In this document: positions 1-24,000 of the stretch, piece after piece
How the letters are laid out: each line of letters begins with the position of its first letter
Position numbering within the stretch: the stretch's first letter is position 1
NCBI RefSeq assembly: GCF_037198285.1
Contig: NZ_CP147243.1
Location: 1,642,422-1,666,421 of the forward strand
Reading direction: 5' to 3'
DNA: 24,000 bases
Origin: Haladaptatus sp. DJG-WS-42
GTDB taxonomy: Archaea > Halobacteriota > Halobacteria > Halobacteriales > Halococcaceae
The notes under the pieces: model-generated
What the model saw: the letters and a program-made list of their open reading frames with translations, nothing else
What the model was told of the DNA's origin: nothing
The model's database searches: none
Translations under genes and position numbers: made by a program

Positions 1-599
1 TTAAGCCGACGGAGCAACGCTTCTTTAATATTTCCTGCTTCCGAAGACGCTTCGACCCTGTCGATGAGATCAGAGAGGTCGTAGTACTTACCGTAATCTT
101 CCTCTGCCTGTTCGATAACCCGGGCAAGGAGGCCTGACTGCGCTTGCGTCTCATCAATGTCGAGGAGAAATAGCCAATCACCGACGTCCAGCTCTGAGGG
201 GTAAAGTTCGAACCCTTTGTGGAAATATTCCTTTGCTTCCTCGTACTTATCCTCCAATCCAGCTGGATAATAGACAGAGACTGGGTACGACTGGGGGGAT
301 AGCCCCCAATCATTCAAACTATCTGATTCAGGATTCTCGACCTGCAAACTCCAGTAGATACCCATTGCATCTACGATGATGCCAGAAAGGTTTCCTTTGG
401 CCGCCGCTGGAAGAGTCATTAGCTCCTCCATTAGAACCCCTAGCGTGTGCGACTTGCCAGTTCCTCGCTTGCCACAAATGGTGACCATATGAGGGTTGTT
501 GAGATCTAGATACACGTCCTCGGTGAGTTCTCCATTAGTGTCAAATCTCCGACCGAGATACGCAGCGAGTTCTTCCTTGTCACCACCGATGAGCGTCAT
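1..599 (-). CDS. HerA/DUF87-like P-loop ATPase, N-terminal part only (3' end lies beyond the window)
   Basis: Hand translation of the minus strand from the ATG at 599-597 gives MTLIGGDKEELAAYLGRRFDTNGELTEDVYLDLNNPHMVTICGKRGTGKSHTLGVLMEELMTL... It has Walker A GKRGTGKS in the context typical of HerA/DUF87 ATPases. I checked positions 1-120 and 450-599 codon by codon and found no in-frame stop; the middle was only read through quickly. The ATG overlaps the TGA of the upstream 1286-aa gene (ATGA at 596-599). The gene is absent from the ORF track because it has no stop in the window. Confidence 0.7.
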   Translation of the reverse strand, partial: MTLIGGDKEELAAYLGRRFDTNGELTEDVYLDLNNPHMVTICGKRGTGKSHTLGVLMEELMTLPAAAKGNLSGIIVDAMGIYWSLQVENPESDSLNDWGLSPQSYPVSVYYPAGLEDKYEEAKEYFHKGFELYPSELDVGDWLFLLDIDETQAQSGLLARVIEQAEEDYGKYYDLSDLIDRVEASSEAGNIKEALLRRL

Positions 600-3500
600 T
601 GATCTCCACCCTCCTGTGTCCATCGTCTTATCAACACGGCCTGCATCATTTCCGCTGTATCAGAGTTGATATCGAGCGCTCTGACTAACTGACGTACCTC
701 CTCTTTGTTATTTAGGTCCTTGACGGCATCATTTAGGCTTGTTCCGGCGACCATTACCTTATCCGGGGAGACAGAACCGCCCAAGTCATGGATGATCTCT
801 TCGAGATCATTCTCGTCGAAGGAGGCTTCTGCGAGCTTCTTTTCTGTGTCAATCCACTGACCCCAGAGACTGTTGTACTGCTTGGCATCAAATTCACCAA
901 GAGACTGGTCCAGCATCTCGGAACATTGGTTGAGGAAGCGTTTCCCCCGATCAAGAAGTGCTTTCTCCCCTTCTGGAATTTGTGGCTCGTACACCTTGAG
1001 CTGTTCTCTCGCACGTTCTATTTTCTCTTCTTCTGTTTCGACGGCACTTGTAAAGCGAGACTGGAGGTTCTCTGAGTCTCTATCCAACAATTCCTGGTGT
1101 TCGGATGAATCGTACTGTTCAACGTTTGGGACGATTTGCCGCCGAGTACGACTGAGGTCCTCGTACACCATGCTGGAGTTAATTTCATCATCAATGAATC
1201 GTTGGATGGTACTCTCGATATCAGCACCTACGATAGATTGGTTGACATCGTGGCTGGCAAGATGGTCCCCAATGCTATCGATACACGAAATCTCGATACC
1301 GCCTGACTCGATATCAACATTACCGTTTATTAGTAAATCCAGGGTTTCCTTGCCAGAGATTACTGAATCCTTTTGACTGACAATATCTTTTGCCTCCTCA
1401 AGCTGTGCTACTAGATGTTCGAGCGAATCGTGGATTAGGAATGGTAGCCCTGCTTCAAATTCGTTGAAGTCGCGTACAGCACTGATGTAGTCCGATACAT
1501 CTGTCTCTGCATACACATCGTACGACTGTATGGTCCGGATACGCTGTTTTAGATTATCGGAATCAGTCGTGAAATCGGTCTCAAGATCCTTCTCAAGTCT
1601 CTTGAGGTCAGCGACGTCATCAATGTCATCCAACTCACCATACTGTTGCTTCAGTGATTCAAGTTTTGTGAGACCCTCGTTGTCAACTCTCCCTTGGAGG
1701 AGAGCTTCCCGCTTGATAGCATCGTGGTATGAGCTTTTTACACTCTCACGAACCACCGTGACTTTACTATCAGGGAGAATAATTTTATCATCAGTGTCAC
1801 CACCCAGCACGAATGGGGCACCATGAAGGCTAACTACCGCCAAGATAAGATACAGATATGCTTTTGCGACGGGTGCTACTTTTGAGGTCCCGAAAACAGT
1901 TTTGACGATCTCGCTGAAGCTTAATTCATCATTCTCCGCCTCTTTGAGTTCCTCCTCGAGTTTGTTGATTACCTTACGGGTACCTTCGCTGAATTCGTCT
2001 GTGACTTCGTAGGAGTCTCCGTCCTTCTTGAGGAACTGCTCTGACTCGAACTCAGAGAACATCTGTCTAAGCTCATCACCAGACTTCTTACCTCGGTCAA
2101 CATTCGGAATATTATTCATCGTTTTTTGAATATCAAAATCAATGCCCTCGTAGAGCAATTTTCCCTTCTCTTGGAGGTTTTTTGTTGCATAGACAAAATC
2201 AAGGACATCTCCCCCAATATGTCCATTCGAGAATCCGAGAAGTTCAGTGACGTATTCTCCATTTCCGTACTGCCCTTTAGCGTTCCTGGTCACGTACCTC
2301 AACACCGAGAACATTCTCTCCGGCGATGTGAGCGCACCTACTTCATCAGGTATCTCTCTCCCGAGGATATCAAGAAGGGAAATGTTGAGGAAAACTCGAT
2401 ATCGCTTGAATTCATCTTCCCCGGGATAGATGTCGTTAATGTATGCTAGAAGTGTGCTGGTACTATTTTCACTATCGATATGTTCATCGATTTGTCTGTT
2501 CAAATCATCTTGAATATCGTCAGAGATGTTTGAAGCTCTATTATGGAGTTCACGGACAACGAATTCAGCCGGACGCTTGTCGTCTTCGCTGGGGCCAAGA
2601 TGGATCCCAAATTTGAGTGCATCAGACTGTTTGATAGCCTCCCACTCTTCCGGAGGTCCCGATGTGCCAACTGAAAGGTACACTTTTTCTGTGTACTGAG
2701 TATCTCCGAGAACATCTATTTCTAGATAATTTGACCTGGAGATGATTTCAGAGCCTCCTTCGAGTTGGGTCTCCAGAGCATCTTTCCAGAGGTCCAGAGT
2801 ACTTTTGATATCTGCCTCGAAATTTTCAATTGTATCCTCGACAAGTTTCGACGTTGGTTTTGTTGGGTCCGTAGTCGCGTTACCTGTGAGTATGTTTTGG
2901 TAGAGCACCAAGTATTCGCCATCACGGTCGATATATTCTGATTGGGATGCTGCCTGCCGAGTTAATTCCTTGACGCTGGTGGTGAGTTCGATTTCAGCAT
3001 CCTTCGCAAGCTGCTCGACTTGTGCAGGAGAGAACAGTGCAGGTTGGTCGTTCCGATTTAGAATTGCTTCACGGGCGATAGCAGTAAGAATCCGTTGGAG
3101 CGAACGTGAGTCTGAATAGTCTTCCTCTATCTGTTCTTGAATCGTTCGTTCCCCAGGCAATTGGCTCAGTTCTGCCCGCTTGATTTTCCCTAATCGGTTA
3201 CGAACTGAATCACCATGCTTGTACAGATACTCCCCATCAATACGACTCTCTCCGTCCCATTCTCGAAGGAACGCCATGAGAATCGTTTTAAAAGCTCGAA
3301 ACGAAAGGACCACGCGATTGTCTCCATCCCCTGCTTTCTGGGAATCGACGACAGAGAGAACAATCTCGAGGGCATCGGTAGTAAATGGATAGGCGTAATC
3401 TTCATCTCCGGACTCGGCATTGTCGAGCGTTTCGTGCCACTCCGGAACCTCGTCACGATAGTCGGTGAGTAATGGATACGTGTAGAGATGATATAGTTCG

Positions 3501-4456
3501 GAGAACAGATGCATTGTCTCCCCTTGCGCGAGGTTAATGCTATAATTCACGCTACCTCTTATTCGATCAACCGTGTCCTCGGGAGCTTGGATGGAATCTT
3601 CAAGCTCCTCCAAACCAACCGAGTTAATGAAGAGAATGTATGGGGGCGCTTCCAAATTGGCGTGCGAGTCCACTGTGCTTCTCATCATCTCCCGGATGAG
3701 TCCTTTTAGGTCGCTTTTTTCGTTTGGCCCAATGCCGCGGAATGTCTGTTCAAACTCGTCAATGTAGAACGCGGGATATTTCCCTTCAGCCTCGTAGTAT
3801 TCTTCGGCAAACCAAGTGACTGTATGATGGGCACCAGACGCTGAGAGAGACTTACAGGCACGAGAAATGTCATCTATTGACTCGGGTTCGTCGAAGAGTT
3901 GTTTGAGTTCGTCGGAGAGTTTTGGAGGCAGGTTATCGTATCTATCTAGCGACAGCGTAGATTTCTCATCGTCGAACCGGTCTAGGAGAACGCGTTCTGT
4001 CAGTTTCTCAGACTTGAGCACCGATTCGTATATAGCGAGAAGCAGTTCGTTAGGCGTGTTGTTATCCTGAAGGCTAATCTGGAAACAGTCGATTTCTGTC
4101 TCGCCATAGGTGAGTTGTGGGAACTCGACACCTCCTATTTCGGTAGGACCTAGGCAAAGGTCGGCGACACATTTCATAAGGACTGTTTTACCAGAGCCAT
4201 AAGCACCGTGTAGAAATACCCCGGGTGTTTCCGTGGTCTGTAAGCGATTGTGGATACTGTTCAAAATCTCTTGGCGGCGGGGAGTGAGTATAAAATCCGA
4301 CTCGTTCTCAACGAATGCCTCGAAGGTAGGGAGGTCGTTCTCATTGATAAGTTTCTGACACTCCTGTCGAACCCGACGGATTGTTTGCTGATCGAGAACC
4401 TGTACAACTTTATCTCGAACATCTTCGTATGACTTCTGCTGTTGTGTCGAACTCAT
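596..4456 (-). CDS. Large (1286 aa) acidic P-loop NTPase, BrxC/PglY-like by size and PglZ neighbourhood
   Basis: This is an uninterrupted 3.9-kb ORF in AT-rich DNA. It has N-terminal Walker A GVFLHGAYGSGKTVLMK and a candidate Walker B AFYIDEFE. It lies in the same operon as a PglZ-domain gene, and its start codon overlaps the stop of the 104-aa gene (ATGA at 4453-4456). The family assignment is contextual and was not verified by alignment. Confidence 0.6.
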   Translation of the reverse strand: MSSTQQQKSYEDVRDKVVQVLDQQTIRRVRQECQKLINENDLPTFEAFVENESDFILTPRRQEILNSIHNRLQTTETPGVFLHGAYGSGKTVLMKCVADLCLGPTEIGGVEFPQLTYGETEIDCFQISLQDNNTPNELLLAIYESVLKSEKLTERVLLDRFDDEKSTLSLDRYDNLPPKLSDELKQLFDEPESIDDISRACKSLSASGAHHTVTWFAEEYYEAEGKYPAFYIDEFEQTFRGIGPNEKSDLKGLIREMMRSTVDSHANLEAPPYILFINSVGLEELEDSIQAPEDTVDRIRGSVNYSINLAQGETMHLFSELYHLYTYPLLTDYRDEVPEWHETLDNAESGDEDYAYPFTTDALEIVLSVVDSQKAGDGDNRVVLSFRAFKTILMAFLREWDGESRIDGEYLYKHGDSVRNRLGKIKRAELSQLPGERTIQEQIEEDYSDSRSLQRILTAIAREAILNRNDQPALFSPAQVEQLAKDAEIELTTSVKELTRQAASQSEYIDRDGEYLVLYQNILTGNATTDPTKPTSKLVEDTIENFEADIKSTLDLWKDALETQLEGGSEIISRSNYLEIDVLGDTQYTEKVYLSVGTSGPPEEWEAIKQSDALKFGIHLGPSEDDKRPAEFVVRELHNRASNISDDIQDDLNRQIDEHIDSENSTSTLLAYINDIYPGEDEFKRYRVFLNISLLDILGREIPDEVGALTSPERMFSVLRYVTRNAKGQYGNGEYVTELLGFSNGHIGGDVLDFVYATKNLQEKGKLLYEGIDFDIQKTMNNIPNVDRGKKSGDELRQMFSEFESEQFLKKDGDSYEVTDEFSEGTRKVINKLEEELKEAENDELSFSEIVKTVFGTSKVAPVAKAYLYLILAVVSLHGAPFVLGGDTDDKIILPDSKVTVVRESVKSSYHDAIKREALLQGRVDNEGLTKLESLKQQYGELDDIDDVADLKRLEKDLETDFTTDSDNLKQRIRTIQSYDVYAETDVSDYISAVRDFNEFEAGLPFLIHDSLEHLVAQLEEAKDIVSQKDSVISGKETLDLLINGNVDIESGGIEISCIDSIGDHLASHDVNQSIVGADIESTIQRFIDDEINSSMVYEDLSRTRRQIVPNVEQYDSSEHQELLDRDSENLQSRFTSAVETEEEKIERAREQLKVYEPQIPEGEKALLDRGKRFLNQCSEMLDQSLGEFDAKQYNSLWGQWIDTEKKLAEASFDENDLEEIIHDLGGSVSPDKVMVAGTSLNDAVKDLNNKEEVRQLVRALDINSDTAEMMQAVLIRRWTQEGGDQ

Positions 4457-4767
4457 GGCTTGATATGATGGAATGTTAGTGCGTGGGACAGTTCGTCTGC
4501 TTTCTCAATTATGTAGATTCGTTCCCCTGAGACCCTATGTTCCTGAATCATGTTTGGATACATTGCGAGGACAATTCGTTTTCCGTCTCCATCGTCAGTC
4601 TCGCGTCTTTGAACACCCGTGGACCATTCTTCACCGAGGTACTGTTGGATATCTTGAATGAATTCTCGAAGTTCGTCGTAACTAGATCGGACGTCGTCGA
4701 TCGTGATAACGGCGATATTCTTTCCGGGCTGACCAATATACTCACGGATGTTAATAATCAAAGACAT
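4453..4767 (-). CDS. Hypothetical protein (104 aa), operon member
   Basis: The ORF fits exactly between its neighbours, with a 1-nt overlap (TAATG) at 4767 and a 4-nt overlap (ATGA) at 4453-4456. Its composition is acidic like the neighbours. I recognised no motif. Confidence 0.6.
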   Translation of the reverse strand: MSLIINIREYIGQPGKNIAVITIDDVRSSYDELREFIQDIQQYLGEEWSTGVQRRETDDGDGKRIVLAMYPNMIQEHRVSGERIYIIEKADELSHALTFHHIKP

Positions 4768-5534
4768 TAGGAAAGTAGTTGGATGTATTCCTTACCACCA
4801 CGACGGTACACTCGAACTTCATTGTCTGCTTCAAGAGCGGACACAACCTCTTCCAGCCGTGAGATATCCCACCCAAACGTCATTACCGCCTTGTCTTCTA
4901 ATGCGGAGTAAGACATCTCTGAGTCTTCTTCACGGATTATTTCCTTGATGAGTGTCCTATCGTCACCACGTAAATTAGTGTATATAGACGGGTTGATTTC
5001 ATACCCGTTATCAACCTTCTCTACAATGCCGAAAGATTGGAGTATACCTCCTATTGTCCCGGCAGTTACGGTGTTTCCTCCTTCCCCCTCCGTCATCAAC
5101 GTGTTAATTTCATCCGTTAGGGAGGAACCGAGGCCATATTTTCCCGAGTGTACCTTATCATCAAAGGCACCGATAGTGCGGTGGAAGTAAGTGAAATTGG
5201 TTCTTGACTTTCGCTCTAGCAATCGGAAGGCTTCTTGTTCAAATCTATCAGCATCCAGGAGTTGGCGACCTTCTTCGGTGAGTGATACAACTCCCTCATC
5301 GTCTCCATGGATGATTTCTATTGATGTGTTGTTGTCATCAAAGGCGAACTTTAGCCACTCGTCAACATCCTTGAATGGTTGAGATTCGCTTAGCTCATTC
5401 TCCTGTTCCATGAGCTCACGAAGCTCTGTTTTCGTGACCTTGTCCTTGTATCCCACCATCTCCACCAAGAGTCTAAGCCCTCGCAAGAACTCTTGACGTC
5501 CGATTCGTGGAATCGATTTATATGTCCTTGTCAT
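4767..5534 (-). CDS. Hypothetical protein (255 aa), possible C-terminal winged-helix domain
   Basis: The ORF overlaps the PglZ gene 3' end by 17 nt (5518-5534). Its C-terminus SYSALEDKAVMTFGWDISRLEEVVSALEADNEVRVYRRGGKEYIQLL resembles a wHTH. It has no catalytic motifs. Confidence 0.6.
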   Translation of the reverse strand: MTRTYKSIPRIGRQEFLRGLRLLVEMVGYKDKVTKTELRELMEQENELSESQPFKDVDEWLKFAFDDNNTSIEIIHGDDEGVVSLTEEGRQLLDADRFEQEAFRLLERKSRTNFTYFHRTIGAFDDKVHSGKYGLGSSLTDEINTLMTEGEGGNTVTAGTIGGILQSFGIVEKVDNGYEINPSIYTNLRGDDRTLIKEIIREEDSEMSYSALEDKAVMTFGWDISRLEEVVSALEADNEVRVYRRGGKEYIQLLS

Positions 5535-8271
5535 GGAATGTCAGTTTAGCAGATGTCATCTCACTGATTGAGGTACCACCGTGATAAGCATGTGCCTTTG
5601 GTACATTCTTAGACACATAACGAGATAACAGGCCGATAGTTGGGTTGTCAAAGATGCTATTGCCTGCTGGCAGATATGTATCATATCCAAACTGAAATAC
5701 GTCTATTGGAGCCGGTGCTGGTTGCCATGCGAACAGATACTTCGAACCGGACACAACAAATGGCTCAGACTGGATAGCTCTGAGTACCTCTGAATCAGAA
5801 GCCGATTCACAAGAGTCTGGTCCGAAATCCCGTGCTCGCTTGACGAGAGTCACATCGCTGAAGTCCCCAATCCCTAGGAGAATTGAATCCTCTCCATCAT
5901 CGAATCGGGCCTCTCCCAGGTTCAATTTATGTGCGTGCAATACATCCACTCTGTCACTCAAGCTACTCTGGGTGAACCTCTCCTGATTGCGTACATCCAA
6001 TACGAGATCTCTTTCTTGTCGGGTGATTTTTCCATGATCTCCCCCTATAACTAATTTCGGGGACTCATCGTGACTGTATTCTGAAATCAATTCCCCAACA
6101 GTCGAGACTAATTCGTCGAGGAAACTCCCTAATGATCGATAATAGTTCTCGAATTCGAACTCTGCCAAGTTTTTGTGCAATAGTGAATCGAAGTCTTCGA
6201 TATAGACTACGAAGGTATCGTTGAGTGCTTCAATCCGTTTTTCGAGATGTTCTGACGGAGCATCTGCATTTCCTGTGAGTAGTTCTTTCCGTTCTTTGAG
6301 GTGGGACTCTAGCTTATTCTCAATCTCTTCATTGATTTCTTCGAGGTTACCTTCTCTTTGGAAGTCTTCCGTCAGCTTAATATTAGCAACCTTTCGAGCG
6401 AAGCGAGTTATGCCAGAGTCGTTGAATTTATTGTTTTGAATTAATTTATAGGATAAATTCGATTCTTCGCCAATGAAATCAAGCTTGTCGAGACTAACCC
6501 TGTTTTTTAGATTAAGGGCCTGATCTTCATTTTTCACTGTCCAGTTGTAGATTCCTGTTCGTTCAGCTGGGAGCCCTGTTAGAATCGTCGCCATTGCTGA
6601 CGGAGTATAGGATGGTATATTCGAGTATAGTGGCTCGACATCAACAGATGGAGAATAGATATCCCACTGTTCCATCAGAGCGAAGTCCATGAACCCAAGA
6701 CTGTCAATGATGACAACTATTTGCAGATCCTCACTTTCGTCGTCAATAAGTTCAGAGATATGATTTCGGTCGGGATTGTCAACAAGACTGGGGTACTCCT
6801 CCACAAGGGCATCGGAGAGCTCGTCGTACTTATCTACCATCGCTTGATGGTACGCATCGGTCCCCGATTCGCCATCTATATTAGTTGTGATAAACTTGGC
6901 CCACTGACTGAAGAATTCTGGAGCAGTATCCAGTGAAGCGTCCATCTGCTGAATCCTGTCTGCCTCAGCTTCAGCTGCACGCCGATATTCCACTCTTCGA
7001 CGGGCCTCCGCAATGGCCGGAATAGAAGTAGACTCTAATCTGCTACCCTGACCACTTGCACGGGCCACTTCGTATAACTCCTCCAATGGGGAAACCCAAT
7101 CCTTGGAATGGAACTCTTCTTCGATAATTGGTGAGCTACTGATGAGTTGTACCTCACTGACACACTCCAGGATAGAATCCACCTGATTGAATGCTTCTTC
7201 TCGCCCTGTAGGCGGTCGATCTCCAATTCGATCCGCTTCCATTACCAACTTATCACGCACAGAAAGTAGAAGCGATCTGATTTCTTCCTTGGAGGCATCT
7301 TGGTATAACAGCCCGAAATATTGTATAAGTGCATCAGCAGCGTCCTCCGGACTCCGCTGGTTGATTCGCTTTTCGGAGTCGAATAGACTCTGATAACCTC
7401 TTTGAACCTGTTCGATGAACTCTCGCCCCCCGTGACCTGCTAGCTCAAGTAACTCGTTGTTGAACAGACGGCCTTTGAGAAGTCTCTCGCGAGCAAGATC
7501 TCGGAACAGTGTCTTAACCTCACCATCTAATGCTCTCCATCGTGTTACAAACTGCCCAGTCTCGTCACCGTACTCGGTGCCATAACGTCGACATATTCCA
7601 TACTCGTATACCTGCCTCTGTGCCTTCTCGGGAAGGTTCTCAAATCGTTCTACTGACCGGACGTCAAGCACGTCCAGATAGAACTCACGGAATTCATCTC
7701 TCTCGTCGCTAAATGATTGATATGAAACGTACATATCCCATGTGTCACCGATCTCTGTCGTCTCGAATACGGAGAGACTAGGGATATTGTCCAGCGCATG
7801 ATTCAAATACGCTTGAAGAAGGAAATCCGGCAACCGAGTGGGGAGATGTTGGACATGATCTCCAGTCAGTTTTTTGTAAACTTGTCTTCTAACATGGTTA
7901 GGATCGTCTATTTCGAAACTCTCCGGCTGAAAAAAGCGTGTTCCACGGCAAGAGTCTATTTTTTGCACAAGTGGTGATGGACAGAAGAAAACAACATTCC
8001 CAGAACCGTCTTTTTTTATGATGAACTCCACGGCAGCAAAGATCGTCTCTTGTAGTTCCTTTACATTAGACGGCATCGGTAATGCGCGTGTAGTATCCAA
8101 GTCGCCGATTAATACGTTGAGTGCTCGCTTACTCTCTGGGATAGGATAATTGGTTGGAATATAGTTGATACCTCCAGACTTTTCCTGAAGTCTCTCTTTG
8201 GTGTTCTCCAAACCATCCAGAGGTTCAAAGGAGAACCATTCCTCAATAGTTTTTGATAACTCGTGAATCAT
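5518..8271 (-). CDS. pglZ: PglZ-domain (alkaline-phosphatase superfamily) protein, 917 aa
   Basis: Three PglZ-type motifs are present: the metal-binding Asp context VVIIDSLGFMDF, the nucleophile loop SNIPSYTPSAMATILTGLPAERTG, and the C-terminal AYHGGTSISEM (HGG-S-x-x-E). It is the first gene of a five-gene overlapping operon. Confidence 0.8.
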   Translation of the reverse strand: MIHELSKTIEEWFSFEPLDGLENTKERLQEKSGGINYIPTNYPIPESKRALNVLIGDLDTTRALPMPSNVKELQETIFAAVEFIIKKDGSGNVVFFCPSPLVQKIDSCRGTRFFQPESFEIDDPNHVRRQVYKKLTGDHVQHLPTRLPDFLLQAYLNHALDNIPSLSVFETTEIGDTWDMYVSYQSFSDERDEFREFYLDVLDVRSVERFENLPEKAQRQVYEYGICRRYGTEYGDETGQFVTRWRALDGEVKTLFRDLARERLLKGRLFNNELLELAGHGGREFIEQVQRGYQSLFDSEKRINQRSPEDAADALIQYFGLLYQDASKEEIRSLLLSVRDKLVMEADRIGDRPPTGREEAFNQVDSILECVSEVQLISSSPIIEEEFHSKDWVSPLEELYEVARASGQGSRLESTSIPAIAEARRRVEYRRAAEAEADRIQQMDASLDTAPEFFSQWAKFITTNIDGESGTDAYHQAMVDKYDELSDALVEEYPSLVDNPDRNHISELIDDESEDLQIVVIIDSLGFMDFALMEQWDIYSPSVDVEPLYSNIPSYTPSAMATILTGLPAERTGIYNWTVKNEDQALNLKNRVSLDKLDFIGEESNLSYKLIQNNKFNDSGITRFARKVANIKLTEDFQREGNLEEINEEIENKLESHLKERKELLTGNADAPSEHLEKRIEALNDTFVVYIEDFDSLLHKNLAEFEFENYYRSLGSFLDELVSTVGELISEYSHDESPKLVIGGDHGKITRQERDLVLDVRNQERFTQSSLSDRVDVLHAHKLNLGEARFDDGEDSILLGIGDFSDVTLVKRARDFGPDSCESASDSEVLRAIQSEPFVVSGSKYLFAWQPAPAPIDVFQFGYDTYLPAGNSIFDNPTIGLLSRYVSKNVPKAHAYHGGTSISEMTSAKLTFHDKDI

Positions 8272-8719
8272 GACATTAACGACCTAGCCGTACTAGTAAT
8301 ATTTTTATGAGATAGTATATCAAGCGACATAATATCTTCGGGTAGTCTCGAAGAAGCAGAACTAAGCAGAAAACTACGAATCTCCAGAACAACTCAAAGC
8401 CGGATAGTAATGTGTCGGCCTGAGAAAGGCGTGGCAAACATGACTTAGGTAAGTATTCCAGCTCAGACGGGGTTTTAATCTACACATCGTTAAATGTGAT
8501 TTTAGATGATGGTTATATTTTAGCATAATGTAGTGCCGTACGGCTCGAGGCAGAGTGTTGGTTTCCAATTCAAGACCAGGGGCTGAACCGTGCCTACTGA
8601 TGTTGTTCGAATTGGTCGCTCTGGTTATGTGACAGACCTACCTGCTGATACCTGTCTGTGTTAGACCTCACCGAGTTACGAAGGGCCTATTACATACAGA
8701 ATTGAATCACTGATAGAGA
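8272..8719. promoter_or_regulatory. Divergent promoter/control region between the PglZ operon and the TGT operon
   Basis: This is a 448-bp AT-rich non-coding spacer between divergent first genes. There are TATA-like A/T runs near both genes: ATAAAAATAT on the minus strand at about 8305-8316, and CTATTACATA at about 8685-8694, about 30 nt before the ATG at 8720. An inverted repeat ACAGAC...GTCTGT lies at about 8633-8660. Promoter positions are guesses. Confidence 0.35.
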
Positions 8720-10768
8720 ATGCGAGGCTTCCGAGTAAATCACCGAGGTGAAGACGGGTATGGGCGCCGAGGCCAACTCCACGTTCGGAGAGGACCTGTA
8801 GAGACACCCGCACTCTTCCCCGTGATAAACCTCATCGGAGGCAGCACCCTTGCGTCAGGTAGCGGATGGCGACATTTTAGAGATAACATCCTCCACACCG
8901 AAGAACTCCAAGGAACGATGTTTCAGGCTATGAGTTTCTTGGACTATGGTGTCACGGCCAACACACTTCGTCGGTGGCGGCAGCGCACATTTGAGGAGCA
9001 TCTTCAAAACTGGGATGAGTGGGATAAATCTAAACATATCAATTCTCCCATTTTTATCGACTCGGGTGGCTACCGCCTGATGAATTCGGATACGTTCGGT
9101 GAAGCGCCTACAGAGGGTGGTGCTGAGAATGAATGGGGAATTTATACCAATCCGGATAGTGTCCTGAAATTGCAAGTAGATTTTGGCGGGGACATTTTTG
9201 CGACATTAGACTACCCTATTCCCCCAGATCTTAAAGAAGATGAGCAAGATGAGCGGATGGAACGCAGCATTGAGAGCGCTGTTCGTTGTTTAAAACTAAT
9301 AGATGACCCTGACAAGATCGAAATTCTGGAAGATGGGGATGAGAAAACCGTTGAGCGCTTGAAAAATAGAAAAGCAGCTGACGAAGAACCAGCCGTCTTT
9401 GTCGCGATCCATGGCCACGATCATGAGACGATTCATTGGTATGTTTCTGAGTTCTTAGAACGAGCAAAAGAAGAGGGAGTAAGTGACCAGTTCCACGGCT
9501 TTGCTATCGGCTCGTTGGTTCCGCTACGTTCGAAGATTGATGTTCTAGTCGATATCGTCCAGGGTGCCACCGAAGCGATCGGAGACCGAGACGATATCGC
9601 ACTTCACGTATTCGGTATTGGAGGCAAGCAGGCATCCCTATTGTCATTACTTGGGGTTGACACATTTGATTGCTCCAGCCATATGCAATCTGCTCGCTTC
9701 AAAAAATACCTCGTACCGGAAACGTGGGACAACGTAAAACTCAAAGATATTGACAACTATCTGACTAGTGGTGGATGGCCCTGTAACGTACCAGAATGCC
9801 CGTTGTGTAGTAATTCGACAGAATTGATCCCAGATGAGTTCATGAGTTATGTCGATTCTGAGGATGGGATATCTCCTCAGAAATTTAAGGAACTGATATA
9901 CAGAGAAGCGACGTATGGTCAAGATGGGTTCACAAAGGGATGGCTGTACGGCTTGCTTGCCCGTCACAACTTTTCGGTATATAATCGAGAGATGCAGCGT
10001 GTGCGGAACGCAATTGATGAGAATTGGTTGCTCGACTATGTCATTCAGTGGGCTCGCAAAGACGATCAAATTGAGCGTGGACTAAAGCGAGCTCAACTTA
10101 GGAATCCAGAACTTGAAGCAGAGCTGAAATCACGCGAGGCATATGACCTACTTTTAGGCTCTGAAATTGCAACCGACCAAGTGAAACTCTCTGAGTTCGG
10201 TGCCGATTTCCCTGAGGTGGAATCTAACCGGATCTCGCTGAAACATACTCCACGAGATTTCAATATTGCGAACAAGGACTACGATCCACATCGTGACGAT
10301 AGTTCTAATAAAGACATTCTACTGATTATTCCATGTAGCCAGCGAAAGCCCTACTCTGAATCTCGTACACACAAAGCTGTGCTCAACAGACTGGAGCCAG
10401 TGAGAGATCGAATCCATAAAGTTACAATCTCTGGTATGTATGGCCCAGTTCCAGAGACAGAGGAAACAGCAGACGCTGTGCTGGAATACGAATATGTTCT
10501 GGCCAAACAAGATACAGAACAAATTGAACTCGTGACAGAACGCCTGGTTGATTACCTGCGAACTCACGGTGATTCATTCGACACCATTGTCAGCTATGCT
10601 GTGAGTAAGCAGTACCGGCAAGTCATCGAGAAAGCGTTCAGTGAATACGGACGAGGAAGTGTATTCCCAACGGATCCTGAAATGTTAGGATTCAAACAGC
10701 ATTACAAGCGAGAGAATATACGTGAGTTACAAGAATTCCTAAGCGTTCCTGAGCAAGAATTGATTTAA
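8720..10768 (+). CDS. TGT-fold (tRNA-guanine transglycosylase superfamily) enzyme fused to an ArcS-type C-terminal domain, 682 aa
   Basis: The N-terminus is typical of TGTs (RRGPVETPALFPVINL). TGT catalytic-type motifs are IFIDSGGYRL, HGFAIGSLVP and HVFGIGGKQASLLSLLGVDTFDCSS, plus a Cys cluster CNVPECPLC. The C-terminal domain carries PCSQRKPYSESRTH (10331-10372). This matches exactly the PC-X3-KPY-X2-S-X2-H signature reported for archaeosine synthase ArcS. Confidence 0.8.
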   Translation: MRGFRVNHRGEDGYGRRGQLHVRRGPVETPALFPVINLIGGSTLASGSGWRHFRDNILHTEELQGTMFQAMSFLDYGVTANTLRRWRQRTFEEHLQNWDEWDKSKHINSPIFIDSGGYRLMNSDTFGEAPTEGGAENEWGIYTNPDSVLKLQVDFGGDIFATLDYPIPPDLKEDEQDERMERSIESAVRCLKLIDDPDKIEILEDGDEKTVERLKNRKAADEEPAVFVAIHGHDHETIHWYVSEFLERAKEEGVSDQFHGFAIGSLVPLRSKIDVLVDIVQGATEAIGDRDDIALHVFGIGGKQASLLSLLGVDTFDCSSHMQSARFKKYLVPETWDNVKLKDIDNYLTSGGWPCNVPECPLCSNSTELIPDEFMSYVDSEDGISPQKFKELIYREATYGQDGFTKGWLYGLLARHNFSVYNREMQRVRNAIDENWLLDYVIQWARKDDQIERGLKRAQLRNPELEAELKSREAYDLLLGSEIATDQVKLSEFGADFPEVESNRISLKHTPRDFNIANKDYDPHRDDSSNKDILLIIPCSQRKPYSESRTHKAVLNRLEPVRDRIHKVTISGMYGPVPETEETADAVLEYEYVLAKQDTEQIELVTERLVDYLRTHGDSFDTIVSYAVSKQYRQVIEKAFSEYGRGSVFPTDPEMLGFKQHYKRENIRELQEFLSVPEQELI

Positions 10769-10842
10769 TTTAGACTTTGATCTACCTACGACTCAAGTAG
10801 TACTGTCGGAAGAATTAAGACATCTTGGTCTGACTTTCCGTT

Positions 10843-11286
10843 ATGTCGACTCTGCTGGTTCAGTCCTGCTCTAAATCAAAGAATTCACCAGGGAGAGCGG
10901 TTCCTGCGATGGAATTGTATTCTGGATATTACTACAAAATTATCAAAAAAGCGAGAAGAGAAGGGGATCTTAGATCGGATATTGACATCTGTATCCTCTC
11001 CGCAAAATATGGACTAATTGATGCAAACGCAGAGATTACAGAGTACGATCAGAAGATGAATCGGGTGCAGGCTCTCGATTTGCAGGAGGATGTCGAAACA
11101 ACCCTAATCAAGAAATTGAAAGAGAATAATTATAAAAAAGTCGTCATTAATGCAGGTGAAGATTATCGAGTTGCACTTAAAAGATTCATTCAGAATTCTG
11201 ATATTGAAGTCGAGGTATTACACGGTCAGCTCGGAGAACGTGGAAGCGTTCTGAAAAAGATGATTCGTGAATCACAGAACACATAA
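10843..11286 (+). CDS. Small stand-alone paralog of the ArcS-type C-domain (DUF6884/DUF5591-like), 147 aa
   Basis: The motif order is shared with residues about 535-650 of the upstream protein: LLVQSCSKSK vs LLIIPCSQRK, ILSAKYGLI vs ISGMYGPV, and ITEYDQKM vs VLEYEYVL. It lacks the KPY..S..H part of the signature. The domain-family name is from memory and was not searched. Confidence 0.55.
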   Translation: MSTLLVQSCSKSKNSPGRAVPAMELYSGYYYKIIKKARREGDLRSDIDICILSAKYGLIDANAEITEYDQKMNRVQALDLQEDVETTLIKKLKENNYKKVVINAGEDYRVALKRFIQNSDIEVEVLHGQLGERGSVLKKMIRESQNT

Positions 11287-11289
11287 CAA

Positions 11290-12537
11290 ATGCCAGATTT
11301 AACTCAACGCAGCAAGTATGCTGACTTTTCCATAACGTCGACTGCTGGAGAAGCACGCACTGGAGAGTTAGTAGTAGGTGAGAAAAAATTTGAAACACCC
11401 ATGCTCTTCCCTGTCATCAATTTCTATGGTGGTGGGAGAAAAGGGAGCCTATTTGGAGGAAGCACCCACAGAACAGTAAAAGAGCTTATTAATGGGGATG
11501 ACTGCGTCGGCGGCGTTTCTTGCAGCGAATATTTCCCGGGCTCTATGCTTTCAGTTGGGTCGCTAACTGACTATGGAATCAGCGAATCTTTACTGAAGAC
11601 GTATCTGGAGAAACCAATTAGCGAAAGACCGGAATTCTCTGGATTTGAGGGATTGTTATTCGTCGACTCTGGTGGGTTCAAAAATCTCTCACAAGGCGGT
11701 TTAGACGGCTCTGATTTTCAGATGGAACTCAACCAACACCGCGTGTTCGACATGCAACGTCAGCTTGGTGGTGACATCCTCGTCAACCTCGACCTCCCGA
11801 TTACCGAGGATGACACGTATGAAGAACGCATCGAGAAAGCAAAAACAACAGCAGAAAATGCAGTTGAATTTGCTCGGCACACTCAATCATACCCATGTGC
11901 TGCGTATCTTTCTGTCCATGGCTATGATTATTCGATGATCGATACCTTCTTTGAGCAAGTCGAATCCGTGTTTGGTTCTCTCGATTTGACTGAGATATTT
12001 GATGGAATTGCCTTGGGAAGCCTTGTACCAAAAAAGGACAACAAGTCTACTCTCATCGAAGCGATTTCTGGTTGTAAGCAGGTGATGGCTGAACGAGGCT
12101 TTGAGAATCATCCATTACACGTGCTAGGGATCTCCGGGAAATCGATGCCACTGTTAGTTGGGCTGGGCGTAGATAGCTTTGATTCGTCATCCTACATTCA
12201 AGCCGCGATCAATGGAAAATACTACACGTCTTTCTTGGAGACTGAACGCGTTGATGACGTTGATTTGACTAAGTGCGACTGCCCAGTCTGCTCTTCACCC
12301 CTTCTTCGGGAACGGATGAAAGGGAACGCCGAGTATCGAAAGGACCAGATGGGCCCTGTTGCTGTCCATAATATGATTATCCAGCAAAAGGAGTTGTCGA
12401 GAATGCGCAAACTGATTCAGAGCGGTCCGGAAGCCTTCGTGGATTATCTTGGAAACGAACTCGGACGTCACCGGTCAGTCGGACGATATGCCCACGATGT
12501 TGTTAACAAATCATTCGGAGGATACGATGGAATATAA
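11290..12537 (+). CDS. Compact TGT/DpdA-like transglycosylase, 415 aa
   Basis: The N-terminus is ARTGELVVGEKKFETPMLFPVINF. Motifs LFVDSGGFKN, DGIALGSLVP and HVLGISGKSMPLLVGLGVDSFDSSS are present. It has a canonical zinc site CDCPVCS-X-H: Cys codons at 12274, 12280 and 12289, and His at 12367, giving exactly 25 intervening residues as in bacterial TGT C318/C320/C323/H349. It has no PUA or other C-terminal tRNA-binding extension. It starts 3 nt after the previous stop. Confidence 0.8.
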   Translation: MPDLTQRSKYADFSITSTAGEARTGELVVGEKKFETPMLFPVINFYGGGRKGSLFGGSTHRTVKELINGDDCVGGVSCSEYFPGSMLSVGSLTDYGISESLLKTYLEKPISERPEFSGFEGLLFVDSGGFKNLSQGGLDGSDFQMELNQHRVFDMQRQLGGDILVNLDLPITEDDTYEERIEKAKTTAENAVEFARHTQSYPCAAYLSVHGYDYSMIDTFFEQVESVFGSLDLTEIFDGIALGSLVPKKDNKSTLIEAISGCKQVMAERGFENHPLHVLGISGKSMPLLVGLGVDSFDSSSYIQAAINGKYYTSFLETERVDDVDLTKCDCPVCSSPLLRERMKGNAEYRKDQMGPVAVHNMIIQQKELSRMRKLIQSGPEAFVDYLGNELGRHRSVGRYAHDVVNKSFGGYDGI

Positions 12538-14095
12538 ACCAAAAGTCAACGAAATCAACGAATTCCTGGAAATTGCAAGCGACTTTGAGGATCCGTTAGA
12601 ACTAATCAGAGAGTCACTATCCAACTCTTACGATGCCGGTGCAACTGATGTGTTAATCCGGATTCGAACTGGAGCAACTGGATCTGACATTACTATCGAA
12701 GATGATGGCGAAGGCATGAGTCAGCGAGACTTGGAGTCTTTCTTCGACTTAGGTAACTCCAGAAAGACAGATGGGATCGGGTACAAAGGCCACGGGACCA
12801 AAATATTCTACAAAAGCGATGGAATTAAAGTAAATACTAGCAAGAACAAAAAAACGCTTCATGCGGAGATGGAGCAACCTTGGGAGAAGCTCAATAACCG
12901 TGAGTTACCAACCTATTCGGTCACTGAACACGATGCCCCAGCGGAGCGGTCTGGAACACAAATAAAGATTCAAGGGTTCAAGTCTGGGGAAGGGTTTAGC
13001 CCTGAATCACTCACCTACAACAAAATCCACAACTATCTGAAGTGGAAGACGATTGCGGGCTCAACTGGTCACTTCTTCGAAGACGATTCACGAGAAATGA
13101 ACATCACCGTCGATCTCGATTCTGGGATCGATGACACAATGGATGAGCTTCAAACGACGAATCACTTTGAGTTCCCCCGTGAGCAATTGCGCCCTGGCAC
13201 AGGTGACTTCCCAGAGGAGCGAATGTGCAAGCACTATGGCCCAATAGAGCTCGAAGTTCCCTTCGATGGTGGTCATACTACATTAGAGATCGTCGGAATG
13301 GTTGGCGGGAAGGCGGCTCGAAATGAGTTGCCAACATACGGTCGACACTCAACGCAGTTCGGTATCTGGCTTGCAAAAGATCATATCAAAATTGAGCGGC
13401 TCAACGAAGCGATCTCTCACGATAACGAATTCATTCATTTCTTATTCGTTGCAAATTGCCAAGATATCGAACTCTCAGCGAACCGAGGGAAGATTCGAAA
13501 TAAGGCGAGCAAAGTTTACCAGACAATAGAAGAAGAGCTCAACCATTACCTCTCAAAAGTTGCTCGCGACCCATGGTTCAAGGAGTATCTGGAAATTCGA
13601 AAGCGAGCCAGCATTTCTCGACAGGCGCAGACGCATTCAGAATCGGTTTCTCAGAGAAAGGAACGGATTCACTCTCGTAATTCATTTGAGCCCACAAACG
13701 TGGCTGAGGTCCTTTTAGGACTCCAGCATTCGAACCGCTTTGAATCAAACAACACGGTTACGATCGAAGACTACCAGCCAGCAGAAGAGGTTGAGGCAAT
13801 CGTTCGTATTGGAGATGACCTCTTGGGTTCCTCACTGCAACAAGCGGTCGTGGATTTCTTCGACTCTGGAACTCCCCTGGGCTCTACTGAACAAATCATC
13901 GCATGGGAACTCGGGGACCTTGATAAGTTGCGTGAGATTGAACGAAAAGGTTACTTAGACGCTGAAATTGAATGTGACTTCGACAAGCCTGAAGTTCGAT
14001 ATATGCGCAACGGAAAAACCGAGCACATCGATATCCTGCTCGTTAAACCTCGGTTCCACAGAACAGATCAATTGGCCCAGACACTGGCTGAATGA
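12527..14095 (+). CDS. GHKL (HATPase_c / MORC-like) ATPase
   Basis: Bergerat-fold motifs are present: N-box RESLSNSYDAGA, G1 IEDDGEGM and G2 GYKGHGTK. I prefer the ATG at 12527 (MEYKPKVNEINEF). It overlaps the upstream gene by 11 nt. The ORF-track start at 12449 would overlap by 89 nt. Confidence 0.8.
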   Translation: MEYKPKVNEINEFLEIASDFEDPLELIRESLSNSYDAGATDVLIRIRTGATGSDITIEDDGEGMSQRDLESFFDLGNSRKTDGIGYKGHGTKIFYKSDGIKVNTSKNKKTLHAEMEQPWEKLNNRELPTYSVTEHDAPAERSGTQIKIQGFKSGEGFSPESLTYNKIHNYLKWKTIAGSTGHFFEDDSREMNITVDLDSGIDDTMDELQTTNHFEFPREQLRPGTGDFPEERMCKHYGPIELEVPFDGGHTTLEIVGMVGGKAARNELPTYGRHSTQFGIWLAKDHIKIERLNEAISHDNEFIHFLFVANCQDIELSANRGKIRNKASKVYQTIEEELNHYLSKVARDPWFKEYLEIRKRASISRQAQTHSESVSQRKERIHSRNSFEPTNVAEVLLGLQHSNRFESNNTVTIEDYQPAEEVEAIVRIGDDLLGSSLQQAVVDFFDSGTPLGSTEQIIAWELGDLDKLREIERKGYLDAEIECDFDKPEVRYMRNGKTEHIDILLVKPRFHRTDQLAQTLAE

Positions 14096-14097
14096 CG

Positions 14098-15252
14098 CTA
14101 TAATCGCTTAACCCACGGATTATTTTCAGGCTCAAACTCACTCTTTTTCCCCGAATAGGAAGCTGTACTATCATCTAGGATACCTAAGTGGACCAATTGG
14201 CGAGTGAAATTAAATAAGATATTTGACCGAACTAAAGATCTCCACGTGTCTGTATTGTATATCTCTTCTCTCTGATCGTTTCTCAATAATTCCCTCGCAG
14301 TCTCCGTATTGGTCACAAATAGGTTCAGAAATACGTTCGGATACTGTTCGACTACTGTTCGAAGAAGTTCAGTGAAGACGAATTCACGGTTCTGCTGATT
14401 CACAGCCTCTACAAATTGTCTGAAATCTGGGTGCCGCTGATATGCGGTTCGCAGTAGTACTGCTAAGGAAGGAATTTCGTCGATTAAAGGACTATAGTTG
14501 ATGTCCTGCTTTTTTGATGCTAGGTCGTCCAGCGTTTCAATCCCTTCGCCACGGAGAGTACTCTTTGCAAGTTTTCCATGCTCTGAAAGAGAGAAGGTAC
14601 TTTCTCCATCTTTGGAAAGGAACCCACACAAGCTCGCTCCCTTGATAGTATATTTCGCAGTGGACTGGGCAACACCATATTTTTGAATAATTTCGGATTC
14701 AAGTTTGGACCGGCTTGTTAATTCAGAGATTGCCAGTACCGGTGCATATGCATTCAATGGCTGTGTCAAATACAGAGTTGAGACAACAGAGCTACTCCCA
14801 GGATGAGAGAATTGATACTTGACCCGCGACTGAACGTCAGATACCTGAGCCGCGTCTATCTCAGTAGCTGGCTCGTTCCATGAAACTGCCCCTGTGCTCG
14901 TTGTCGAGATTGTCCCTGCGCCATGGCTCAGCAGCACGTCCTCTACTCTTTTTAGATCACTGTGAGGAGCGGCGAGATAGCTCAAATGGGACCCACGTTG
15001 GTACGTTAGAGTTTGGCCGACTCCTTTGAGGAGGTCCTTGCTTCCCTTAACCTCTATTGCAAATACTTGACCTCGACCAGTTTGCCCAATGATATCTGGG
15101 TACCGGCCATCAATCGTTATTGAGTGCGGATTCGCCCGTTTCAGAACGTTACTGTATGTGTTGTAGTGGCTGCCTGGAACATGCACAAGGAAATCCCAAC
15201 CACGAGTAGAAAGTTCGTCTACAACCGTTTCAAAAACATCCGATTCCTCCAT
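14098..15252 (-). CDS. Putative PD-(D/E)xK nuclease-fold protein with a long C-terminal extension, 384 aa
   Basis: The N-terminal region has E13, then YPD53IIG followed by VFAIE67VK69G. The spacing and hydrophobic context are typical of the restriction-endonuclease-like fold. The C-terminal approximately 250 aa are unassigned. The stop codon lies 2 bp from the GHKL gene stop. Confidence 0.55.
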   Translation of the reverse strand: MEESDVFETVVDELSTRGWDFLVHVPGSHYNTYSNVLKRANPHSITIDGRYPDIIGQTGRGQVFAIEVKGSKDLLKGVGQTLTYQRGSHLSYLAAPHSDLKRVEDVLLSHGAGTISTTSTGAVSWNEPATEIDAAQVSDVQSRVKYQFSHPGSSSVVSTLYLTQPLNAYAPVLAISELTSRSKLESEIIQKYGVAQSTAKYTIKGASLCGFLSKDGESTFSLSEHGKLAKSTLRGEGIETLDDLASKKQDINYSPLIDEIPSLAVLLRTAYQRHPDFRQFVEAVNQQNREFVFTELLRTVVEQYPNVFLNLFVTNTETARELLRNDQREEIYNTDTWRSLVRSNILFNFTRQLVHLGILDDSTASYSGKKSEFEPENNPWVKRL

Positions 15253-15430
15253 AGATACTACAGTTAATTTTCAGTGTAAAATAGGTGATCCCATAACCAC
15301 AGTCGGCAAGTGATGAAGGAACTTGTGAGCGAAGAAGGAACCGAAAAGCGTCGTGAGGGTGACGTCAACGGCCTCTACCCATCGGGGCAACCACGTGGTT
15401 TTCAACTTTCTTATCCAAAGAAACAGAACT

Positions 15431-16438
15431 TCAGATGTTGTCGAGAAATCCCCTCCGTTGTTCCATCTTATCGCGCTCTCCTCGCTGATCGTAATGCTTC
15501 TCAATCACGTCTGGACTCACATTCGCCCGGTCGCTGACCACGCGCTCTGGTACATCTTCGGACAGCCAGTACGTAATCGCGCCGCGCCGCACGTGTGGTG
15601 AGCGGCTTGATGGACACCGAGACACTGAATTACGATTCGTCGCCTCACACGTCTCGACGTCTCTGTCGTGCGGACATCCATCGGTGTAGAAGCACGGACG
15701 GGTCACCTCGTAGATGATGTGTTGAATGGTACTGTGGTGGAGTCGCCCTTGCTTCGATGCCAGCAGTGGCTCTCGTCCGGCATCGTCGGTTACGTCGGGA
15801 CGCTGGTCGGCCAGCCAGTCATCCAGCAACTCACACATCTCGTCCGAAAGCGCGACGTAACGCTCCCCTGACTCCTGGTTGTTCAGGGGAATTCCCGTGT
15901 CCTTCCGGTGGACAGTCTGGATGTACTGCTCCTCCGAGTCGTAGTCGTGAACGTCGAGTGCGTACATCGCCCCGCGGCGCATCGCTGTCCGCCACGCAAG
16001 TGTCAGGATGACGTGCCGGACCGAGGCGTATCGGTACATCTCAAGATACGTGAGTACTTGCTCGGCTCGCTCGGCGTCGAGCATCTCGGTTCGCACGGCG
16101 TCGCTCGCCGAGAGGATTGGCAGTTGGACCTTCGTGTGGAGGTCGGGGTCGACTGCATCGATGGATTCGAGGAACTTGATAAACACGCGGATGGTGACCA
16201 TCTGGGTCTTCTCGGAGACTTTGGACAGATCTCCGTCGTTTCTCCGCCAGATGCGGTACTCGTAGAGCGTCCGTCCGGTGAGATTGTTCAGGTTCTCGAT
16301 GTTCTGGTCGTGACACCATCCAACGAAGTACCGAAGTCGGGAGCGGTGTGACTGCAGGGTCTGGACGGCGACTTCGTTCCGGCGATGGTCGAGATACAGT
16401 TCGAGTGCGCGCTCGGGTGCGATTGGTTCGAGTGTCAT
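15431..16438 (-). CDS. Tyrosine recombinase / phage-type integrase (XerC/D-like), 335 aa
   Basis: It has an N-terminal SAM-like core-binding region (LELYLDHRRNEVAVQTLQSHRSRLRYF). The catalytic motifs are AWRTAMRRGAMYALDVHD (Arg), SPHVRRGAITYW (H-x-x-R) and VIEKHY (Tyr). It is GC-rich, unlike the adjacent island. Confidence 0.9.
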   Translation of the reverse strand: MTLEPIAPERALELYLDHRRNEVAVQTLQSHRSRLRYFVGWCHDQNIENLNNLTGRTLYEYRIWRRNDGDLSKVSEKTQMVTIRVFIKFLESIDAVDPDLHTKVQLPILSASDAVRTEMLDAERAEQVLTYLEMYRYASVRHVILTLAWRTAMRRGAMYALDVHDYDSEEQYIQTVHRKDTGIPLNNQESGERYVALSDEMCELLDDWLADQRPDVTDDAGREPLLASKQGRLHHSTIQHIIYEVTRPCFYTDGCPHDRDVETCEATNRNSVSRCPSSRSPHVRRGAITYWLSEDVPERVVSDRANVSPDVIEKHYDQRGERDKMEQRRGFLDNI

Positions 16439-16440
16439 AG

Positions 16441-16459
16441 TCGCATCGTGTCGATGCGA
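16441..16459. repeat. Perfect 8-bp inverted repeat TCGCATCG-TGT-CGATGCGA
   Basis: I read this directly from the sequence. It starts 3 nt upstream of the integrase ATG (16438-16436). Its function is unknown. Confidence 0.85.
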
Positions 16460-16803
16460 ATCTCACGACTGGGCAGACCGCAGCTAGCCGGACCCAATTT
16501 TGACGGGAGATGTTGTTTTTCGTTCGTGGGTCGAACTTTCTCCCGTCGGGTCCGTTCGATTTTGTGGCGATTCGGAATCACTCGACAGCGCCTCCCCCTT
16601 ATAAATTCTCTCAGAATTCTGAGGGGAGAGTCCGCCACGCAGCATACCGCCTGCGTTTCGCGGGCCTGCTGGCCATCGGTTTGCAGAGAGTATGAGGCGT
16701 CAAAGCTTCATCTCTATTTTGACCCACTCCAGCACAGGTTGTCCGGCCACAACACCCGTGAACCACCCCCCAGTATTTCCAGTTGCTTGACGTCTGTTGC
16801 GGT

Positions 16804-17604
16804 ATGGCAGAAAAGTCAACTGAACAACTCGAATACGAATGTGCGGGTCTGCTCAAAGAATTTGGCTTTACTGAGTACGAAGCGTACACGTTTGTCTACC
16901 TGCTCCGGCTTGGACAGGGGACGGCAAAGGACATCGCAGCGGTGGATAGTGTGCCCCGCACCCGCGTCTACGATGCGGTTGATGTCCTCCACGAGGCCGG
17001 ACTGGTCGATATCCAGTACACAACACCCCGGAAATTCACGGCCGTGTCACGGGAAACGGCACTCCGCAAACTCGAACTCCAGCGCGAGAACACCATCTCG
17101 GAGTTGAGCGAGCTGTTCGACCAACTCACACCTGCTGACCACCGTTCCGAAGAGTTTGGCGTCTGGACGGTCTCGGGTCACGACGCAGTCGCCAGTCGCA
17201 TCTTTGAGTTCATCGACAACGCCGAAGACGAACTCGTCTACATGACCGTCGATTCATTACTCACTGACAAGCACATAGACCAGCTCCGTGCCGCAGAAGC
17301 CCGAGGCGTTGACATCTATCTCGCTGGCATCTCAGAACCCGTCCAAGCCCGTCTCCAAGACGAGATTCCCACAGCGGAACTCTTCGAGACGCTGTGGGCG
17401 TGGGCCGAGATGGGTGCGGGAAGCCTCCTCTTTACGGATAAACAAACCGCACTCGTGAGTGTCCTCGTCGATGGCGATTCCACGGCCGAACCCGACGAAA
17501 CGGCGATTTGGGGAACGGGTGCGCGAAACAGCCTCGTCGTGGTCCTGCGCGCCATCTTCACGTGGCGACTTGGAGACGAGCTGCGCCCCTCCGGTGAGGG
17601 ATAA
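16804..17604 (+). CDS. TrmB-family transcriptional regulator
   Basis: The N-terminal wHTH is typical of TrmB: FGFTEYEAYTFVYLLRLGQGTAKDIAAVDSVPRTRVYDAVDVLHEAGLVDIQYTTPRKFTAV. I prefer the ATG at 16804 (MAEKSTEQ) to the track start at 16783. Confidence 0.8.
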   Translation: MAEKSTEQLEYECAGLLKEFGFTEYEAYTFVYLLRLGQGTAKDIAAVDSVPRTRVYDAVDVLHEAGLVDIQYTTPRKFTAVSRETALRKLELQRENTISELSELFDQLTPADHRSEEFGVWTVSGHDAVASRIFEFIDNAEDELVYMTVDSLLTDKHIDQLRAAEARGVDIYLAGISEPVQARLQDEIPTAELFETLWAWAEMGAGSLLFTDKQTALVSVLVDGDSTAEPDETAIWGTGARNSLVVVLRAIFTWRLGDELRPSGEG

Positions 17605-17919
17605 GAATCGCTCTTGGGTGAGGCACTTGAAGCAATCCAGTCGGTCGAAGACGGTCATGCTCGCGGCAAAGGCGTCATCACTGTTTAGGTGAGAGAAAGT
17701 TGGAAAATCAGCCGTGGTGATGGTGGTTCATTTAACTTCGCGTGAACTCAGCACGGTTTATTCAAGAAGAGCTTTCCTGAGTTTGAGATTCAATCTATGT
17801 TTAACGGAGAGTGACAAATTCACGCAATCTTTTTCTAATTAGAAATTGTCATTTTGTTTGTTGTGCCCTTCTCACCATTTACGCCTATAAAAATCATCCA
17901 AACAGAAATTCACAATTGG

Positions 17920-18522
17920 ATGACGCCAAGAGACGAAGAAGACAGGCTCCATTCTCAACTCCGAGGTGGACAGTACGAGTTTGTTATTGAAAATAATGGT
18001 GTGTCTCAGGAAGTATCACTTTCTATCGAAAATATTGGCTGGCACACTAAGGATACAGTAAAGATTGAACTCCGGGTTCGGAACTATGGATGTCCAACGT
18101 CGATAAAAGAGTGGAAGGAGGACCTCATCTATCTATATATAACAACATATCTTCGTGGGAAGGACAGTGCCAAAGAATTGGCCACGCCTCTTCTTTCGAA
18201 CATAGAAATAGGAGGGTTCAGCAATCAAGATATTCGAATTAGTATGTTTGTGTATACTACTTTCCCATCTGGAATTTGGGATGCCGTTGGACGAATTGCT
18301 AACTTGATTTCTCTGTACCATAGCGACCACTTCCAATATCTAAAACAAATATATCAAGAGAAGGGTGACCAGTACCAAGAAACAAGCGAAGTAATTGATT
18401 TGCAGGATGGTGCAGAACTGGCTCAACATTCAGAAAACCAAACTTATATTCAGGCTTTTGGATATCTCACCGATTATTTTGAATACAAGTTAAATGATGG
18501 AACTGCTGACAAAAATCTATGA
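17920..18522 (+). CDS. Hypothetical protein in a low-GC patch
   Basis: This is the only long ORF in the AT-rich 17690-18535 segment. The track start at 17854 is a non-ATG codon (ttg), and the first ATG is at 17920 (MTPRDEED). I recognised no motifs. Confidence 0.5.
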   Translation: MTPRDEEDRLHSQLRGGQYEFVIENNGVSQEVSLSIENIGWHTKDTVKIELRVRNYGCPTSIKEWKEDLIYLYITTYLRGKDSAKELATPLLSNIEIGGFSNQDIRISMFVYTTFPSGIWDAVGRIANLISLYHSDHFQYLKQIYQEKGDQYQETSEVIDLQDGAELAQHSENQTYIQAFGYLTDYFEYKLNDGTADKNL

Positions 18523-18546
18523 TAGTATCTTTAGGCTCTCTGCTAA

Positions 18547-19158
18547 CTACACCCCAGTCCCAGTCGGCGCGTCGGGCAACTCGTGCGCCGTCGCGTCCAG
18601 CCCCAACTCCTCAAGCGCGGCTTTCATGTGCCGGTCTTCGGCAAAGTCAGAGCCGTCGGCTTCTCGAAGCGCTTGCGTCTTCGCCAGCACCTCACCGCGG
18701 CGGTCGTCGGGGATGTCGTACTTGTCGGTCGAGAGTTCGATGACGAGGCCGTTGTTGTCGTGGGTGTAGAGCGAGAAGAAGATGCCACGGTCGAAGATGT
18801 TGTAGTTCCGGCCGTCATCCTCGATGGCGTCTATCATCTCTTCGAAGCGGTCGGGCGCGATGCGGAAACAGAGGTGGTGGACGGAGCCAACCGCCCCGCG
18901 CTGGCCGTAGGGGTTCGACTCGCGGTCGTCGCTCACGAAGAACGTGATGATGCGGCCGTCGCCGGTGTCGAAAAACAGGTGCGTCTGGGAGGGGTCGTCC
19001 AGATTCGGCTGGCGGAGCACGAGCGGCATGCCGAGCAGGTCACGGTAGAACGCAACCGTGTCTTCCTCGTTGCTCCCCCAGATGGTCATGTGGTCGGTGC
19101 CGGTGGTGTGAATCGGGCTGTCGGGCAGGTCGTCAGTGACGGGTATCTCGTTGTGCAT
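18547..19158 (-). CDS. VOC-family (glyoxalase/bleomycin-resistance/dioxygenase fold) protein
   Basis: Two VOC-like half-domains are visible: HMTIWGSNEEDTVAFYRDLLGMPLV...LFFDTGDGRIITFF and VHHLCFRIAPDRFEEMIDAIEDDG...FFSLYTHDNNGLVIEL. The antisense 195-aa ORF is Val/Arg/Gly-rich, which marks it as a shadow ORF. Confidence 0.75.
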   Translation of the reverse strand: MHNEIPVTDDLPDSPIHTTGTDHMTIWGSNEEDTVAFYRDLLGMPLVLRQPNLDDPSQTHLFFDTGDGRIITFFVSDDRESNPYGQRGAVGSVHHLCFRIAPDRFEEMIDAIEDDGRNYNIFDRGIFFSLYTHDNNGLVIELSTDKYDIPDDRRGEVLAKTQALREADGSDFAEDRHMKAALEELGLDATAHELPDAPTGTGV

Positions 19159-19185
19159 GGTGTTGGTTGAATCGGGTTCTCGGAC

Positions 19186-19929
19186 TCAGTCGACAAACGG
19201 GCCGCGCTGGTGGATGGGTTCGCCGTGTGGCTGTCCAGAAATGGCCGCGACGCGAAGGTCGTCGTCGCTCGAAAACGTCGTTGTACCGCCGTTTTGGACA
19301 ACATAGTCGCCTTCTGCGAATGCGTGGCCGTCCGCGCTTCCGGTTCCGGAAATGGCGTAGCACACGCCGTGCCAGCCGTCGGGGACGCGCCACTCCCACT
19401 CGTCGGAAATGTTCACATCACGACACTCGACGTCGGTTTCGAGGGTAATCGGTGACCCCTCGCCAACGACGGTTGTGACGGTCGCACCGTCCACTTGCTC
19501 GACTGGTAACTCGGCGGCCGTCGCGTCCTGATAGGAGGGGTCGATTCCCTTCTTTTCACGCGGGAGGTTCACCCAGAGTTGCAGGCCGTTGCACGCCGCA
19601 CCGTCTGCGGGAAGCTCCGAGTGCTGGATGCCACTCCCGGTCGTAATTCGCATCACGTCGCCGTCGCGAGCGGTGTGGGACTCGCCGAGCGAGTCGTCGT
19701 GGCGCATCCCGCCCGCGAGCATGTAGGAGACGATTTCGAACCCGCGGTGTGGATGGGTGGTGAAGCCCTGCGTCGGGTCGATGTAAAACCGCTCGAACAC
19801 GACGAATGGGTCGAGATGAGTGAGCCGCGGCGTTGGCATCACACGGTTGCCGCGCATCCCGCCCGGATGCGTGATATCCGTCGCCTGTTCAGGCGTGGGT
19901 TGTGGCGCGGGTGAGTCGTTCGAGGTCAT
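19186..19929 (-). CDS. Pirin-family protein
   Basis: It carries the pirin cupin signature HPHRGFEIVSYMLAGGMRHDDSLG...GIQHSE. Confidence 0.9.
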   Translation of the reverse strand: MTSNDSPAPQPTPEQATDITHPGGMRGNRVMPTPRLTHLDPFVVFERFYIDPTQGFTTHPHRGFEIVSYMLAGGMRHDDSLGESHTARDGDVMRITTGSGIQHSELPADGAACNGLQLWVNLPREKKGIDPSYQDATAAELPVEQVDGATVTTVVGEGSPITLETDVECRDVNISDEWEWRVPDGWHGVCYAISGTGSADGHAFAEGDYVVQNGGTTTFSSDDDLRVAAISGQPHGEPIHQRGPFVD

Positions 19930-20009
19930 GGCCTATCCTCGTGTCGTGGTGACACGTTTCGTCTAAATGTACACGAGACAGGCTAATAAGGCCGGTAGTA
20001 ACACCGAAG

Positions 20010-20345
20010 TCAGTAGGTGTCGTTGCCGTCAGGGCCGACGCGAATTGGGTCGTCGCCAGCGTGTTCGAGGACGACGTCGTGGCGCGCGTGACGGACGTGG
20101 GTTTCGGCCCATCGCCGCGCCGGGCCTTCTGACAGGAACTGTTCGCCGTCGGGACACTGGCGGCAATCAGCTATCCACGGCGTCACCGCGTCGGGGAAGT
20201 GGCCGGTGTGGCGCATGTGGTCTAAGGCGAACTGTTCGAACGATTGGTTTCCCACCCCAAGATTATCGAGTTCGTACGAAAGGCTCCACTCACGGTCACA
20301 CCGCGAGCAGGTAATCGTTGGCGTGTCGTCTACAGGCTCGGTCAC
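20010..20345 (-). CDS. Small hypothetical protein with two CxxC / His-rich motifs (possible zinc-binding)
   Basis: It contains CSRCDREW...HMRHTGH and CRQCPDGE...HVRHARH. Its composition is balanced and acidic, whereas the opposite-strand 115-aa ORF is Arg-rich. Confidence 0.55.
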   Translation of the reverse strand: MTEPVDDTPTITCSRCDREWSLSYELDNLGVGNQSFEQFALDHMRHTGHFPDAVTPWIADCRQCPDGEQFLSEGPARRWAETHVRHARHDVVLEHAGDDPIRVGPDGNDTY

Positions 20346-20388
20346 GACTCGAGATACGCGGTGCGCCCACTTCTAAGTGAACTTCTTC

Positions 20389-20637
20389 CTACTCGATGGC
20401 GCGTTTTGCACCGTCCGAGTCCCCATCCCCACCACCACGAATCTGTTCGTCCCACTCCTCGAACATGCCGTAGTCGGTCATCGCTTCCATCCCCGCGAGC
20501 GCCGCAGAGAGTTTGATGCCGACGAGCGGCACGTCGGCTACCGAGAGCACGAGGTCTGCTTGCACGACGGCTCCCTCGCGGAGAATCACGTCGACAAAAT
20601 CCACGATTGCGTCCTCCTCTCCGTTGCTCGGTTTCAT
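20389..20637 (-). CDS. gvpM: Gas vesicle protein GvpM (GvpA/J/M family)
   Basis: MKPSNGEEDAIVDFVDVILREGAVVQADLVLSVADVPLVGIKLSAALAGMEAM shows the GvpA-family core. It is the last gene of the operon. The ATG at 20637 overlaps the gvpL stop (ATGA). Confidence 0.8.
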   Translation of the reverse strand: MKPSNGEEDAIVDFVDVILREGAVVQADLVLSVADVPLVGIKLSAALAGMEAMTDYGMFEEWDEQIRGGGDGDSDGAKRAIE

Positions 20638-21413
20638 TCGAGAACGCCCTCTGAGACGTGGGTGTACGGCGGCCACGGTCCAGTGTACCTGACTTCAACG
20701 CCCTCCTTGGCGGCCACGTCGTCCAGTTCGTCGCCGATTGCATCTGCCCCCTGCTCGGTTGCGAGCGCGGAGATTCGCGCGACAACCTCACCGTCGTCCG
20801 AACGCTCACTCAGTTGCACCGACTGTTCACCGAGCGACTCGATGGCTTTCGCGTGGGGCTGCACCCGCGATTCGAGTGCGTCCTGCTCGGCCGCCTTTCG
20901 CTCGCGGGCGAGTTCGGAAAGCCGTTGTTCGTACTGCTTTTCGACGAGAAATTGCTTTCCAGGCGGGGCGTCTTCGAGGGTCGTTTTGAGTTCCCTGAGT
21001 CGGTCGTCTCCTGCACTTTCAGCCGGGCGGTCGTCGGTCCAAATGACTTCGATGCGATACTCCCAGTGACCCGTAAGGCGGTCGAGTTGGGTCGCAATCG
21101 AGTCGCGCGACTCTCGAAGCCACGCCCGCACTGCATCGTCACCGCCCTCGAACACGGTGTTGAAGCGAAACGGGAGCGGCGTCCCGAACGCCTCGCCTAC
21201 CTCGTCTACGATGGCGAGATGGTCAACGAGTAATCGCTGGATGTCCGTCCCGTCGGCTGACTCGAACGCGGCGTCCTGTGGCTGGACGAGCGCCCCAAGG
21301 TTCCGGTCGCACACGAGATACGCGTCGGTTCCATCGAGCCCAATCGTCTGATAGCTGTCGGGGCCGTCTGCGAGCGAGACGGCACAGAACACGTACCGTC
21401 GCCCGTCGCTCAT
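20634..21413 (-). CDS. gvpL: Gas vesicle protein GvpL (GvpF/L family)
   Basis: The N-terminus RYVFCAVSLADG...DAYLVCDRNLGALV and the C-terminus VEVRYTGPWPPY are typical of GvpF/L. It sits between gvpK and gvpM. Confidence 0.75.
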   Translation of the reverse strand: MSDGRRYVFCAVSLADGPDSYQTIGLDGTDAYLVCDRNLGALVQPQDAAFESADGTDIQRLLVDHLAIVDEVGEAFGTPLPFRFNTVFEGGDDAVRAWLRESRDSIATQLDRLTGHWEYRIEVIWTDDRPAESAGDDRLRELKTTLEDAPPGKQFLVEKQYEQRLSELARERKAAEQDALESRVQPHAKAIESLGEQSVQLSERSDDGEVVARISALATEQGADAIGDELDDVAAKEGVEVRYTGPWPPYTHVSEGVLE

Positions 21414-21715
21414 CTCGTCCCTCCAAGCCCAGCGGCGTCGTCCGGCAGTTCGAGGGCGTTCTCGATGAGGCCATTCAGGTCGCCGCGCAGGCGCGTCACG
21501 TCGTCTTCGATTCCCTCGTCGCGCTTGAACCGCTCGAGTTCGGCTTCGAGCGTGGCAAGCCGCTGCCCGAGTCGTTCTATTTCCGTCTCAGAGAGCGTTT
21601 CAGACTCCATCCGGCGGATGGCTTCGCGCTCCATCACTTCGAGCAACACGTCCGCGATGGCGGCGACGAGCGTGACGAGGCCGTTGTCCGCACCGTCTAC
21701 CTCAATCGTCGTCAT
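21410..21715 (-). CDS. gvpK: Gas vesicle protein GvpK
   Basis: GLVTLVAAIADVLLEVMEREAIRRMESETLSETEIERLGQRL matches the conserved GvpK core. It has an ATGA overlap with gvpL. Confidence 0.8.
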   Translation of the reverse strand: MTTIEVDGADNGLVTLVAAIADVLLEVMEREAIRRMESETLSETEIERLGQRLATLEAELERFKRDEGIEDDVTRLRGDLNGLIENALELPDDAAGLGGTR

Positions 21716-22004
21716 CGGTGTCTCCTTTGACGGTCATCGCGCTCGTGTCGATTGGCTCGGTGTCGAGCGCGGGCCTCCCGGAGGCTTCCGCTACCCGCTC
21801 CATGTCCGTCCCGCTCGGAAATTCGAGACCGTACTGGGCGGCCGTCTCAAAAGAGGCGATGGCTGCCCGGATGCGGATGTCGAGCAGTTCCGTGTCACCG
21901 ACCGACACCGCGATGTCGGCGTTGATGACGACGCCCTTGTCGAGCAGCATCTCGACCATGTCCGCGAGGTTGCCTTGCTGGCGAGAGGGGCGGGCGCTAT
22001 CCAT
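21702..22004 (-). CDS. gvpJ: Gas vesicle protein GvpJ (GvpA/J/M family)
   Basis: NLADMVEMLLDKGVVINADIAVSVGDTELLDIRIRAAIASFETAAQYGL shows the GvpA-like core with an acidic tail. It overlaps gvpK by 14 nt and gvpH by 8 nt. Confidence 0.8.
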   Translation of the reverse strand: MDSARPSRQQGNLADMVEMLLDKGVVINADIAVSVGDTELLDIRIRAAIASFETAAQYGLEFPSGTDMERVAEASGRPALDTEPIDTSAMTVKGDTDDDD

Positions 22005-22740
22005 CGCCTTCCTCTTCGAATCGACTCCCGTAGATGCGCGGTCGGTTCGGCGCAGTCGAGTACTTGGTTTCTTCCGGAACCGTCGAACCGCGAAGCCCCA
22101 GCACCGACCCGGAGTTCCGAGACGGGACCGTCGAAACGGCGGTTGGACTCCGCGACGACGGCTGGCGCGAATCCGGCGTCGTCCGCTCCACGTTCGTGTC
22201 GTGGAGTGCTTTCAGCCGTGCTCTCGCCTTCAGCAACTCCTCGCGGAACTCGTCTACGGCCTTGCTCGCTTTCTTCTGGACGGCGAGTTGGCTGAACTGG
22301 TCTAGGTCGTCCGGTTCGTCTACGGCTTCGTCGCTCACGTCGGGCGGCTCTACGTCCCGCTCGTCCTCTCCTTTGAGCGCCGCGACCATCCGGCGGGCGT
22401 GTCGCCACGCACCACGCACGTCCATCGCGTTTCTCGCCGCGTCCGCATCGACTGCTTCCGGCACGTCATCAACGTCGAGCACGTCCGCCACGTCGCGTTC
22501 GGTAATCACGTCGTTCAAATCGGCATCGTCGAGGGCGTCCGGTACCTCGGAAATGTTGATGGCCTGTGCCAGTTGCGTCACGTTGATTTCGTCGGCCATT
22601 GACGTCGCTTCGTCTCCTGCCTCGCGGAGGCGTTCTACCTCCGCTGGCGTGTGGTCTGAAACCGTGTCGGTGACCGTCTCTGCGACGTCTTCTGCGGTCT
22701 CTCTTGCCGTGTCGAGCGTGTCGCCAATATCTGGGTCCAT
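21997..22740 (-). CDS. gvpH: Probable GvpH (assigned by position), very acidic, 247 aa
   Basis: It lies between gvpG and gvpJ, where gvpH lies in characterised vac regions. Its start overlaps the gvpG stop by 1 nt. I did not recognise diagnostic motifs. Confidence 0.5.
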   Translation of the reverse strand: MDPDIGDTLDTARETAEDVAETVTDTVSDHTPAEVERLREAGDEATSMADEINVTQLAQAINISEVPDALDDADLNDVITERDVADVLDVDDVPEAVDADAARNAMDVRGAWRHARRMVAALKGEDERDVEPPDVSDEAVDEPDDLDQFSQLAVQKKASKAVDEFREELLKARARLKALHDTNVERTTPDSRQPSSRSPTAVSTVPSRNSGSVLGLRGSTVPEETKYSTAPNRPRIYGSRFEEEGDG

Positions 22741-22991
22741 TATCGTTTCACCTCCACCCGCCCGCCGAGGCGTTCGTGGGCGCGTTTTGCACGCTCAAGT
22801 TCGGCTTCGAGTGCGTCTTTTCGTGCCTCGTACTCCGCCTGCTGTAGGTCGCCAAGTTCGTAGAGCAATCGCGCTTCTTTGAGTTGGTCGCGGATGGCGT
22901 CAGTGTCGTACAACTCGGTGAGTGCGACCGTGTGGATAGCATTGAGGATGGAGACCAACGGGCGAAACAGCAGGTCATCGACCAGCAACAT
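22740..22991 (-). CDS. gvpG: Gas vesicle protein GvpG
   Basis: The sequence is MLLVDDLLFRPLVSILNAIHTVALTELYD...IRDQLKEARLLYELGDLQQAEYEARKDALEAELERAK. The hydrophobic N-terminus plus coiled-coil is typical of GvpG. I chose the internal ATG at 22991, which overlaps the gvpF 3' end by 17 nt. Confidence 0.8.
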   Translation of the reverse strand: MLLVDDLLFRPLVSILNAIHTVALTELYDTDAIRDQLKEARLLYELGDLQQAEYEARKDALEAELERAKRAHERLGGRVEVKR

Positions 22992-23619
22992 TGCTCCGTT
23001 CCCCACTGATTTCGATGTCCACGAAGTTGTACGGTGCCCACGGACCCGTGTACTGCACCCGGAAGTCGGGGTACTCGGCTTCGATTTCTTCGACCACGGT
23101 ATCGAAGGCATCGCGGTTCTCGATGGCGACGAGATACGACTTGTTCAACACCAAGAGGTCACTGAAGTAGTCGCCGTCTGCGGCCTGTTCTGCCACGTCA
23201 TCGAGGCGGGCCACAACGTCCTTGTGGATGACCTCGGTGTCCATCTCCGCGTCCGGTTTTGCGACGAGTTTCACGCCGAGTTCTACCTTCCCTTCGGTGT
23301 CGCGCAGCGCCTTGGTGAACGCTCTACGCCCGCCACGGAGGATGTTCTTCACGCCACGGGCAGAGTCGAACACCATTCCAAACCGCATCGGAACGACGGT
23401 CGTGCCACCATCTAACTGCATCACGGCCTGCAAAACGTCGTCGTGTGCGCGTGCGTTCTCGTCAGTTTCCTCCGGCTGTTCGGTGTCGATATCGGAGACG
23501 ACCGCAGAGAACGGTGGATAGTCAATCGTCTTGATTTCTGTTGCCCCCTCGACCCCCGTCACGGTGACGTCGAGTGTCGTTTCGTTCAGGACGCCGTACA
23601 CGTAGTAGCTGTTCGTCAT
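22975..23619 (-). CDS. gvpF: Gas vesicle protein GvpF (GvpF/L family)
   Basis: From the ATG at 23619 the sequence is MTNSYYVYGVLNE...IDYPPFSAVVSDID...HDDVLQAVMQ...VVPMRFGMVF...FRVQYTGPWAPYNF. The track start at 23703 would add 28 poorly fitting residues. Confidence 0.8.
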   Translation of the reverse strand: MTNSYYVYGVLNETTLDVTVTGVEGATEIKTIDYPPFSAVVSDIDTEQPEETDENARAHDDVLQAVMQLDGGTTVVPMRFGMVFDSARGVKNILRGGRRAFTKALRDTEGKVELGVKLVAKPDAEMDTEVIHKDVVARLDDVAEQAADGDYFSDLLVLNKSYLVAIENRDAFDTVVEEIEAEYPDFRVQYTGPWAPYNFVDIEISGERSNVAGR

Positions 23620-23769
23620 CGCCTCTGTGCCCACCTCTGGTCGCTCTGGCGGTTCATTCTCTCGTACCCATTCACCACACCACCTTCTAATAGTGACGGC
23701 CAAACAGTTTGGAAAAATTAAGCGTCGGCATCAACGAATAAAGCCCTGCATGAGAGACGTACACAGGCA
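23620..23769. promoter_or_regulatory. Divergent gvpF / gvpA promoter region
   Basis: This is a 150-bp spacer between divergent gvpF and gvpA. A/T-rich TATA-like elements are GAAAAATTAAG (about 23712-23722) and GAATAAAG (about 23736-23743), upstream of the gvpA ATG at 23770. No transcript starts can be derived from the sequence alone. Confidence 0.4.
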
Positions 23770-24000
23770 ATGGCAGGTTCCCAACCAGACACCTCCAGTC
23801 TCGCAGACGTACTCGATCGCATCCTCGACAAAGGCGTCGTCATCGACGTGTTCGCACGCCTGTCGGTCGTCGGGATCGAACTGCTCACGGTGGAAGCGCG
23901 CGTCGTCGCCGCCTCGGTCGACACGTTCCTCAAGTACGCCACCGAGATGAGCAGGCTAGAGCAAGTAACGCAATCAGGGGACTTAGAGGACATCCGAGAG
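23770..24000 (+). CDS. gvpA: Major gas vesicle structural protein GvpA (3' end cut by the window edge)
   Basis: Hand translation gives [60 protein letters not shown]... This closely matches the canonical haloarchaeal GvpA core. It is absent from the ORF track because no stop falls inside the window. Confidence 0.9.

Follow-up and report, generated by a model that had tools for sequence, protein, structure and literature searches.

The genome of the salt-loving archaeon Haladaptatus sp. DJG-WS-42 carries a five-gene cassette on the minus strand, at positions 1–8271 of the 24,000-nucleotide (nt) stretch of DNA analysed here (the window), which joins BREX-like proteins to a HerA-type ATPase. The cassette raises the question of whether it belongs to a named immune system and of how such a system would recognize self DNA without a methyltransferase. 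Its layout is as first described: the five overlapping minus-strand open reading frames (ORFs) encode proteins of 917, 255, 104 and 1286 amino acids (aa) and an ATPase cut by the window edge, and their coordinates give junction overlaps of 17, 1, 4 and 4 nt. The original prediction also noted the absence of a PglX methyltransferase and of a PAPS-reductase, and a search of the window and of the annotated or scanned related loci finds neither gene. The accompanying view that no modification gene is present does not hold, however: two TGT-family transglycosylases, an ArcS C1 domain, a DUF6884 protein and a GHKL ATPase are encoded in a divergent plus-strand operon at 8720–14095, which starts about 450 bp upstream of the cassette and lies beyond the interval covered by the earlier finding. 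This operon belongs to the same system as the cassette (Table 1).

Both operons lie in a low-GC island (44–50% GC over positions 1–15000, compared with 58–64% over 19000–24000), and low GC together with an integrase gives the island the context of a defence island. We judge it probable, with some reserve, that the island encodes a two-module immune system of about nine core genes. The 448-bp region between the operons presumably contains the putative promoters of both.

Table 1 Features of the low-GC island in the window
Feature	Position	Strand	Evidence or remark
HerA/FtsK-type ATPase, first 199 codons	1–599	-	Pfam DUF87/HerA 7.5e-12; cut by window edge
1286-aa AAA+ ATPase	596–4456	-	ORC/Cdc6-type N-terminal half, BrxC-like fold; long helical C-terminal half
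104-aa protein, family unassigned	4453–4767	-	Present at every locus
255-aa protein, family unassigned	4767–5534	-	Present at every locus
917-aa PglZ-like protein, first cassette gene	5518–8271	-	Pfam Phosphodiest 4.6e-8; PglZ below cutoff
Intergenic region, 448 bp	8272–8719	.	Between the two divergent operons
TGT-DUF5591 (ArcS C1) fusion, 682 aa	8720–10768	+	Pfam TGT 1.9e-29, DUF5591 2.1e-15
DUF6884 protein, 147 aa	10843–11286	+	Pfam DUF6884 1.8e-16; weaker H2O2_YaaD, DUF5591
ArcTGT-derived transglycosylase, 415 aa	11290–12537	+	Pfam TGT 3.3e-24; PADLOC DpdA 3.4e-8
GHKL (HATPase_c_3, MutL/MORC-type) ATPase, longest ORF 548 aa	12449–14095	+	Pfam HATPase_c_3 2.1e-12
384-aa accessory gene, family unassigned	14098–15252	-	Only sometimes linked to the system
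Tyrosine recombinase (integrase)	15431–16438	-	Pfam Phage_integrase 2.3e-8 and Phage_int_SAM_1; edge of low-GC island

The BREX-like cassette

Neighbourhood comparison shows that the cassette is a conserved operon and not a set of chance ORFs. Wherever the contig reaches, about 30 loci from genomes and metagenomes keep this gene order, their genes overlapping or almost touching, at ATPase identities from 25% to 100%.

The 917-aa product of the first gene had been called PglZ, an assignment that fold and motifs uphold and that sequence models do not reach. In its N-terminal ~500 aa, an alpha/beta domain precedes a long helical region, and the C-terminal part forms a PglZ-type domain of alkaline-phosphatase fold whose metal and nucleophile site is intact. 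Residues D523, T556, D745-H746, H897-G-G and E904 are invariant among 19 diverse homologs, and in the wider family profile the D, T, DH and HGGxSxxE motifs align with the PglZ-type domain of PorX (4.6e-5). An AlphaFold (AF2) model of the protein, with a pLDDT of 86, finds the Acinetobacter BREX PglZ (9zn5_B, 1.3e-8) as its top Foldseek match in the PDB, and PorX ranks second. Against these results, the Pfam PglZ model scores only 19.3 bits for a cutoff of 25 (Phosphodiest, 33.5 bits) and no PADLOC PglZ model matches; remote members of the family fall on either side of the Pfam PglZ cutoff, at 25–30 bits.

The 1286-aa ATPase presents a similar picture. Its Walker A (GAYGSGKT) and Walker B (YIDEFEQ) motifs are invariant among 22 homologs, and its Pfam matches are limited to AAA_16, AAA_22 and NACHT-type models; the BrxC_BrxD, DUF6079 and DUF499 models of Pfam and PADLOC match none of the 22 family members. 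When the AF2 model (pLDDT 87.5) was compared by Foldseek to the PDB, the best match was 9zll_A, the N-terminus of BrxC in complex with BrxB and PglZ (7.7e-6, TM 0.21/0.39), with ORC/Cdc6 ranking just behind. The proposed BrxC-type identity is therefore supported by fold, but no BREX or PADLOC sequence model recognizes the protein. Judged from the predicted models, the BREX likeness of both this ATPase and the PglZ-like protein appears to lie at the level of fold only, with low TM values of 0.2–0.4.

Neither small protein has a match in Pfam, PADLOC, NCBIfam or a PDB sequence search, although one homolog of the 255-aa protein (at locus L002) has a weak match to DUF7343. The 255-aa protein is predicted to bind DNA through winged helix domains. 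The alignment of the 104-aa family lacks both invariant columns and a conserved Walker A; because no residue is invariant, the protein is probably a non-catalytic adaptor. By gene position, the 255-aa protein occupies the slot of BrxA in BREX and of DUF4007, a tripartite DNA-binding protein, in BREX-Related Capture (BRC), and the 104-aa protein occupies those of BrxB and of the BRC STAND NTPase. No BrxA/DUF4007 or BrxB/STAND similarity is detectable in the two proteins by library, PDB or hhalign searches: hhalign gives a probability of 0.1% for the 104-aa protein against the STAND NTPase, and of 0.7% for the 255-aa protein against a 247-aa haloarchaeal BRC protein that itself has no Pfam match, sequence tests being weak here.

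The last gene was taken for a HerA/DUF87 ATPase on the strength of its partial product, and both Pfam DUF87 and PADLOC mad8 agree. The frame is open from an ATG at 599 to the window edge, and the Walker A motif reads GKRGTGKS. Full-length homologs are 410–424 aa long and are the last cassette gene in every case; the top PADLOC model for a full-length homolog is mad8 (6.5e-26, over the full length).

A divergent operon of predicted deazaguanine genes

The first product of the plus-strand operon, a TGT-DUF5591 fusion, matches the NCBIfam ArcS alpha model at 3.6e-23. It retains the catalytic DSGG and DTFDCSS motifs and the zinc cysteines, and the ArcS motif PC-x3-KPY-x2-S-x2-H, as defined previously (PMC10516641), is present as PCSQRKPYSESRTH at residue 538. 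A phage enzyme that consists of an ArcS C1-type domain alone, ArcS2, makes dG+ in DNA (PMC10516641). The second product belongs, by its sequence matches, to the ‘cantaloupe’ fold family related to YaaA, DpdC and DUF5591. In PADLOC this DUF6884 protein matches PDC-M57A (1.8e-15) and DpdC (1.2e-6), aligning only with the N-terminal 50–60 residues of the DpdC models, and it keeps the CxxxK (CSKSK) and LSAxxG (LSAKYG) motifs described for a family in which DNA binding and base flipping are predicted (PMC11701544). With these motifs intact, the nitrile-modifying domains, ArcS C1 and DUF6884, both look active.

The 415-aa transglycosylase aligns with archaeal ArcTGT (PDB 1iq8, 5e-20) at the equivalents of D95 and D249, at CxCxxC and at HN, and its motifs are conserved across loci; the fusion matches the same structure at 1.2e-10. 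Both TGT paralogs look active, as the ArcTGT catalytic Asp pair and zinc site are kept, and both lack the C2, C3 and PUA domains that bind tRNA. In NCBIfam, the 415-aa protein scores 30 bits with DpdA (cutoff 200) and 116.6 bits with ArcTGT. We predict that it is a DpdA-like DNA guanine transglycosylase, a functional analogue rather than a member of the DpdA family.

The GHKL ATPase has N-terminal NCBIfam matches of the MutL and BbrUII type. It probably starts at the ATG at 12527, which would give a protein of 522 aa and an overlap with the TGT stop, and in all loci that have the gene it sits immediately after a TGT gene. Two low-GC variants (L017 and L020) have a single TGT fusion without the ArcS C1 motif, so the chemistry of the final mark may differ between branches.

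Linkage of the modules and proposed mechanism

The case for a single system rests on linkage. Modification-module and/or preQ0-synthesis genes, counted as TGT, DUF6884, GHKL, TGT-DUF5591 and/or queD/E/C, lie beside the cassette in 17 of the 20 related loci with usable flanks. The linkage extends to lineages of 29–30% GC and to two remote loci (L035 and L036) in which the PglZ-like protein is only ~15–18% identical to that of the window. The genes queD, queE and queC stand beside the system in many related loci, with folE as well in L001. An alternative reading is that the cassette needs no self mark and simply shares a defence island with an unrelated TGT operon. The modules are indeed separate transcription units; their relative orientation may be divergent, convergent or co-directional, other genes sometimes lie between them, and three loci (L014, L015 and L028) have the cassette with no deazaguanine gene in visible flanks that are short or one-sided. 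Both gene sets are, however, extremely rare: the ATPase family yielded only 24 clusters in 5.8 billion proteins, and the PglZ-like protein ~10 full-length and ~8 remote representatives among 1.84 billion, which makes it unlikely that they lie together by chance. The persistence of the link at very low protein identity also argues against the alternative, as does the finding that the GHKL/TGT/DUF6884 set was not seen apart from the cassette in the loci examined. We regard independent neighbours as unlikely.

We moderately favour a restriction-modification-like system of two modules, in which self DNA would be marked not by a methyl group but by a preQ0-derived 7-deazaguanine base. From the loss of the tRNA-binding domains and the gene linkage, we infer that DNA is the substrate. 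We likewise infer what the mark is chemically, what the GHKL ATPase and the two small proteins do, and that unmarked DNA is restricted, as follows. The preQ0 would come from the host archaeosine pathway or from the queD/queE/queC genes (and folE in L001) carried alongside. The 415-aa transglycosylase would exchange guanine in genomic DNA for preQ0, probably assisted by the GHKL ATPase as DpdA is by the ATPase DpdB in bacterial Dpd. The ArcS C1 domain and/or the DUF6884 protein would then modify the nitrile of dPreQ0 further, most likely to 2'-deoxyarchaeosine (dG+) or to a relative of amide or adduct type. In the effector module, the BrxC-like AAA+ ATPase and the PglZ-type phosphodiesterase/nuclease may assemble as BREX proteins do, with the 255-aa and 104-aa proteins in the places of BrxA and BrxB and the HerA/FtsK-type motor feeding or holding DNA; unmarked DNA would be nicked or blocked.

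A mobile element could instead use 7-deazaguanine as anti-restriction camouflage of its own or host DNA, the cassette serving maintenance, partition or DNA transfer. An integrase adjoins the system, the GC content of the island is low, and an integrase and a DUF6610 gene (DpdA4-type, as in archaeal viruses) sit beside the cassette at locus L005; furthermore, the known viral 7-deazaguanine DNA marks are anti-restriction devices (PMC6884629, PMC10516641), and HerA/FtsK ATPases also serve in DNA transfer. Yet 2.9 million viral contigs and 72,556 plasmids contained no relatives, capsid, conjugation and replication genes are absent around the cassette at every locus annotated, and a BrxC-like and PglZ-like pair in BrxA-B-C-like order is a hallmark of BREX-type immunity, which makes the camouflage reading quite improbable. 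It is very unlikely that the TGT, ArcS-like and DUF6884 genes are extra archaeosine copies acting on tRNA, for example against viral tRNA attack: although both TGTs best match archaeal tRNA enzymes (1iq8 and NCBIfam TgtA and ArcS) and the preQ0 genes are the ones that also serve tRNA, the tRNA-binding domains are missing, every NCBIfam score is far below its equivalog cutoff (for example, 116.6 against 350) and the linked partners act on DNA (GHKL ATPase, YaaA-type DNA binder, HerA motor and BrxC-like ATPase).

Related systems and neighbouring genes

The self-marking system that we favour shares parts with several known ones. Run on the window, PADLOC reports mad8, DpdA, DpdC and PDC-M57A but neither PglZ nor BrxC. 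The MADS core of mad6, mad7 and mad8 is represented by mad8 alone, matched by the HerA-type ATPase, and mad1–7 have no PADLOC match; MADS uses a methyltransferase and has been reported from bacterial groups only (bioRxiv 10.1101/2023.03.30.534895).

Dpd (Thiaville et al. 2016; Gedara et al. 2023, PMC10164549) follows the restriction-modification-like logic that we propose here, with a TGT-family enzyme inserting preQ0 as a self mark. Both systems have an ATPase partner, a YaaA/DUF328-related enzyme for the nitrile and, sometimes, linked preQ0-synthesis genes. However, DpdA is bacterial, whereas the transglycosylases here derive from archaeal ArcTGT; a GHKL ATPase stands in for the ParB-like DpdB, and DUF6884 and the ArcS C1 domain for DpdC (DUF328). 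The helicases and nuclease of DpdD–K are absent, PADLOC Dpd matches being limited to DpdA and DpdC, and the restriction side is instead BREX-like with HerA.

With BREX (types 1–6; Goldfarb et al. 2015), the cassette appears to share, at the level of fold, a phosphodiesterase of PglZ type and a large AAA+ ATPase resembling BrxC; the order 255-aa protein, 104-aa protein and ATPase parallels brxA-brxB-brxC, and Acinetobacter BrxC/BrxB/PglZ complexes are the top PDB fold matches of its proteins. It differs in having no PglX methyltransferase, BrxP (the PAPS reductase of type 4), BrxL, BrxHI/II or PglW, in its added HerA motor, in the predicted 7-deazaguanine mark and in being missed by the BREX sequence models (Pfam PglZ at cutoff, BrxC_BrxD, PADLOC PglZ and BrxC). 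The statement that no BREX subtype fits is correct. The broader claim, that the cassette matches nothing named, needs amending, as a related composite of HerA, BREX-like and TGT genes, BRC, was published in 2026 (NAR, PMC12839542) and is the closest published system.

We compared two haloarchaeal BRC examples, L010 (Halohasta litchfieldiae) and L011. Like the system described here, BRC combines a HerA/FtsK translocase, which is universal in BRC, with a PglZ-type protein, a TGT-family gene and an apparently BrxC-like ATPase of ~1300 aa, ahead of which come a ~250-aa protein and a small one; both systems are predicted by comparative genomics only. HerA alone is clearly homologous (35% identity, E 1e-84, between the L001 homolog of the window's protein and the Halohasta BRC HerA), and both HerA proteins best match PADLOC mad8. 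Among the ATPases, PglZ proteins, ~250-aa proteins and small proteins, neither sequence nor profile comparison detects any similarity; for the ATPases, BLASTP gives no signal and hhalign a probability of 8%, and the BRC ATPase has a weak Pfam BrxC_BrxD match (20.2 bits), whereas the cassette family has none. In the haloarchaeal BRC loci, PglZ is 371 aa long and follows the ATPase, whereas the first gene of the cassette encodes its 917-aa PglZ-like protein. Where the cassette has the 104-aa protein, which lacks a Walker A, BRC has an active STAND NTPase; a subset of BRC loci also carries a GNAT and/or TGT gene, compared with two TGT genes here. No GNAT occurs in the window or the annotated related loci, and a QueF-like gene is also absent. 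A separate four-gene module (TGT-DUF5591, DUF6884, TGT and GHKL), often with queD/E/C, is a feature of the present system. The BRC paper reports that DpdB and DpdC homologs were not found and does not mention QueF, QueC or GHKL (PMC12839542). The modification module is undescribed; the BRC composite itself had already been published.

Neighbouring genes at some related loci add to the defence-island context. CBASS adjoins L002, and Schlafen/AlbA_2 genes occur in L001, L007 and L008. The 384-aa protein encoded next to the modification operon has no match in Pfam, PADLOC or NCBIfam, and its linkage is occasional, with homologs adjoining the system in L012 and L002 only; read by eye, its N-terminus has a putative PD-(D/E)xK-like motif (YPDIIG...FAIEVKG).

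A conserved cassette and its neighbouring operon

We examined the genomic contexts of homologs of the 1286-aa ATPase together with 23 further metagenomic loci, and classified all their ORFs with jackhmmer. The order PglZ-like protein, 255-aa protein, 104-aa protein, ATPase and HerA is invariant across these loci. In the window, the ORF coordinates reproduce the gene overlaps of 17, 1, 4 and 4 nt given in the original prediction. That prediction had also stated that no modification gene was present, which proved wrong: a plus-strand operon of TGT, ArcS-like and DUF6884 genes adjoins the cassette, beginning on the opposite strand 450 bp upstream of the 917-aa gene.

Features of the window, in order of position
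Feature	Position	Strand	Remark
Partial last gene of the cassette	1-599	minus	open frame, ATG at 599 to window edge
1286-aa ORF	596-4456	minus	
104-aa ORF	4453-4767	minus	
255-aa ORF	4767-5534	minus	
917-aa ORF	5518-8271	minus	cassette gene 1
Modification operon	8720-14095	plus	
384-aa protein	14098-15252	minus	no family match
Tyrosine recombinase (integrase)	15431-16438		
TrmB-family regulator	16783-17604	plus	between integrase and gas-vesicle cluster
Glyoxalase-family protein	18547-19158	minus	between integrase and gas-vesicle cluster
Pirin	19186-19929	minus	between integrase and gas-vesicle cluster
Gas-vesicle genes	20634-23703	minus	high-GC host region right of island
GvpL/GvpF-family gene	20634-21413	minus	
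gvpG	22740-23111	minus	
GvpL/GvpF-family gene	22975-23703	minus	

Genes for TGT-DUF5591, DUF6884, TGT and GHKL proteins and/or queD, queE and queC occur in the visible flanks of 17 of the 20 non-redundant loci with usable flanks, with folE additionally present in L001; the three loci with no module in view (L014, L015 and L028) have short or one-sided flanks. The module is divergent from the cassette in the window and L003, convergent in L002, L005, L013 and L022, and co-directional in L001 and L012. Two remote PglZ-like proteins retrieved by our exhaustive profile search (P0070 and P0071), at 18% identity to the window protein, both lie inside the same five-gene cassette, one of which is followed by GHKL and TGT-DUF5591 homologs and the other preceded by a DUF6884 homolog. 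The association also extends to three loci at 29–30% GC (L017, L020 and L035), beyond the approximately 45–58% GC of the remaining loci. That the cassette and the TGT operon are independent neighbours is unlikely: because both gene sets are so rare, their linkage is a functional association and not an accident of neighbourhood. The system is genuine, rare and coherent on computational grounds. Nearly every informative locus has the deazaguanine module alongside, an elaborate set that consists of a pair of transglycosylases, an ArcS catalytic domain, a relative of DpdC and a GHKL ATPase and that often includes preQ0 synthesis genes of its own. These features make the family a cleaner test case for a deazaguanine mark.

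The composition of the module varies. The three loci at 29–30% GC, a different lineage, carry a minimal module of GHKL and a single TGT fusion of approximately 640 aa; in L017 and L020 its C-terminal domain lacks the ArcS C1 motif and, in L017, shows weak DUF6884 similarity. A second DUF6884 paralog lies beyond GHKL, at the usual place of TGT-DUF5591, in L003/L027 (region 1296-2690) and L021 (1983-2435); in L003/L027 an unassigned 312-aa gene precedes it. L001 shows signs of rearrangement and decay: its cassette is flanked by a second, truncated copy of the C-terminal GHKL half and by two DDE transposase fragments (15220-16122 and 5017-5905, both minus). Upstream of the L005 cassette, near an integrase, are a 678-aa gene of no known family (2855-4891, minus) and a DUF6610 gene (4965-5696, minus), whose family is now called DpdA4 in archaeal viruses (PMC10516641).

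GC content is 44–50% over positions 1–15000 of the window and 58–64% over 19000–24000; this contrast and the tyrosine recombinase place the cassette genes on a low-GC island. The window contains no tRNA gene, and a tRNA inside it is thus ruled out as the integration site. A mobile element using the genes for anti-restriction or maintenance is slightly less likely still than independent neighbours; we found no relative of the cassette in plasmid or viral collections. CBASS genes directly upstream of the L002 cassette (SMODS cyclase, Cap2 linker and ThiF/E1 protein, 2675-5705) and Schlafen/AlbA_2 genes in L001, L007 and L008 are defence-island neighbours that fit an immune role.

A PD-(D/E)xK-like motif, YPDIIG...FAIEVKG, can be read by eye in the 384-aa protein, which may be an optional nuclease accessory. 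Elsewhere, homologs of it adjoin the system only in L012 (4627-5817) and L002 (15220-16371); the L002 gene is split.

Proteins of the cassette and the module

The 917-aa protein scores above the Pfam Phosphodiest cutoff but reaches only 19.3 of the 25 bits required for Pfam PglZ, and PADLOC PglZ models do not match it. A profile built from our first thin PglZ-like alignment (A1) retrieved only 3 proteins from a set of 5.8 billion and nothing useful from the PDB. An exhaustive profile search of 1.84 billion representatives yielded approximately 10 full-length and approximately 8 remote relatives, the latter scoring near the Pfam PglZ cutoff. In an alignment of 19 PglZ-like proteins, D523, T556, D745-H746, H897-G-G and E904 are invariant, and the family profile aligns these catalytic motifs with the PglZ-type domain of PorX; the aligned PorX threonine is the position mutated in the phosphatase-null PorX entries 8thp and 7pvk. 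The best PDB match of the AlphaFold model (pLDDT 86) is 9zn5_B, the PglZ chain in the BrxC-BrxB-PglZ complex of Acinetobacter BREX (1.3e-8); PorX ranks next and NPP enzymes after it.

At 100% identity, the 1286-aa protein matches a hypothetical protein from the haloarchaeon Haladaptatus sp. DJG-WS-42. Its Walker A and Walker B motifs are invariant across its family. Its Pfam matches are all generic (AAA_16, AAA_22 and NACHT-type), the BrxC_BrxD, DUF6079 and DUF499 models do not match, and a PDB profile search with the ATPase alignment (A4) returned nothing useful. For the model of residues 1–1200 (pLDDT 87.5), the N-terminal BrxC fragment in 9zll is the best match (7.7e-6), with ORC/Cdc6 ranking below. 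The 255-aa and 104-aa proteins have no match in Pfam, PADLOC, NCBIfam or PDB sequence searches, and the 104-aa family alignment contains zero invariant residues; the order of these two genes and the ATPase parallels brxA-brxB-brxC. The BREX core of the original prediction is thereby supported by predicted folds and motifs, through the PglZ and BrxC matches, but not by family models, none of which identifies a BREX component. BrxC-like and PglZ-like proteins can diverge past the reach of current defence-finder models, and such systems are therefore under-counted.

The partial last gene matches Pfam DUF87/HerA, bearing out its earlier assignment. Exact-sequence look-ups of the window ATPase gave no recorded contig beyond position 1, and we therefore infer the remainder of HerA from homologous loci, in which the full-length protein is 410–424 aa and always encoded by the final gene of the cassette. 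In these loci HerA is not followed by NurA, PglX or a nuclease partner; the next gene is on the opposite strand or unrelated.

In the module, the 682-aa fusion joins a TGT domain, with its transglycosylase Asp pair and Zn cysteines retained, to DUF5591, the ArcS C1 catalytic domain (NCBIfam ArcS alpha, 3.6e-23), and contains exactly the ArcS motif PC-x3-KPY-x2-S-x2-H as defined in PMC10516641. The 147-aa DUF6884 protein also matches YaaA, DUF5591 and the DpdC N-terminus, and keeps the family motifs CxxxK and LSAxxG (PMC11701544) intact. Closest to the 415-aa TGT is the archaeal ArcTGT 1iq8 (5e-20), to which the equivalents of the catalytic residues D95 and D249 (PMC5699537) and the CxCxxC...H Zn site all align. 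Like DpdA, it stops short of the C2, C3 and PUA tRNA-binding domains, and their absence makes modification of tRNA only, by the TGT/ArcS-like/DUF6884 module, very improbable. The GHKL ATPase (HATPase_c_3) is encoded directly after the TGT, overlapping its stop.

A candidate deazaguanine self mark

The self marks known from BREX-type systems are methylation and, in type 4, phosphorothioation. To our knowledge dG+ (2'-deoxyarchaeosine) has been reported only in virus DNA. We tentatively propose that archaeal chromosomes carry dG+ or a new preQ0-derived base as a self mark, written by an ArcTGT-derived pair of transglycosylases with a GHKL ATPase and read by a BREX-like machine of PglZ, BrxC-like and HerA proteins; we give this somewhat less than an even chance. 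The 415-aa transglycosylase would put preQ0, supplied by the host's archaeosine pathway or by linked que genes, into DNA, with the GHKL ATPase as a putative counterpart of DpdB, the ATPase that bacterial DpdA needs (PMC10164549). The ArcS C1 domain and/or the DUF6884 protein would next alter the nitrile; because phage ArcS2, an ArcS C1 domain alone, turns dPreQ0 into dG+ in DNA (PMC10516641), dG+ or a relative would be the likeliest mark. The cassette proteins may form a complex resembling BrxB-BrxC-PglZ, together with a HerA motor, that acts on unmarked DNA. This two-module model explains the linkage better than independent neighbours, a mobile-element function or tRNA-only modification. If true, the proposal would add a third kind of BREX-type self mark, and archaea would have a counterpart of Dpd assembled from other components. 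Nucleoside mass spectrometry of genomic DNA can test the system directly.

Relation to BRC and other known systems

Membership of BREX was rejected, as the system has neither PglX nor BrxP, as was membership of Dpd (no bacterial DpdA, DpdB or DpdD-K) and of MADS, in which mad8 is the sole matching component.

A 7-deazaguanine mark in BREX-type systems was first proposed in 2026, for a subset of BREX-Related Capture (BRC) loci (PMC12839542). As defined there, BRC combines PglZ and a DUF6079/BrxC-like ATPase with an active STAND NTPase, DUF4007 and HerA/FtsK; some of its loci also have GNAT and TGT, and it occurs in 45 taxa, haloarchaea among them. The authors report finding no DpdB or DpdC homologs and never mention QueF, QueC or GHKL, and the available supplementary text does not name Haladaptatus. 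We recovered two haloarchaeal BRC loci (L010 and L011), with the order QueF-like, TGT (344 aa), 247-aa protein, STAND NTPase (171 aa), ATPase (1322 aa), PglZ (371 aa), HerA and GNAT. The HerA proteins are 35% identical (compared through the L001 homolog of the window gene), whereas the other four core proteins show no similarity by BLASTP or hhalign, and we therefore rejected filing the cassette as a BRC member. Unlike in BRC, the PglZ-like protein is full-size and first in the cassette, the small protein is no NTPase, and GNAT and QueF are absent; the four-gene modification module is not described in the BRC paper. We class the window system as a sister of BRC with a different, richer deazaguanine module.

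A BRC GNAT profile, from an OCR-derived alignment, found one unrelated Anaerolineales locus (L009) among genome contigs. The large ATPases of the window and of L010 (10513-14481) have a short RQIVPN string in common, at residues ~1101-1111 and ~937-947, respectively; V1109-P1110 is invariant in the window family, but hhalign leaves these positions unaligned and the likeness may be due to chance. In both BRC loci a QueF-like gene directly precedes TGT (L010 7697-8125; L011 7722-8150, also 6607-6993), which suggests that BRC, too, goes beyond dPreQ0 and processes the preQ0 nitrile further, to preQ1 or G+.

Follow-up and report, generated by a model that had tools for sequence, protein, structure and literature searches.

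A TGT cassette beside a PglZ operon in a haloarchaeal island: a candidate DNA-marking writer with interchangeable readers

Do two divergent operons in a low-GC island of Haladaptatus sp. DJG-WS-42, one encoding a PglZ-like protein and ATPases and the other TGT-family enzymes, constitute one defence system or two? An initial annotation had proposed a single composite, in which deazaguanine modification replaces PglX methylation in a BREX-like machine. The window referred to below is the whole stretch analysed, 24,000 nucleotides of contig NZ_CP147243.1 (positions 1,642,422 to 1,666,421, forward strand). The TGT cassette (8676-15237) is called module M, and the PglZ operon, which extends from 8271 to beyond position 1, module R.

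The island and its borders

Both operons and a PD-(D/E)xK gene lie within an island of ~46% GC, with an integrase adjoining. GC content is 42-50% over positions 1-15,000 as against 56-64% in most of the right flank (the exception being a low-GC patch at ~17.5-18.5 kb), which bears out the atypical composition earlier ascribed to both operons. The right border of the island is a tyrosine recombinase (15431-16438, minus strand; Pfam Phage_integrase and Phage_int_SAM_1, with XerC/XerD-like NCBIfam matches), where GC climbs from ~46% to ~60%, and the right flank consists of host genes (TrmB, pirin, gvpL/F). An AT-rich spacer (8272-8719) separates the divergent operons and is exactly the 448 bp previously given. 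As a single shared control region it is putative at most; only its last 44 bp (8676-8719) are common to L003, the locus whose TGT cassette is most closely related. Gene content and layout are as first described.

The TGT cassette

Module M starts with a 682-aa ArcS-like protein (8720-10768, plus strand) that combines a TGT domain (Pfam, 1.9e-29) with DUF5591, the ArcS C1 domain (2.1e-15). It has DSGG and GVDTFDCSS motifs, a Zn site (Cx4Cx2C...H) and an exact ArcS C1 motif, PC-X3-KPY-X2-S-X2-H, in the form IIPCSQRKPYSESRTH. It is followed by a 147-aa DUF6884 protein (10843-11286, plus strand; Pfam DUF6884 1.8e-16, PADLOC PDC-M57A 1.8e-15 and DpdC 1.2e-6), distantly homologous to DpdC and YaaA, in which the CxxxK (C9..K13) and LSAxxG (S53 A54 G57) motifs, as defined in PMC11701544, are conserved. 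The third gene encodes a stand-alone TGT catalytic domain of 415 aa (11290-12537, plus strand; Pfam TGT 3.3e-24, with a weak PADLOC DpdA match at 3.4e-8). Residues D126 (DSGG), D295/D298 (DTFDSS) and C329/C331/C334/H360 of this protein are invariant, and the named members among its 423 relatives are almost all haloarchaeal. It falls far under the cut-offs of the ArcTGT and DpdA equivalog models (30 bits against 200 for DpdA); it is probably a DpdA-like DNA transglycosylase. The fourth is a GHKL (Bergerat-fold) ATPase of ~522 aa (12527-14095, plus strand; Pfam HATPase_c_3 2.1e-12), whose start has been moved from the TTG of the listed ORF at 12449 to the ATG at 12527 on the evidence of 511-532-aa homologues. 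Its ExxxNxxDA, DxGxG and GxxGxG motifs are kept in 35/35 sequences, its gene always comes next after that of the 415-aa TGT and overlaps the TGT stop codon, and the order DUF6884, TGT, GHKL is kept in nearly all of 35 loci. The plus-strand operon had been called rich in modification enzymes, and Pfam concurs (TGT-DUF5591, DUF6884, TGT), with the GHKL and PD-(D/E)xK proteins in addition.

The last of these, a 384-aa protein encoded convergently (14098-15252, minus strand), has an N-terminal PD-(D/E)xK nuclease-type motif (P52-D53...E67-x-K69, kept by 90% or more of 11 homologues) and no domain match in Pfam, PADLOC or NCBIfam. An accessory of the cassette, it is encoded inside the segment common to the window and L003 and occurs beside PglZ-type and DpdJ/DpdK-type partners alike. 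Together with M it could form a self-contained restriction-modification unit.

The closest bacterial counterpart is Dpd (dpdA-K of Salmonella Montevideo and other bacteria), in which DpdA, DpdB and DpdC produce dPreQ0 and dADG (summarised in PMC12839542). Like Dpd, the cassette needs preQ0 and combines a TGT-family transglycosylase with an ATPase helper and an enzyme related to DpdC, and sister loci pair the cassette with a DpdJ-like helicase and a DpdK-like PLD nuclease. Apart from the sub-threshold DpdA score of its TGT, the window cassette differs in having a GHKL ATPase in place of the ParB-like DpdB, a short DUF6884 form of DpdC and an extra ArcS-like enzyme; DpdD-K are missing from the window, where the neighbour is the PglZ-HerA operon instead. 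Viral 7-deazaguanine pathways (DpdA1-4 with ArcS2 and related enzymes; PMC10516641, PMC6884629) provide the other comparison. Phage ArcS2, which has a DUF5591 core, and DpdA2 together make dG+ in DNA (PMC10516641), and the window shares that core, with its exact C1 motif, next to a DNA transglycosylase; by analogy, dG+ is the likely product here. The window cassette is, on the other hand, cellular rather than viral, its DUF5591 is fused to a TGT domain of its own, and its role would be self-marking for defence instead of restriction evasion.

These comparisons suggest that the substrate of M is DNA rather than tRNA, and retention of catalytic motifs by all M enzymes favours a functional writer. 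We regard it as very improbable that RNA, be it tRNA or some other kind, is the substrate of the TGT, ArcS-like and DUF6884 enzymes (in a spare archaeosine pathway, for example, or a stress-linked tRNA change) and that the defence genes are incidental neighbours. Haloarchaea do make archaeosine, and the best NCBIfam matches are to tRNA enzymes (ArcTGT TgtA and ArcS), far under the family cut-offs; the scores, however, reach no more than a third of the equivalog thresholds, and Pfam detects no PUA or other RNA-binding domain in either TGT protein of the cassette. Moreover, the cassette resides in low-GC islands with integrases, is obligately coupled to the GHKL ATPase, and in sister loci regularly adjoins DpdJ-like, DpdK-like, GIY-YIG and GmrSD-type genes, and DNA is a known substrate of DpdC-type and ArcS2-type enzymes (PMC10516641).

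The PglZ operon

Module R consists of five minus-strand genes, encoding, in order, the PglZ-like protein, 255-aa and 104-aa proteins, a 1,286-aa P-loop ATPase and HerA, with all four junctions overlapping by 1-17 nt. As the initial annotation had it, the operon is devoid of modification enzymes: Pfam, PADLOC and NCBIfam searches of the five genes find neither a methyltransferase nor a PAPS-reductase nor any other modification domain.

The 917-aa PglZ-like protein (5518-8271, minus strand) scores above the cut-off for Pfam Phosphodiest (33.5 bits, 4.6e-8) and below it for PglZ (19.3 bits). Its N-terminal half is helical/mixed; the C-terminal alkaline-phosphatase-superfamily domain has an intact two-metal site, and D523, T556, D695, H699, D745, H746 and H897 never vary in a set of 20 sequences whose identity goes as low as 14%. 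In the PDB, the best match to the AF2 model (pLDDT 86.8) is PglZ from a BREX complex of Acinetobacter (9zn5_B, E 3.1e-8); PorX ranks next, ahead of NPP enzymes. The family is tiny, with 22 matches among 1.84 billion representatives.

The 255-aa protein (4767-5534, minus strand), always encoded directly after PglZ across relatives, is probably a winged-helix DNA-binding adaptor, judging by weak DUF7343 or HTH_45 matches in a few of 10 family members. The 104-aa protein (4453-4767, minus strand) is conserved in position only: its gene lies between those of the 255-aa and 1,286-aa proteins in every relative, and it has no domain match and almost no invariant residue. Neither protein has a P-loop/Walker A motif. 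The 1,286-aa P-loop NTPase (596-4456, minus strand) has an AAA_16/AAA_22/STAND-like N-terminal domain, with Walker A GAYGSGKT and a weak AAA_16 match, and a long helical C-terminal part. Walker A residues G87/G89/K90 and Walker B residues D233/E234 are invariant; Pfam finds AAA_22 in 10/10 family members and AAA_16 in 6/10, and a PDB sequence search with the window protein gave no match. The last gene specifies a HerA/FtsK-type (DUF87) ATPase with Walker A GKRGTGKSH. Its 5' part (1-599, minus strand; ~199 of ~412 codons, the remainder past the window start) lies outside the range 596-15252 annotated initially. It shares 88% identity with the complete 412-aa DUF87 proteins of L001 and L002, of which the L001 orthologue matches PADLOC mad8 at 6.4e-25 and several HerA models (the full-length Haladaptatus protein is P0127).

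BREX, BRC and the PglZ operon

How far is this operon "BREX-like", as first claimed? The PglZ fold, with its top match in a BREX complex, sustains the term; the operon also has in common with BREX a large ATPase in BrxC's position in the gene order and small accessory proteins. The sequence of the ATPase gives the term no support: it has no detectable BrxC or PglY signature, Pfam finding neither DUF6079 nor DUF499 in 10 family members. BREX also lacks HerA, the window operon has no PglX or other methyltransferase, and the window PglZ is so divergent that its 22 matches include no canonical PglZ. BREX comprises types 1-6, of which type 4 uses phosphorothioation (PMC11185695), a precedent for a swapped epigenetic mark.

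A 7-deazaguanine-marked system of this kind had been thought new. A PglZ/BrxC-like ATPase/HerA/TGT composite, BRC (BREX-Related Capture), had nevertheless been predicted by comparative genomics (PMC12839542, Nucleic Acids Res 2026), and the window locus is a divergent variant of that published concept. BRC likewise has a core of PglZ, very large P-loop ATPase and HerA/FtsK translocase, a TGT that would place 7-deazaguanine in self DNA as a mark, and a rare distribution over haloarchaea and bacteria. Might the locus simply be a BRC family member, with TGT an optional self-marking add-on and the differences due to divergence past the reach of profile searches? The four common component types and the report of BRC from haloarchaea speak for this, and the spacing of accessions in the published BRC alignments fits PglZ, one gene and a small NTPase, resembling PglZ followed by the 255-aa and 104-aa genes. 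We nonetheless think membership improbable. The STAND NTPase and GNAT of BRC, as queries taken from machine-read text of the paper's supplement, match nothing in the window or 79 loci (tblastn E > 0.1); a Walker A motif is missing from both the 104-aa and the 255-aa protein; 10 members of each family give no DUF6079 or DUF4007 profile signal; and the legible BRC lists have no species in common with our loci. BRC is stated to have no DpdC homologue (PMC12839542), whereas DUF6884 is a conserved core component here. The window locus also adds the ArcS-like TGT-DUF5591 protein and the GHKL ATPase, and its TGT cassette is a separately mobile unit that is found with non-PglZ partners as well.

Linkage of the two modules

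A comparison of co-occurrence across genomes, proposed at the outset, gives opposite answers from the two sides. Seen from R, the modules belong together: in 11/13 informative close relatives found through PglZ or HerA, the TGT cassette adjoins the PglZ operon (the window, L001, L002, L062, L064, L066/67/71, L068/72, L070, L075, L080/81 and L082, which may be partly non-independent samples). Two further loci found in this way, L065 and L069, end in queD/E/C genes. Relative to each other, the modules lie in at least four ways (divergent, convergent, and in tandem on one side or the other), so that linkage has been kept through rearrangement. In the more distant L077 (HerA 55% identical) everything forms one co-directional operon, TGT-DUF6884-PglZ-256-112-1288-HerA-QueD-QueC-QueE-FolE2.

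Seen from M, the PglZ operon is absent from 29/33 TGT-ascertained loci. The DpdJ-like helicase is present in 20 of these 29, about half of the 20 also having the DpdK-like nuclease (PADLOC scores of these partners in sister loci are 2.4e-44 for the helicase and 1.5e-11 for the PLD nuclease). The cassette closest to that of the window, in L003 (90% TGT identity, nucleotide homology confined to 8676-15237), likewise has a DpdJ/DpdK-type partner and not the PglZ operon. M thus does not need R. No TGT-cassette locus has both the PglZ operon and the DpdJ-like helicase (0/13 against 20/29; Fisher p = 2e-5 overall, and 0.044 on TGT-ascertained loci only), a pattern consistent with a single writer that takes one partner or the other.

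Neighbours in a defence island are often unrelated systems, which counts against a one-system reading. The two modules could be independent: M a Dpd-like system complete in itself, whose effector is the 384-aa PD-(D/E)xK protein, the GHKL protein or both, and PglZ-ATPase-HerA a separate, modification-independent "capture" system that merely has integration hot spots in common with it. Movement of 8676-15237 as one unit (the left neighbour is different in L003) and the 29/33 loci devoid of the PglZ operon are consistent with stacking, as are the R-type operons of L076, L078 and L073, which have no nearby TGT. DruA and a UDG-family gene accompany the operon in L076 and L078; L073 has short flanks that contain PLD-like and PD-(D/E)xK-like genes. 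GHKL domains are known in some restriction enzymes, moreover, and the window GHKL protein weakly matches BbrUII/HgiDII in NCBIfam (3.4e-9). We consider stacking rather unlikely all the same, since chance leaves the R-side adjacency through at least four arrangements, the fused L077 operon with its preQ0 pathway and the strict exclusivity with the DpdJ-like partner unexplained. Nor can the 384-aa protein be a general effector, being present in only 11/36 clustered loci, about a third of cassettes, and several cassettes have no obvious nuclease partner besides the PglZ-type or DpdJ/DpdK-type module.

A proposed writer with interchangeable readers

The reading that we prefer, to which we give a probability of about 0.55, is that M is a Dpd-like writer served by interchangeable reader/effector modules, here PglZ-ATPase-HerA, in a two-module defence system. 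R and M together are probably one mark-and-restrict system, to judge from gene neighbourhoods, because the PglZ operon nearly always adjoins a TGT cassette elsewhere. What survives of the composite-system proposal is functional coupling, in one direction only, for which "shared writer with interchangeable readers" is the better wording; that deazaguanine replaces PglX in a BREX machine overreaches.

In such a system, the 415-aa TGT would swap guanine in host DNA for preQ0 supplied by the host archaeosine pathway (many loci have genes for preQ0 synthesis or transport beside M, and many relatives carry their own queC/D/E genes). The GHKL ATPase is probably an ATP-dependent helper in the role that DpdB has in bacteria, and the DpdC-like DUF6884 and ArcS-like DUF5591 enzymes would convert the nitrile to dADG and/or dG+. 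R would read the mark and act on mark-less DNA, like BREX or the proposed BRC systems. M would be a portable cassette that elsewhere has other effector partners, such as DpdJ-like helicase with DpdK-like PLD nuclease.

The clearest exception to linkage on the R side is L074. Its nucleotide sequence matches that of the composite L075 at 92% identity and still includes a GHKL remnant of 127 aa, which marks L074 as a decayed composite. Its R reading frames are intact after loss of M, a point against one system and for stacking; a model in which R kills unmodified self DNA consequently needs R to be M-dependent, much as BREX is PglX-dependent, or silent there.

Layout of the island

The two operons are divergent and lie 448 bp apart, as the initial annotation stated, within a low-GC island (window 1 to ~15,300, 42-50% GC, as against 56-64% for the greater part of the right flank). 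A tyrosine recombinase gene (16438..15431, minus strand; Pfam and NCBIfam) is located at the island border, and host genes follow on the right flank (TrmB regulator, glyoxalase, pirin, gvpL/F). The window is free of recognised tRNA genes; attachment sites, the island's left border and the larger part of HerA fall outside it.

The minus-strand operon, here called R for its candidate role as reader and effector, encodes a 917-aa PglZ-like protein (8271..5518), a 255-aa protein (5534..4767), a 104-aa protein (4767..4453), a 1,286-aa P-loop NTPase (4456..596) and the 5' part of a HerA/DUF87 ATPase (599..1, truncated at the start of the window; relatives have 412 aa). The R genes overlap by 1-17 nt at each junction. 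The operon had been said to lack any modification enzyme, and this is borne out: domain searches of its five genes find none, whether methyltransferase or PAPS reductase, and modification enzymes occur only in the adjoining TGT cassette. This plus-strand cassette (M, the candidate writer) encodes a 682-aa TGT fused to DUF5591 (8720..10768), a 147-aa DUF6884 protein (10843..11286), a stand-alone 415-aa TGT (11290..12537) and a GHKL ATPase of ~522 aa (12527..14095). A convergent gene (15252..14098, minus strand) specifies a 384-aa protein with a conserved PD...ExK motif.

Proteins of the PglZ operon

The 917-aa protein scores above the Pfam threshold for Phosphodiest and below that for PglZ (19.3 bits; cut-off 25). 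Its family is tiny (22 matches at E <= 1e-3 among 1.84 billion representative proteins), and the most distant of these matches do exceed the PglZ cut-off; sequence-profile search of the family yields no meaningful PDB match. Seven residues invariant in a 20-sequence alignment (D523, T556, D695, H699, D745, H746 and H897) make up, in full, the two-metal site known from the alkaline-phosphatase superfamily. AlphaFold run on the same alignment generates a model with pLDDT 86.8 and pTM 0.70 (replacing an unusable AF2 model from a 3-sequence alignment, pLDDT 38). The best PDB match of this model by Foldseek, aligned over its full length at E 3.1e-8, is 9zn5_B, the PglZ chain of the Acinetobacter BrxC-BrxB/PglZ complex; PorX, itself a PglZ-domain protein, ranks second, ahead of NPP enzymes. 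On the strength of the predicted structure, the designation "PglZ-like" is accepted at the level of fold only.

The 1,286-aa protein has a Walker A motif (GAYGSGKT) and a weak AAA_16 match. Ten members of its family match only AAA_22, AAA_16 and STAND-like models, with neither DUF6079 nor DUF499 at E < 0.1, and sequence-profile search finds no meaningful PDB match. This ATPase is BrxC-like by size, position and P-loop class only. Both small proteins lack a Walker A motif. The 255-aa protein has weak winged-helix matches in a few of 10 relatives and no Pfam match to DUF4007 in 10 family members, and its analogy is one of position; no recognisable feature was found in the 104-aa protein. DUF87/HerA closes the operon, both in the window and in all full-length relatives. 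(HerA relatives at 36-44% identity are treated as a different family because the one context read, locus L079, lies among housekeeping genes.) Assignment to MADS by way of a HerA match to PADLOC mad8 was rejected: no other mad model matched, and the MADS preprint mentions neither PglZ nor HerA.

Enzymes of the candidate writer cassette

The TGT-DUF5591 protein carries the exact ArcS C1 motif (PC-X3-KPY-X2-S-X2-H). The 415-aa TGT is a member of the TGT superfamily whose catalytic and Zn site is fully preserved (invariant DSGG, DTFDSS nucleophile region and CxCxxC...H), at 30.2 bits against NCBIfam DpdA (cut-off 200) and 3.4e-8 against PADLOC DpdA; it has 423 relatives, the named ones almost all haloarchaeal. 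The DUF6884 protein, with its conserved CxxxK and LSAxxG motifs, partial PADLOC DpdC matches (1.2e-6) and weak YaaA/DUF328 match (1.5e-5), is, as judged from sequence, a distant homologue of DpdC. (The best PADLOC match of the same protein, window 10843-11286, is the "phage defence candidate" model PDC-M57A, at 1.8e-15; no other window gene matches a PDC-M57 model, so that this candidate system is probably of other composition.) All Bergerat motifs are conserved in the GHKL ATPase.

Linkage seen from the PglZ operon

M and R had been proposed to form one system, and a check of co-occurrence upholds the coupling from the R side (11 of 13 informative loci adjacent to a TGT cassette, a figure that overstates independence because the loci may share ancestry) but not from the M side (4 of 33 loci with a PglZ operon). 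R was followed by three TGT-independent searches: a word-indexed protein search with PglZ, a metagenome scan with the PglZ alignment, and a HerA-profile search with context look-ups; flanks of up to 10 kb were examined. The order PglZ, ~255 aa, ~104 aa, ~1,290 aa, HerA is kept in every match. In the close family, set at a HerA identity of 64% or more and counted by distinct loci, the TGT cassette is adjacent in the window, L001, L002, L062, L064 (a reduced form with TGT-DUF5591 plus GHKL), L066/67/71, L068/72, L070, L075, L080/81 and L082. Two further loci, L065 and L069, end in queD/E/C at the contig end, and one, L063, is too short to judge. TGT is not found near the remaining two, L073 (short flanks; PLD-like and PD-(D/E)xK-like neighbours) and L074.

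L074, from Haloprofundus salilacus, is 92.3% identical in nucleotide sequence to the composite locus L075 of Haloarcula over the whole R operon. Homology extends over just the first ~320 bp of the GHKL gene, of which L074 retains a 127-aa remnant. This near-identity, together with the remnant, identifies L074 as a composite that lost M and kept R intact. (The stretch compared is L074:2180-11613; a TnpB-like gene precedes it and a GmrSD gene follows.) Loss of the modification partner should be intolerable with a classical restriction enzyme. The intact R operon of this decayed locus hints at an effector that is harmless to its own cell once the writer is gone, and suggests that R would require M for activity, as BREX requires PglX.

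Beyond the close family (HerA 51-59% identical), L077 has a single co-directional operon, HTH-TGT-DUF6884/YaaA-PglZ-256-112-1288-HerA-QueD-QueC-QueE-FolE2. No other observation speaks as strongly for a single functional unit. A sister branch in the same tier (L076:1247-12323 and L078:1420-12159, JGI metagenome 3300031898) has a DruA-family gene directly upstream, a 183-aa uracil-DNA-glycosylase-like gene downstream and no TGT, and may rely on another mark or on no mark at all.

In one composite locus a DUF6610 gene (L082:1111-1842) closely precedes the PglZ operon; DUF6610 has been renamed DpdA4, a subfamily of DNA transglycosylases restricted to archaeal viruses (PMC10516641).

Linkage seen from the TGT cassette

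A genome scan with the 415-aa TGT returned 33 haloarchaeal or nanohaloarchaeal loci, of which just four have the PglZ operon (L007, L028 and L029/L030). Nearly all of 35 TGT-bearing loci keep DUF6884 > TGT > GHKL as a core; 31 of the 35 also have TGT-DUF5591, its position and strand variable. QueC, QueE, QueD, FolE and YhhQ-like genes flank many of the cassettes. Twenty loci without the PglZ operon carry a helicase of 1,350-1,575 aa (PADLOC DpdJ, 2.4e-44), and about half of these have an adjoining 150-aa PLD nuclease (DpdK, 1.5e-11). The PglZ operon and the DpdJ-like helicase are never found together within 10-kb flanks (Fisher p 0.044 for TGT-ascertained loci, 2e-5 once all composite loci are added, with mixed ascertainment as a caveat).

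The closest relative of the window cassette, L003 of Salinigranum (90% identity for TGT, 86% for GHKL, 79% for the 384-aa protein), has a DpdJ/DpdK-type partner, and its nucleotide homology to the window is confined to 8676-15237. These limits, and the different partner, point to M with the 384-aa gene as a separate unit, exchanged between partners by recombination. M and R are variously head-to-head, in tandem with M upstream, in tandem with M downstream, or tail-to-tail, and this variety, with the L003 result, argues for repeated re-joining of the two modules.

One more module, the third to recur beside the TGT cassette, comprises co-directional proteins of ~310, ~280, ~975 (P-loop, zinc-ribbon) and ~231 aa, in L004, L009, L013, L014, L019 and L035 (for example, L035:1-6800 and L014:1423-2352). 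It adjoins the ~1,575-aa helicase of the DpdJ-like cluster, and has no Pfam or PADLOC family match. Kinship of the PglZ-operon proteins with those of this module (protein clusters c14-c18-c13-c11) was sought with hhalign and rejected, there being nothing beyond the P-loop.

Relation to BREX, BRC and Dpd systems

A deazaguanine-marked PglZ system had been put forward as new; the concept was already published as a prediction, under the name BREX-Related Capture or BRC (PMC12839542, January 2026). BRC is defined there by PglZ, DUF6079, a STAND NTPase, DUF4007 and HerA, to which a subset adds GNAT and TGT; it is reported from 45 taxa, haloarchaea among them, and, as the paper states, has no DpdB or DpdC homologue (PMC12839542). 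Four component types are common to BRC and the window locus. The HerA/FtsK translocase, universal in BRC, is likewise part of the window operon. In contrast, neither DUF6079 (the BrxC counterpart) nor DUF4007 (the BrxA counterpart) gives a signal in the window families, and BRC has an enzymatically active STAND NTPase (the BrxB counterpart, Walker A NLxGxxGxGKTF), whereas the small R proteins are devoid of a P-loop. TGT, GNAT or both are present in a subset of BRC; the window locus has TGT, lacks GNAT, and has DUF6884, TGT-DUF5591 and GHKL beyond the BRC set. The BRC STAND and GNAT sequences, as available from alignments in machine-read text with some errors, have no match in the window or in 79 loci, and the loci here share no species with the readable part of the BRC species lists; one TGT protein, P0123, is from Halorubrum ezzemoulense, for which a BRC locus has been published. 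The window locus may nonetheless belong to the published BRC set. (The PglZ protein and a BRC STAND sequence had no tblastn match in a plasmid collection.)

Likeness to BREX, also proposed initially, holds for PglZ at fold level, with 9zn5_B as top match. BREX has a BrxC/PglY-type ATPase (DUF6079, DUF499 or DUF2791), of which the 1,286-aa family shows no DUF6079 or DUF499 signal, and includes its own modification enzyme (PglX, or PAPS reductase in type 4), while the R operon has none. Dpd systems differ in their ATPase: DpdB is ParB-like, and no such protein is encoded in the window, where the coupled position belongs to a GHKL ATPase. Their restriction genes DpdD-K (helicases, PLD nuclease) are absent from the window; DpdJ/DpdK-like genes are present in sister loci that lack the PglZ operon.

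A proposed portable writer with exchangeable effectors

Gene neighbourhoods on the two sides indicate that R probably depends on M, and M is apparently independent of R. The most economical interpretation is that of a Dpd-like writer and of interchangeable effectors that would read its mark, PglZ-ATPase-HerA being the effector in the window. All support for the composite reading is comparative or predicted. We give roughly one chance in three to a single portable haloarchaeal 7-deazaguanine writer serving at least two, perhaps three, unrelated and mutually replacing effectors, with a PglZ-HerA branch distinct from published BRC. The writer would consist of DUF6884, TGT and GHKL, with or without the ArcS-like enzyme. 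Candidate effectors are the PglZ-ATPase-HerA operon and the DpdJ-like helicase with the DpdK-like PLD nuclease; a possible third is a five-gene module with a helicase and the 975-aa NTPase.

Writer chemistry can be modelled on DpdA, DpdB, DpdC and ArcS2/DpdA2. DpdA puts preQ0 into DNA with the help of the ATPase DpdB, and DpdC makes dADG (PMC12839542); a phage DUF5591-core ArcS2 together with DpdA2 accounts for dG+ in DNA (PMC10516641). The GHKL ATPase, coupled to TGT in all 35 loci, probably plays the part of DpdB. (MANTIS, a methyltransferase system without PglZ, serves as an analogy only, for ATPase-dependent modification.) The substrate is probably DNA rather than tRNA, since no PUA domain was detected and the neighbours are defence genes.

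If correct, this makes 7-deazaguanine a third mark usable by PglZ machines, after methylation and phosphorothioation, the first cellular rather than viral 7-deazaguanine DNA modification in archaea, and a plug-and-play epigenetic self-mark. The locus bears on the way in which PglZ complexes of BREX recognise a mark and then act, with mark chemistry and motor (HerA) both unlike BREX; dependence of the effector on its writer would mirror that of BREX on PglX. The asymmetric linkage leads to a clear genetic prediction, that an effector is always accompanied by the writer and the writer has several effectors as partners. This prediction is testable in haloarchaea, for which genetic tools exist and viruses are in culture, among them some with deazaguanine DNA of their own.

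Other neighbours and flanking genes

GmrSD/DUF262-type proteins, which as type IV enzymes cleave modified DNA, turn up repeatedly in the vicinity of the TGT cassette or PglZ operon (L011, L012, L020 and L026, cluster c28; L074:15034-17067), and GIY-YIG proteins of ~175-207 aa (cluster c12) occur in nine loci. Two nanohaloarchaeal MAGs carry the TGT cassette, one (L027) with a DpdJ/DpdK-like partner and the other (L028) with a PglZ-HerA operon. L029 and L030 (Halorussus halobius and Halorubrum xinjiangense plasmid p1) have identical tblastn coordinates and identities; these matches and the nanohaloarchaeal cassettes suggest recent horizontal transfer.

In the right flank of the window, a second low-GC patch (~43%, 17500-18500) interrupts the high-GC sequence and holds a 222-aa ORF (17854..18522, plus strand; no Pfam match) between the TrmB-family regulator and glyoxalase genes. 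Two GvpL/GvpF-family genes on the minus strand (21413..20634 and 23703..22975, together spanning window 20634-23703) mark this flank as part of a gas-vesicle gene cluster.

Follow-up and report, generated by a model that had tools for sequence, protein, structure and literature searches.

Three precedents are relevant to the locus analysed here. I) In the bacterial Dpd system, DpdA requires the ATPase DpdB, and dPreQ0 is converted to dADG by DpdC (PMC10164549). II) In phage nt-1, a DUF5591-only ArcS2 together with DpdA2 gives rise to dG+ in DNA (PMC10516641). III) In PglZ/HerA 'BRC' systems, archaeal ones included, a TGT has been named as an occasional component (PMC12839542, 2026). No earlier report of 7-deazaguanine DNA marking in cellular archaea was found in the literature. 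In this study, a 24,000-nt stretch of Haladaptatus sp. DJG-WS-42 (the window) was analysed, which contains a cassette with two TGT genes (Table 1). The initial annotation read this cassette as a candidate 7-deazaguanine DNA-modification module. The reading is supported by an operon found at 35 loci, preQ0 and transporter genes, DpdJ/DpdK-like genes, plasmid-borne copies, and family scores below cut-off; on sequence comparison, the cassette is probably an archaeal Dpd-like module of this kind that is coupled to interchangeable restriction modules.

Table 1. Features located in the 24,000-nt window (positions from its first nucleotide).
Feature	Coordinates	Strand	Evidence
HerA/DUF87 ATPase, N-terminal part	1..623	-	Walker A GKRGTGKS; gene continues past window start
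1286-aa protein, N-terminal P-loop NTPase	596..4456	-	Pfam AAA_16 6.2e-5, under cut-off
104-aa PglZ-operon protein	4453..4767	-	conserved in L030, L031
255-aa PglZ-operon protein	4767..5534	-	L002 homologue has C-terminal winged-helix-like DUF7343
917-aa PglZ/alkaline-phosphatase-superfamily protein	5518..8271	-	Pfam Phosphodiest 4.6e-8; PglZ 1.2e-3 (under Pfam gathering score)
Colinear block common with Salinigranum sp.	8676..15237		blastn of window against L004, 75% nt identity
682-aa TGT + DUF5591 fusion	8720..10768	+	Pfam TGT 1.9e-29, DUF5591 2.1e-15
147-aa DUF6884 protein	10843..11286	+	Pfam DUF6884 1.8e-16; between the two TGT genes
415-aa catalytic-domain-only TGT	11290..12537	+	Pfam TGT 3.3e-24
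522-aa GHKL (Bergerat-fold) ATPase	12527..14095	+	Pfam HATPase_c_3 2.1e-12
u384, 384-aa protein	14098..15252	-	conserved N-terminal PD-x13-E-x-K motif
Tyrosine recombinase/integrase	15431..16438	-	Pfam Phage_integrase and SAM-like domains; NCBIfam XerC/D-like

The 415-aa TGT, in which neither a PUA nor any second domain was found by the Pfam scan, carries VDSGGF (aa 125-130), DSFDSSS (aa 295-301), and CDCPVC-x25-H (aa 329-360), which hold D126, D295/D298, and the zinc ligands C329/C331/C334/H360; D168 and an ArcTGT-like GSLVP pocket motif are present as well. The 682-aa fusion is composed of an N-terminal TGT barrel, a helical region, a linker (aa 482-509, of low confidence in the AF2 model), and a C-terminal ArcS C1/DUF5591 core, and the Pfam scan found no PUA domain in it. 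Its motifs are IDSGGY (aa 113-118) and DTFDCSS (aa 314-320), with D114 and D314/D317 as catalytic Asp residues, and a zinc site, CNVPECPLC (aa 355-363, C-x4-C-x2-C) plus H416, with C355/C360/C363/H416 as ligands. The ArcS motif PCSQRKPYSESRTH (aa 538-551, pattern PC-X3-KPY-X2-S-X2-H) is intact. The fusion was aligned to Pyrococcus horikoshii ArcTGT (1IQ8) and to AF0587 (2Q07), and in its AF2 model (pLDDT 80) the barrel compares with bacterial TGT at a TM of 0.75-0.80. By phmmer, the motifs of both proteins map to the VDSG, FDS, CxCxxC, and HN positions of 1IQ8, and their catalytic and zinc residues are invariant or at least 90% conserved in the family alignments, that of the 415-aa TGT covering 28 homologues. 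The catalytic and zinc motifs that had been noted for the two proteins, as well as the ArcS-type domain fused to one of them, were thereby confirmed. The presence of two catalytically intact TGT domains in one cassette was counted against a DNA-marking role.

Neither TGT attains an NCBIfam cut-off for TgtA, ArcS, or DpdA: the fusion scores 98 bits for TgtA (cut-off 350) and 82 bits for ArcS (cut-off 440), the 415-aa protein 117 bits for TgtA (cut-off 350) and 30 bits for DpdA (cut-off 200), and none of the 16 scanned non-canonical relatives attains any of these cut-offs. In an exhaustive HMMER search, the closest relatives were further TGT-only proteins of the non-canonical kind, along with TGT+PCxxxKPY fusions. 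The four canonical TgtA-scoring proteins (421-545 bits) form a clade of their own in the tree, as does the 415-aa family, and both window TGTs, for which a phylogeny had been called for, are placed outside the canonical TgtA clade rather than nested in it. It is presumed that the genome also has separate housekeeping tgtA/arcS genes. Of the DpdA-type architecture ascribed to the 415-aa protein, the single catalytic domain without PUA holds, whereas membership of the bacterial DpdA family is ruled out by the 30-bit score. By sequence, the protein represents a separate ArcTGT-derived lineage, DpdA-like in proposed action only, and a candidate DNA guanine/preQ0 transglycosylase.

In sequence, both TGTs resemble ArcTGT, which acts on tRNA, more than they resemble any DpdA with proven action on DNA, and some ArcTGTs acting on tRNA are themselves split and without a PUA domain (PMC11298593); both points, and the que gene content of the window given below, were counted against DNA marking. 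They may instead be accessory tRNA-modifying paralogues that place archaeosine-type marks at extra positions or on foreign tRNAs, their siting in a defence island being coincidental. ArcTGT is indeed their closest solved structure and best family model, the ArcS motif is conserved, and multisite as well as split ArcTGTs are known, but the Pfam scans show PUA and C2/C3 tRNA-binding domains to be absent, and the scores far under the equivalog cut-offs and the position outside the canonical clade also argue against such a role.

Comparison of 35 loci from halo- and nanohaloarchaea showed that the order and orientation DUF6884>TGT>GHKL are kept in all of them (35/35), with the DUF6884 gene directly 5' and the GHKL gene directly 3' of the TGT gene. 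The cassette genes overlap or are separated by no more than 9 nt, two DUF6884-TGT gaps of 30 nt being the exceptions, and the fusion gene is found within 10 kb of the trio in 31/35 loci. In the window, the true GHKL start is the ATG at 12527, which gives an 11-nt overlap with the TGT stop codon and equals the NCBI protein P0241. More distant relatives (L062, L067) keep the TGT+DUF6884 pair at 33% identity, adjoining a helicase, a BglII-like endonuclease, and a PLD nuclease. By this synteny, the functional core is DUF6884, TGT, and GHKL; the initial annotation had overlooked the DUF6884 gene and had rightly placed the GHKL ATPase in the window but treated as a neighbour what belongs to the core.

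The DUF6884 protein has further Pfam matches to YaaA (1.5e-5) and DUF5591 (4.5e-3) and PADLOC matches to PDC-M57A (1.8e-15) and, partially, DpdC (1.2e-6). It carries CxxxK (C9-K13) and LSAxxG (aa 52-57), and hhalign places these motifs in register with the DUF5591 domain (E 0.016), a hint that it may be distantly related to YaaA/DpdC (DUF328) and to the ArcS C1 core. DUF6884 motifs, together with predicted DNA binding and base flipping, have been described (PMC11701544), and the protein is a candidate enzyme for processing the nitrile of preQ0 in DNA. The GHKL ATPase has the motifs ExLSNxxDA, DxGxGM, and GYKGHGTK, a transducer domain of MutL/MORC/Hsp90/GyrB type, and a beta-rich C-terminal domain (about aa 410-523); Foldseek matched its AF2 model (pLDDT 80) to Hsp90, MutL-LN40, MORC, and GyrB43 (E 1e-11 to 1e-13). 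Its fold, that of the DNA-acting MutL/MORC/GyrB ATPases, was counted toward the link with DNA. From gene position alone, it is proposed as an ATP-driven TGT partner that would stand where DpdB works with DpdA in bacterial Dpd, as a functional analogue, while the role of DpdC is proposed for the DUF6884 protein. The strict tie of the TGT to a MutL/MORC-like ATPase and a DNA-binding-type DUF6884 protein, the DNA helicase and nuclease neighbours in place of translation genes, and the patchy distribution, plasmids included, make the accessory tRNA role highly improbable.

At 12-14 loci, the cassette has genes for preQ0 synthesis (queC/E/D; queC Pfam 1e-74) next to it, with folE near it in 3, and a Vut_1 (YhhQ-family, queuosine-precursor-type) transporter gene near it in 5, while the 24,000-nt Haladaptatus window contains no que genes. 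The base exchange that TGT enzymes catalyse is reversible. Instead of marking host DNA, the TGTs and the DUF6884 protein might serve as a defence effector that recognises and excises or exchanges the 7-deazaguanines of halovirus DNA, as in glycosylase-type immunity. Haloviruses such as HVTV-1 have dPreQ1 in their DNA, and bacterial defence glycosylases against 7-deazaguanine-modified phage DNA have been reported (bioRxiv 10.1101/2025.10.29.685425). This is nevertheless judged very unlikely, since the preQ0 synthesis and transporter genes favour base supply and insertion over removal, and the nitrile-processing domains, ArcS-type and DpdC-like, are intact and suit maturation of an inserted base.

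The partners of the cassette vary, and no nuclease module is universal. In 11 loci, the neighbouring helicase has DpdJ as its best PADLOC match (2.4e-44) and the adjacent PLD protein has DpdK (3e-12); GIY-YIG, PD-(D/E)xK-like, pAgo, GmrSD, and PglZ-HerA genes are neighbours at various loci. In the window, u384 has no family or PDB sequence match (Pfam, NCBIfam, PADLOC, PDB sequences), but its conserved residues (P52, D53, E67, K69, G70) suggest a PD-(D/E)xK nuclease-like fold and make it a candidate restriction/effector partner; homologues adjoin the cassette in 10/35 loci. Divergent from the cassette runs the PglZ-HerA operon, with the 917-aa protein encoded first. Its 1286-aa protein, with homologues in L008, L029, L030, and L031, takes the slot of BrxC in BREX but has no DUF6079 match in Pfam; its 104-aa protein has no family match (Pfam, NCBIfam, PADLOC), and its HerA/DUF87 ATPase is 68% identical to the DUF87 protein of L002. 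The operon is a candidate BREX-related restriction module, whose coupling to the cassette in the window is uncertain because the two co-occur in only 5/35 loci (the window, L008, L029, L030, and L031). Given the TGT of 'BRC' systems, the association of TGT with BREX-like genes is not wholly without precedent; no description of the DUF6884>TGT>GHKL cassette was found in that work (PMC12839542).

The GC content is 0.42-0.50 from position 1 to about 15,000 and 0.58-0.64 beyond about 18,500 (GC profile); both TGT genes lie in 44-48% GC DNA that adjoins host DNA of 58-64%, and the integrase gene sits where the low-GC region ends. The 6.6-kb block shared with Salinigranum comprises five genes (TGT-DUF5591, DUF6884, TGT, GHKL, u384) and is regarded as a mobile unit because its flanks differ between that genome and the window. 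Between Halorussus and a Halorubrum plasmid, a 15.9-kb element carrying the cassette together with the PglZ operon is 99.2% identical. The cassette is distributed sporadically, with some copies plasmid-borne; its cultured carriers include Halorubrum kocurii JCM 14978, H. coriense DSM 10284, H. lipolyticum DSM 21995, and Haloferax prahovense. The island is horizontally acquired, accessory DNA; composition, integrase, and shared block agree with what had been claimed on this point, and the neighbours then listed (nuclease-fold gene, GHKL ATPase, PglZ operon, integrase) were all located. Siting on plasmids and integrase-flanked islands, movement across genera, and variable partners would also fit anti-restriction self-protection of a mobile element, or a stand-alone epigenetic module, in which island, plasmid, or host DNA is hypermodified against other restriction systems, as phage DpdA, que, and ArcS2 systems do, and the nuclease and PglZ genes are mere co-residents of a defence island. 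In this reading, the cassette would have no dedicated restriction partner. Against it stand the recurrent restriction-type neighbours (e.g., the DpdJ/DpdK-like pairs), the transfer of u384 with the cassette, and the movement of PglZ operon and cassette as a single piece; the cassette TGT family has no match among 50,697 phage records and only two distant matches in IMG/VR (28% identity), and this explanation is considered unlikely.

From what is established here on the proteins (their domains and conserved catalytic residues) and on their genes (synteny and distribution), a model of DNA marking coupled to restriction may be drawn. In it, DNA as substrate is suggested by context and analogy, while sequence suggests which base is made, what each protein does, and how restriction is coupled. 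The operon (8720-14095) with u384 would form the modification half of a restriction-modification-type defence island. PreQ0 would be supplied by the host archaeosine pathway, or by the loci's own que genes where these are present, and the 415-aa TGT would exchange DNA guanine for preQ0 via its Asp pair and zinc site, with the co-translated GHKL ATPase acting as a MutL/MORC-like clamp for ATP-dependent DNA access or turnover. The DUF6884 protein would flip the inserted base out and convert its nitrile, likely to an amide (dADG) or amidine. The fusion may be a second self-contained unit, combining a TGT pocket with an ArcS C1 core, that probably turns dPreQ0 into an archaeosine-type amidine (dG+, or a lysine adduct) or, alternatively, performs insertion and then conversion at other sites. 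The mark would let interchangeable restriction modules tell self DNA from foreign DNA. In Haladaptatus, these modules would be u384 and the divergent PglZ/large P-loop NTPase/HerA operon; in other genomes, they would be a DpdJ/DpdK-like helicase paired with a PLD nuclease, GIY-YIG proteins, and others. If true, a deazaguanine DNA self-mark for antiviral defence, demonstrated in bacteria and viruses, would now extend to a cellular archaeon.

The initial annotation had placed two TGT genes between positions 8720 and 12537, one of them fused to an ArcS-type domain. Both genes exist, but the same coordinates contain three forward-strand genes, with a DUF6884 gene in between, and the 5' end of the GHKL ATPase gene that follows shares 11 nt with the end of the TGT gene, stop codon included (see table). 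In the public record, the fusion protein (P0121) is annotated as 648 aa long, 34 residues short of the ORF; because the omitted N-terminus is conserved across the fusion family and aligns with ArcTGT residues 13-41, the annotated start probably lies too far downstream. For the GHKL gene, the mechanically called ORF start is too early, and ATG 12527 is both the start of the NCBI protein and the point from which conservation in the GHKL family begins. The low-GC island described initially is real, with a GC content of 42-50% from position 1 to about 15,300 and of 58-64% from about 18,500 onward. Its right-hand edge is not sharply defined, since a TrmB-family regulator gene and a low-GC ORF separate the integrase gene from the high-GC host DNA. 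Neither a tRNA gene nor an att site was found in the window, and a promoter/terminator scan of the window stayed at background level with models that are bacterial and not applicable to archaea.

Coordinates of the features in the window and at the related loci discussed in the text
Sequence	Feature	Coordinates	Strand	Remarks
Window	HerA, N-terminus	1-623	-	same operon as PglZ
Window	PglZ/Phosphodiest protein	5518-8271
Window	Block shared with Salinigranum sp.	8676-15237		75% nt identity
Window	Fusion, 682 aa	8720-10768	+	Pfam TGT 1.9e-29, DUF5591 2.1e-15
Window	Fusion N-terminus omitted from P0121	8720-8821	+	34 residues
Window	DUF6884 protein, 147 aa	10843-11286	+	Pfam DUF6884 1.8e-16; weak YaaA and DUF5591
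Window	TGT, 415 aa	11290-12537	+	Pfam TGT 3.3e-24, no second domain
Window	GHKL, mechanical ORF extension	12449-12527	+	start TTG 12449
Window	GHKL ATPase, 522 aa	12527-14095	+	start ATG 12527; Pfam HATPase_c_3 2.1e-12
Window	PD-x13-E-x-K protein, 384 aa	14098-15252	-	PD-(D/E)xK-like
Window	TrmB-family regulator	16783-17604
Window	ORF, 222 aa	17854-18522		GC about 0.44; no family match
L003	Four-gene module	2-5103
L005	PD-(D/E)xK-like protein, 160 aa	3285-3767	-
L014	Four-gene module	1427-6798
L030	15.9-kb element	1-15878
L031	15.9-kb element	1-15877
L069	Plasmid island, Halorientalis litorea NZ_CP095485	129774-139292

All of the TGT motifs cited initially were found; their aligned counterparts in Pyrococcus ArcTGT are Asp95, Asp249 and the Cys3-His zinc site. 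The catalytic Asp pair is conserved as D126/D298 in the 415-aa protein and D114/D317 in the 682-aa protein, and both TGT domains keep the zinc ligands and the substrate Asp of the LDxP motif. They are PUA-less, as had been proposed for the 415-aa protein: Pfam detects TGT without PUA, and no C2/C3-PUA or other C-terminal tRNA-binding domain was found in either protein. Both domains carry a GSLVP pocket motif, which resembles GGVVP of ArcTGT and is unlike the bacterial TGT counterpart LAVGE (Z. mobilis sequence). Judged by this motif, the predicted pocket fits preQ0 as substrate, the GGVVP position of ArcTGT being tied to preQ0 rather than preQ1 specificity (PMC5699537). In the fusion, the ArcS C1 signature PC-X3-KPY-X2-S-X2-H (as defined in PMC10516641 and PMC5699537) reads PCSQRKPYSESRTH (aa 538-551); its P, C, S, K, P, Y, and S show no variation within the fusion family, unlike its H. 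In an AlphaFold2 model of the fusion (pLDDT 80), the TGT barrel resembles that of bacterial TGT (TM 0.75-0.80), and a disordered linker joins it to the DUF5591 domain.

Neither protein reaches the cut-off of the TgtA, ArcS or DpdA model. Against the TgtA equivalog TIGR00432 (cut-off 350 bits), the 415-aa and 682-aa proteins score 116.6 and 98.1 bits, and the fusion scores 82 bits, mainly over the C1 core (aa 529-642), against the ArcS equivalog NF040592 (cut-off 440 bits). For DpdA (NCBIfam NF041059, cut-off 200 bits), a score of 30.2 bits was obtained with the 415-aa protein and no match with the 682-aa protein; the PADLOC DpdA model gives a partial match only (3.4e-8). When 1.84 billion representative proteins were searched exhaustively with HMMER, 478 relatives were retrieved, the nearest being TGT-only proteins of 375-450 aa and many TGT fusions of 600-700 aa with PCxxxKPY. 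None of the 16 non-canonical relatives scanned reaches the TgtA, ArcS or DpdA cut-off. Four relatives are canonical TgtA by score (421-545 bits); in a neighbour-joining tree they make up a separate clade, and the 415-aa and 682-aa families each form a clade of their own. Membership of the bacterial or phage DpdA family is unsupported by the NCBIfam, PADLOC and phage-record searches, and the TGT, though Dpd-like in how the system would work, is not a DpdA by sequence.

With ArcTGT and ArcS, the two proteins have in common the TGT barrel, the Asp pair, the zinc site, the GGVVP-like pocket motif and the ArcS C1 motif. They differ in their lack of C2/C3/PUA domains, their separate clades, their sporadic distribution and their location in low-GC mobile DNA; the equivalog scores, the tree, the absent PUA domains and the sporadic distribution led to the rejection of a housekeeping ArcTGT/ArcS. 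ArcS has RaSEA as a partner, whereas no RaSEA-type gene occurs within 10 kb of the cassette, where QueE is the sole recurring radical-SAM gene. An accessory role in tRNA modification, which the shared catalytic features would allow, is considered very unlikely for proteins of this architecture and distribution. As archaeosine is near-universal in archaeal tRNA (PMC5485725, PMC10164549) and the cassette is sporadic, we infer that separate housekeeping tgtA and arcS genes are present in the genome.

The 147-aa protein is a clear member of DUF6884 (PF21818; 60.9 bits vs 30), with the motifs C9-S-K-S-K13 (CxxxK) and L52-S-A-K-Y-G57 (LSAxxG), whose C, K, S, A, and G are kept by all of 35 homologues. 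In the paper from which these motifs come, the Pfam curators describe DUF6884 as a YaaA-like family that has a cleft for DNA binding and is predicted to act by base flipping (PMC11701544). Against YaaA itself (DUF328, PF03883), the protein scores 25 bits (E 1.5e-5; gathering score 29.6), and its match to PADLOC DpdC (1.2e-6) is limited to aa 13-70. DpdC is a YaaA-family (DUF328) protein that converts dPreQ0 to dADG in DNA (PMC10164549). An hhalign comparison of DUF6884 with the DUF5591 domain of the fusion gave a match that is weak (E 0.016) yet full-length and serves as support only; in it, CS..K falls on PCS..KPY and LSAxxG on ISGMYG. Given this profile alignment, the operon appears to hold one design twice over, as a split unit (DUF6884 + TGT) and as a fused one (TGT-DUF5591). 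PDB sequence searches with DUF6884 and with the 384-aa protein returned nothing useful.

For the GHKL protein, Foldseek searches with an AlphaFold2 model (pLDDT 80) matched Hsp90, MutL-LN40, MORC and GyrB43 with E values of 1e-11 to 1e-13, the matches spanning about 400 residues. The Bergerat ATP-binding motifs are invariant in 34 homologues, and a transducer domain is also present. A nuclease domain was considered and rejected, as the model comprises GHKL, transducer and an unassigned C-terminal domain with nothing nuclease-like, and a weak NCBIfam BbrUII/HgiDII match is confined to the ATPase part.

To compare gene neighbourhoods, one genome per GTDB species was scanned, which yielded 33 halo- and nanohaloarchaeal loci; together with one metagenomic locus and the window, these 35 loci were subjected to ORF calling, BLAST and protein clustering. 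The order and orientation DUF6884>TGT>GHKL are constant in all 35, with the genes overlapping or a few nucleotides apart. The fusion gene lies within 10 kb of this cassette in 31 of the 35 loci, in variable placement and orientation. Carriers include at least 33 species representatives, several of which are cultured type strains. In Nanohaloarchaeota metagenome-assembled genomes (L028 and L029), the trio occurs at about 50% identity, one of them additionally containing HerA, a large NTPase and PglZ, which suggests that the cassette has been exchanged between Nanohaloarchaeota symbionts and haloarchaea. At about 33% identity, the TGT+DUF6884 pair is still found in relatives, beside a helicase or BglII-like and PLD nucleases, and distant TGT-DUF5591 fusions adjoin HerA or QueD.

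Genes for preQ0 supply recur around the cassette: queC (1e-74), queE and queD in 12-14 loci, folE (GTP cyclohydrolase I) in three, and a Vut_1 transporter of the YhhQ family in five. YhhQ is an importer of preQ0/preQ1. The cassette might alternatively be an effector directed against viral DNA that already carries deazaguanines; the preQ0 synthesis and import genes speak against it, and it is regarded as very unlikely. The restriction-type neighbours vary from locus to locus. A helicase of about 1,350 aa with an adjoining PLD protein (best PADLOC matches DpdJ, 2.4e-44, and DpdK, 3.1e-12) occurs in 11 of the 35 loci, and homologues of DpdJ and DpdK are absent from the window. A GIY-YIG protein is found in nine loci, homologues of the 384-aa protein in ten, and a 160-aa PD-(D/E)xK-like protein, adjoining the cassette or the que genes, also in ten; the latter is conserved and has a VD...ELEWRR motif and no family match. 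A module of four genes encoding proteins of about 304, 277, 975 and 233 aa, each found in 7-9 loci (among them L014, L003, L005, L010, L015, L019 and L036), may be another restriction module; it gave no Pfam match and a lone weak PADLOC match to ZorA (233-aa protein), and it is at times accompanied by a 1,574-aa DEAD/Helicase_C/MZB (DruE-like) helicase. An operon of PglZ, 255-aa, 104-aa, large NTPase and HerA genes accompanies the cassette in five loci, including the window, and PglZ-HerA is absent beside it in the other 30.

The cassette is mobile. The single block shared with Salinigranum sp. comprises exactly five genes (fusion, DUF6884, TGT, GHKL and the 384-aa gene), and its flanks differ, with the PglZ operon in the window vs a DpdJ/K-like pair in Salinigranum. 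A Halorussus halobius scaffold and Halorubrum xinjiangense plasmid p1 share, at 99.2% identity, a 15.9-kb element (L030 and L031) in which a PglZ operon and queC/E/D accompany the TGT cassette; so close a match points to a very recent transfer across haloarchaeal families. Further plasmids carry the cassette. On Haladaptatus sp. YSMS36 plasmid NZ_CP119784 (L068), the trio and a DpdJ/K-like pair are found together with a further large DEAD helicase, an AAA protein of 1,493 aa, and two separate fusion-size genes annotated as tRNA-guanine transglycosylase, one of 654 aa and the other incomplete at the region end. A second, different plasmid island (L069) has the order queC-folE-queE-queD, a 967-aa TGT-family protein, a 344-aa TGT that is 27% identical to the 415-aa TGT, a hypothetical protein and a 'BREX system ATP-binding domain' protein; plasmids of Natronosalvus, Haloferax alexandrinus and Salinigranum marinum also carry distant TGTs of this sort. 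A provirus or halovirus origin was rejected, as a search of 50,697 phage records found nothing that matches the cassette family, and IMG/VR yielded only two matches, both distant. Such mobility would also be compatible with a mark that protects the mobile element itself, with no dedicated restriction; beside the nuclease and helicase genes that recur at these loci, this is considered unlikely.

The cassette is probably a Dpd-like 7-deazaguanine DNA-marking system coupled to restriction. The sequence data show the domains, the conserved residues, the synteny and the distribution; that the substrate is DNA, what chemistry takes place and how restriction is coupled are inferred by analogy with DpdA/B/C (PMC10164549) and with phage DpdA2 + ArcS2 (PMC10516641). 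The 415-aa TGT, partnered in an ATP-dependent manner by the GHKL ATPase, would put preQ0 in the place of guanine in DNA, DUF6884 would act on the inserted base by converting the nitrile, and the fusion would make or add an archaeosine-type amidine. The mark would then shield self DNA from the attached restriction module, which in the window would be the 384-aa protein and the PglZ-HerA operon.

The bacterial Dpd system, e.g., of Salmonella Montevideo, combines modification by DpdA/B/C with restriction by DpdD-K (PMC10164549). In common with it, the archaeal system has a PUA-less TGT paralogue carried on a mobile island, an ATPase in obligatory association, a YaaA-superfamily partner gene (DUF328 in DpdC, DUF6884 here), and, in some clusters, preQ0 genes and the DpdJ-like helicase and DpdK-like PLD nuclease genes. 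Unlike Dpd, however, it has an archaeal host and a TGT of the ArcTGT lineage, outside the DpdA family. A ParB-like DpdB gene is absent, and a GHKL/MutL-MORC-type ATPase gene instead occupies the conserved adjacent position in 35 of 35 loci. A 147-aa DUF6884 protein stands in place of the roughly 310-aa DpdC, a TGT + ArcS-C1 fusion is added, and the candidate restriction partners in the window are PglZ-HerA and the PD-(D/E)xK-like protein rather than DpdD-K. The viral DpdA + ArcS2 pairs (Vibrio phage nt-1, Sulfolobus virus STSV2) likewise have a PUA-less DUF5591 core beside a TGT and keep the PC-X3-KPY-X2-S-X2-H motif; in phage nt-1, DpdA2 and ArcS2 produce dG+ in DNA (PMC10516641). Viral ArcS2 is a stand-alone protein, whereas the DUF5591 core here shares a polypeptide with a second TGT domain, itself intact. 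The archaeal system is also cellular, with GHKL and DUF6884 partners amid restriction-type genes.

A further comparison is offered by BREX-Related Capture (BRC), defined in a study of BREX diversity, which consists of PglZ, DUF6079, a STAND NTPase, DUF4007 and HerA/FtsK, with or without GNAT and TGT; only part of the BRC loci, archaeal and among these haloarchaeal ones included, have GNAT and TGT, 7-deazaguanine is proposed as a self-mark, and homologues of DpdB and DpdC are stated to be absent (PMC12839542, 2026). The window resembles BRC in uniting PglZ, a large P-loop NTPase, HerA and TGT in one island, and its HerA N-terminus shares 68% identity with the DUF87 protein from a related locus (L002). 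It differs in its lack of DUF6079, DUF4007, STAND NTPase and GNAT: relaxed Pfam scans of the window proteins gave no match to DUF6079 or DUF4007 at E<=5, the 1286-aa protein gave a weak P-loop match only, and neither a roughly 170-aa Walker-A protein nor a GNAT gene was found in the window. On these scans, the PglZ operon was rejected as a BRC member. The DUF6884-TGT-GHKL cassette and the ArcS-core fusion were not found described in the accessible text of the BRC paper (PMC12839542).

A more far-reaching proposal, put forward tentatively and judged rather unlikely, is that the split and fused units are two writers of DNA hypermodification in cellular archaea, producing differing 7-deazaguanines that are read by the BREX-like PglZ-HerA machinery. 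Under this proposal, one of the bases could be new to DNA, e.g., a preQ0-lysine or other amidine adduct, which would be made by an ArcS-type core without RaSEA. If true, 7-deazaguanine would be a third kind of self-mark in the BREX family, after methylation and phosphorothioation.

DNA 7-deazaguanines are documented for bacteria (Dpd), phages and archaeal viruses. Within the incomplete coverage of the full-text literature, neither an account of the DUF6884-TGT-GHKL cassette nor a report of deazaguanines in cellular archaeal genomic DNA was found. As a candidate for an archaeal genomic-DNA deazaguanine system, the cassette is concrete, conserved and testable, with cultured type strains and plasmids among its carriers. 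If the Dpd-like reading is true, guanine-exchange DNA marking would have been assembled independently from the archaeosine tRNA toolkit, as GHKL takes the place of DpdB, a minimal DUF6884 takes that of DpdC, and a TGT-ArcS-core fusion is added; DUF6884 would also gain a function. The pairing of one cassette with varied restriction modules (DpdJ/K-like, PglZ-HerA, small nucleases) may then show how unrelated effectors read one self-mark, and BREX-type machinery would be among the effectors so addressed.

Follow-up and report, generated by a model that had tools for sequence, protein, structure and literature searches.

The window, that is, the whole stretch of 24,000 nucleotides that was analysed, carries a cassette of four genes, the products of which are a TGT-DUF5591 fusion, a DUF6884 protein resembling DpdC, a further TGT that is also intact, and an ATPase of the GHKL type. 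The first gene is a single open reading frame (8720..10768, +) for a protein of 682 aa, in which a helical linker connects a complete transglycosylase barrel (aa ~1-400) to an ArcS-C1-type domain at the C-terminus. Conservation of residues 1-34 in homologs backs the ATG at 8720. Downstream lie the genes for the 147-aa DUF6884 protein (10843..11286, +), for the DpdA-like second TGT of 415 aa (11290..12537, +), which starts 3 nt past the DUF6884 stop codon, and for the GHKL ATPase of ~520-535 aa (12488..14095, +). The last one overlaps the end of the TGT gene and has candidate starts at ATG 12488, 12497 or 12527. All four genes were found together in 29/33 haloarchaeal loci.

A PglZ/HerA operon (3..8271, -), the probable restriction or capture partner of the cassette, is divergently oriented. 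It encodes a PglZ-type phosphodiesterase (5518-8271, -; Pfam Phosphodiest 4.6e-8, PglZ weak at 1.2e-3), a 1286-aa AAA ATPase (596-4456, -; Pfam AAA_16, weak, 6e-5) and a HerA-like ATPase (3-623, -; DUF87/HerA 8.5e-12) that is cut by the window edge. The 255-aa and 104-aa proteins of the operon gave no significant Pfam match, and neither GNAT, STAND NTPase (BrxB-like) nor DUF4007 (BrxA-like) was detected in the window. A tyrosine recombinase (15431..16438, -; Pfam Phage_integrase and SAM-like N domain) marks the edge of a low-GC island, the GC content being 44-48% up to ~15 kb of the window and 58-64% from 19 kb. Copies of the cassette genes are also present on haloarchaeal plasmids.

Between the cassette and the recombinase, a 384-aa protein (14098..15252, -) has winged-helix-like domains after a YPD...IEVKG motif. 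The motif was observed in 10/11 members of its family, which adjoins the fusion or the cassette in 11 loci. The best Foldseek match of its AF2 model (pLDDT 86) was weak (E 0.011, 3dnx), followed by wHTH regulators. It is possible that this protein is a nuclease or DNA binder and a facultative neighbour; its membership of the cassette is uncertain because a 43%-identical homolog lies in a housekeeping context.

The ArcS-type domain

According to the original prediction, a complete PC-X3-KPY-X2-S-X2-H motif, as in archaeosine synthase (ArcS), is encoded at 10331-10372. This was confirmed by translation: window:10331-10372:+ encodes PCSQRKPYSESRTH, in frame with the ORF 8720-10768 (+) and corresponding to residues 538-551. 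The pattern has one match in the six-frame translation of the window, and the number expected by chance, computed from the amino-acid composition of the window itself, is 8.7e-6 per window (~1e-5). The motif is embedded in a DUF5591 (ArcS C1 / ArcS2-type) domain (10304..10666, +; aa 529-649; Pfam DUF5591 E 2.1e-15). The fusion matched PDB 2q07 (AF0587) with a phmmer E value of 1.8e-5 and the motif in register, while a profile of the fusion family matched the same structure at 1.1e-9. The motif residues P, C, K, P, Y and S are found in 46/46 family members, archaeal and bacterial. The last His is replaced by Gln in four members (loci L005, L006, L015 and L044), so that the function of the motif in catalysis may here deviate from the one assigned to it. 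A comparison by hhalign of the C-domain family of the fusion with DUF6884 gave E 2.4e-5 with the active-site motifs in register, PC-X3-KPY-X2-S-X2-H being aligned with the C-x3-K motif of DUF6884. Judged from these alignments, the DUF5591 domain of the fusion is a true ArcS-type homologue and not a fortuitous look-alike.

The assignment of the whole protein to ArcS did not hold. The fusion scores 82 bits on NF040592 and 45 bits on NF053620, the NCBIfam ArcS equivalogs with cut-offs of 440 and 600 bits, respectively, one or the other of which is passed by 7/10 reference proteins at 443-801 bits. No PUA match (Pfam, NCBIfam) and no C2 domain were found in the fusion, which ends ~30 aa past DUF5591, and the ArcS PUA region is without counterpart in the alignment. 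Its C-domain matches genuine ArcS proteins at E 1e-9 to 1e-5 only. On the basis of the scores, the lack of PUA and the lack of a RaSEA partner in the window and in 45 related loci, the fusion was ruled out as a canonical ArcS, the substrate of which is preQ0 at tRNA position 15.

The transglycosylase domain

The N-terminal domain matched Pfam TGT at 1.9e-29. It had been proposed that this domain, unlike that of ArcS, keeps both Asp motifs, and the alignments agree with this. D114 sits in DSGG and D317 in DTFDCS; the substrate (base-binding) Asp D164 and the zinc ligands are kept as well. In the alignment with ArcTGT, the catalytic Asp codons (D114, 9059-9061; D164, 9209-9211; D317, 9668-9670; all +) and the zinc-site codons (C355/C360/C363, 9782-9808; H416, 9965-9967; +) fall on D95, D130, D249 and the C279/C281/C284/H307 region. 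D114, D164, D314, D317, C355, C360 and H416 are invariant among 20 homologs. The DSGG motif was found in 46/46 and the GxDxFD motif, searched as a simple pattern, in 42/46 family members, and the catalytic Asp and the motif core are invariant from haloarchaea through cyanobacteria. In contrast, seven genuine ArcS proteins (NCBIfam-confirmed) have lost the equivalents of D114 and D164, and only that of D317 is kept of these three.

An AF2 model of the fusion (pLDDT 77) gave bacterial TGT and ArcTGT 1iq8 as top Foldseek matches. The model also matched two proteins of Vibrio phage nt-1, namely the DUF5591 protein R9TEI9 (E 2e-4, TM 0.52) and a 464-aa TGT-fold protein (E 4e-8).

Canonical ArcS is a TGT paralog without base exchange (PMC5699537), which raises the question of whether the TGT domain of the fusion is a base-binding scaffold, the 415-aa TGT being the sole inserter and the fusion converting preQ0 in DNA. 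It is consistent with such a division of labour that both TGT genes occur together in 29/33 haloarchaeal loci and on both plasmids having either one. D114, D164, D317 and the zinc ligands are, though, invariant across the 46 family members, where real ArcS has lost D114 and D164, and in 13 bacterial and 4 haloarchaeal loci the fusion is the one TGT gene within 10 kb. A scaffold role is quite unlikely. Since the bacterial relatives have the fusion alone, a single chain probably carries out both the insertion and the elaboration of the base, as was first suggested.

More than 120 haloarchaeal sequence clusters share the architecture of the fusion, and further members of the family were found in cyanobacteria, Chloroflexota and Poribacteria. 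The fusion gave no PADLOC or PHROG match and no bacterial DpdA signal. The 415-aa TGT reaches 30 bits against bDpdA (NF041059, cut-off 200 bits), and neither TGT protein matches DUF6610 (DpdA4) in Pfam. The scores stay well short of the equivalog cut-offs of ArcS and arcTGT. No sequence match to phage ArcS2 or viral DpdA was obtained (tblastn, 50,697 phage records; PHROG; viral contigs). Both TGT proteins have the two catalytic Asp residues, the Asp for base binding and the zinc site, lack PUA, and are predicted to be of the DpdA type. The present database name of the fusion-family genes, "tRNA-guanine transglycosylase", is probably wrong.

Partner proteins of the cassette

The 147-aa protein displays SCSKSK and LSAKYG motifs and matches Pfam DUF6884 at 1.8e-16, besides YaaA (1.5e-5) and DUF5591 (4.5e-3). 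In PADLOC, it matched PDC-M57A (1.8e-15) and, weakly, DpdC (1.2e-6, over profile positions 48-101 of 319). DpdC bears DUF6884 (PMC12235509), and the DpdC profiles comprise ~310-320 positions as against the 147 aa of this protein. The DUF6884 gene is present in 29/33 haloarchaeal loci.

The second TGT (Pfam TGT 3.3e-24) matched ArcTGT 1iq8 at 5e-20, with D95, D130, D249 and the CxCxxC...H site aligned. Its DSGG, FD and zinc motifs are invariant in 29 orthologs, and it is the closest paralog of the fusion (BLASTP 6e-38, 27% identity). The gene of the GHKL ATPase (Pfam HATPase_c_3 2.1e-12) is conserved strictly together with those for DUF6884 and TGT; in NCBIfam, the protein matched BbrUII/HgiDII enzymes and MutL over their GHKL domain only. 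No match to DpdB was found among the window proteins (PADLOC).

Source of preQ0 and the role of RaSEA

Neither a radical-SAM gene nor folE/queD/queE/queC was found within the 24,000-nt window, in agreement with the original prediction. It had been concluded that preQ0 must come from the host, an inference that fits this island only. It is not a general rule, as queC/queE/queD adjoin the cassette in 11/29 loci (queC at 1e-70). In 3 loci, FolE also stands beside QueC/QueD/QueE, the set corresponding to the preQ0 pathway.

A TGT-family enzyme of defence that was remodelled for a protein-conjugated base has been described (bioRxiv 10.1101/2025.04.06.647259). The TGT paralogs could be imagined, like Cap9/Cap10 of type IV CBASS, to handle a protein-linked 7-deazaguanine and to regulate the GHKL protein or another effector, the more so as QueC genes stand beside the cassette in 11 loci. 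This is highly improbable: no CD-NTase is found, QueC beside the cassette is joined by QueD and QueE (FolE in 3 loci) as in preQ0 synthesis, the two nitrile-converting domains are sensible only with preQ0, and partners of the DpdJ/K type belong to the Dpd system, which marks DNA.

The dependence on RaSEA that had been considered, with a host enzyme acting in trans, is not general. No RaSEA-like gene was found among the recurrent neighbour gene families of 45 related loci, bacterial ones included, in which QueE was the only family with a CX3CX2C motif. Archaeosine and RaSEA are, to our knowledge, archaeal, and we know of no RaSEA and no tRNA archaeosine in bacteria; host RaSEA in trans cannot then be the general solution. 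Furthermore, nt-1 DpdA2 and ArcS2 yield dG+ in E. coli plasmid DNA without RaSEA (PMC10516641), and the ArcS of M. jannaschii gives G+ directly (PMC11298593).

On the other hand, euryarchaeal ArcS transfers lysine, and that of T. kodakarensis shows no activity unless RaSEA is present (PMC11298593), so that the amine donor cannot be predicted. DUF5591 might put an amino acid or another amine, e.g. lysine as in the case of T. kodakarensis ArcS, on preQ0 in DNA, leaving a stable amidine as self-mark. As no RaSEA is co-encoded in any of the 45 related loci, those of bacterial hosts included, the genome would then bear a stable preQ0-amine amidine adduct. If this were true and DUF6884 gave dADG, two chemically different marks would be made via two TGT/nitrile-converter pairs. 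We regard this outcome as unlikely.

Defence neighbourhood in related loci

A helicase, ATPase or PglZ set is directly adjacent to the cassette in 21/29 loci, its nature differing by locus (DpdJ/K-like, DEAD-helicase/ATPase or PglZ/HerA). The PglZ/HerA set adjoins the cassette in L015 and L044 and in part in L006, and its recurrence at this place extends over three genera; the cassette is without this set in 25/29 loci. No DpdD-K restriction gene is present in the window; DpdJ-like genes (PADLOC 2.4e-44) were found in 12 and DpdK-like PLD genes (3.8e-11) in 9 of the related loci. They directly follow the fusion gene in the bacterial loci L032 and L045, in L032 on the same strand.

Within 10 kb, the recurrent helicase, ATPase or PglZ sets are missing from 8/29 cassette loci. 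This, together with the variation of the partner sets among loci and the occurrence of plasmid-borne copies, would fit an orphan modification that protects island, plasmid or host DNA from nucleases of other cells or elements and has no cognate restriction partner, the defence genes being merely co-located; phage 7-deazaguanines are known to shield DNA from restriction (PMC6884629). The direct adjacency in the other 21 loci, the position of the DpdJ/K-like genes right after the fusion in L032 and L045 and the recurrence of the PglZ/HerA set in three genera argue against it, and an orphan mark appears rather unlikely.

The same neighbourhoods bear on the nature of the substrate. It counts against a DNA role that, by sequence, the two TGT domains are closest to tRNA enzymes (ArcTGT 3.4e-19). 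The best structural and sequence matches being ArcTGT and ArcS-family proteins, and haloarchaea being makers of tRNA archaeosine (PMC5699537), the cassette might constitute an accessory archaeosine pathway for tRNA or RNA. Such a pathway is hard to reconcile with the lack of PUA, C2 or C3 tRNA-binding domains, with a patchy distribution on islands or plasmids, with neighbours that are helicases, PLD nucleases and PglZ/HerA genes, and with the existence of bacterial members. In addition, a partner has a DpdC-type domain, and DpdC acts on DNA (PMC10164549). An RNA pathway is very unlikely on these grounds, and we infer that the substrate is DNA and the inserted base preQ0.

Comparison with known systems

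The closest tested analogue of the fusion is the pair of nt-1 DpdA2 and ArcS2 (PMC10516641, PMC6884629), with which it shares a TGT fold and a PUA-less DUF5591 core with the same type of motif. In the fusion, however, both predicted activities reside in one polypeptide, and three more proteins come with it, namely the 415-aa TGT, the DUF6884 protein and the GHKL ATPase. Unlike the viral nt-1 genes, those of the fusion are cellular, being located on haloarchaeal chromosomes or plasmids and in some bacteria. The presumed role is self-marking for defence in the cassette and anti-restriction in nt-1.

In the Dpd system, DpdA requires the ATPase activity of DpdB, and DpdC acts on preQ0-DNA (PMC10164549). 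The cassette would share the logic of a TGT paralog that, aided by an ATPase, puts preQ0 into host DNA and of a DUF6884 protein that converts the nitrile (PMC10164549, PMC12235509). As in Dpd, que genes as well as helicase and PLD genes of the DpdJ/DpdK kind stand alongside the cassette in relatives. It differs from Dpd in having a GHKL ATPase in place of DpdB (ParB/DndB-like), which is missing from the window, two TGT paralogs that are nearer to arcTGT than to bDpdA, PglZ/HerA genes instead of DpdD-K as partners in the window, and the additional ArcS-type domain of the fusion, which predicts an amidine, a product that Dpd is not known to make.

ArcS has in common with the fusion the DUF5591 motif, a TGT-derived N-domain, the zinc site and the Asp equivalent to D317. 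It lacks the DSGG/LDYP Asp residues, has C2 and PUA domains and acts on tRNA, in Euryarchaeota as a complex with RaSEA via preQ0-Lys (PMC11298593, PMC5699537).

BRC systems consist of PglZ, a BrxC-like ATPase, DUF4007, a STAND NTPase and HerA/FtsK, with GNAT and TGT in a subset; their hosts include haloarchaea, and the TGT was proposed as the self-marking enzyme (PMC12839542). No DpdB/DpdC homologs were reported for them, and the modification was suggested to stop at dPreQ0 (PMC12839542). The operon of the window resembles BRC in that genes for a putative PglZ, a large ATPase with a weak AAA_16 match and a HerA-like protein adjoin those for the TGTs. Unlike in BRC, the TGT module of the window includes DUF5591 and DUF6884 domains and a GHKL ATPase.

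Proposed function

The fusion is probably a DNA-directed 7-deazaguanine transglycosylase joined to a nitrile-converting domain, which would convert the base in place and generate a self-mark for defence. From the sequence comparisons, we take the cassette to be a cellular form of Dpd-type 7-deazaguanine modification of DNA that has not been described before, with dG+ and/or dADG as predicted products.

The fusion would be in effect a DpdA + ArcS2 pair in one chain. Its TGT barrel (nucleophile D317, D114, base-binding D164) would excise guanine from double-stranded DNA and put preQ0 (7-cyano-7-deazaguanine) in its place, preQ0 for this island being presumably supplied by the archaeosine pathway of the host. 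The Cys539/Lys543 pair of DUF5591 would attack the nitrile of the inserted base, and resolution of the adduct by an amine would generate an amidine. The most likely product of this domain would be 2'-deoxyarchaeosine (dG+), for which RaSEA would not be needed. The DUF6884 protein, a paralog of the DUF5591 domain, may convert the nitrile into the amide by hydration, so that dADG results. The 415-aa TGT may serve as another inserter or pair with the fusion in a heterodimer. For the GHKL ATPase, an ATP-dependent role like that of DpdB for DpdA is likely; alternatively, it could be an effector or sensor. The co-conservation of the DUF6884 gene, the second TGT and the GHKL ATPase makes dADG a likely product besides dG+. 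The mark would label resident DNA as self, and unmarked DNA would be the target of the PglZ/HerA/AAA operon here and of DpdJ/DpdK-like helicase-nuclease pairs in relatives.

The cellular 7-deazaguanine marks known so far are only dPreQ0 and dADG of the bacterial Dpd system, and dG+ in DNA is known from viruses only. In the searchable literature, neither an archaeal chromosomal 7-deazaguanine system nor a cellular dG+-type mark or amino-acid-conjugated deazaguanine in DNA was found. What would be new in the fusion family is the union of inserting and converting domains in one protein, with a GHKL ATPase in DpdB's place, and its docking onto at least three different restriction-type modules, PglZ/HerA (BRC-like) among them. 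The family would thus bear on the presence of archaeosine-type bases in archaeal genomes, on ArcS-type domains working without RaSEA, and on what methyltransferase-less BREX-related systems may read as "self".

Motif, domains and family of the fusion protein

The stretch at 10331-10372 (+) translates to PCSQRKPYSESRTH, residues 538-551 of an uninterrupted 682-codon open reading frame (8720-10768, +). The archaeosine synthase (ArcS)-type motif PC-X3-KPY-X2-S-X2-H was matched only once in a six-frame translation of the window, with 8.7e-6 matches expected from the window's own composition. The encoded protein is a fusion, in which a TGT domain (Pfam, E = 1.9e-29) is followed C-terminally by DUF5591 (residues 529-649; Pfam, E = 2.1e-15). 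Residues 531-657 were aligned by phmmer with AF0587 (PDB 2q07), a solved DUF5591 protein, at E = 1.8e-5 and with the motif in register, and the match improved to E = 1.1e-9 when the family profile was used. The original prediction of an ArcS-type motif was thus borne out: it is in frame and, by the Pfam, phmmer and family-profile matches, no isolated look-alike. A chance motif in a different fold, which the prediction had named as a refuting case, is contradicted by the same in-register alignment. Within the motif, P, C, K, P, Y and S were invariant in 20 aligned homologs and in all 46 members from the compared loci; the last His was replaced by Gln in 4 of the 46.

Invariant residues among the 20 homologs also include D114 (DSGG), D164 (LDYP), D314/D317 (DxFD), C355, C360 and H416, the counterparts of D95, D130, D249 and the zinc site in ArcTGT. 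In the AF2 model (pLDDT 77), a helical linker joins a TGT barrel to a confident α/β C-domain; the best matches of the model among solved structures were bacterial TGT and ArcTGT. A 100%-identical record gives Haladaptatus sp. DJG-WS-42 as the origin of the fusion. Proteins of this family (600-700 aa) were found in at least 120 Halobacteria clusters at 47-86% identity, and cyanobacteria, Chloroflexota and Poribacteria have full-length relatives at ~32% identity. The public record of the fusion has 648 aa, 34 residues fewer than the open reading frame (window 8720-8821, +). Since residues 1-34 are kept in homologs (G15, R16, G18, T29, P30, P34), the ATG at 8720 is the better start.

The fusion is not a canonical ArcS. 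It scored 82 bits on the NCBIfam ArcS model, against a cut-off of 440, and no PUA domain was found in it. The C-domain, searched against 1.84 billion representative proteins, gave only 211 matches, the top ~80 being mostly the fusion family; genuine ArcS proteins, which have the domain in the middle of the chain, had E-values of only 1e-9 to 1e-5. Ten reference proteins from this search were tested, seven of which lay above an ArcS cut-off. In the alignment, canonical ArcS shares the D317 equivalent and the zinc ligands with the fusion and has the C2/PUA domains in addition, whereas the Asp residues of DSGG and LDYP are present only in the fusion. The original statement that its TGT domain, unlike that of ArcS, keeps both Asp motifs was therefore essentially right when genuine ArcS proteins were aligned: the catalytic transglycosylase domain is complete in the fusion and incomplete in ArcS.

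No relatives of the fusion family were detected in an alignment-based scan of viral contigs, the C-domain had no tblastn match in phage records, and neither the fusion nor the second TGT encoded downstream (415 aa) matched any PHROGs family. These searches gave no sequence-level link to viral ArcS2 or DpdA, and both TGTs resemble arcTGT more closely in sequence than they do any DpdA described so far. At the fold level, the fusion model matched a 464-aa TGT-fold protein of Vibrio phage nt-1 (E = 4e-8), presumably DpdA2. Further fold-level matches were the nt-1 DUF5591 protein (E = 2e-4), a YaaA from a phage and a DUF6884 protein from a halovirus.

Cassette genes and their surroundings

Three genes are tightly packed downstream of the fusion on the same strand, and together with it they form the cassette. 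The first encodes a 147-aa DUF6884 protein (10843-11286, +; Pfam, E = 1.8e-16) with weak matches to YaaA, DUF5591 and PADLOC DpdC. The second encodes the 415-aa TGT (11290-12537, +), in which every ArcTGT catalytic and zinc residue is present, and the third a GHKL ATPase (about 12488/12527-14095, +). DpdC carries DUF6884 (PMC12235509) and converts preQ0-DNA to dADG-DNA (PMC10164549). Comparison of the profiles of the fusion C-domain family and the DUF6884 family gave E = 2.4e-5, pairing PCSxxKPY with SCSxSK and SGxYGPVP with LSAxxGL; the two TGTs matched each other at 6e-38 in BLASTP. Given the profile match, the operon would encode two paralogous domains predicted to handle nitriles, besides two paralogous TGTs. 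The DUF6884 protein (10843-11286) also matched viral family phrog_5935 (3e-18) and the GHKL ATPase (12527-14095) phrog_6203 (1.4e-14), families with no assigned function.

The cassette lies in an island of 44-48% GC, the surroundings having roughly 60%. A tyrosine recombinase (15431-16438, -) is found at its right edge, where GC climbs from ~46% to ~60% between ~15 kb and ~19 kb; the left edge is beyond the window. No tRNA gene was detected anywhere in the window, so none marks an island edge. Ordinary chromosomal genes make up the high-GC right flank; they include TrmB, pirin and a gas-vesicle cluster (20634-23703, -) of two GvpL/GvpF genes, GvpK and a GvpA-family gene.

Upstream of the fusion and divergent from it, a five-gene operon (3-8271, -) encodes a PglZ-type phosphodiesterase, proteins of 255 and 104 aa, a 1286-aa AAA ATPase and a HerA-like ATPase, whose gene runs past the window edge. 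The set is similar to the BRC (BREX-related capture) systems of PMC12839542; neither a GNAT nor a STAND NTPase was detected in the window. Among the examined loci, the PglZ/HerA set adjoins the cassette in the window, L015, L044 and, partly, L006, and nowhere else.

A 384-aa protein is encoded at 14098-15252 (-). Its conserved YPD...[VI]E[VA]KG motif is PD-(D/E)xK-like, and this PD...E-x-K signature suggests a putative nuclease; the C-terminal domains are winged-helix-like. The AF2 model was confident and its fold search not significant (best E = 0.011). The gene adjoins the fusion or the cassette in 11 loci. A 43%-identical homolog was found among housekeeping genes, and the protein was consequently no longer counted as a secure part of the system.

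Comparison of related loci

The comparison covered 45 related loci and the window, 33 haloarchaeal and 13 bacterial. The complete four-gene cassette was present, in varying gene order, in 29 of the 33 haloarchaeal loci; all 13 bacterial loci have the fusion only, the cassette being absent. In 11 of the 29, the cassette is adjoined by queC (Pfam, 1e-70), queE, queD and at times folE. Twelve loci encode a DpdJ-like helicase (PADLOC, 2.4e-44) and nine a DpdK-like PLD protein (3.8e-11); in some bacterial loci these genes come directly after the fusion. Other loci have a second large DEAD helicase together with an ATPase set, and eight cassette loci are without a recurrent restriction-type neighbour set. 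The neighbour gene families c8/c16/c13/c10/c9 were considered as homologs of the window's PglZ/ATPase set and rejected, as the matches were all non-significant.

In the cyanobacterial loci L033 (12098-13811), L034, L035, L040, L042 and L043, the genes right after the fusion encode a GmrSD_N (DUF262) protein and a MAE_28990-type HEPN protein. The two may serve as alternative effectors or as a ParB-like substitute for DpdB. Family c12 (~160 aa, no Pfam match) lies near que genes or the cassette in eight haloarchaeal loci, e.g. L002 (3285-3767).

The cassette is also plasmid-borne in haloarchaea, where its genes are annotated as 'tRNA-guanine transglycosylase', 'DUF6884 domain-containing protein' and 'ATP-binding protein'. 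A Haladaptatus sp. YSMS36 plasmid (L047, 12001-25928) carries two convergent TGT-DUF5591 fusion copies and, in the same stretch, a 1493-aa AAA protein and the DUF6884/TGT/GHKL trio. Haloarcula sinaiiensis plasmid pHsi139 (L046, 3593-12085) has a third type of haloarchaeal TGT, which is smaller (344 aa). Its neighbours are QueE and QueD, together with an EVE-domain protein, a PD-(D/E)XK nuclease and a protein named 'BREX system ATP-binding'. TGTs similar to it were found on eight further haloarchaeal plasmids, and the locus looks like another uncharacterised DpdA-like system.

Proposed mechanism

We infer every step of the following mechanism, and its substrate and product are predictions. The fusion barrel would exchange guanine in DNA for preQ0, supplied by the host in this island and by adjacent que genes in many relatives. 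The nitrile would then be converted to an amidine by the DUF5591 domain, or to an amide by hydration, which the DUF6884 protein may be able to perform. The GHKL ATPase would provide an ATP-dependent step, as DpdB does for DpdA (PMC10164549); it might rather be an effector than a DpdB analogue. No second TGT accompanies the fusion in the bacterial loci or in four archaeal ones, which supports the earlier idea that a single polypeptide may both insert and elaborate the base.

The window has neither a radical-SAM gene nor folE, queD, queE or queC, as originally noted. It had been proposed that dG+ could form if host RaSEA, the radical-SAM partner of ArcS, acted in trans. Euryarchaeal ArcS uses lysine, and that of T. 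kodakarensis is inactive without RaSEA (PMC11298593). The ArcS of M. jannaschii yields G+ directly (PMC11298593), and DpdA2 and ArcS2 of phage nt-1 made dG+ in E. coli (PMC10516641). No RaSEA-like radical-SAM gene was detected at the 45 related loci or in the window, and among recurrent neighbour gene families the CX3CX2C motif was found only in QueE. Bacterial hosts are not known to have RaSEA. On these precedents, and because RaSEA is never co-encoded in the loci examined, it is unlikely to be needed for the reaction of the fusion. A new amine-conjugated base is an improbable mark.

In the study of BRC systems, TGT genes were noted beside PglZ/HerA, DpdB and DpdC homologs were reported as absent, and it was suggested that modification may end with dPreQ0 (PMC12839542). 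No description of the cassette or of the TGT-DUF5591 fusion was found in the searchable literature, including that on haloarchaeal Dpd-like systems, DUF5591, DUF6884, ArcS2 and PDC-M57; an earlier mention in key papers outside its coverage is possible. We rate the cassette as a probable variant of Dpd-type 7-deazaguanine DNA modification not found described before, and the best-supported reading is that it would serve as a Dpd-like self-marking module.
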